Assembly: GCA_977016875.1 (NCBI GenBank)
Contig: CDRNST010000026.1
Location: 1,178,001 to 1,242,000, forward strand
DNA length: 64,000 bases
Source of the DNA: Pavona decussata
Taxonomy: Eukaryota
Direction: 5' to 3'
Shown: one piece after another, positions 1 to 64,000 of the stretch
Layout: each line of letters starts with the position of its first letter
Position numbering within the stretch: position 1 is the first letter of the stretch
The notes under the pieces: generated by a model
Database searches by the model: none
What the model was told of the DNA's origin: nothing
The model's input: only the letters and a program-made list of their open reading frames with translations
Program-made: the position numbers and the translations under genes

Positions 1-96
1 TTTTTTTGTACCCTATAGAACTGACAAATTTAGTTTTTCATTTAGCTACGACAGTCCCTGCAGTCTTGTGTTAGAGGTAATTATTCTATACACTTA

Positions 97-840
97 CGTC
101 GTCAGCAAACAACAATTGGAATGACATATAGCACATGCAAGAATAATAGGCATGCCCGAGATTTCTAAAATTGCAATGTGGTTGATTCTCGTGCTAGATT
201 TCAAGCAGCTAATCACGCAAAAAGCTGAACGAACGTTACAAAACAGGCTTGGCGAGTGGAATCAAGAAATCAACTGATCAATCGATTAAATTTATCAATG
301 ATTGCAAGACCGGCTGGCACTATACGACAAAGGGCAATTTTAATCAGGCCAATATTTGACAGTATAATTACAATCCTGGCCAATCGAGTTCGAGACAACT
401 GGCTAGCGCTCTTTCTGAAAGATTGCAATTTAACTTTGCATCAACCAGCTCATTAACGTAATCCTCGTAGTCCTCTGTTGAATTGAGTATAAACACTCGT
501 AGATATCAATGTTTAGATTCATCTTTGTTCACTGATCAGCATTCTACACGGGGAGGTGGGAGTCAGAACCCAAGTCTTGATCGGGGCTAGAGATACCTCT
601 TACCCGAACAGTTTGGCCAGGATTGCAGTCTTCCTCTGGCTGAGGGCTAGAATCAGTTTGGTTTATATTTTACTTTCCTCTTTGGAAAACGTCAGTTCAT
701 TTGGCCCCAGTTTTTGCGTTCGCTTTAATCGGTTTTATATTGAGCACTTTCCTCGTCATATACCAGGAGTGATTGAGGGTAATCTTTAATAAGGAAACCA
801 ACACCACGAACTGAGTGGTTTACCGAAGGGTCCTCTAAAA
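97..840 (-). pseudogene. Possible decayed TPR-containing gene fragment
   Basis: Minus-strand frames give TEDYEDYVNELVDAKLKL...LARIVIILSNIGLIKIALCR and RNLGHAYYS (TPR-like), broken by stops and frameshifts. A GTAAG donor lies near 97. Confidence 0.3.
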
Positions 841-2519
841 AATTACAAGAACAGATAAAAACCTGAATCATAGAAACAAGAAATGAAAAAATATATATAC
901 AAGATTTAAAAGTAGAACTAGGATCATAAAATGCCTTTTGACAGTCCACGTTTAAAAGCAGACAGTGACTCTGCTTCCCTGAAAGCTACTGAATCTTTTA
1001 AATTCTGTTCAGTTCCAGAAGGGTAACCTCTTTTATTGCCTTTTCCGGGAGCCAGCGTGGTCTTCGCGTCGCAATATCTGCCAGAAATTTCTTCTAAATA
1101 TTTGTTAACCTTTCTATTTCTTGGATATACTAGCTACCCCTTCGGCTGAAATATAATTATGTTTTTAAAATCGAAATGTTTTAAATTTCGATACCCTTTC
1201 TCACATACCGTCAGGGTAAAACAAAAGCAAAAAGCACCCCTTTCGGGCAGTCCCTCTCCCGGTATGAAGCCGAACCACTCTATGAAATACTCGGCTCCTC
1301 GGGTATAATTCACTGGGCGCACAGTTTAACTGAATTTGGCTACAAATTCATGTGCGAAACCCAGCGAACTGATACTGATGTTTTCCGCTTACCAAAAGAA
1401 AACGTTGCGGTTAAATTGAGATTTTTCGATATCTATCTTTACTCGCAGGAGATATGAACAATAACCTCATAGTTCTGGTGAAAAAAACATGGTTGTGATT
1501 CGCACTAGATAGCTAAATCTTGATTAAGTCTAGCGGCTTTTTTGAATTGCGATCTATTAATGAGATAAGCAAACTTTTTACGATGTGTCTAGTCAAAGCT
1601 GTCATCATAGCAGCATATAACTTCGGCGACAGTTTAAGGCAATAACTCGGCCTTCAAAACAACCGACGGGAAAAAATCTGATTTCTTTTGAAAAAGATTA
1701 GGAAACAAACTCCTGCTGTTTTGAAAAAAGGGTGTCGGGTTTTTTAAAAAGTGATTAAGAAAAAGTTTGAGATGCTTGTCTTGTCTCTTGCCTTTGCCGT
1801 TTTAGGGCTAACGCAAATAACGTTCCCGGTTGTCAACCACCAGTGAGGTTTTGTCATTTCTTTTTAACAAACATTTACCAAAGCATGGCCGTTATTTTTA
1901 GGGTTAACGTCATTAATACAAACTTGACCTTGAACTTTTTTAAAGTTGTACTAAATATAGTTGTCATGGTCTCTTTTTCCTTCGCTCAGGAAACACATCT
2001 TTCCAGTATAAATTTATATTATTAGCTGGTATCCGTCATCAACAATGATATGATGTTTATACCACTGCCTTTGCACAGCATTCTTACATGAGCAAATGGT
2101 CGACATGATATTTATTAATACGCATTTTTAATTAAAGATTGGGGAACTAGCAACCGGTAAGGTCAAATGTTTAATTGTTCAGTTCCGTAAGCAGACAAAA
2201 AATGTTCAGTTTATTAAGCAGAAAAAGACCGATGTCGTGAGGTTAGCCAAACTACCTTAAATACTTCAAAAAAGCAATAAAATGCTGTGGCAAAATGCCC
2301 GTTATGATCACAAAGACAAGTTATCAACAGGGATTTGTGCCCAGGATCAATTCTCAAAAAGTAAGGCCAGCTACGTTCAAGAGCTATTTTTGTGGCACTG
2401 TCTCAAATGATGACATGCTGTAGAAGGTGTTTACAACCTCTGAGTCTCTGGGCGTAGTATTTTTCAAAGAACGTGGCTATTCCGGAATTAAAACAATAAA
2501 CATTACTTCCTTTTATTGC

Positions 2520-2600
2520 TGTTTATTGAGCTGTACAAGGTGGTTCTAACTTTTGAGTCTGTGGATGAAATCCTTAAGTGTGACCATTCAAATGAAAGCT
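2520..2600 (+). repeat. Dispersed satellite-like repeat (caaggtggttctaacttttgagtctgtggatgaaatcc...)
   Basis: Related degenerate copies at 4265-4555 (about three) and 43815-44040. Confidence 0.6.
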
Positions 2601-3282
2601 CAAAAGTAGTACTATGTTGCTGCAATAGACTGGATGTTTTGCAAGCTGGAATTCCACAAGTTTCTCCTCCTTTTAACGTAGACACTCTAGGATGCAGGTG
2701 AAAGGAAGTTTAAGTCCCCTAGTTTAAGCTTTGTCATTAACTGATGCAGACATTTTTGAGGCTTCAAGCGGAAAACGTAAATTGTAAAGCATTGAACCTC
2801 CCAGCTTCACGCATGCAGTGCTTTTCCGCACATTCGCAGAATTGTATGTGAAATATAGTGTAATTACTTACAGCACCAATTGTCACTTTCAGTGATATTT
2901 CGAAAACAATTTTAACGAAATCATTCATAGGCCGTATTCTAATTCACAGCTTTTTAGGTGTAATAAGCTTTATTATATTGAAATTGCCTATGTTCTAACG
3001 CGCCAGCACGCTTTTGTTTGGCATCCAAACTTAAACATTCTTTTATAATGGACTCACTCGAGCATGGAGTCTTTGTGTTGTATGAAAGCGGCCAAGCGAT
3101 CAGTTATGAATCAACTAGATCGATTTCGCTACGCGAACGTGGGAAAAACATGCGATCCAACATTGATATTTCCAATCTCAGAACAAATTCTAAATTGACC
3201 TTGGATCTTAAGATGTCGCCCTTGTTAGAAGGCGTCTTGTTCTTTTTCGTTAAGCTTGCGAAATCCGTGGCGAATTAAAGAC

Positions 3283-6200
3283 ATGGAAAGGTTATTCGAA
3301 CATTTGAACACCATCTTCGAGGTTAGTACATTACCGAGTTTCATCGCACATTCTAGGTTCATGAAAACTGGTATTATCACGTAGAAACTGTTATTCTAAC
3401 CGCAGCGGTGTACAGTTAGCCTAAAACGCGGGGCATTCCATATTGGCACTAAAAATAGTTAGTTGATCAAGATTTAGGAAGTATGTAAACAAGAACTCGG
3501 GTCAAGGAACTGGATCTAAATAAGATTTAAAGTTCATCGCTTTCGCTTAGCTTGGATCGCCAAGAAAGCGACAATGTAGTTATAACTAGATATATTCAAT
3601 TGTATTTTTAATTCTTCGAGCAATGTACGTAGCCAAGTACCGTCCATATATTGCCCTGTACTTAGCCTAATTCGCATTAACTGTACTCGTCTAAATATCT
3701 CGGGTCACTTGTCATATTGTTTCCTCACTTACAACGTCTTAGATAAAATGCCTGCGTGGTTCTTAATACATGTGTGTATTTCTTAATTGAAAGTGGCATT
3801 AGTTCTTGTAGTACAGCATGTCTTTTTGTATTGCTAGTCTCGCTGTATTTCATATTTCCTCATACACAACAGACCATTCACGATGATGTAATGCTTTAGA
3901 AATCCAAGTTGACTTTTTCGAATTAGGTTAGTAGTTTATGCCCGAGACTATCAAGCTTGACTTTGTTTTGACGGCAGTACATTTGTTCCTAACTTCTATT
4001 TTTCGAGCATCTGTTTTCTAAAGCGAAGACATCGCTAAAAATTAATCGAAAATAAAAAGGGATTCAAAGAATTTTGACGTAATCCTCGGCAGGAAAAGGC
4101 TGGGTTTCAACGAAGTTGACATCGTCCAAAATTTCTTCCTATCGTTAGTTTAATTATTCATGTTTTCCTTCCTGAGAAAGTGGTTGATGTTTGCTCCTTT
4201 TCGGCCTTTTAATGAAGTAAAAAGAAAGTGACACTCTTCTCTCTCACTCAGGAAGAAACATAGATTTTCCACTTTGAGTCCGTGGATCAGTGAATGACCG
4301 GAAATCCTTCAGTGTGACTATGCATATCCGTTATTCAAATAAGAGCGTTTTAATAGCCTATTCGTTTGTGTTTTTGCATGCTTTACAAGGTGGTTCTAAC
4401 TTCTTTAATTTGTGGATAAACGAAGTCCTGAAGTGTATGAAGCAACATAGAGAATTGTGCGAATCTTGCGGTGTACTCCCAATTCAATGTACAATGCACA
4501 AGGTGGTTCTAACCGTGTTGAGAATTTGACGGCGACCATTCAAATAGAAGCTGTCTTTAGTTAGCAGTTTGTCAGTGCTTGTGATTTTCTTGTGTTCATC
4601 TTTCTCCGTGGGGCCTAGGCTAGCTGTAGCTTTTTGTGGGGCAAGCAAGCTACTACGTATGTTATATTTCGAAAATAAACATTTATTGAACATCGATCAG
4701 TCGAACATTGCTACTGAAAAATGAGTTTTGTTTTGTTCGTTCGCCCAGTTTTCTAACTTTTAGCGGTTTTATCTCTGACTATAAAAACTCAGGATTAGTA
4801 AAAAGCTGATTTGCGTGTTGTGACTTTCATTTCATAGGATCCCGCTTACAGCAATGTCAGGGACGAAATCTTCACATCAGGTAGGGAATGAATTCATTGT
4901 TTTACCTGGATAAAAGACTCTGCGAGGCATTCAAAAGCACTGTGGGACTACCTTGATGTTTTTACTGCATGCCTAATTTAACTTTTGAATAAGATAAACA
5001 CATTGCGTGAGATAAAGGTTTTCACGACTGGAGGCTTGTAGTCTCATGATAAATTGTCAACTGACCTATTACTAACTAGCCGCCAGAACTGAGTGACGGT
5101 CAATTCGCCCACAACATTTTTCCCCCGAAGAAAATCAGCCAAACTTCAAGCGCCCATAGTTCAAGACACCGAGCACCTCGCCGGCCATAGAAATACTCAG
5201 GAAGGGCAAGGAAGTAGTGCCTTAACCAATTCGACCTTCTCACTGATTTTATTTAGCTAATAGGCCTTTTCACAGCTATCACACAGTGTGCCAGACCATT
5301 TATATTTATGCTTAGACCTTTTGGTATGGTGTTGTCTCATATAAATAACAATAAAGGCCAAAAATCTATTCCGCATTTCTTACTTGAAAGGTAGCATTCC
5401 TTTTGCCCATCTAGAAAATGCGGATGTTGCGATAGAAATTCCTTTTCTATATTCAGTCTTTTATGGTAATTAAAATGATCCGTACCACACCGGGGACAAA
5501 ACTGTGAGGTCAGTTTGTTCTTCAGACAATCTGGCAGTATCAATACGTCATTGGCACTCTCAGCGAGCGGCTGGCTTGATATCCTCTCAGGTTGTGAAAA
5601 CGTCAGTCAGTGCTCTGACCAAGAAAAATCTCTCTCAGGACTATTCTCACCCGGATCATCATACTTTGCTGCCTTACGATCAGATCACTGCTCGGCTCAA
5701 ACCATCTGACTGAGTGATATTAAACATCCGGCGTTGTTTGCAAATTGCTTCCGGCAAAAAACGAGCTATTATGATATTAATGGCTCTTATGCTCTTAATG
5801 GGTAACAACAAAGGTTAACGTTCATTTCTGTTTGTTTCGAACTGGCTTTTCAGTAGATCGATTTCTTGTTATTCACTGTGCCTAAATTAAAATAAAGAAC
5901 AATTTTTCGTACAACAACTATAAAATATGTTCCAGGAACATCATTTAATTGATATCATATATCATATCAAACCTCTTTTTATCCACTCCCCTCGGGGCTT
6001 TTCAGGGATAATTTACAACACTTCATTTTGCGGGGGAGTTTGCCAGAGTGCTTCTTGTGCAGTTTACAATTAATGAAGTAATGTGTTATGAATGCCCCCT
6101 TATGTGTGTCAATTTGAGATAGATACTAGGGATGGTCACTGCAAGAGATTTGTTACGTCCCAAGTAGTTCTTTTTCGTCCTTATCTGAAAAGAATAGAGA

Positions 6201-9200
6201 GTCTAACCATTTGCAGATTTCAAAGCCAAGGCAGCACTTTCGCTCAGTTATTTAAAGACCATTAGTGTTGGTCCAGCTGGGAATCAAACCCAGGCCTACC
6301 GGCTCACAGTCTGTTACTCAACCAACTGAGCTGACCAGATGGCGGTCATCAAGAGGAGGACGTCCAGATTTTTCTCTGACGGAGTATGAAACTTAATCAG
6401 CTGTTTTAAGAAATTTTTCCAAAGTACAAGGGAATCACTGGCCCAGGTTTTCAAACTAAGATTCATCCCCATTTTGATACTTGTAGTTTCAGAACTTGAG
6501 CAGAAATCACCGTATTTTATACAAAACTAACGGCATCTTTGATTCCAATATGTCTAAAAATCTAGGGTTTTTTGTTCTGCTAAAACTTCGAGAAGCAATA
6601 GCCCCTTTAAGATTATAAATGGTTATTTTCAGCTATAAACTGTTAGAGAACTAAGATTTTTGGAACGATCTATGACCTGTGTAGTTCGGCAGCATCAACT
6701 GAACGTACAATGAAATTGTAAATTGCATTCCAAGCTAACATTGCTGTATATGTGTGTTCATTTCAGCCTCCGAAAAAGATTTGGAGCTGGAACCAAAGCC
6801 ACCAGTCACGTTGAAATCCTCTCGACTGGAAGAAGTCTTTGATGTTCATAAAGAAATTGGAAAGTAAGACCAACGCTGTTTTATGTAATGTTTAAAAAAC
6901 GATCAGCAGTGTTTTATCAGGTTTAAAACCACGAGGCGCAGCAGAGCCGGATTTTAGACCGGATAAAACACGTGCTCCGAGTTCTTTGAACGGCTTAAAA
7001 ACATTCGTGGAAAAGCGTTTGTCAATAGAGTTCATAACAATTATGCTTTAGTGAACGTTACAAATAGGCATACGAAAAAAACACGGCATACTAAAAAGGA
7101 GTGTTTTATCAGCTGATGAAACACTGCATACTAATAAGGAGGAGGTTTATCGATATAAAGTCACTACACGTAATGTATTATTGACTATTTGATGGACTTA
7201 TGAATTATTAATGAGTTTTTGAACAAAAAATGTTTATTCAAGGAAGTTGAACATTTTGAAAGCCCTGAATTCTCATGATCATGATAAGTAAGGGTTTGAA
7301 CCAAAACTAAAGAAAAATTCATTGAAAATAAGTACGAATTACTGGGATCAGCCATAGAGCTACATAAAAACCATAATTCTTCTTTCATTTTAATTTTCTT
7401 TTCTTTTCTTTTTTTTTTCACCACTAGGGGAAAGTTTGGTGTGGTTAAGAAAGTCACAGAGCGCTCATCGCAGAAAGTGCACGCTGCCAAGTACATCCGG
7501 CTCAGCTCAAGTGGCAGCGGTTCATCCCGTGATGATATCATGCGCGAAATCAACATCATGAACCAGCTACACCACAAGAGACTTGTGGGATTGGTAGATG
7601 CGTTTGACTTGTCGAGCAAAATTGTCATGATTATGGAGTTGTAAGTAAAAATAATTAAACTCTTTGACAATAAACATGGTGAAAAATCCCATCTGGTCGA
7701 TCAGACATACCAATTGGCTACATTGCAAAAATTGAAAAACTCCAACTCCAGCTCCCGCGGCTGTAGTGGGAACCGGACCTCAAACCGGGACCTCTAGTTT
7801 CGAGACTGGTCACCTACAAATTAATCATTTAGGCACCGCTAGCTGCCTCTTTGCTTTAAATCATCAAATCAACTGGAGGCAAGGTCAGCAAATTCGTTGT
7901 GGGTTGACAGCGTTCTTCTTTAGAAAGGAAAATTAAAAGCTAGTTGAATGGGTAACTGGAACCACAATTCTGTATGAAATTTTGGGTATACGGTCACCTA
8001 CTCAGGTCGTACACAGTCAGTACACAAAGTCGTATATGGAAAATACGAGGACGTGGCATGGAATATAAGGTACATATATCACGATAAGTGTACGCCAGGG
8101 TATGCCAAGAAAATATACGGGTCCCATACACTAGCTTGTACCAGGACATAAGTAAAAGGAGTCAAACGCATACTGGTCATTACTCAGTCCTTATATACGC
8201 CGGTGTCCTTATACGTCAGCATATGTCTCCGTAGACAATGTATACGGATTAATTATATCAGCTTATATTTGTTATTTCACGCAATTTATTTTTCTTGGTA
8301 TTCAATGAAACACATTACACCAGCGCTTGAATTCAACGAGTTTTCTGATTTGGTTTTTTTCAGTGTGTCAGGTGGGGAGTTATTTGAGCGTGTGGCGGAC
8401 GCAGATTGTTTGACTGAAAAGGAAGCCTCGTTTTACATGTACCAACTACTTCAAGGACTGCAATACATGCACAACAAAAATATTGTACATCTGGATCTTA
8501 AGGTAACTAAAAGCTCCGACAAATATTTTGAACCTCTTACCCGCCTTTGAACTTTGCCTTTCAATGCCATTCCGGTTGGTGCAGTAGGTGATCGCGTCGG
8601 ACTTTCAACCGGGAAATCGAAAGTCCCTTGTTGCGAGTTTCACGGTAGTTATACATGTATGCAACGTGAAGTATTGTTTCCTTATTAAAATATCTTCACG
8701 CTGCTGTCTTCCCAACCGCTAGGGAAACGGGTAGACTTGCACAATCCTGTGGGTGGGTACTATGTGATTAATTGCAGTCCCATCCATAAAGGTTTGGGGA
8801 GGGGAGGGTTGGAGTAGTAATTTTCTATGGTGTTTTATTCTACAAACGTCAGAGTGGCCTTGTAGTACAAGTGTGCACGATCCGTGCAGGTTTATTCCTG
8901 TAGATAGCATTTCATAGCTAGTTATAGAATGGCGAAATTTAGTGTTACAGATGATTTTTATAATCTACGTCCTGTTACCTTTAGTTAAGAAATAAGTAGT
9001 CCGCTGAATAAAGCAGTTAAGTACTAACGTTCTCTAACCTTAAAATCCTGACGCTCGTTCAATGGTTGCTTTTTATTTTCAAGATTCAAGTTAATTTATA
9101 AAACATTACGATGCCCTTTTCCGAAACAAATATATACATAAAATACATAATTAAATAGATCCTGATACAGAAGAGATTTGATGAGTACTTATCTTTTCTT

Positions 9201-12200
9201 CAACCTGTTGTATTGAAATCTCATCACTTTCACAATTTCGGAATGCATAAAGGAACTTTATTTTAAAACTGCTGTTGTTTCATTTATTTCCATAATCAGC
9301 CGGAAAACATTGTATGTGTCAGCAAAGACAGCTGGGATATCAAACTGATTGACTTTGGCTTGGCGCAGGAGCTGGTACCTGGGGTTAGAATGAAAGCACT
9401 CAAGGGAACGCCTGAGTTTATGGGTATGTACAAAGTATATAAATTATTGACGTATATAAACTGGATCATTGCATAACGCAATTCCACGGATTTGATTGCC
9501 TTAGCGACCATGGTATATGAGCCATTATACCATGCCCGCGAAATAGCGACCATTAAATTGTCTTCCGGTTGTTCTTGCAAAGCGAAATGAGCAAGATCGA
9601 TATCTACCAATATTTTTTGCTTGTTTTAAATAAAACTGCAATTATTCCACTCACGCTTGTAGGATAAGAAATGATTACCGTCAGCCAAATTCGCACAACG
9701 GCTGTCACCTCATATCCAACGTACGCTGGTGGAATAATTTTTTAAAAGACCACGTAGTTGTCTTGTAGAAAGCCTCAGACAAGGCAACCATCACAGGTAT
9801 GAATGAACAGCAGTCTATAGCGGAACTAAACATCCCCTTATTCCGTCATTGACGTCTGGTGGGTACCCTCCAGATTTGAAAGTGTTCAGTGCTTCCTCAG
9901 CCTTACTGTGTTTAGGCTTGCAACTCGTACTGTTCTGTCCATGCTTTACGTGCATTTGCAGAGTCCGTCTGAAGAAGCTACTCCACTTGAAGGTCTTTCA
10001 TCCAAACTGTCGTCCTCCTTTCGAAAAGTATCCCAGACAATGTATTTGGAAAGATCAGCGACCATGCGGTGTTTAGTCCTTTAAAAACCGTGTTTACCAA
10101 TACCTTCTATCTTCATCTTCATTAGCAGAGGGATTTGTGCCACTCGCCTGAGTTGCTGTGAATCATTGATTGTCCCATAGGAGTACAGTATTTTCTTCTA
10201 CATTTGTTCTTGGTCGACTTCGGTCATTCCCTGTGGTCTATTTAGGACTTCGCCACTTGTAAAACAATCAGCAAGTGGGAATCAATTAGAACACTTTAGA
10301 AACGACCCAAAAGACATTTATTTATGACAGAACGTTTTTGTTTCAGCTCCTGAAGCAGTCAATTTTGACACCATCTCACTAGCAACAGACATGTGGTAAG
10401 TAGAAGGCTGCTAGACAGCAGTAGTCCATACGATTCTTAAAAGTAAACCAATGGATCAGTTTTGTTCAAGCCGAAGCTTTTTGTAGAAAGCTTCTTTGAA
10501 GATTTCGGGATCAATTCCCGGTAGGGGGACATAGTGACTCCCTTATATAAGTTATATAGGTATGTGCGTCTCCAAAGGGAATGGTTTTTGAGCCGTTTTG
10601 GCCTGATATACAGTATAGATTTTAACCATTTTTGTCTAAAGGTATGAAAATGGGTAGCTGTTTTACACAAAAAGGGTTTGGATTCTAAAGACCAGGTCTG
10701 AAATGGGTATTAATTTTAGAGGCTAGGACGTGACTGCATAAAGCATCTTAAGATAAGTGGAGGATTTCTGCAGTTGCTGCCTATTTTCTGAAGGATTATC
10801 TTGCGCTTTCTTTGTGTTCTCCATCCTCAGTAAACCGTCTTCAATCGACTGATCCGATATACTGCTCCAGAAAATCCCTCGAATCGCAAAGAATGGTTCC
10901 AGAAACCATCCCCTTATTTTAAGATGCTGTATGCAACCAATCACGGCCAAATCTGAAAAAAGGATACGGAAAAATTACATATTTTGATCTGAAATAGGGT
11001 TAGGTTTTCGAGAATCGAGCTGCACACACCCATCAAAATTTTCGACGATAGAGTACCCCACCCCCGAGGATCAATTATGTAAAAAAAAAAAAAAAAAAAA
11101 AAAAAAATATGCGCGTGTAGAAAAGGGTGCATTGATCAGTTGGAGATCATTATTATTATTTATATTATAACCTCCCTTTTTATTACTTAGAATTTCTGGA
11201 AAGGGTTATTTTTTGAAACTTACCAGCTAGATTGTCAAAATCTAACTGCATGCCTTCTTTTTCTTCCAGGAGCGTCGGTGTCATAGCGTATATCTTGTAA
11301 GTAACAAAGTTTACTTCATCATCATGTTATATAATTACAGTATTTATAATTCAGAAGCATGTGCCATTTCTTCGCTGTATAAGTGTACTAATTCGTTTCT
11401 TGAGTCAGTAACATGAAGGTAAACACAATTAAATGTTATCGTGTTCCACCATATATGAACATTCGTAACTGCTCCTGCTATTGTCTTCCGGTGTTTGGTG
11501 ACATTTATAAAAACATCGACCACAACACGTCAAAAGGTATTGAATTCTATCAAGAAATCATTCATCCTGTCATGTCCTCTTAGATAGGAATATGCCTTTA
11601 AAAAGTACTCAACATTTGATTGATTTTGAACTCATAGTCAATCGGAGCAAAACAAAAATTCATTTTTAAGAAAATAACTATACTCTTTAAGTTTCATGCA
11701 GTCAGTTCGACCGACACCTTTCATCATCGTTTGTTGACCACAATCTTCTTAGTTGATCTTAGTTTTATTAATTCCTCCTATAGGTGTGTTTATGTTTATC
11801 TCGCTTATGAAAACTAGTTCAACATCGCGACTATGTTTATGACTTAAATTGATTCTTTATCCGAAGGCTCAGCGGTCTATCCCCATTGCTGGGAGACGAC
11901 AACAACGAAACCTTAGCCAACGTCACCGCTGCTGAATGGGACTTTGATGACGAAAGCTTTGACGTCATCTCGGACGAAGCCAAGGAGTTTATCTCCAAGT
12001 TACTAATAAAAAGTCCCAGGTAAGGGCTGGCTTGCGTTACACCAAGAAAGAAACAAAAAGAAACAGTGATCCTTATATCGCAACGTAGCCATCTCTTTGC
12101 TACGCAAGGCAATTTTTCTTGCAACTTGTAACGCAACGATGACCAAGGCATTGCTGAGGCAAACAAGGACACTCATCGACAGTTTTGGTACATTGGAGAA

Positions 12201-15200
12201 GTGATTTATGACAAAGCTAGAACATTATTCTACTTTTCTATTCACAGGAAAACGTTTTTGAGTTTCTGAAATAACACGAAATCCACAGGACACTTCCTCT
12301 TTGAGTAGGCAGTATTTTTGTTTTTGCTCCGTTTTTCGCCCAGTTTATCGACCCTGCTATCGGCCCAACAGCAAACACCATACCGAGAGTGTCTCACAAT
12401 ACGACACATCCTGTCGTACAATCAGAGTAGAGAAGGCAAGAATTTTGGTTTCCAGCTCAACAGGGCCAGGGGTTCCTTCGATTGCCTCTGGGCCTTGGAC
12501 CTTGGGGTTTTATAGGTGGCTTGCATTGCTGCCATGTTGGTGTACAAGACAAAATAAAATTTGTTCATATATAGTTGGCATAAAAATGGAAGTAAAGTCC
12601 CAGAGGAGAAAAATCTAATGTTCAGTACACCAACATGACCGCCATGACGTCATATGCAAACCATCAATTGTTTTACTTGGCTTGATGGTCTGCACGATTA
12701 AGAACAATATTGACTGTTTGTTGTTTGTTTCTTTGTAAAACTGTAGAAAGCGTAACACCGTCAAACAAAGTCTTGAGCATGACTGGATGAAGGTAATAAG
12801 ATTAAATTACAGTTTGCTGAATCATTGTGGTATTTTTTTTCTTTGTCAATTTCTAAGAAAGTACTCTTAACAGAAACTCTCTGACAGTGTTAAATGAATT
12901 GTCTTCTATGATGTGGATCAACAATATAGAAACTATCAATTTTCTCGGTATAAATTGTCTCTTAAACGAAAACATTGCAAACTGAATTAGTGATTGCTAA
13001 AAAAAAACGCTTTAGAGATTTTATGTTTTATGAGATTTTTGAGATTGAATTTGCAACGTTCCAGACGTTCGCAAAGTTTTCAAAACCAGTCATTTCGTTG
13101 TTCGGATTCATATTTCTTATAACTTTGATATTTCTCCCTTAGAAAAGTGCCTCAGCAAATGCAGTGAAAATCGACACCAAGAAATTAAGGCAGTTTTTAG
13201 CCAAAAGAAGGTGGCAGGTAAGGACCGATGCGAATTTGAATTAAAAACGCTGAAAAGAACCGGGAAAGGTTTCCCCACAAAAAAATCCTACTTGACTCCC
13301 GAAAAGGTTAGAAAATTTGTCGACGTTTGCAGTTATACTGCCAGTTACTATTTTTTTATTTGTTACTAGTTTTTATTTGAGTTAAGGTTAATTTGGAATC
13401 TAGATTTCTTGCTAATTTTAGGAACCAAAACTAACAGAGTTTAACCTTTGAAAACACAAGCGAGCTCCGCGCGATCAAAGAGAATGGTATCACTTCGTTG
13501 CTAACATGGATACTACTTAGTTCTGAGTTTCCGTTGTTGACATTGAAGCTAAACTGTTCCCGTGTTATCCAAGAGTGGGATGGGGCATAATCGGAATGAC
13601 ACACTTTCACCGCGTCGATGTACCAGTTAGGACGCATTGCAATGTTGCGGCAATGTTAACATGCCCTTTTTTGGTCAGATTTTTACAGATTTATTCAAGT
13701 CTCTGTGACAACGTTTAAAAGTTATTACATTGTTTAACGAAGTTCTCAGTGTTTACAGGAATCGGGGTAAAACATATGTGGTGCTCATGCAATAACTCGT
13801 CCTAATTTAAACCTCTGATATTCTGATTAATTATTAGTAGGGTGAAAATGGTTTTCCCCTGGTATTGTTCCTTGCATTTGTTTTATTTCTTAATTTCTAC
13901 AATTTTAATCAAATGAATGATTGAATGATTACTAACAATGATGATTTGACGTGATTTGTTAACAACTAACGATAACAAATGAATTGAAATCAGAATCACT
14001 AAATAAACTGTTGATTATTTAATTGTAACGAAGAAGTGATTTGCTTACCAACTATAATATTGCACAAACTCCTGACCAATACAATTACACTAGCCAGTCG
14101 AGTAATAAGAATTTCAGCAGAGGAGCCGGCAGAATCCATCATACATTCCCTATTCAGATAAAATACATGTCACGTGATTTTTAGAACGTACCACTCCTCC
14201 GAGGATACAATGGCCGTCACCCTCCTTGCGTGAATGGTCTCATGGGTGATAAGCGTCGTGTGATTGGTTACTGCTTAACCTACTTGGGATTCTTGGAGAA
14301 TGGTGGCGATCTAAAAAATAGCTTGATACATATTTTTCTTGGAATAGGATGTGTTGGAGGGGGGATGAGTCTATTCTCTGCCCGTGATCGATGATCTGTT
14401 CATGGCAGTGGATATCGCCACAAAAAAACCGAGATTTTGATTTGATCCATTGTTTGCTCACTGATTTGGGAAAAATCTCTCCTTTCTCTCCTTATATTTA
14501 ATCTCCGCTTCTCACATATAACGGAAAGTAACGTCCCACCCTTACTAATCCATGGCTAACACTACACGTACACTTATCCATAAATTGCACTTCATCTCCG
14601 GCAAAGATGAACCGCGTTCATTCACAACTCACAGCACAGATCACGTCAAACCAATTCTGTACATTACATATGCTCATAGATTCCCAGCTTACACGCATGC
14701 GCCATTTATTCAGGCTTGCTGACCGAAGATGAACTCCTCGAGGTTAGTGGTGTGTGAAACCAATACCACATGCGTGTGAACTAAGGTCATTGACCATAAA
14801 TCACTAGCAATGGAATTCCAGTGCTATTTCTACACTGTCACACAACGCAACATGGCATCAAAAGTGAGACAGTGTCAAAAACACAAAGTCTTACACTACA
14901 CAACAATATTATGCAGTGCAACACTGAACATCATATCGTATGTGACAGACAGTTAAACAGCACTGAAAAACTCATTCCAAGGTAAGTTTGTTGCTATCTG
15001 AAACACACAACACAAGGTTGACGTAGTTACCCAAGGAAACGGCCTCAGCTTAAATGACTTCAGTGTAAGTACCGAATACGTGCAAGGCACTTTAGTGTGA
15101 GGCAGCGAGCTCAAATGAAATTTCTCAGACTGATACCTTTAAAAATGCCTTATCATTTCCTTTTGGAGTAAAATAAAGACAAATAAGCATCAGATTAGAT

Positions 15201-16040
15201 TAAATGAAAATAGCGATATAACATTGACTCCCAGCTCCAGCGTCCAACTCATGGGACCTGACCTGGTCTAACGTATCTTTTTTTAATGTGACCAGTCAAA
15301 TGAGAGCTATCGAGCGGTAAACCTTCTATGTTAGTGAATAAAAACCTTAATTAACCTTAACCGGTTAACTTTCAACTGCATGAAAACTGCGAAGCAATCC
15401 TTTCCTTTGTTGTGGTTTGCAAGTTAACAGAGTTAACGTCCTTCTTACTCATTGGAAAATTGTGTCAAAGTTTCAAATTGCGCACGATTCAGCTGTGAAA
15501 TTGGAGCTATTGAGCCTGCGAACGAAATAGTAATGAACCCGACAGCCTTGTAATTGTGTTCACAGAAATCCGTCAATGCCCTCGTGGCCGTTCGCCGATT
15601 ATCAAGCATGACATCCCTAATGAACATAAAAAGCCGGCCTTCTGTTGTGCCCTCCTTAGCAACCGTGCCTTCTAGTAACGAAGAGGAGGAAGAACTGGAG
15701 CGTGATGACGAGGAAAGTAGGGAGCATGGTCAAACAAGGGAAAAACGTGTACTCGTTGATAAACCTGTGGATAAAGAGGGACACCCTGCTGTAGAAGGAA
15801 AAGAGCAAATATCAACAGGTAAGTATTCTGGGAACTTTTGATCCTTTAAAAGCAATTAAAAAGTCTAAGAACAAAAATGAGCTCGGAACTCAACAAGGCA
15901 GTCAATGAAAAACAAAGTTTGTTTTTTGATGAAGTTGCTGTAGTAATTAACTTTCTAAAGAAGCTGTGTTTTGATTATTCATTGACCGAACGACCGATTG
16001 ATCGATCTATCAATCAATAGATCGATTGAGCGATTGATTG

Positions 16041-16092
<52 letters not shown>

Positions 16093-19000
16093 CTTGCTTG
16101 CTTGATTTATTAATAGATTCGACTGGTTGGTTGTCTCGTTGATCGCTTGATCGGATTGATCAAATGATTGATTACACATTGATTCTTTCATTCTTTTACT
16201 GACAGAGCTTCCAGTTTTCACCAAAAAACTAAGTGACGTTTCGAACATCGAGGGAGAAACTGTTTCCTTGGAGGTCGTCATCAAAAACGACTCAAACTGC
16301 CAGCTGAAGTGGTTCAAGGATGGAAATGCAATCACTGAGGGTGGGAGAATATCTCTTGTCAATTGTGGCGAAGGACGATATTCACTTGTTATTCAGGATG
16401 CTGAAGATGGAGACTCTGGGCAGTACTGTTGTGTGGCTCAAAATGAGAGCGGGAAGGTCACGAGCACTGGAAAGCTATCTGTGGAAGGTAAGCCCAGCTT
16501 TTCTTCTAAGATGGGTCACACTACATTTCGATACTCAAAAAGAAGCCCTTCAGATCAACAGTAAAGTCATATGGACAAAGCATTAGGAGTTCCATGAGTA
16601 GAAAGTAACTTTGAAGGAGTCCACACCTTTGTTAGTTCCAATAAATCACTATGTTAATGGCACCTGAGTTGTAAAGGCGTAAGCAAGAATCATCGGATGC
16701 CAATTTAACTTGGGTCCGTTGTTAGTGAACAGAACTAGTAGACAATTGTTTCAATTGCAGCTGCGTCCAAAAGCGAGGACACCGAGGACGAGGAACAAGA
16801 GATTGACAGTTCAATAGGTGAGTGGCTACCAGACACAATTGTCACTAGCAGTGTTAAAATTAAACCAGGAACGTCAGGCTCAAATCGTGGATTTTTCTTA
16901 TAATTTAAACTTTGGTTTTGACAAACGTATTGGCCCTGGGTGGTTCCGTTTCCAAGGAGCTGCGGGAACACGAACGGCCACTTCGTGTCCACCTAAGTTT
17001 CGCTGTAACACCCATGCACCCGGTTGGTTGATAAGTGGGCATCCCACAGTGGCCTCAGGAGAGGTTACCAGGAAGGTATGTTTTCACTGGTCGGAAAGTT
17101 GCTGTCTTTATTCAATCAATATCAAAGTGAAGAACTGTGGCTCTTTATACGTGTACTACTTTGACAGTACACCAGACAGAGTACATGATACTGAAACATT
17201 GCACCTCCAGAAACGCAACATTTGGATACTGGGGACAGTAATGGAAGTGGAATATTTAAAATAGATATATTTGAACTGCGGATGAAAGAATAAATAATTA
17301 AACGACCATCGCAGTTATGTTCGCAGATATGTTCAAGCCTGTTTTTTTTTTCAAGCCTTCCGTTCCGCAACTACTTAAATTGCGGACATAACCGCTAACG
17401 ACATGCAATTAATCCTCATAGAAAAAGTCTACTCTAACCGAGACTCAATCCGTAAGGCCAGGGAAGCCTTTTTTAATCTCAAAAGGCAGAACACTCTTTC
17501 CACATGGCCTTAATATTCGCGAAGAAATGTACTAGCTTTTTTCCTTTTATTATTTTTTTTATTTTTTGTTATTATTATTTAATTTGCTTCATATTTTATA
17601 CTGTCAATCAATTTAGTTTAACGTAGTTCCGCTATTGCGCAAATATTTGTCAGCTATATAAGCGTACGTCCCAATGTAAATTTTCATTATACCTGAAGAA
17701 GGCTGGTTTGGCCAGCCGAAATATAGTAACCTTTAAACCGTAACTCTACATTGTATCGGTCTCTGCTTCTTTTGTCATTTGTATTGGTTAAGCCGATCAG
17801 ATCAACAATTGATCCAACGTATACCAGCAGGATAATCGTCCACGGTTGTTGCTTGGACTTGACTCATAACTGCGATGTTCATTCACTTTAATATTCATTC
17901 TTTCAACCGCAGTTCAAATGTATGTATTTCATATATTTCACTTGCGTCTCTTGACCTCGATGGGTATATTACGAATACACATGAAATGACCAGCTCTCAG
18001 TTGGCTTGATAGCTCAGTTGGTAGATCACTGCAAAAGTATCGCAGAGGTCATGGGTTTGAATTTCTTTCAAGCCTGAATATTTTTCAGGCTTTCTTTTCA
18101 CAATTACTTAAGTTCTTAAATAACTGCGATAGCTATTCACTTATTTATTCATTGAGAACAGTACAGAGGAACTCTGCTAATGAGGTCATACTTATGTGGT
18201 CGTATTAATGGGGTTCTAAAACAAACCGAGGATTTTAAAATAACTTATAATAAATTAATTTATTAATTTATATTGCGCAGTATCAACATAACATAAGGCG
18301 AATAAGTCCATGAGCTATTCTTCAAAACGAACAAATTAACAATAATCGTAATCATGATAATAAGAACAGTCGAAATCGCGATCATAATCATACCCTAACG
18401 ATCAGATAATAACAGCAATAACAAGAATAATAAACCTGATTCAATCCTAATTGTGTACAATACTCTCATAGTAATAACCACGATCACAATCATAATCATT
18501 ATAACAATGGTAACGCTAACGATAGTGATAATGTTAATGATAGTAATGCAACACTTCCGTCGGTCTCGAATCGACGAAAAGACTAAGCCATTTTCAATAG
18601 TTAACTTAATAATTGTTTAAAATAAACCTGTTGCTCTGGACTTTGAGGTAACTTCAGTTGGTTCACAGTAACTTGTTGCATTGTCGAGTAAGGGTTTACA
18701 ATAGTAACCTACCGATGACTTGTACCATAAACGGTTGTGAAATCATACTGTAGATATGCAGCTCGACAGCGACCGTGAGAGTGAAAGCGCTGGCTACCTC
18801 CATCACTTGACTACCTTTTTTTCATTATGAATAATACGCTGAGAGCATATTTCATGTTCTGTTTCACATCATACCTTAACATGGACATTTACCGTGCTTA
18901 AACAGAAGTCCCAGTTTTCATGAAGGAACTCCACGACGTCACAGTCAATGAGCGAGACACCGTTACACTTGAAGTGGTTGTCAGTGGTAATTCACCCTAC

Positions 19001-22000
19001 GAACTAGAATGGTTTAAGAACGCGGTCGACGTCACAGAAAGCGAGCGTATTTCTCTAGTGAAGCATGATGAGGGGCGATTCACGCTCGTCATCCGGGATT
19101 GTGAAGATGACGACACTGGAGAGTACTGCTGTGTGGCTCAAAACGAGGCTGGAAGAGTTACGTGTGCTGGCTGGCTAACTGTCGAAGGTATAGGGCAATT
19201 GCGCATCGCCATTTGTGTTAAAACGTTTCTCGATAAAGAATAAATATATTTTTTTAAAGAATTGTTAAGGGTTTAAGATGAAATAAAGGGGAGAGAATAC
19301 CCATCATGAACTTTCTTCGTTCGTAGACAAAAATGAAAAAAAAAAATTAACACTAATAACAATAATATTAATAATCATATAATCATAAGCATTATTATAA
19401 TAATAATCATCATCATAATCATTGAATTCTGACGACACCGGAAAGGAAAATCAAGCCTGCAGCTTCGAGTATTCTGCAATGTGTTTATAATAATGTATTA
19501 ACAATAATGAGAGAACAACAATTCTAATTGACGATAATAGTAGTAACATAATAATCATTAATCAGATTCCATCATAACAGTGGAAGACATTCTAAAAATA
19601 ACGCCGTTACATCCCTTAAAAAAAGCCAAATAACCCGTATTCCTGATAAAACTTTTATGTGCCCTGTTTTCCTATAATTTCCCCATGCACAAAAAGGCAA
19701 TGGAACTCGTTACCCGAGGATATTGCCACCCTGCCAAACTTGACCTCTTTCAAAAAAAGCACTAGTTTCATAACCGCATCCGTTTGTGTGTTTTACTTTT
19801 CTATTTATATTTAGTTAGTTACTTGTTTATCTATTTCTAATTTGCCTATTGTTAGCCAATTTATTTATTTACCTTTAACGACCCCTCACAAGAATCTTCA
19901 TTTTTGAAGGAGGTGGGGCTTCTGGGAAGAAGAGGAATAATAATATTTTTCTCAACTATCCCATATCCCGTTAAACCCTGTTCATGTATTGTTCAAATTA
20001 AAATGAACTGCGATGTCTCTGTTGCCAACATAATCACTCACCTTTGAAGACAATCTTCTGTTCCTTCACGATGCTCTCTCAATACACTGATGAAAACGCT
20101 TAAAGGAGAACCTCGAAAGCAATAGGTGAAAGATTGACTGGAATATTTGTATTATTAATATTTCTTTCTTCAGTTGAAAGCGCTAAATCCGAGGAAGAAG
20201 AGGAGAGTGAGGAATCGGAGGATGAAGATGTATTCGAACCGAAAGAGGTCGTTGAAATACGCGAAGATGATGCTCAGACATTTTACTGCATCGAGGAGGA
20301 GGTTGGAAGGTAACCTCTAACAAACTATTCAGTTAAGCTTCGGTTCCTCTGTGATAAATCTCTGCTGTGGTATACTTCAGGAAAGGAAAAGAGAATTCCC
20401 ATTAATGCTCCTGATAACTAGTTTGGAACAAATCCCTAAACCTTCAAAATCTTCTCGATGTTTGATTATTATACACTTTTTCCATTTATTATTAAGGGGC
20501 CGATTTGGCATCGTCAAAAAGTGCGTGGAACTTGAGACTGCTACGAGATTTTGCGCCAAGTTCATCAAATCGAGGCCAAGCCAGAAAGACGAGTTTAAAC
20601 GAGAAATTGACGTTATGAATGCACTTCATCACCCGCGCCTGATTAGACTATACGATGCGTTTGAGGAACCAAGGCAGATCATCCTAATCATGGAATAGTA
20701 AGTCATCATTGCAAACTGAAGTGAGCAGATTGCGAATTTGATTTAGTATACAGTAAACAAAACAGTAGCTCAGCAAAGGACTGCAAAATATATAAATATA
20801 TGGTTACACGTGAGGATTTCATCCAAATGTTTCATGGCATCGATCAACCGAGACCTAGTACAACATAATACACAAAATGAAACTGAGTTCGACACAAAGT
20901 ATGTGATCTCACTTCCTGTGTAGTTCTCAGATACTGCTGATATATAGAGATAATAGTACAACCAGTATCGCCCCGCCCCCTAAAAGTCTTCTATATTTGG
21001 GTTACGTTTTCTGTTCATTGCAAAAAAAAAAAAATTCTATTGGAATGAAACGGAAACAGAATCTCTGTTACGTTAAGTGAAAAAAAATTGGCAATTCAGG
21101 TTGTTGTTTATAGTTTTCGTTTGCTCTGTTATTAACAGAATTAAGTTTTGCCCACTGTCCAAAATGTTCTTCTAATGACGTAAATAAACACAATTGATTA
21201 ATTATGTACATACCCTGGAACATGTGCCACTTATTTTGTTGCAAACATGGAGATCAGAAACCATGAATCAAAAATATCTACATTTCACAGAAGAAATGTT
21301 TTTATGTAACGAGCTCCACACACTACTGATTGTAATTCAATTAGTCGGCGATTTTTTCTTAGTCCCTATAGGTGGTTTTCCATCGCCCCCGTGTTGGTGG
21401 ACAAAACAAAAGAAAATTTGTTCACAAAGTTTGTAAAAATGGCAGGTAACTCCCAGAGAAGAAAATCTCATTGTTCCTGTCTACCAACATGGCCCCCGTG
21501 ACGTCACATGCAAACCATCAATACGTTCAAGCTAAGTTCATGTTCCGTTTAAAAAAACGTTTCCCTTGTAGTAATATACTTCATGCATTTATAGTGACTT
21601 GTCAATTTTTAATATATTAACAACAACTTCAGAAGCCACAAATTTAATACTTTACCAGGGATTATGTTCCCAGATTCCCCTTCCATCCCCCCCTCCCACA
21701 AAACTCGCGCCTAGCCGGTTCTTAATTTCTCTATGGTCCCTGTAGTAAGGTGCAAATCACTTATCTTACTACTGATTCCTTTTGTCAATTGCCTCTATTT
21801 AGTGCCAGAGGAGATGATTTAAACGCTCGTATAGACGGAGATTCCCTGCCTGAGTTTGAAGCTGTGAAAATCCTCAAGCAGGTCTTGGAAGGCCTTAAGT
21901 TTATGCACGACAAAGTTTACATGCATCTGGACCTCAAAGTAAGAAAAACCTTAGCTGCGTATTCAGCACGTGAGAGGGGTACAAAGTGCTCACACTTCTG

Positions 22001-23947
22001 ACATTCTTTACCTTCTCAAAAAAGCAAAAAGCACCAAAATTTGTGAATTTTCATAGAATTCATCTGACAACATGCCACGTGAACTAATTGTTCACGTGGC
22101 ATAATGTTTCGTCCCGTTTAACCAACGGTGAAGGAAACAGTTTTAGACGTACTGTTTACCCTCCAGGTTTCATGGTCTTAAAGTTACGCCCCAGGCTCAG
22201 AAATTTAACATTGTTAAGCTCGATCCGTCAAGAGACCTTTGCTTGTCTCAGTCTTCAGTGATACGAAGCGCCTAATGCCAGTCAATTTCTAATTGATACC
22301 TCAGTTCAGTCTTCAAAAACTGCTGCAAGATGAAAGTATATTTTCCCGATGATCCTCGGAGCAAAGTAAAATAGTAAAAGCAAAACTTCATTGAATCTCC
22401 CTGTCAGGGTTTTTCAGACCCAACGTACATTAAGTATATAAATAATTCATAGGACATTAGTTTAAAATATCGAATAAAATATGTAAGCGTTAAAATCATA
22501 ATAATAGATAAAAACATCAATAGGTAACTCTCCTAGCTGACAAGAAATGATTCAAAAAGGAATTCTCTAATATACTCGCCACAGCACCACATGTAATCCC
22601 CCAACTCTCTCTCCCCTCCCCCCTTCTAACGAGTTTTTAGTCGCTGACATTTTTCTCTCTTTTATCAGCCACAAAATGTGATGTTCAAGAACGAAGGAGG
22701 ATCCAAGATCAAGCTCATTGATTTTAGCCTAACAAGGAAATTTGATCCTCAGCAGGAAACGAAAATTTCGTTTGGAACTGCAGAGTACGTGGGTAAGTGA
22801 TATTTTATTATGATCAAAGGAGCGAGAAGTTATGCGGGCTTGGGTATAATTCTTTTTTCTATTTGTCAAGCAATCAGGAAGGTAAGTGTCCACATCTCAC
22901 AAACAGCAATTGATATCTCTTCAATGGAAACCAAGCTTTCGTGTAAACGTGTGTAATTTTCACATCATTTGAAGTAGGTGGAATTAAGTGGCACAGAACA
23001 TGACTATGCTTGCGTATAACAATTCTTCGAGCCCCTACTATTCTCTGAAAGCAGAGGAGCCAGTGATATATAGACTTTTTCTCTTCCTAGGCTGCCAGTG
23101 TTCTTATAGACCTCTTATAGACGCTCTCTTATGATCTTATTTCCCTTCTTTATGCCCTTATTTAGTAAGTATATTATTAAATATGTTATTTGTATTCGAT
23201 GCAGCTCCAGAAATAGTGAACTACGAGCCAGTGACGCTGTCAGCCGATATGTGGTAAGTTCATACTGTACAGATCATTGTATTAGTTTTCATTTTCATTA
23301 CACCGGTACCAATCGTCCGAACTAACATTGTTATTTGTGTCGTTGATTTTCAGGGCGATTGGCGTAATAGCTTATATAATGTAAGTATTCACAAGAGGGC
23401 TCACGGCAGTCATGGGTAGCTCATACAGGGTTTTTATTAAAGGGGCATGGTTGATAAAAGACAATGGTTATGAAGCCTGACAAACTTCGTTGTTATATGT
23501 TTTTGTTAGCATTTTTGGCCTTAACCGTGCACAAACCAGAGAGATTTTGAGATGTGTTGGGGCAAATGACCAATAGAAACGTTCCTGGATTGTGCCCTGT
23601 CACCACTCTCTCTCGCAACATAAATTGCAGCACCATCGTTGTCATGAAAATGTTTCATAATCATTCCCTCAACCGGCTAACCGATGAAAGGAGGCAGTAT
23701 ACAATTATCTAGATAATCTAAATGGTGAAACGAGCGTCGAGTGGGGTTTATGGACTGAAATTCCCAACAATCCTCGCTTGATCCATTTCTGGTCAATGTT
23801 GCAATTCTCCATTCAACTTGGGCCATAAGTGGATTCCTCGATACCATTTCACTTAACAAAAAATACCCCAAGTGTAAAGTATGACCACTGACTGGGCCAA
23901 ACAAAATTTTTATCCATTTTCATGTAGTTTACCTCCCTTTTAGTTTA

Positions 23948-23997
<50 letters not shown>

Positions 23998-26900
23998 TAA
24001 TAACGATGACGAAGTTCTTATGGAGCGTATATAACGCTATTATCGTACGTATTTAAATGATGATGTCACAAGGTGCCACCATTCTTGCGAAACGACCACA
24101 CCCATGTAGTAATCACCTGCGAGGTTCTATTTGGACTATTGGTTTCTGGTTAACTTGGCAGGGTATCTAGACCTAGAAACTAGCTTGAGGTAGTCAAAGT
24201 GCCCATTAATTTGCCAAGGAATAAATTTACATTTGGGAAGGACAGAAACGTTTATTTTGTCACCTTTCATTACTAAGCCTTGCTATGGAACTCAATTTCG
24301 ATTTATCTAAAGAAGACTATAAAGACTTTGTCATAAACTTGTCTAACATCAATTCAATCTGAAAATTTGTTCTGCAGGTTGAGCGGTGAATCACCATTCC
24401 TAGGTGACAGCGAAGCGGAAACTTTCAGTCGCATCACAGAAGGACGATGGGAATTTTCAGACGTGTTTGATTATGTCAGCAAGGAGGCAAAGGATTTCAT
24501 AACGAGGCTGCTCGTCAAAGAGCCAAAGTATTTACCACAATAATTCTATTAGTAGTTTCTCATATTAATACATAGTCAGCGTAATAAATAACGTCACAGG
24601 AAAGCACTATTGAGTGTTTATGTAAATTATATTTTATGATCCACGGTCTTTAAAGTTAGCCCACCCCTTTAAAGCATAAACAGCATCATAAGAAAGTGCC
24701 TACCTGTTGATGACACGTGACTGGTCACAAAACAGGATTTTGTCAACATACTTTAAATAGGCTAGAACCACTTTTTACAACTTATATATAATGAAAAGTG
24801 TAATACAACTTTTCTTTGGAGGGGGTGGGAGGGTTATAACTCACGATAATACCGCTGCTTCTAATGACATTGTCTCAACAATGCTGAAAGCCAACGCGAC
24901 AAGGACTGCCGGAGTCACGATTATTTGATTTGTAAATTTAACAAAATTAACTATGATCCACTGGTCGAAAACATACCGAAAAATGCAGATAGTACGCAGC
25001 TCTTAAGAATCTCTAATTTAGTTGGCATTGTTTATCACAGCGCTATTGTTTCAGGTCGATCTAGGGTCCATTGTTTTTGTTGTTTGTTTGTTTATGGTTC
25101 CGCTTTGGTTTTCTCAGCCAATCCTGTATATAAACCGTTCTAACAGCTGCCAGGTGCCCCCAAAATTTCTTCAACCTACCGGACTGATAATTAACAATGG
25201 CAGAATACGACGAGATTGAAATTTACTACTATCCAAACTACCGTTCGATATTGTCGCATATTAAGCTATAGGTATTAAATGAGATTATTACTGAACAGTC
25301 CAGTTTCGAATTCACCAAGAGCACTGTATAAAAATACAAAAGACTTATGGGCTAGCCTCAAACCTGAAGCAAAATATTCACATTCACATCCACGTTTACG
25401 CAGAAGTGTGAAAAGTTTTACTTCTCACTGGTATTTGTGAATATTTTACTTTAGATAGTGGCTAGCCCTGCATAAATGCGTCTTTTGTCTTTTTGTCCAG
25501 CCGTCTTGGTGAATTCGAAACTGGAATATTCCTTCTTATTAATCCAAACAAATAATCATCTTATAATTTCACAGAAAAAGAATGACAGTGGACGAGTGCC
25601 TGGAACATGAGTGGATCAAGGTAAAAACAAATAGCACTTAAAACTTGATATCGTAATCACGTAGGCTCGAGTTCCGCCGCTCTCTTAGCTTAGGTCTGGA
25701 ATTTGTCCCTAGTCCATGGTTCCTCTGAGCAGAGGTTAATAATCGAGCCTATATCGTATGCTCATCAACTTGAAGTTGTCATCATCAATCACTGGTGTAG
25801 CAAAAGGCGTCTATATCATGCATCTATCTTACACCATACCTCAATATTTCTATGTTATGCAATCCATGCCCTACATGATATGTACAGTTAAGCATTCAGA
25901 GAAGCTTAAAAATGTATATAATATAGTATTTACATTTTTTTACACTTTAAGTTCGCGGGAGCGGTTATGTCTGACCCATTGTTACTGATGGTGGCATTCA
26001 AGACCTAGCTGGTTCTCTGCATTTTTCTCGGTTTCTGCTCACTAAAAGCATCTATGTATTCACCTGACACTGAAAAAGAAAAAAAAACGGTCTTCAAATT
26101 TGAACATGTTTTGTCCAAATTTAAGCTTCTATCTTGAGTTGACTCTAAGATATGGGTCAGTGAATTTCGAGATTTTTGCAATCTAAAACTCATAAGACCT
26201 TTGCATGGTGTTTGGAAATTTGGAGCGAGGGTACTTATACCCTCTTATAATATCATTCCCACCCACGACAAAGCTAGAGCAATTCTCTTCAAATGATGGA
26301 CAAACACGCTGCATCAATAAAAGTTAACGTCGGTTTGCCAAGCCATATGTAGTCTAACAAATGGATAAGGGGGTTAGTTTCTAAAGAAACTGTGTAGTTG
26401 TGTTGGTGGGGAGCAGAAACGTATGTTTGGTTTATCAACATAGTCGATAACTGGAGGTAAAGGTAAATTGTCCACCGTAAGGAGATTCGAGTGCTGACGT
26501 TTCGTGTGTTAGCCCTTCCTCTCTGACGAAGGGCTAACACGCGAAACGTCAGCGCTCGAATCTCTTTACGGTGGCCAATTTACCTCCAGTTATCAACCAA
26601 ACATTCATTTGTGAAATATCATACAGGCCTTTGGGTATATTCGTGTTGTATTTTCTGCCAAAATGTTTACTTACAGCTATGATTACACTGTTGTGTTGCA
26701 ATTGTTCTGGTTCAAGCATCGACATTGTGTACCTGACAACGTCGAAAATGAAACAAGGCGGCATAGGAAACAAAAGAAGCTAGAGAACATAACTGATTCA
26801 GGCATGCGTAACTGAAGAACGTGACGAAGACAACTATAACTTGCCACCGCCAACAATGACCAGGATGCCCCGCGGCGTTCATGCTAACCGCTGTAAAGGA

Positions 26901-29900
26901 AAGCGAACACCAACGCTGACTGATTTGGTTGACATGAATGTTTCCTACCCGACGTCACAGAATAAACACTGTCTGTCTAGAAAGCTCAGAACTCGGTAAT
27001 CTCTTTTCTGAAAGAAAGCCATATCGAAGAGCTAGGAGGATGAAAAAGATTCCCAGATATACCCTCCATCTACTGCGTTCTTGTGTTCAATATTAATTAT
27101 ATGGTTCATGACACATTCATGAATTACTAAACTAACAGCTTCATTTATGCCATTTGTCTAGTCCCCAGGATTCACCGGCAAACAGAAAAGCCATCACTTT
27201 TCAGAGGTGAGTTGATAAAACTTAACTTATGATTTGTTTTCCTCCAAATAGACAGCATTCATGTTAAAATAAATCAGTATTGTGATAGTATCGTTCAAAT
27301 GCATGGTTAAAGCCAATAACGCGTATTACGGTTGTCTAAAAGGTAAAATTTATTTATCAGTAGCCACACAAACGCAAGAGTGCATAGTTGTACACAGTGA
27401 GAAGTGGAAAGCACGCACTTCAAGGATCTGCACACGTTGACCCTTGCTCTTCGCGCTTGAGTATCTTGTACTTTTGAATGTGAGGGAATTACCAAGAAGG
27501 TAGAACTAACAACAAAAATATAAAGAAAAAAAAATTCTCGTCGAGGAATCCAGTTTATTTTTTCCCCGGAATTGCGGTAATGTCAGAATTCGGAATTTTC
27601 GGAAGTTCGGAATTTCCGGAAAGTGACGCACGGATCTCGGACAATCTTCGGAAAATAGAGAAGTCACGATGTTAGAATACATCTACTGAACTTCTAAGAA
27701 GCACTTTCAAAACGACTCAACATTCTCAAAATTAGACTAATTCTTGGAGACCTTAAATGTATTCGATTTGTCGCTTTAAACTTAGACGCTGATTTTTAAA
27801 GGGACGTTTATATGAATAATGCAGCCATCCAACCGTAACAGTCGTCGAAATATCGAATGCCTATGTTAAACTTCAACTAAAGCGATCCTTGTTTTGATAT
27901 GCCGGCGCAGTTTTACCGTTAGGAAGTTTTTGGACCGTCTAAGAAGTTTTGAAACAGATCTTTGCCTACTTCCTTCTCAAAAAGCAGCGATCAAGTAAGT
28001 CAAGACTAATGAATTATGTTTCCGTTGAGTATGTCGCGTGAGATACATCATGTGTGTCAAAAACTGTTCGAAAGTTCGGCTCAGTTTATAAACCAGTCGG
28101 TGCAATATTCGAATTAACGTTAATGTTTTCGTTTTTTTCTTAATTCACTGCCGAAAGAATCTGATGTTCTCAAGCTAAGGGAAGTAGAAAGAATTGGATT
28201 GATTCATTCTGTTGATTAGACTTCAAATAAAATGAAACTTATCTGTCGCTTTATATTAGTGATTGCAATTAAAATATTATCCATATCGAAAGGCGAACTT
28301 TGCTCCAACATGAGCGCCGATGAGTTCGATGATAATTTTTCCGCTCACTTGTCTTAAATGTCCAGAGCAGTATATTTCCTTCTTGGCAACAACTATGTGA
28401 ACATTTATGAACGCAATTCAAAATCCATTTGTTAAATTATTTGCGTACACAGTGATTCTTCTTTTAGGGTCCTTCGTATACCAATATTCCAGTATTGCCT
28501 TTCAGTAAATGATCGCAGCAAAAACGTTGTAGTAACCATGTCCGTTTCCATGTTTTATAACATAACTAAAGTAAAGCGCCGGATCTTATTGGTGCAAATA
28601 TAATTCTAATTCTACGCTACAAAATGACTTGGTCCCAGACTTAAATCACAGCGACGAAAATAAAGTACAAATTGTATTTTGTTTTCGTTATGATCTCGTA
28701 AGGCAAAAAACACCGTCCAGGTCCCAGCACGGCGAAAAGAAAAGTGAACAATCCATTGCATGGCTAACGTCCAAATACGGAAGTCAACTGTGCAATTTTC
28801 TTATGAGCTTGTTAACATGAACTGGGAACGACTTCCTATCCAGCGTTTGTTAAGGGTTTCAGTGGACAGCGTAGGAGTAGGACTAAGTACTGAAAAACAC
28901 AAAATAGCGGCGATTGAGGAGCTGTTGAATCGGAGAGAAACAGGGATTAAAAACTGAGGAAGAGGTAAAATTATCAAAGACACAGGACACGAAATCAGAC
29001 AGTGATGTGATCATTTTATTCAAATGTCGATAAAATGTTGTATTTTTTTTTCTTGAAACTAGGCTGCTTGAGTACTAGAACTCTATTTCTCCCATCACTC
29101 ATGGATTTTGTTAAATGGGTCATGAAAAGACCCTTTGCCAATGTCCACTTGTATCTTTGCTAGTTGCCAATTTGGTAAAATACTACAATTTTGTATTCAG
29201 TTTGGCCTTTTTCCTGGTGCAAGGTTTTTCAAATGGAACTTAGTCAGGTTTTAACTGCATGTGCTTCAAAACTCCATTTCAAAAGAATAGTTTCGAAATT
29301 GTCGTCGCTTTGATGAAGAGGCCCATACCAACTCGGAGGTGGTCTTCATGCTCATCTGTTCCTTGCTTTTCTTTAAGGGCGAGTTGGCCTTCGACGATAA
29401 CTCGAACGTTGTATCTCCAACAGAGAGAAAGAGACAAGGTAACCGAGAATAAAATATGCTACATTGCACAATAACGCGTGCTTCAAATGCCTAAGGCTAG
29501 ATTACCAGCCGCTGTTTGGGAAGTAACCGGACCCGTGGGAGTGGCGGAAATTGAATCTAGAATGCCCCTTGAGGCCCGAGGCACTAGCGACGCAAGCCAT
29601 ACGTAAGCTAGAAACCAGGGTTGTCGTGAACATAAGAGCACGGCAAGGACAAGCAAAATCGTTTTCCTTTTTCTTGTGCTTGAGTTTATGGCAGAGTGAT
29701 TACTAGTGAATAACAGATTAGAAGAATGAGCGTGCTCTTCCCTAGACCTGTATTCAGTTGAAGCTTATAGACCTGCGTTACTGTTACTTTCACGGGAAGA
29801 GACATCATGTTTGCTAGCTTAGTTGTGTATCCTTTGAACATGAGGCCTTGTTGCCTTGAACTAAATATTATAAATATCAATGCATTTCAGTGGATCTATT

Positions 29901-32900
29901 GTACCATTTACAGAAAGCAGAAAATCCGAGGACCAAGAGACGACATTAGATGTAAAGAAACTCGAGTCCAAGCTGAAGGAACTTATCTCCAAATTGCAAA
30001 ACGCTGAGAAAGAAAACCAACTCCTAGAAGACAAACTTCGCGACGAAGAAGAAAGAGCCGACACTTTGGAGGAAGAACTACACAAGAATGAGACTTCCAA
30101 AAAAGAACTGGAAGAACAAGTGACAAAACTAGAAACCGAAAAGATTAATCTGTCGAAGAAAGCCAAATCAAACAGCGACGTTTTGAAGAGGGTGGCGGAA
30201 TCAGAGGGAGAGAAAAGAGCTTTAGAGGACCATCTTCTCGAAAAATCAAAGAACTTCGAAACTCTATCTCAAAAGTACAATTCGCTTAAGGAGAAGATGG
30301 ATAACTACGATGTTCTTGAAGAAAAAGTTTATATTTTCGAACGAGAAAGAAAAGAATATCGAGACACAAAGAAGAACTTAGAAGAACAGCTTGAACAATT
30401 ACGAACGGAAAGAGAGGAATTGGCACAAATGAACGAGAAAAATACCTCGGTCAATAGAAACCTCGAACATGAGATAGCCAGGCTAAAAGGAGACAGGGAA
30501 GGATTGGAAAGTCAATATAATACTTTGCGAAGTGAAAAGGAATCTCTAGTCGAGGAACTTACAAATCGATTTGAAGTCTTAGATGAACAGAAAAATGTAT
30601 TATTAGAAGACAAAACTGATTTGGAAACAAAACTGAAAACGCTTGATGGAGAAAATAATAACTTGAAGCTCAAATTGGAGGCTCTAGCGAAGGAGATGGA
30701 AGTTTCAAAGGAGAATGCCAAGAAGAATAATCTAGAAAGAGAAAAAGATGAATTGGAGAAAGAGCTCAACAAGATCAGGAAACAGAAAGAAGAAACACAG
30801 AAGACCTGTGAAGATTTGGCTTCAAAACTAAGCAAAGCATACGCGGAGTTAGAACAAGCTAAGCCAACAGTAAATAACAACGGAACATCAGGTATGTACC
30901 ACTGCGTAACGGTATGAGAGAATGAGGTAAAAGAGAATGTCCCACAATCAACAACTATTCCTAGTGAGGAATGTATCTGAGTTATTTTAAGTTCAACCAT
31001 AGCCAGCAGATATTGATTATATAATGATTACTGAATGGGGAGCAGCGGGAAGGGCTCAGTGGTGAGAACCGCGTAAATTGATTGAGTTGACAAGCCGCCA
31101 TAGAAATTTCCTTTGAACTTGACTAACGTTTTTGGAGGATACTTTAGGTAGGCTGTGTGACAAGTGCTGGAGAGAGGAAAGAGAGGACAGCGAGAGGAAA
31201 GGGGGTAAGGCGCCTTGCTTTCCCCTCCCCATCGCGCTTGAGAATCTCTCCTCTCCGTTCACTTTTAGCGTCCCCTACGAAGTCTATCGTTTTGGAGAAA
31301 CGTGCCAAATCGGCCCTTTTTTAAAACTGATTGACAGAAGTAACTTCTATCGTAAGACATCTTTAATTTAATTTAATTTAATGAACTAAAAGTGAAAGAT
31401 TTACACTTTTTGAACAATCCGAACACGATGTAGAGTAAGCTTCTTTCCCTAAACCCGTACACTGGCTAACAACAAGGCCACCTACAAGACTAGTATGTTA
31501 TGATGTTATAGTTAGAGTTGATAATTTGGTCATAACCACTTTCGGTCACTTTCTACTAACAGAATCAAATTTTATTTTCCTCTCTAGTTGATCAAAAGGA
31601 AGAGATTGTCTCTCTTCAAGAAAAGGTTTCATCACTTGAAAGGGATCGGGAAAATTTGGAAGACGATCTCGACGACAAAGAAAGAGAAATTGATGAAATG
31701 AAAAAGAATATTGAGGAACTTGAAACGGACAACAGAGAAAAAGATAAAGACCTTCTGAATTATAAAGCACAACTAGACGCTGCTAATGAGGAAATAAAAG
31801 CGTTGAGGACAAAAGCGGCTAAAAAAGATGAGGAGAGGGCAAATACAGCAAAGCGTGGAGAAGACGAGGCAAAAGCGGAGTACGAGAAGAGAAGGAAAGA
31901 TTACGAGTCTATGATTGAGAAGCTAACAAAAGAAGTTTCTTCACTGCAGGGAAGACTTTCGACCGCAAACCAGAAGAACAAAAACTTGGAGGAAAAGGTG
32001 AAATGTTCGAAACAGGTGAGAAACTACCTTCTCGGTATCATAAAATGATTGTCACGTTCAAAGTAATAGTTTACACTCAGTGGCGATCGCTGCAATAGGT
32101 CCTCGGCAATCGCTTGCGCGCATGTGCAATGATTATGTTGAAAAATGTTGCAGCGATGAATAGACGTTATTCAAACTGAATGGTCGCTAAGGCTTCCCGA
32201 CTTTTAGACTTTTCAAGAAATTAATATGACCACGTGAACGGGTATATATATATAGGTTATTGAACTAACGTGAGGTCCATATTGGAAAAGTACTGGCCGA
32301 GTTCTTTTTTTTCAATTTTTTTCCAAGATCAGCACGCACATTCTCCTCACCGTTCTCCATATATTTCTCATGGTACCAGTTAGGAGAATTTGCTTAGACA
32401 TCAAGACATTTTTGGATATTTTGTCTTCGGGGATGATACTGTTTTTGTCCTGACGACCTGAATGTTTGATCAAGCTGTGAGATTGTACTAGGGAGAAATT
32501 TGATGCGGGTCACTTGGACCTTAAAGGATTATTAAGGTGTGTGGAAGCGCAGGTTGTACATGAAGTATGTTCGCATTCGATCCGATCACTAAGATCGCGA
32601 AGATCATCGCGTTTCGTGTATAAATTATATGTTCACAAATGATCACTGCGATCACTAAGTTCTTTCTTCAACGATAGCAAAATGCTCTTAAATGAGTTTT
32701 AAAAAATTGTTGGGCGATACTAGGTCTTGCGATTTAGTTTTCTCTGTTTTAAACTTAATGGCTTGTTGTTGGATTATATAAAAAAAATATAGGGTATCGA
32801 ACACCTGAAATTTTTTCATGGGTCATGGGAGAGAAAGGTTTCGGGTTAACATAAAAAGGACGACAGGATCTGATTACCAGACAACACGGTTGAATAACCA

Positions 32901-35900
32901 ATTTCCATTAGGGAGGCTAAATGCAAAGCTTTTCATGTGAAAATTAGTTTTGTGCCATAAGAATGAAAACTAATTTTCATGATAAAAGCTATGTGCGAAG
33001 CCTTGCTTTCAGAATGAGATTGAAAGGAACTCGGAAAAAAACCATTAGAGAATGCTGGTCCTGCACTTAAAAACGAATGTACCGTATGAATTGTACATCG
33101 TGTTCTTCTGGGAACGTAATGCGAATGACAGTCACTCCTGTCTGGGGAGTATCAAAATGTTATTGTGTTGTTTGTTAATAACTTCCATGTTTCAGGCCAG
33201 CCGTGTGGAAGAACAATTTGTAGCAAGAAACGAAAATCAACTGGAAAGCGCATCGGTGACTTTCAATGAATATCTTCCAAGTGAAATAGAAGAACTGGTT
33301 GGAAACGAACAGACGAATGGCCAAATGGAAAACAGTGGGACAAGTTATGACACGAGCGAGAGCGACAGAAACATTCAGCTGAAGAAAGACTTCGAAAACT
33401 TAAAACTGTTTACGGAGGAACTGGAAACGAAGTTGGCAAAGGAAAAAGAGGGGAAACGATCATTGGAATCTGAAGTCGAGAATTTTGAGCTGGAGAAGCG
33501 AAGGGGAATGAAGATGTACCGAGAATTGGAAGAGGAGTGCAATCGACTGAGAGACGAATTGACTGAAAACGGCTCTTCTCAAAACCAAGTTGAAGTGAGG
33601 GTGCGAGAGAAACTGAGAGTAAGGCTCGAAACTAAAGAAGAGGAAATCGAAGCTCTGAGCAAGCAGGTGAACTCGCTGAAGAAAGACTTGCAGATCGTCA
33701 AGGAAGAAAGAGATAAAGGTGACATGCATTATGCCAGTCTTGTAGAAAAATACAAGAATCTCTCGAAGGAAAACAAAATCTTGGAGCAAGAGAAACAAGA
33801 ACGGCATCAACAGGATTGTAAATCGCGGGAACTGGAAGAGTCCATGCAAACTCGCATTCGTGAGCTTGATCAGATGAAAGATGAAATTGAGTCTATGAGA
33901 GATAACTTGCGTACCCTTGTACGAGAGAAAGAAATGGGGATGAAGGAATACACGTCTCTACAAAAGGATATAATGAAGTTAACAAGCGAACGCGAAGAAC
34001 TTGAAGAACAAGTTCGTGGCGAAATGCAGCGTGCTGACAAGTTACAAAGGGAACGTTGTTTGCTGCAGGAACGAGTGGAGGAAATGCGGAAGGACTTGAA
34101 CAAAAGAGATCTGGTCGCCGCGGCTGATAAAAAGACTATCGACACCTACGCCGACGAAATCAAGATTTTGAAAGACGAAAAGGAGAATGCTGACAAGGAA
34201 ACTGCAAAACTGAGAAAACAAAGCGCAAATTTGCTTCAAGACCTGGAGAGATTGAACAAAGAAAAAGAACATGTTGGCAGTCTTAAATTAGAAAAAGATA
34301 GTGTGTTGAAGGAAGTTGAGCTTTTACGAAAGGAAAATCATCAACTTGTACAAAAACTCGTCGAATTCGACCAAATGAAAGAACATTGTGGAAATCTCCG
34401 AGATCATCTGGAGAAAATGAACAGAGCATGTGAAGATTTAGCCACGCTTAAAATTTACAAAGAGGAAGCGGCTGAGAAGATTGCGATTTTAAGAAACGAA
34501 AAGGAACAACTTGTTCAAAAGGTGGACCAATTCAAGGAAGAACTTGACAAGCTCAGACAAGAAAAGGTAGTTGGACTTGAAGAACTGGAGAAATTAAGAG
34601 AAGAAAACGAGGATCTACTTGAGGAAATAAGGGAATTGGAAGACAACAAGGAAGAAGTTGAGAATCTTAGGAACGAGAAGCATATCGCAACAAAGGAAAT
34701 CGACATCTTGAAAGAAGTGAATGAAACTCTTTTAAAAGAGCAGGAGGAATTGAAAAAAGTGAATTTGGATTTCAGAACTCTGTCAAATGATAAAGAAAGC
34801 GTCTCAAAGGAGAATGAAGCATTGAAGAAGGAAAATGAAAATCTATTGAATGAAATTGAAAAATTAAAAGGAACCCATGAAGACGGCAGTGCTCTTAGAG
34901 AAGAAAGAGACATCCTCTTGAAAGAAGTGGAGAGATTAAATGAAGAAAATGAAAGTCTTCTTCAAGAATTTGAGAAACTAGAATTACGAAGAGCTGATTT
35001 AGAAACCGAAAACGCAGCTTTAACTAACAATATTGTACAATTTGAAAGAACGAAAGAAGAAATGAAAGCGCTGAAAGAGGAAAAAGAAAAAGACCTAAAT
35101 GAGAGTGACGAGCTAAAACAAGAAAATAAAGTTCTTTTGGACAAGCTTCAATGTCTGCAAGGGATCAAAGGAGAACTTCAAACTTCCCTAGAAGAAAAGA
35201 AATGTATTGAAAAACAGAGAGAGGAATTCGAAATTCAGCTCGAAAACCAAGCATTAGAGATGATGCGGCTCAAAAAAGAAACGACATCTTTAAAGAAAAA
35301 GATTGACGTTATCACGAAAGATTTTCATCGGCTTCAAGATGAGAAATCTCTTCACGAGGAAGAACTTTTGGCATCTCGGAAAGCAGATTTAGAAAAGATA
35401 GAACTCCTGACAAAGGATCTTGAGCGAATTCAAGAGGAGGAGACTTTGAGTCAAGATAAACCAATTTCTGCTGTTAATAAAGGGGGTGCAAAGTCTACAC
35501 GTGATGCTATCCAGATCAAAACTTTGAAAGAAGAAATTGGATTCCTTGAGAAAGAAGTCGAAGACTTAAGTGAGGAAAACAGAGAACTTTTGCAGTCATA
35601 TAAAGGTCTGCAAAAAGAACATGGCTGTCTTAAAGAGGAAGTTAGTGCCATTGAGAAGCGCTTAGAAATAAAAATGAATGATCTTCAAAGTGTCACTGAG
35701 GAAAGGGACTTTCTGGAAAAGAGAAGGGATGAATTAGAACAAGAAGTGCAAACGAACTCACTAGAGCTTCAGGAATTGAGAAAAGATTATGATCCAATAT
35801 GTCTTAGACTGGAACATGCAGAAAAGGAAATTCAAGATTACGTTAAAGAAAATGAAGAACTGCATCAAAATTACATCGAATTGGAAGAGAAATATGACCG

Positions 35901-38900
35901 CATTCGCAAACTTAATAGGGAACTAGAAGAAGACATTGATATCGAAAGCAACAACCTTGTAGAAGCAAAAAGTCGCATTGAAGAACTCAACAAAAGTAAT
36001 GCAAACCTGCGGCAGCGGATAACGAAAATGCAACAAGAAATTTCCAAATTGCGTGGAATTTCTGAGGTGAGAAATGAAGAACATGGAGAACAGACTAAAA
36101 ACGCGCCCCAGGTGGAGAAAAACAAAACCATAGTACAGTCAAGGAGGGAGCAGTTAGAAGCCCGACTCATTACGGAGGAACTCAGGTCTAGTAAATTTGG
36201 GGAAGAAAATCGCAGGCTGAGGAATCGAGTGCAAAGCATTGACGAGAGTCACGAGACAATCGTACACGAAAACGAAAGGACTATTAAATCGCTTGAGAGG
36301 GAAGTGAAGAATTTTCGGTCTTCGAAAGAGCGAGCGAACGCACTAGAAAAAGAACTTCAGGAATTGAAAGAAAAACTCGATTTTGAAATCTCAAATAGTA
36401 ACAACAAGTCTGAAGAAATCAACCTCAAGAAGAAAGAAAATGATTCTCTCATCTACGAACTTGAGAGCACAAGACACAGGCTTGTCTCCAACGTTCTTAA
36501 TCCTTTAGAGGAAGCCACATTTCCGGGAAATTTCCGCGTTTCTGCTGCTGATATTTCCGCAGGGAAAAGCAAGGCCTGGTCTAGCATCAAGGAAGGCATT
36601 ATAACACTCAACAGGGAACTCGAGAGATTAAGCGCTGAAAATACAAGTTTGCAGCAGGCGTGTTCCGAGATGAAAGAAGAAGGTCAAGTTCTGAAGGAGT
36701 CTGCCTACTTGACGAATGAAGGCAACGAAAGTACTCAGGTAAAAGTTGCTATCTTCAATAGGATGTCTTATACTTTAATTTATACGAGTTTGATGTTTAT
36801 ATGAAACATGCCGATTCATTAAAATCATTGTCATTGGTTACTCGTTGAATGAGAGACTGTTGTGACTGAATTGACTAATGGACTGACACAGCTGACTGAT
36901 TGACTGACTGATTGACTGACAAACTTACTGACCGTGACCGACTGACAGACTGTCCGGCAAACAGACTGACTTACTCGCTGACTGGCTTGCTGCCTACCTT
37001 ACTGGCTGGCTGACGTCTGACTGAGTAACAGTAACAGTAGCAGTGCATCTCCAAAGGGAGGCATTGACTGATTGAATGACTTATTGGCTGGCTGGCCGAC
37101 TGAGGACTGACTGACTGACAAACCCTCTGACTGACAGACAGACTGACCGACCGACTGACAGACTGACCTGCTAACAGACAGACTGAATGATTGGTTGGCT
37201 GACGTCTGACTGACTAACTGAGTAATAGTAACAGAAGCAGTATATCTCCAAAGGGGGGCATTGACTGATTGATTGACTGACTGACTGACTGACTTATTGG
37301 CTGACTGGCTGACTGACAAACTGTCTGAATGACAGACTGACCAGCTAACAGACAGACTGACTCATTGTTTGGCTGACGTCTGATTGACTAACTAAGTAAC
37401 AGTAACAGTTGCAGTATATCTCCAAAGGGAGGCATTGACTGACTGACCGACTGACTGACTGACTGACTGACTGACTGACTGACTGACTGTGACCGACTGA
37501 CAGACTAACCGGCTAACAAACGGACAGACAGACTAATTGACTGACTGCCTGACTGACGACTGACTGACTAAATAAGAGACTGACTGACCGACTGACAGAC
37601 AAACTGGCTAGTTGACCGACTGACCGGCTAAGAGAGATACTGACTGAGTGACCCGTAGGCTGACTGATTCACTGCTGGGACCGACTTTAACCAATTGTTT
37701 CAAAAGATTGATGGAGTGACAAATTTAAAATAATTAATTGTTTAATTGACTGCTGGAATGTCCGAGTCAACTGTTGGTCGTTCTTATTATTTTCCACTTC
37801 AGAAACTGGAAAAGGTCAAACCCACCCGCAAACCACCTACCATGGAAGACATCTCAGGCAAAGAAAAGGAAGTCAAAGCTCTACACCAGAAAATTGCCCA
37901 AGACGAAGAAGACTTGGCGTTGGTTCAAAGCAAAAACAAGGAGCTGCTTCGTCGGATAGAATTTATGAAACGAATGCAGCTTACAAATGACCAAGATAAA
38001 CAGAAGCTAGCGTCCCAGAGGTCGCTATCCTCTTCAATGGATGGTAGACTGGATCAGAATGTATGTTCAGAGTTTAAACTGCAAAGATGTCATACAGTTG
38101 AGAGCATTTCAATTATCGGACGCGATGAGCCTGTTGAGAAGCCACATGACATAGATCGCATTCACGAACTTCTTCAAGATGACCTGGTGAGTGAAAACTC
38201 CGAGAAAGGACAAACGAGTGAAGCCAGTGACGTGGAAACCAGTACAACGCAGATACCTATAAACGAACAAGATAATGGATCGGAGGAAGAGCAAATGGAG
38301 ATTGCGCGGGAACTGGTAAAGAAAAACAGGCGAATATTCGAATTGGAACAGGTTGGTGAGCATAGCTATGCCGGTTTTTCCGGAATCACTCAGCACATGC
38401 ACCTGCAAAAAGAGAAGCTTTGATGGCACCTAAGACCACGAATAAATGGCACCGTCTATCACCAATGTAATCTGCAATTCCAGATTAACCTAATTTAAGC
38501 ACATTTGTAAACGTAAATGCACTATGATGTAAAAAAGTGGCACAATTGCTCATGGAAGTAATGCACTCGGTTATTGCATCATAAGTCGGTAATCATCATA
38601 AAGCGCATTTTCTAAGTAGAATTTGGTAACGTAAATTTTAAAGGGTGATAAAGGAAATGTTCCACATTTTGCTGGTGGAAAATGCAAAATGATCATGTTC
38701 TGGTTGTAGAACATGATCTGCTAACACTGGACGAAAAATCGGATACCAAATTCACTTGCTCTAATTGCAATAATACTCTAAAGTTGTTCTACCAAACAAG
38801 TGGCGTGCAATACACTACACAAACTAAACGATTAAGTTAAAACAAAAAGCACTACAAATAAGTAGGTTAATTAGCGTCATTAATTGATCACATTCAACAC

Positions 38901-39227
38901 GCCACGTTCAATAACCTGGCAATTCAGTTTCCTGAGGCTGCATGCTGATTTCTCTACGTAGTTTGTGGGTCCCAGTGCTGAATAATTGTAAAAATAGAAC
39001 TTTTAAATACTTCCTAGGTTATACACCACTCTGCGTGGGCTACATTTGAGTTTAGCCTTTACCACGTGATCAAGAAACGACTAATGAGAGCACGTGTTAC
39101 GGTCAAAGAAACTCTAGCTATTAAATAATTAATTTAGTGTCTGCACTTACTATCACAAGTCTATGCAAACGTCAATGTCAGCATCATCGTCGTCATTATC
39201 ATTACCCAAGTATTCATCACCGTCATG

Positions 39228-39275
<48 letters not shown>

Positions 39276-49600: not shown

Positions 49601-52600
49601 AAAACGTATCGGATCGATTTTTGTACCGGACCGACGCTGCGCTGCTTCGGTCTTGGAAGCCGGAATCTTCAGATATCGGACAGGTTTTCGTGACATTTTC
49701 TTGAGTAGTGTGAACAGAGAATCGAAGCGAAACGGAAGTCAACAATAAGGAGCAAGGATCGAATTCTAGTGGAAGATGGCGGGGGTTTTGGGGCCAATTC
49801 TGTTCACACCAGACTGGAGTATTTTTCAACGGCATAACAAGCTATCCAGTACAGTGTAGACATTTCTCTGGGAACGTTTCCGACAAAGATGCATTAACTA
49901 AAAAAAAAAATCTAAAGGTTATTTGAAAATACTCAATGCTGCATGACGTAATGAAAAATCCATATCGTCAATGAACTAGCCAAAGGGAAATTTATACGGG
50001 AATTGAAACCAGTCTGAAATCTCGTCCGCGATGTTCAAAACTGTCATAGTTTTTGAGATTTTTAAATTTAAAAATAAAATTTTAATTTCCAAAAACTCCG
50101 TTCAAATTTCAAAAATACTAGTCACGCGTGATGTAATTTGACTGTAATCAATGTTCATATCTTGCCCTTGACCTCATTATAAAAACATTTACCCTGTAAT
50201 CTCCAATGGTGACCAGTTCCTAGTTTCTCCTTACAAAATTACTACTTGATCGAACATGTAGCTCACGAGACCGAAAGGAAATTATCACCAAATAGAAATG
50301 TTTTGATGTCCAAATAAATTCTCTCAACTAACTGCAATAAGAACAACGGAGAGCTATGACAAGAATCTGTATGTTGATGCTCCTGTTTAAAATCAGCTCA
50401 TTTTGTAGCCAATTAGGCCGTCGTTCAGACCAAACGCTGGTGCATGGTGAGATGGCGCTCGTTTAACTTTAGACCACTTGACTTTAATTCGCACAATTTG
50501 ACTTGGTAAAGATTATTCGATGATTGTGTCGACCGCAGTGTTGTACGTGGGATTAAAATCTACAAATCCTATGAGGAAATATGTCTCACTTATTCTGCGG
50601 TTAACTAACTTAATGTTTAAATTTGGAAAAGCTGTTGAACTCCGTTTTTTTTTTATTTCGATTTTTTCCTTTGCGGATTTTGTTTTGAGTGTCTTACTGG
50701 CCGTGAAGCTGTCGTTTTTGAAAGCTTATTTGTCAATACATCCCGAAAACCGCTTCTCAGGGCATCAAAAATTGATCCAGTGTTGTCGTTCGAGGATTTG
50801 TTTTCTGAAATGAGTTTTTCGATGTTTAACTTACAAACCCTTCTTAAACCTGTACTTTGTGCATTACATAAGATGTTTGGTCTCAGTTTGCTCCGTGTAG
50901 ATGGGTCAGTAATCAACACAGATCTCCAAGCCTTAGAAGGATTTTTTTTTTCTAATTTATTTCGGATAATTTTATAATTTCAATCGGCTCAATCAATTTT
51001 CAACTTTTAAGCCGTTCAATTAATTGATTGACCTTTTAGAATACGCAAGAGGTTAACCTGTTCTTAAGAACACAAAATTTTATAATTTGTCATGATTTTG
51101 AAAAACAGTGGCTCCCCTCAAAGACTTTGCTTTGCTTTTTTCTATTTGTTTTTTAAGTCGATGCTGAGTGATTCCGCGAGTTTTATTTTAATTCCAGTGT
51201 TTCTACTTCTCCATTTATTATCCCAAGACTTCAACCGTCCTCGAGGAATAGGGTTGGCAAAAGAAAGAGAGGTCGTTGGTGTGGCCGTTTACCATTTGTC
51301 GTTAAAAACCAGAATTTTCAGTTAAAATTTAAATAGTACACCTTATCAGCCAGTGGACAAACGTTTCAAGAAAAGATCGAAATCCTTATACATACTCCTC
51401 TTTCTCCATTCCAAACGCAATGCATGACAGGAAAATTCCCGTACCATTTGTCAAACCGGCGTTCGTCTCACCAAGATTTTTTTCCCGCGCTTTTCGATGA
51501 TTCAAGATTTCAGCTTTTCTTNNNNNNNNNNNNNNNNNNNNNNNNNNNNNNNNNNNNNNNNNNNNNNNNNNNNNNNNNNNNNNNNNNNNNNNNNNNNNNN
51601 NNNNNNNNNNNNNNNNNNNNNNNNNNNNNNNNNNNNNNNNNNNNNNNNNNNNNNNNNNNNNNNNNNNNNNNNNNNNNNNNNNNNNNNNNNNNNNNNNNNN
51701 NNNNNNNNNGTCTATGAGCCAACGAAGGCTCTTTCAAAATACGTACGTGCATCTACAAGTTGCAAAAATTAAAAGAAAACTACTATAATACAAACTTAGT
51801 TACCCAAAACAATTCAATTATAAGATCATAGATCATCACTATGTTTCATCTAAAAATACATCGCGCCGCTAAAAATTGAAGGCGATTGAGTACGTAATGG
51901 TATGTTGCAAGTCCTCAGGCTCTTTGGCCAGCGTTTGGTCACCAGGAGAGAGACTGGAGAACTGGAATTTTATTACCGCAGGATTTCTGCGGTAAAACAA
52001 TGCAAGCTGTTACGTGGCAGCCAAACAAAAAGAAAAATGATTTTTTTTCGAATTTCTCCAGACTCTGGGAACGAGATTGGGTATGTTGATTGTAATCTTC
52101 TTCTGTTTGTCACCAGTCCCTTCTCAACATCGGCGCCATGATTGGCGGGCCGTTAGGTGGTTGGATAATCGACATCTGTGGACGAAAAATCGCGCTTATG
52201 ACAACCGCTGTCCCATTCGGCACTGGGTGGCTCATGATTGGATTTGGTAAAAGTGCCGCAATGCTTCACGCTGGAAGGTTCTTCTCTGGTCTCGGAGTTG
52301 GAATGGCTTCACTTATTACTCCGGTAAGAGCCACCAGTGACAGTTCACCCTACACTGTAAACTGGACCAGTTGTATCAACTACTACCTTATTCTAACTAA
52401 TTTTCGCGCGTACTTAAGGGCGGTGCCTACTTTTGTTACGACGTATACGTTCTGCGCTTCTCAAGATACACAGGTTTCCAATGGGTGATGTCTACTAATA
52501 CAGAAATATTTCTGCGCGGTTTTAAACTATGCGGAGACAGTAGGACTTAGCAAGTGCTCTTGGTATCCAAAAAGAAAATTGGGGATAACCATGCATTTTT

Positions 52601-54344
52601 CAGAGATAATAAAGCCTCAATTTGAAAAAAAAACGTCGTACATTTCTTTGTTTTTGGCTGTTCATGTAATAAAAATCGTTCTTAATTATCTCTAAAAAAA
52701 ATGCGTGGTTACCCCTAACTTTCTTTTTGGATATCAATAGCCCTTGCCAAGATTTGCTTTCCCCGCATAGTCATAAGCCACACAAAAACACTTCTTTACT
52801 AGTAGGCACTCAGCGGGGAGGGGAGAATGGGAGAGGGTAGAACTGATTATTCTAGTCACTCAGTGACTAGAAGGAAAATCGACTTTTTTTGTCCAGATCC
52901 AGGACCGTAGACAGGGGGCGGTGCGATAGGTGTGTCCGCAAGCTCCCCCTCTCCCTCCACTCCGAAAAAAAAAAAAAGCCACAAAGGTCCGCCTAATCGG
53001 GGAGTTTTAATTAAAAGGAAGATGAATTATCGAAACATATCTAAACCTTGTAAGTTGTGAATTTTGAATTCAAAGTACAGGCGAAATAGAGATGTTTTCA
53101 TATTTACCTCTAACACTGTTCCAGCACCTGGATGTTTTTGTCTAACAACGCTCAGATATAAGAAATGCGGGCTTCAACAACTTGATTTTTCAAAATTTCC
53201 GGGGGGGACCCACTAGAAGCTGGCACCTCTAGTTCTCGCACCCCCACGCAAACAGCTGCCTGAGATCAAGGAAACACACTCAATGTCCATTTATGGTGTG
53301 CTATTTTAAAGCAACTCAGGTTGTATTTCATGACTTGTCAAATTAGAATTGATGAAAAAAGTTACGGCTTTGAGATAAATAGGTTTAAAACGTAAAAATT
53401 TAAAACTTCAAAAAAGGCCCAATCCTTGTGTATATTAGGTATAGCCCTAAACTACAACTTATTTTAACGTGAAAGATGTATTTAAACCCACAACTACCAG
53501 GGAGAAAAAGTTTTCATCCTTTTAAACAGATCTTTAAGAACAAGATTATCTAGGTGTCAAAAATTCATAGACATCCGTCAAATATTGACAGAGATATGGC
53601 ACTGTATGCCAATTGGCCCATTTAGGGATTTAAAAAGGGTTAAGCTTAGGTAAGTGAATTTCTTTGCTCTTAAGGGCTTTTCCCTAACTTGGGTTTCATA
53701 TTTCATTGCAGAATTACATATCCGAGACTGCGCCGAGTCGTCTTCGCGGCGCCTTTGGTGCTTTCACCCAAATCGGAATCGTTAGCGGCATTATGTTCTC
53801 TTATGTCATCGGCTACTTTCTCAATTGGCGTTGGTCGGCCATAGCAGGGTTGGGGCCCTCCGCATGTCTGGTGTTGCTCATGGTATTTATGCCAGAAACC
53901 GCACGTTGGTTGCTGGCTCATAACAAGGAACAACGCGCCGAGAAAACATTGAAGTGGCTTAGAGGACCAGATGTAAAAATCCAAGATGAAATCGTGGAAA
54001 TTAAAGCAAGTCTAAGTAAGTAAACGTGTTGAGGTGATGGCACTGGAAAAGAAGCTGTGACAATAATGCCTTTTGGACCTTTGTAGAGTTGTTCATAAAA
54101 ATATAAAAAGGAGGTGACAGTACTTGGTTTTACGCTATAGGGTTGTAGTACTTACAGTATATCTACTTTAGAAAGCAGCTAAAAGCGTAGATTTGATAGA
54201 TTGGTATCCATCACTTAGAGAAAGTCAATCCTACCAATGATACTAAGCTATCAAGCCAGCATGTGCTTGTAATTCATAAATGCACGTACATTTTTGAAAC
54301 GAGCCTCTTCAATGCGTGTCTAAATAAATTTGATCATTGGATTA

Positions 54345-54375
<31 letters not shown>

Positions 54376-54376
54376 A

Positions 54377-54413
<37 letters not shown>

Positions 54414-55442
54414 CTGATTGATTAAACATGTGACAGCAGTAGCTGCAGCCTTTACTCATGCCTAGTCATTTTTCTTGACTCCTTCTCAGACGTGAAAGAG
54501 AAGATGTCGATCAGAGAGTTCGCCAAACCCAGTCTCCTGCGACCATTTGCCATCAGTATGTCCATTCATTTCTTCCAACAAAGTACAGGCATCAACGCTG
54601 TTATGTTTTACTGCGCAACGATCTTCCAAACGGCTGGTTTCCAAGACAACAGCACCATGGTGCCAATACTGATCGGGCTGATTCAGTTCGTTGCAGCTAT
54701 CGTTACCTTGATCATGATCGATCGAGGCGGGAGGCGATTTTTGTTAATAGTCGGCGGCATGGGAATGTTTATCAGTTGCTTCAGCATGGGTGCGTATTTT
54801 TACGTCACGATCAACGCGGCACCCGCTTACGAGGGGCTTGAAATTTCGTGGGTAGCTGTCACCAGCGTGGCCGTCTACATCGTTGGATTTGCCATGTCCT
54901 GGGGTCCCTGTACCTGGCTCATCATGAGCGAGATTTTCCCCCTGAAAGCCCGAGGCACAGCCAGTGGTATTGCGACCGCCTTTAACTGGCTTTGTTCGTT
55001 TGCTATCACAAAATCATTCAGCTTGTTACTCAAATCATTCACGGCGGCCGGAACATTTTGGTTTTATGGAAGTCTAATGCTTCTCGGGACCGTGTTTGTT
55101 TACGTGTGTGTCCCAGAAACAAAAGGGAAATCGCTGGAAGAGATTCAGCAATACTTCGAGAGCAAAGACACAAAAAGAGAAAGACAAACGGAGAAGAGAA
55201 AAGAAAAAGAGAAGAAAAACGGTTTTGTTTACGTTAGTGTCCCAGAAGTAACAGGGAAATCGCTTGACGAGATTCATCAATACTTCGAGAGAAAAGTAAA
55301 GAAAGCAACCGGGTTTGTTTACGTGTGTGTCACAGATGAATCAAAAGGGAAATTGCTTGAAGAGATTCAGCAATACTTCGAAAGCAAGGGAAACAAGACA
55401 GCAGCGAATATCCCGGAACATTTGAGAGAGTCCGACGTGTGA
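46604..55442 (+). CDS. SLC2A8: Facilitated sugar transporter, class III GLUT (GLUT8/GLUT6/Tret1-like), ~592 aa, 4 exons
   Basis: Exons 46604-46918, 52117-52323, 53712-54015, 54490-55442 (1779 nt, in phase). Motifs: LGSFSFGYGMGYSS, GGWIIDICGRK, GRFFSGLGVG, YISETAPSRLRG, MPETARWL, QQSTGINAVMFY, IDRGGRR, GPCTWLIMSEIFPLKARG, FNW, VPETKGKSLEEI. Orthology to SLC2A8 versus SLC2A6 is not resolved. Confidence 0.9.
51522..51709. other. Assembly gap
   Basis: Run of N inside intron 1 of the sugar transporter. Confidence 1.
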
Positions 55443-57399
55443 ATATAAACTTCTTGCCTTAACGAACTTCTCTGGTCATGCAGCAGTTTGCTAATTCCTT
55501 GGTTACCTTAAGAACCCCACTTCCTTTCCAAAAAGCCACCATCTTTACAGGAATCCTCCATTCTCTAAATGCAAATTACATTGAGTTGTTGGAAATACAA
55601 TTTGGACACAATGGGATGTTTAATCGCCTATTTTGGCTCTTAACGATATGACGTCATACGCTTGCCTCTCCTAAATTTAATAGAGAAATTAAGCAACGAC
55701 GACGTCAACGGCAGCGAGAACATCACTATTAATTAATGGATTTCCTCCTTGAATGTCAGATTTTTGCTATAAGCGCCCTTTACTCATATCACCCCACCCA
55801 TAGAAACATTGTACCGAGCGAAAATAAGGTAATGAGGAACTAAATGTCATGTCGCCTCCCATGTAATCGGTTTTAAGGGACGGCGCCTCCTGATGCAGAT
55901 ATATTTTTGGGAGGTTTATGACTTAACGGGAAAAGCAGATCTTAACTAGAGCAGTTTGAATCCAGAAAGAAAATTGGGGGTACCCACGCATATTTCAGAC
56001 ATGATTTAGCAACAACAATTTTACAAAAAACGATAAAATACATAATAATGTATGGCATGGCATTCTTTTAAAATCGAACCTTTATTTTCTCTTATGCGTG
56101 GTTCCCCAAATTTTTCATAGATCTCGTTCCAAAAACCTTGCCAAGAACGTCTATTCCCGCGCGAAAGTACTTTTGAATAAGTAAGTACGGTCCCTAAGAA
56201 AACAGCGTTTTTTGCACCATTCGGAAATCGCAGAACAGTATGCGAAGTCAAAATAGGAGGCATCACTCGTAAGGGAGTCCTGTTACGACTCCCCTTAAAG
56301 CAAAGGTTTGGAGGCTACAAAAACGAGGGCTATGAAAACATATAGGATCGAAGTGATTCAAGACTCGAGAGGAAAAATGATCAAAATATCAAACTGGTGA
56401 CGTAAAAGTTTTAAACTTCAGCGAGGTTATTTTCGTGAGTCGCTTTTTTTTCTCCTTAAAATCTGTACAAAAAAAAAATCAGCTAGGAATAAACAAGAAG
56501 AGCGCGTATACGGGCAATTGCTAAAATAATATTCCTTAAATTCTTAAGGGACTATGTCAGCTAGGGAACATGAGCACTAGAGTCTCGTTAAGACTAATTT
56601 GCATACAACTCGATGCGGGATTTTAGCTTTTTTGCCATTGCAAAAGTTTAAAAAATATTGCAACATATAGCTTCTGTAATTAATAAAGAGCGTTTGTAAA
56701 TCTGAAAAATTTCCATAGATGAACACGATTCAAGCAGATGATAACAGCTTCCAGAACTATTCTACGCTATTTGAAAAAGTTAGACCAACGATTTAAAAGT
56801 GCTTCACAGCAACGCGCGCATGCCCCTGGAATGAAATAGTCTCTTTAATATTTTTGGGGTCTGTTTAGCTGCAGAATATGTACAGATCAAACCGAATTAA
56901 CCTTCTAGGCTTAAAAAATGAGAAGCATTTAATTTTTTTTCCTCACAATATCGCTTCTTGCTCTAACAAAACGGCCACAAGAATGTGAATGTTCTGATTT
57001 TAAGCAAACTATCCATACAAGGACCATGAGAAATATGTATATGGAAATCCGTGCGGAGAATATACAGACCGATACTGGGGCTTAAAGGGTTAAGGGAGAG
57101 AATAAGTCGCTATATTTGTCCGACCTTTTGGTCGTTTTCCTTTAAAGAGTGTTTTCACATGACGTCACGGCGGCCATGTTGGTGTCCCAAAACAAAGAAA
57201 CGGCGGCCATGTTGGTGTTCCAAACCAAACCCCTGGGAACTGAACTTTATTTTTATGCAAATACTTTCTTTTGTTTCCGTAAACCACTATGGCTGGTAGT
57301 CACGCGAATGAAAACACTCCATAGGCGATGTTGCATCTCTCATAATAGTAAAAGTTAGATATTTACAAGAAAGTGATTAAAATTAACAAACATGGGAGA

Positions 57400-57742
57400 T
57401 CCTGTATAGCTTATGTACAAGATAAAATTAAAATTTAAAAACTAAAATAATGCTATTGACTACAAAGATTACAGCAATTGCTGTTATTAATTAAAATGTC
57501 AGCAAGGTTCAGTTTTCTTATTTTGTTTATAAAAACAGGTAAACTGGGCGAATCTCTTTGATTGTCGGTAGGTTTTAACCATAAGAATGGCCCGAGATAT
57601 CTAACAGTGTGCTTGCCATAACGTGTAGTTTCAAAACGCGGTATTACAAAGTCACTATTCCTTAGCGAGTGTGTAGAGCCTTTGCGGACAAATAGTTGAG
57701 AAACGCAGTCAGGTACAAGACCATGTTTGACTTTGTACAATT
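57400..57742 (-). mobile_element. 3' remnant of a non-LTR retrotransposon ORF2 (CR1/L2 group)
   Basis: MYKVKHGLVP...HSLRNSDFVIPRFETTRYGKHTVRYLGPFLW...FINKIRKLNL...CCNLC is a typical ORF2 C-terminus, followed by an AT-rich tail. Confidence 0.75.
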
Positions 57743-58081
57743 TAAGAATACACTATCAATAAAAGCGAATTTGATAAAAGTAGATAAAATAAATAGTGCG
57801 GATACTGTAGGTATTGTAAGTAGTATAATTGTTAGTACTGCAAGTACAGTAAGCCTTTCTTGTAAACATAGTAAGAGCTGTAATTTATCGCAAATAGACA
57901 AAGTTGTGTTTACTATTGTACTCTGTGTGTCACGTAAAGCTAATAAAAATGTATAAATAAAATATTATAATGTTCTTGTTTTGTTGTTGGGAGGGAGAAA
58001 GGAGTATAGCAGGAACATTTGCATAGATTTTATAGGACTTTGACCTCTTTTGTTCAAAATGGTGAAATAAGACCTTCACTT

Positions 58082-58245
58082 AAGGCTGGTTTCCATATGA
58101 TCGCGGATCGCAGATCGCAAACAATCGCAATTGATCGCAGACGATCGCAGAAGATAGAACCATGTTCTATCTAAAGGCTGGTTTCCATATGATCGCGGAA
58201 CGCAGATCGCAATAAGGTCTGCGATCATATGGAAACCAGCCTTTA
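58082..58245. mobile_element. Short MITE with AAGGCTGGTTTCCATATGATCGC terminal inverted repeats (two left ends, one right end)
   Basis: The left end occurs at about 58082 and 58174 and its reverse complement at about 58220-58243. The interior is rich in GATCGCA, and flanks are TAA/TTAA. Confidence 0.65.
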
Positions 58246-59191
58246 ACTACAAAGTAATTCTTGAAAAACGAGAGGAAAGAATCAACTCAGTTGTTGAAAG
58301 GAATGACTCGTGTTCTGTTCTAGCGCATTTTGGAGACAAAAATGCGAGATCAGAACTTGGAAAACGTTAGCCTAACATTTTTCAAGTTTCAATCCTTTCC
58401 GACCTACTCTGGCTCTGTCCAGAGGCACTCATCGACAGTTTTACTGCACTGGGGTGATAACTTATAAGGGTACTTGACAATTTTTTTGTTTGTTTGTTTC
58501 TTCCTGTTGACAGACAAAAATTTTTTGGTTTTGAATCAAATTCGCGTGAATTCCTCTTTAAACACAATGAATCAGTATGACAGTAGGTAGCATAGTCTTC
58601 CGGATTTTTGTGCTGTAATGCAAATGAAGCAAATGAACTTGTAACAAGACACTCAGCAAATCCCTTCAGAACAAAAGAAATGTCGATAAACATAACGCTA
58701 AGAGAATTAGAGCCACCTTAAAACAAATTATCTTCAAATAATTGTTCTGAAAAAAATAATGTTATAGTACAAAGAAACAGCTCCGTCGAAATAACGTACT
58801 GCATTTTTTTTTTCTAAAAGACACAGCAAACGCTATTTAGTATTTTTGCTGCGAGCATAGCGGGCAGGATTGCGGATGGATTTCCCGGCTTTTTCCTCGC
58901 TTTCATGAATGCTTTTTAACTACACCGCTAACCACTTAACCTTGCCTTTTTTTCTCTCGCGTTTTTGATCCACGCTTTCACGAAGGCGACTGTCCAGAAT
59001 TTCAGAATTTGGCGAGTACGGTATTTGTTCCTATTATTTTTCTGGGTCTTTTAATGAACGCAGCTGTTCAATCATTTTTCCGGAGTGCCAAGAAGCTTAA
59101 TACATCGAAAATAATGCTCAAGAGTGGCAAACGGACTGAAGCCGGCAAAATCTCACGCATATTACGCATGGTCTCACGCTTGCAATATTGT

Positions 59192-59403
59192 ACCCAGAGT
59201 CCTCAGGCTCTTTGGCCAGTGGTTGGTCGCCGGGAGAGACTCTAAGGAACTTGAATTTTATTACCGCACGATTTCTGCGGTAAAACAATGAACGCTGTTA
59301 CGGGGCAGCCAGTCAAAAAATGTAGTTTTTTTTCGACATTTCGAAGGTCCCTGCTGGCGATCAACCGCTGGCCAAGGAGCCTAAGGACTATGGGTACGAG
59401 ATT
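59192..59403. mobile_element. Short dispersed inverted-repeat element (gtacccagagtcctcaggctc...gggtacgag family)
   Basis: Shares gtcctcaggctctttggccag...tttattaccgca.gatttctgcggtaaaacaatg with 51910-52078. Confidence 0.55.
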
Positions 59404-59584
59404 GTCACGCCTGTTGATCAAAAGAATCGATCTCACGTTAGACTGCAATCAGTCCCTTTCTGGATAGACGAGAGGCTGCTCTCAAAACGCAGCGAGACTG
59501 GAGCGAGGAGAAATAAACGAGAAGAGACTGGAAACAATATGAATCTGAAAGTCAAAATCACTGCTTCATGCCCGAGTTCCCCTC

Positions 59585-60314
59585 CCAAGAGATCTTAGCA
59601 GCAGCACATATGCCCTTAAGAACTCCATTTTTCATTGACAGAGTTCTTGTCAATGTTTGAGCGTAAAGACTCCAGAAAAAATTCTGCACTTGTAATTAGT
59701 TTCATTCCTTTCAAGAATTTCGCCGTAGCATGGGTGGATGTCGTGCGTGGTTTTTTCGGCGTCTTGTCGGATTGCCGACTCTTTCCTTGCGGAACGCGCG
59801 GGATCGGTTCTACTCCTCTCAGAGCCCAGCACCGCTTGCTCTCTCCAATGTAGGAAAAATCGCAAAAAATTTCATATGAAGGGACTCTGTATCACCAAAT
59901 TTTTGGTTGTGCTATGGGCTCACCCGTGAGCGTTGCCATCGCGGACCTGATAATGGAACACGTCGAGGTTCAGGCTTTGTTAACATTCTCGGCTCTCCCC
60001 CGCTGATGGTTCAGATACGTTGACGATTCAAACGCGTGCATCAAGTCGACAGAACTTGCGGTGCTGGGCTCCGAGAGAAGTAGAACACGATCCCGTGCAT
60101 GCCGCAAGTAAAGAGTCGGTAATCCGACAACACGCTGAAAAAAAAAAAACACGCACGACATCCACCTATGCTACGGCGAAATTCTTGAAAGGAATGAAAC
60201 TAATTACAAGCGTATAATTTTTCTGGAGTCCTTACTCTAAAACATCGACAAGAACTCTGTCAACGAAAACATGGAGTTCCCAAGGGCGTATATGCCGCTG
60301 TTAAGATCTCTTGG
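59585..60314. mobile_element. Foldback element with ~250-bp imperfect inverted arms enclosing a Penelope-type RT fragment
   Basis: Arms 59585-59835 and 60058-60314 are reverse complements. The interior 59872-60057 (+) translates SYEGTLYHQIFGCAMGSPVSVAIADLIMEHVEVQALLTFSALPR*WFRYVDDSNACIKSTEL. Confidence 0.8.
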
Positions 60315-60725
60315 TCTCTTTTCAGATTCATTGTCCCCCAAAGAAGCACAGAGAGACGGTTTGAAAATTTGAGAAACTTTTTTTAAGTTTTTAGATAGTT
60401 TTAAGCCTTTTTACCAATTTTAATCATGAACACTGATCGCCAAAAGAGCAACATGTATTGTTATTTTATGTTATATATTTGTTTCGTTTTCAAGACAGAG
60501 CAGTAAGAAAAATTATTATTATTTTTTTTTTCAATAACCACCAAATTTCAAATGCGCTCATTGGCTAATGAAAAGTCAGAGCTGAAGCAATCGGCCGGAG
60601 AAAGTTTTGGCCAACTTTTTTAGTCTTATGTCCTTGATGACGCGGAAATTCAACCTCGAAACTAGAATTCTTGAATCACAAAATCGTCTAAATACTTGAG
60701 GTAAGGCAGCTCAACCTCGTTCCTA

Positions 60726-60867
60726 NNNNNNNNNNNNNNNNNNNNNNNNNNNNNNNNNNNNNNNNNNNNNNNNNNNNNNNNNNNNNNNNNNNNNNNNNNN
60801 NNNNNNNNNNNNNNNNNNNNNNNNNNNNNNNNNNNNNNNNNNNNNNNNNNNNNNNNNNNNNNNNNNN
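60726..60867. other. Assembly gap
   Basis: Run of N. Confidence 1.
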
Positions 60868-61778
60868 GACGTGAAGAGGAGAGACCCAGCGAACGAGATT
60901 GAATACAGTAGTGGAGAGCTGGAAGGGAACCACTGCTGAGACTGAAATGACCGGAAAAGGAAAATCTGATTTATCCCAACAACAGTCGAGCCTGTGTCCT
61001 TCCAGTAACTACTTCGTGATAATACATAACATAACGCATAACATAACATTTTATTTAAGAGGCTTTAACACAAATACAAAAAAAACATCCTGAATAGGGA
61101 AATCGTGAGTTTAACCCCATACAAAAACAATTTCCCTTACTAAAAACTTGCAAAAATATTTTAAAATTTCTAGAACTAGATAAAATTCGACGGCTACTGA
61201 TTCAATAAATATTCAAGTAAATTGAAAGAACACCTCGTAGTCCGAAGACTGAATTGTGTGTATAATGTACAAGAAACAAAATCTATAATTAAATTAATCA
61301 CAAAGGTCTATGATAATTTAAAAAAATATACAATCTAATAGAATCATATCACTCAGAATGGTCTTGTGTCTGTACGGATGCTACAAAAGAGCTATAGGAG
61401 ATTTTTAGGAGCTAGACAATCAAAGTTTGTTGTGAATCTACAAATCCGACGCAGACGCACTTTGCGTGATGAGCCCAAAGAGTGTCTGCATGGGAGGCTC
61501 AATCTATGAGCGATGTTGTGACGCAATTTATCATCAGTGAGAGGAAAAACTTCGATTTGACGTCAATTTGTTAAATTGTCATTATGAAGCGGACTTTGTC
61601 TCTTCAGAGGCAAAAACATTCTGCTTGAAAAAGGGTATAGAAATTTGAAAATCGGCATGGAAAATAACACATTTCGGTCTGTACTAGGGCAAGAATTAGA
61701 AGAACTAAAGGCATGACGTCAGAAAAGTTTTTGTGGAGTTAAACACCAATTTCTTTAACGAAAAGGGAACCCATAACA

Positions 61779-63530
61779 TCAATTATACCCCCTGCAGCCA
61801 CTGCTCTTTCTCACTGAACAGGGGACCCAACACTTCCATTTATAAGGAAACTGCAATCCGAGTGTTCCAAAAGTCCATGGATATCTGTGAGCCAGTAATT
61901 GTTTCGCTGAGTTAGGAATCGAGACATCGACACCATGGAAGTTGATCCGACCACAAGGCACCACCCAAGCCTGAGGAAAAGACTGAAGTGTGTGGTGATA
62001 TCTAGTCACAATATTGTCCTTTTCTAATACGTAGGATGGATAAGCTTTATGTAGCACTACCTCCGTTCTTCCGCTATTTGCTATTTTTTCAGCTCTCCAA
62101 GGCACGAAGTCGACAGTCACGTTCTTAAATCTCGCCTTTATGCCAGCTGCTTTGATACCAAACTTGGCTAATTCACGGAAGGCCGCTGAAGTATCTGAGT
62201 CTAATAGAAACGAGATATCCGCGTCGTGATCATGAGGAAGAATATCCCCCATGCGATAGGCACCCAGCAGTGTCCCTGAAAAACAAAATTGTAGAAAAAG
62301 TTGGCAAATAATAAGATGAGAATGATGTATTATTCAGTAAGTGACACAGACATACTCGGCAAAATAATCCGAGTGCCCCTATCAGGAGTCGAACCTAAGA
62401 CCTTACGAATACTAGTTCGGATGCTCTACCACTGAGCTACAGGAGACTCGTGGGAGCTAAGGCCGAATGTCACGTTTGGCGTATGCGCAATGGAAATAAT
62501 GTGATGGAATATTTTTCATTAGCTCCTGATAGGAGCAGTCGGATGTTTTTTTTTTTCGAGTATGCCTGTGTCACGTACTGAATAATACATCATTCTCATT
62601 TATTCACCCGGCTATCCCATCGCATTTGTTCCAAACAATAAGATGTGTAACAAGATGGCCCATTTTACAATTGTGTGCTCTTTAAGCCGAAGGTAAGATT
62701 CCAATCCGACACGTCATACATGCCTTTCATGACGTGTCCTGTAAGGCAAATAAAAATTGTTAAAAAAAAAAAGAAAAACAAACAAACAAAAATTCCACTC
62801 CGTAAATAGCCACACTGGGCTTAAGACTGCGAAGACCTGGACAGCAGTCTGCGCCGATCAATACGGCCTATAACATCCCCCGGGGCACATCCCGGGGATT
62901 TGTACTGTGCACAGTGCCCAGGTTGAGTGAAGTCTGGTAGGAGTAACTGGATTTGAACCGGATTTATCTTATGGTATAGCGGAATTCCCAGGAATTCCCC
63001 TTTCAGGTGAGCAAATGGTTTCAAAAGAGTTTTTGAAGGTCTCTAAGAGTCTGTGTAATGTTCATGGTAATGCAAGTAAAATTCACACTTTAATCAGACA
63101 AGGTTTAACCACCATTCAGCGCAAGACGATTTGGGAAAGCTAAACTGACATTTTAACGGAATTTTAGTTAAATTTCTCTCATTCAGTATTCCCTGTCGGG
63201 TGAAAGTGCTCTTTGAAGTAATCTTTAAGCAGACTAAATTTTGGATAAAAACAATTTTGTGTAATTCAACCAGCAGACATCCAACGCGTGACTTGACTTA
63301 CCGTAATCCAGCCAGTATTTTACGCCAAACTTGTCAAATGTTCGCGAAATCGTCTGCACCATGGTCCTCAAAATTCGACGTTTCTTGTCAGGTAAGAAGC
63401 ATTCGTCGTTGTACCCACCACTGAAATTTGGCAGAGCGACCAGGTGAAGGAACATAAGAACTGCCAGGCAAATGGCCATAACGATTGCGAAGGTTTTGCA
63501 CTTTCGTTTCGTGCGTCTTGTGAGTGGCAT
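61779..63530 (-). CDS. LicD/fukutin-related nucleotidyltransferase-fold protein, type II membrane, ~241 aa, 2 coding exons
   Basis: Exons 63530-63302 and 62275-61779 join as KYWLDYG|TLLGAYRMGDILPHDHDADISF, the LicD signature G(T/S)LLG...IPxDxDxD. The N-terminus has a basic tail (RRTKRKCK) and a hydrophobic TM segment. Confidence 0.9.
62310..62604 (-). mobile_element. tRNA-derived SINE-like element with an inverted duplicate, in the LicD intron
   Basis: Minus strand reads tagctcagtggtagagcatccgaactag...ttaggttcgactcctgatagg. 62310-62390 and 62522-62604 are inverted copies. Confidence 0.6.
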
Positions 63531-64000
63531 ACTTGTCGGAGAGTTCCTAAAAATGGAAAATGTTCTTAAATGGAAAGCACCCCTAGTTACGGGATCTCCA
63601 TGTTCACTCCATGTTCACGATCGTCAACAAGAGATTTAATAGTAGCCAGGCTTTTGGAAGGGAGTCAAATGGATTGCACACCCCCTGCGGCCTTACTGCC
63701 TTTTTACAGGTAAATTAATTCTTCAATACACATTACAATGTCGTATTTTGTAACTTTTTTTGCGAAAAGTCGTCTTGGAAGGACAAGGAATCAGTGAAGT
63801 TACAATTTTACTTTTATTTTTTTGATAAGAAGATAGAGTAAGGCTAGTTGACACGACTTTTATAAAGTGAAAAATTTAGTACATTTAATACAATAAAACT
63901 AATTTAAAGAAAATACTGTAAAGTTCCAAATTTAAACCCTCCAAGCGGGACGCAAGGGACACGTTATGTAAAGAACACACAACGGCTAAACAACAAAATC

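Follow-up and report, generated by a model that had tools for sequence, protein, structure and literature searches.

Whether two kinases, a pair of Ig domains, a long coiled coil, and a death domain belong to one stony-coral gene or to two adjacent ones is the question raised by this locus, which lies in a window of 64,000 nucleotides (the whole stretch of Pavona decussata DNA that was analyzed). An earlier note on this DNA had claimed that the tandem-kinase half and the coiled-coil/death-domain half are one gene, joined by two micro-exons, and this central claim is borne out by spliced contigs derived from RNA. The data support a single real stony-coral gene of 34 exons and approximately 3,100 aa, spanning the kinase half through the death domain. 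Taken as a whole, a single-copy gene for a rod-tethered Ca2+/calmodulin kinase anchored by a death domain is the best explanation, and we consider it quite probable. A literature search found this domain architecture described nowhere.

Gene structure

The exon chain was first built with a dynamic programme using splice sites and codon usage, which recovered most exons and mis-chose several small ones; these were replaced using the paralogy of the two kinases, the RNA joints, and conservation. The rebuilt chain has 34 exons, all GT-AG, and runs from 3283 to 43233 on the + strand, an interval with zero N. From the ATG at 3283 to the stop codon at 43231-43233 it reads as a single frame of 3,117 aa, uninterrupted by stops. 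The earlier note had also counted 34 exons in one open frame; its length of 3,151 aa differs by 34 aa (1%), owing to choices at a few borders. The coding sequence is approximately 9.4 kb long, in which the link from kinase 1 to Ig domain 1 and several rod junctions are predicted by conservation and phase only. Database, family, and fold searches were run exon by exon, on single exons, with the joined spliced model serving only to keep track of the frame and as input to local BLAST against retrieved sequences.

Three other stony-coral assemblies, here called species 2, species 3, and Desmophyllum pertusum, formed the comparison set. Exon 1 (3283..3321, +) consists of the ATG and 13 codons, and its ATG, length, and GT donor are kept in species 2, while exon 2 (4838..4880, +; 43 nt) has equal length, AG/GT borders, and 86% aa identity there. 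An in-frame stop lies 5' of the ATG, at 3226-3228. The sequence at 2938..3282 (+) aligns to species 2 as conserved non-coding DNA and is a putative core promoter or 5'UTR: the mean identity over 2900-3400 is 78%, there is no common reading frame, and the tblastx blocks fall in several frames. Two choices were revised within the rod. An optional 57-nt exon at 31148-31204 was discarded, given that the D. pertusum protein P0011 crosses the joint between 30891 and 31588 without a 19-residue gap and that the exon has no match in species 2 either. The donor at 38186 was dropped for that at 38351, as homology covers the long form up to its end and species 2 has GT at the corresponding position.

Domain composition

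Pfam, run on single stop-free exon segments, recovered all the families that had been expected, namely Pkinase, in two groups of pieces that make up kinases 1 and 2, I-set twice, and Death. Kinase 1, of MLCK/DAPK type, is identified by Pkinase pieces, solved relatives, motifs, and conservation, and is encoded by eight exons at 6767..12792 on the + strand (6767-6863, 7428-7640, 8364-8502, 9300-9423, 10347-10395, 11270-11296, 11867-12019, and 12747-12792). The stretch KFIENKYELLG at approximately 7300 was rejected as its start because exon 6767-6863 is the conserved one. The best solved relatives of the N-lobe exon are DAPK3 and DAPK1, those of the C-lobe exon are MYLK4 (E 7e-15) followed by DAPK2, and twitchin and MYLK4 are also among the best relatives of this kinase. 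The motifs GKGKFG, AAK, HLDLKPEN, DFG, and APE are all present, and in species 2 the exon lengths are equal with aa identities of 80-100%. Kinase 1 is thus a complete catalytic domain of the MLCK/DAPK/titin clade, with intact catalytic residues.

The segment that follows kinase 1 occupies two exons (13143-13217 and 15566-15818, +), with the frame fixed from the DNA. A calmodulin-binding-type motif is split over them, with ..AKRRWQ on the first and KSVNALVAVRRLSS.. on the second, followed by an acidic linker. It reads W-x3-V-x2-L-x5-L, which is a 1-5-8-14 pattern, with basic KRR/RR flanks, and presumably resembles the smooth-muscle MLCK peptide. Exon 13143-13217 is 96% identical in species 2, and a search of the regulatory-tail exon against the PDB gave no meaningful match. 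Judging from its sequence, this segment is a putative calmodulin-binding autoinhibitory tail.

Two I-set domains follow (Pfam spans 16172-16561 and 18902-19240), each on a 282-nt exon of phase 1-1 on the + strand. Ig domain 1 (16206..16487; E 9e-21) has titin, MyBP-C, and telokin as its best solved relatives; it matches telokin with an E value of 1e-9, and titin and MyBP-C score higher. A telokin-like Ig domain after the regulatory segment, a feature of the MLCK family, is therefore present at 16206-16487. An acidic linker exon (16761..16817, +), 71% conserved with AG/GT borders in species 2, separates it from Ig domain 2 (18906..19187; E 1.5e-20), which has 87% identity in species 2. Both I-set domains are probably intracellular and of muscle type.

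Kinase 2 is likewise encoded by eight exons at 20174..25620 on the + strand (20174-20309, 20497-20697, 21803-21938, 22669-22792, 23205-23253, 23354-23380, 24378-24527, and 25575-25620), identified from Pkinase pieces, paralogy with kinase 1, conservation, and the joint 24527>25575. It shares 45% identity and common intron positions and phases with kinase 1, and its exons are 82-100% conserved. DFS replaces DFG and KPQN replaces KPEN, both identically in three species, and there is no calmodulin-binding tail. These features point to a conserved but atypical kinase that arose by tandem duplication, and the DFS change may have left it inactive.

The rod and C-terminal coiled segments are encoded by eight exons at 29914..42107 on the + strand (29914-30891, 31588-32015, 33196-36738, 37803-38351, 39410-39721, 40531-40619, 41421-41514, and 41909-42107). 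Model residues from approximately 950 to 2500 have a high heptad-type score and almost no proline, and an interrupted pattern goes on to approximately 2950; lag 7 is the top lag in the autocorrelation. Pfam over 29874-42193 gave weak coiled-coil families only, and neither Pfam nor protein-library searches related the rod significantly to the tails of myosin or paramyosin. The annotated D. pertusum protein P0011 crosses the exon joints 30891 to 31588 and 32015 to 33196. A search of the big exon with TRF revealed no 114-bp array. The rod is therefore predicted to have heptads over approximately 1,550 residues with hardly any proline, and then an interrupted pattern over approximately 450 more. 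A length of approximately 230 nm would correspond to the 1,550 residues, and the few hundred nm that had been proposed presume a continuous coiled coil.

The last exon (42926..43233, +) holds the death domain and the stop codon. The Pfam Death match at 42904-43230 scores 24.5 bits against a cut-off of 22.6, and the exon has 18 homologues with 69-97% identity and is 90% conserved. After the domain comes an invariant C-terminal tail, ..KPRKK[L/F]FGW. The AlphaFold2 model is a six-helix bundle with a pLDDT of 86, and the top 30 Foldseek hits in the PDB are all death domains (TM 0.6-0.76), CARD ranking lower. The comparison by sequence with solved structures gave nothing significant, the relation being seen by the fold search. 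A spliced ORF of another species, P0044, crosses the joint 42107 to 42926. Within this genome, the domain has its nearest paralogues in Roc-COR-Death genes. On the strength of the profile match and the predicted fold, the C-terminal module is assigned to the death-fold superfamily, DD subfamily.

The bridge between the two halves

RNA evidence came from spliced contigs of four RNA-like runs from four studies, the RNA nature of the runs being presumed. The junctions predicted in the earlier note, 25620>27162>29378>29914, are all present as GT..AG joints: 24527>25575, 27206>29378, and 29438>29914 are found in spliced contigs of four runs, and 25620>27162 in those of three. Micro-exon 1 (27162..27206, +; 45 nt, phase 0-0) and micro-exon 2 (29378..29438, +; 61 nt, phase 0-1) have the lengths and phases previously given. 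Two single contigs, X2-8 (1,641 nt) and X7-14 (1,924 nt), lead from the kinase-2 exon 24378-24527 through to 29914-30250, which lies in the first coiled-coil exon. This exon is single-copy in the genome and, therefore, the intron-less contigs cannot be explained by a retrocopy. Logan contigs are de Bruijn assemblies, and a contig spanning two genes does not by itself show a single transcript. Run X1 has a depth of 7 for contigs on the kinase joints versus approximately 30 from 27206 onward, contig depth being a poor measure. It also has an unspliced contig over 26959-27189, and run X9 has a contig at 27003-27153. The depth step and the unspliced contig may reflect an internal start or a retained intron, perhaps giving a rod-only isoform.

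Conservation in the other corals also supports one joined gene. In species 2 the same 34 exons, all with AG/GT borders, give an unbroken frame of 3,243 aa; exon lengths and borders are identical in 29 of the 34, and the five indel-bearing borders were slightly adjusted. The chain from kinase 2 through the micro-exons to the coiled coil is also found in D. pertusum and species 3. Micro-exon 1 has 69-80% aa identity, with its splice sites, in the three other assemblies and micro-exon 2 has 81-85%, while the flanking introns are unalignable; in D. pertusum micro-exon 2 measures 64 nt and preserves the frame. Splice sites and phases are thus kept, and as coding sequence the micro-exons are conserved in four species above the level of the rod itself. 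The annotated D. pertusum protein OS493_026222 splices both of them to the rod. At the DNA level, four exons are conserved in the interval between kinase 2 and the rod, plus two short blocks in one species. No other conserved block occurs at 25.6-29.9 kb in the comparison with the other coral assemblies and, therefore, no terminal-exon-like or promoter-like island, and Rfam returned nothing real over the bridge interval. In species 3, conservation reaches approximately 60 nt 5' of micro-exon 1, which is absent in species 2 and D. pertusum. The ATG at 29880 was rejected as a separate start for the rod given that it sits in unconserved intron sequence.

By part, identity with species 2 is 80-98% for the kinases, 90% for the death domain, and 42-68% for the rod, the last four rod exons reaching 75-90%, and the big exon is approximately 160 aa longer in the rebuilt chain of species 2. 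Conserved ends with a divergent rod of variable length would suit a spacer role.

When the big exon, rod exon 1, and the death-domain exon were searched against the protein libraries, only fragments and exon-sized ORFs came back; no full-length annotated homologue was found there, the length filter on exon-sized queries hiding proteins of 3,000 aa. In the D. pertusum annotation the gene is split into at least seven 'hypothetical proteins'. The matches P0016, P0010, P0015, and P0022 were set aside as generic coiled-coil or unrelated proteins. A lone ORF that is 38% identical to rod exon 1 (L011) lies beside a sugar transporter, with no kinase or other exons nearby, and is therefore uninformative on the fusion.

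Alternative explanations

Several other readings were weighed against one gene encoding one long protein. Two adjacent genes, one for a tandem kinase and the other for a coiled-coil/death-domain protein, each having a start and an end of its own, with the joined RNA as a minor read-through (conjoined) product, would account for the X1 depth rise from approximately 7 to 30 at micro-exon 1 and for the contigs at 26959-27189 and 27003-27153; AATAAA motifs inside the intron and the ATG at 29880, which opens the frame of rod exon 1, would also fit. Nonetheless, this is very unlikely, given that the micro-exons are coding, spliced, and in phase in four species and more conserved than the rod, that 25.6-29.9 kb is otherwise unconserved bar the two short blocks in one species, and that the ATG at 29880 is itself unconserved. 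The joined frame is open in two species, and three of the four runs show equal depth for joints and rod or place both on one contig. The leader before 27162 contains several upstream ATGs, and the first in-frame methionine of the rod lies approximately 160 residues into the modelled rod. The same depth step and the unspliced contigs 5' of 27162 could instead come from one gene with an internal promoter at approximately 26.9-27.1 kb, yielding a kinase-less rod/death-domain isoform that competes with or regulates the full-length protein. Vertebrate MYLK uses internal promoters, telokin being made from inside the MLCK gene, and this precedent, together with the conserved 60 nt of species 3, speaks for such an isoform. 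We regard it as unlikely, however, since the upstream region is unconserved in species 2 and D. pertusum, the leader is rich in upstream ATGs with a stop directly at the acceptor, and the contigs could be pre-mRNA. An artefact, in which the assembler made chimeric contigs and the long frame arose by chance, draws on the de Bruijn nature of the Logan contigs. It is barely credible in view of exact GT..AG intron removals found independently in four runs, single-copy exons, and the same exons and phases in other genomes.

A different reading accepts the same protein and gives it a structural role in muscle or the cytoskeleton, like obscurin, UNC-89, or twitchin, where the rod would join myosin- or paramyosin-like filaments and the death domain would be a plain adaptor anchor like that of ankyrin, playing no part in cell death or immunity. 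The Ig domains nearest to titin, MyBP-C, and telokin and the MLCK-like kinase 1 with its calmodulin-binding-type motif are in line with this, as is the death domain of ankyrin-G, among the best structural matches with 26% identity. A jellyfish muscle MLCK-like protein with Ig-Ig-kinase order also exists (PMC5958069). On the other side, the rod did not significantly resemble the tails of myosin or paramyosin in the Pfam and protein-library searches, and the nearest genomic death-domain paralogues stand in Roc-COR-Death genes, a DAPK-like context. We hold this role to be a serious possibility, though one we lean against.

Comparison with known systems

The comparison made earlier with DAPK1, MLCK, and obscurin/SPEG/UNC-89 was a fair one, each having some of the features and none having all. 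With MYLK the coral protein shares a CAMK-group catalytic domain nearest to MYLK4/DAPK, a calmodulin-binding-type segment directly after kinase 1, and an I-set Ig domain after the regulatory tail, as telokin in MYLK. It differs in having two tandem kinases without Fn3 or actin-binding repeats, a kinase 2 with DFS and KPQN and no calmodulin tail, and an additional 2,200 residues or so of coiled coil plus a death domain. The Ig-Ig-kinase order is shared with the 'MLCK' of Aurelia and Hydra, of which the Aurelia protein, a jellyfish muscle MLCK-like protein, has 563 aa (PMC5958069).

A layout analogy is offered by ROCK, MRCK, DMPK, and citron, with an N-terminal kinase, a dimeric coiled-coil spacer that is divergent between conserved ends, and a docking module at the C-terminus. 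Their kinases belong to the AGC group, they end in PH/C1/CNH modules, and their rods are several-fold shorter, whereas the coral kinases are of CAMK type, the end is a death domain, and the rods are unrelated in sequence. Obscurin, SPEG, and UNC-89 also have two kinases of the MLCK clade, with Ig domains between them and one kinase atypical. In contrast, the coral gene has no long Ig/Fn3 arrays, Fn3, or DH-PH, and the conserved sequence 5' of its ATG is non-coding. To our knowledge, these three have neither a long coiled coil nor a death domain.

DAPK1 is composed of a kinase, a calmodulin site, ankyrin repeats, Roc-COR, and a death domain. The coral protein likewise has a Ca2+/calmodulin-type kinase of this clade at its N-terminus and ends in a death domain; the N-lobe exon of kinase 1 matches DAPK3/DAPK1 best, and Roc-COR-Death genes, which hold the nearest death domains, occur elsewhere in the same genome. 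The coral middle consists instead of Ig-Ig-kinase and a long coiled coil, and where DAPK has its basic loop, the coral protein has a shorter one that is Ser/Gly-rich and not basic. An exon-by-exon scan of the 20 larger segments free of stops gave no match to Ank, Roc, or COR. Compared with the death domains of FADD, PIDD/RAIDD, and ankyrin-G, that of the coral has the same six-helix fold (TM 0.66-0.76, 20-27% identity), no solved chain being detectably related to it by sequence. It differs in ending a coiled-coil kinase and in having its own invariant basic-hydrophobic tail.

Proposed mechanism and significance

A working model can start from what the data show: the exon chain, its conservation over its full length in other scleractinians, the bridge junctions, and the domain identities. 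The rod would form a parallel dimer, bringing two kinase pairs together at its head and two death domains at its far end, and the death domain, the strongly conserved last coiled segments, and the basic-hydrophobic tail would anchor the protein to a scaffold or a death-fold partner. Kinase 1 would be freed by Ca2+/calmodulin and could then phosphorylate myosin regulatory light chain or close targets within reach of the rod (up to approximately 230-300 nm). The rod would serve as a spacer, free to change in both sequence and length. The two micro-exons would form a short conserved hinge joining it to kinase 2, which would be either constitutive or a scaffold kinase.

The earlier note's idea that the protein couples contractile signalling to apoptotic or immune scaffolds is one possible reading; the death domain may just as well serve as an anchor to the cytoskeleton or to an adaptor. 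A more specific proposal is a coral functional analogue of DAPK built from different parts, in which a Ca2+/calmodulin-gated kinase pair of MLCK type is kept at a fixed and very long distance (approximately 230-300 nm) from a death domain able to nucleate or join death-fold assemblies; this is decidedly improbable. If true, apoptosis or innate-immune signalosomes would be under the direct control of Ca2+ and actomyosin signals, for example in symbiont loss, the rod would be a molecular ruler, and kinase 2 would be a partner that works independently of calmodulin.

For coral biology, the gene shows how annotations can break up such genes, as in D. pertusum, and its conserved ends with a drifting, length-variable rod make it a natural test case for coiled coils as spacers. 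It links, in one conserved polypeptide, a Ca2+/calmodulin kinase of the contractility type to a death-fold interaction module. We know of no other animal protein that makes the same link except DAPK1, where the middle domains are entirely different. The protein is thereby a testable coral candidate for the coupling of Ca2+/actomyosin state to death-domain signalling or anchoring.

Gene Model and Domain Content

At about 39% GC, the window is AT-rich; it is animal DNA whose exons are short, positions 1178001-1242000 of contig C26 in an assembly of 602 Mb. Proteins closely related to those it encodes are found in stony corals, Desmophyllum pertusum among them. Pfam searches of single stop-free segments identified two sets of protein-kinase pieces, two I-set Ig domains and, at the 3' end, a Death domain, with a long stretch of weak coiled-coil family matches between the Ig/kinase part and Death. 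The exon chain was obtained with a programme based on splice signals and codon usage, followed by manual correction that relied on the paralogy of the two kinases, the DNA around position 13143, RNA joints and cross-species conservation; family, fold, structure and database searches were made exon by exon. All 34 exons of the curated chain have AG/GT borders and run from the ATG at 3283 to the stop codon at 43231-43233, encoding 3,117 aa in an uninterrupted frame. The domain list of the earlier note is matched, and its 34 exons in one open frame stand, with a length that differs from its 3151 aa.

In species 2, a comparison coral assembly, the ATG, length and donor of exon 1 are all conserved. 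The DNA upstream of this exon is non-coding yet conserved (mean identity of 78% over 2900-3400), and it looks like a promoter or 5'UTR. A separate coiled-coil exon, 78% conserved in species 2, lies about 3 kb upstream of this block (L003:9423-10000, reaching into window positions 1-121). Upstream of the window on contig C26, the + strand carries a gene with coiled-coil, PDZ and SH3 exons (L002/L003; PDZ and SH3 confirmed by Pfam), which appears to be MAGUK/CARMA- or DLG5-like. Downstream of the death-domain gene, a sugar-transporter gene (MFS, Sugar_tr) occupies 52138-55442 of the + strand.

Continuity Between the Kinase and Rod Halves

Four RNA-like runs from four studies were aligned to 24300-30250. 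Their contigs contain the GT..AG joints 24527>25575, 25620>27162 (three runs), 27206>29378 (four runs) and 29438>29914 (four runs). Two of them, X2 record 8 and X7 record 14, each extend as one contig from the kinase-2 exon 24378-24527 to rod exon 1 (29914-30891); in both, the 89 letters that follow the kinase-2 exon match the next two exons, after which comes micro-exon 2 (29378-29438). X7 record 14 has 1,465 nt more upstream of 24378, a part outside the aligned stretch that, by the gene model, would reach exon 15566-15818. Although the RNA nature of the runs is a guess, these contigs lack the introns, which makes an origin in genomic DNA impossible, and a retrocopy is excluded because rod exon 1 is single copy in the genome. 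Further along, spliced ORF P0011 spans the joints 30891|31588 and 32015|33196, and spliced ORF P0044 spans 42107|42926. The chain was assembled piecewise, the whole message being a predicted composite of shorter contigs and conservation.

The same chain was found in other corals. In species 2 (loci L005-L009), all 34 exons are present, in order and on one strand; for 29 of them, projection gives identical lengths, with AG and GT at the borders (ATG at the start of exon 1), and adjustment of the five indel-bearing borders gives an open frame of 3,243 aa, all AG/GT. The stretch from kinase 2 through both micro-exons to the rod is also present in D. pertusum (L004) and in a third assembly, species 3 (L012). 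Across the three assemblies, the micro-exons keep their splice sites and 69-85% protein identity; micro-exon 2 measures 64 nt in D. pertusum, with the frame preserved. There, annotation OS493_026222 has both micro-exons spliced to the rod. The D. pertusum orthologue (MU825895.1:100655-123517) is annotated as many small 'hypothetical proteins' (OS493_026215 to _026222 and others), and apparent 1-nt indels in its exons, the likely cause of this fragmentation, point to faults of the assembly and not to a gene that is broken.

In all three comparisons, DNA conservation within 25400-30000 is essentially confined to the four exons of the chain that lie there, and no terminal-exon or promoter island conserved across species was found there. 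Species 3 alone shows extra conserved DNA, about 60 nt upstream of micro-exon 1 (27162-27206) and a 47-nt block at 27606-27652. The ATG at 29880 was rejected as a rod start, since it sits in unconserved intron sequence. An internal start producing a rod-only isoform, or a retained intron, is possible at micro-exon 1, where run X1 goes from a contig depth of about 7 to one of about 30 and unspliced contigs approach or cross the acceptor (26959-27189 in X1, depth 10.5; 27003-27153 in X9); the leader that an internal start would use, however, holds several upstream ATGs and is not conserved. As to one gene or two, the conserved micro-exons and the lack of a conserved terminal-exon or promoter island in 25400-30000 bear out the single gene of the earlier note, and its bridge joints 25620>27162>29378>29914 were all recovered.

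The intron upstream of micro-exon 1 contains a near-perfect long inverted repeat (26290-26690, core 26440-26600), covered in all four runs by contigs at a depth of 400-1,300 with many differing joints and loose ends. The repeat is probably a MITE-like hairpin that is dispersed and transcribed; against Rfam it gave only a sub-threshold miRNA-precursor match (26 bits, cut-off 50).

Kinases and Ig Domains

Kinases 1 and 2 are 45% identical and have the same intron positions and phases, including micro-exons of 49 and 27 nt, and are therefore the products of a tandem duplication. Kinase 1 has the full set of catalytic motifs; its N-lobe exon scores best against DAPK3/1 and its C-lobe exon against MYLK4, then DAPK2, twitchin, obscurin and titin. 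Its end, ..EHDWMK, is followed by 25 residues to ..AKRRWQ, and the next exon opens with KSVNALVAVRRLSS; together they form a putative calmodulin-binding tail of the basic 1-5-8-14 pattern, which we take to be closely similar to the smooth-muscle MLCK peptide. The two Ig exons (282 nt each, phase 1-1), the first preceded by an acidic linker, encode domains closest to titin, MyBP-C and telokin.

Kinase 2 retains the Lys, Glu, catalytic Asp/Asn and metal-binding Asp, with DFS replacing DFG and KPQN replacing KPEN; both replacements are the same in three species. Conservation of its exons, at 82-100%, shows that it is under constraint; a calmodulin tail is absent after this kinase.

Rod and Death Domain

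From residue 950 to 2500, approximately, the rod has almost no proline and a strong heptad-type score; from there to about residue 2950 the coiled-coil signal is interrupted. In the big exon (33196-36738), lag 7 is the top autocorrelation lag, and 34180-35200 encodes a 38-residue repeat (the BLOSUM autocorrelation at lag 38 exceeds the mean by about 4 SD and is raised at 76 and 114 too), for which TRF found no DNA-level array. Compared with species 2, conservation is lowest in the rod (42-68% identity), whose big exon is about 160 aa longer in that species, and high at the C-terminal end, at 75-90% over the last four coiled exons and 90% for the death domain. Microsatellites occur in two introns: the one that follows the big exon carries long (TGAC)n-type arrays (36892-37653), the next a (TCA)24 run (39214-39286). 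Locus L011 (ERZ26695794 contig, 36785-57549) holds an isolated ORF with 38% identity to part of rod exon 1; its surroundings hold no kinase or other exons of the rod gene, its neighbours being a sugar-transporter gene and a transposon-like ORF.

The death-domain exon has 18 homologues (69-97% identity). In its AlphaFold2 model (pLDDT 86) six helices form a bundle, for which the 30 best Foldseek matches are all death domains, with FADD, PIDD/RAIDD, ankyrin-G, Fas and TRADD among them. The tail ..KPRKK[L/F]FGW (43204-43230), with pLDDT <50, is kept in nearly all full-length homologues, and its last three residues fit hydrophobic-x-hydrophobic, a candidate class II PDZ-ligand-like end. The nearest paralogues in the same genome (37-38% identity) come from Roc-COR-Death genes, at least five of which form a tandem cluster (C25:2438015-2636140, with locus L010 at 2428500-2438400), a DAPK-like context.

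Comparison with Known Families and Proposed Role

In keeping with the comparison in the earlier note, the gene has some features in common with MLCK, DAPK1 and the tandem kinases obscurin/SPEG/UNC-89, but lacks a defining feature of each; it likewise has the overall layout of ROCK-type kinases but lacks a defining feature of that type. A known 563-aa 'MLCK' of jellyfish muscle has the order Ig-Ig-kinase (PMC5958069), and sea anemones have other kinase/death-domain combinations (PMC5094078). In full-text searches, no published description of a kinase-Ig-kinase-rod-death architecture was found; automatic annotations elsewhere may carry it.

A purely structural, contractile role is somewhat less likely than not. 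In the mechanism that seems most likely, the rod would form a parallel coiled-coil dimer and so place the kinase pairs and the death domains at opposite ends. It would act as a spacer with a reach of about 230 nm (1,550 residues x 0.1485 nm), or up to about 300 nm should the interrupted part be helical as well. Ca2+/calmodulin would open kinase 1, which would then act on myosin light chain or on targets within reach of the rod. The death domain and the conserved C-terminal segments would be the docking part of the protein, and their partner may be a death/immune signalling complex or else a cytoskeletal anchor.
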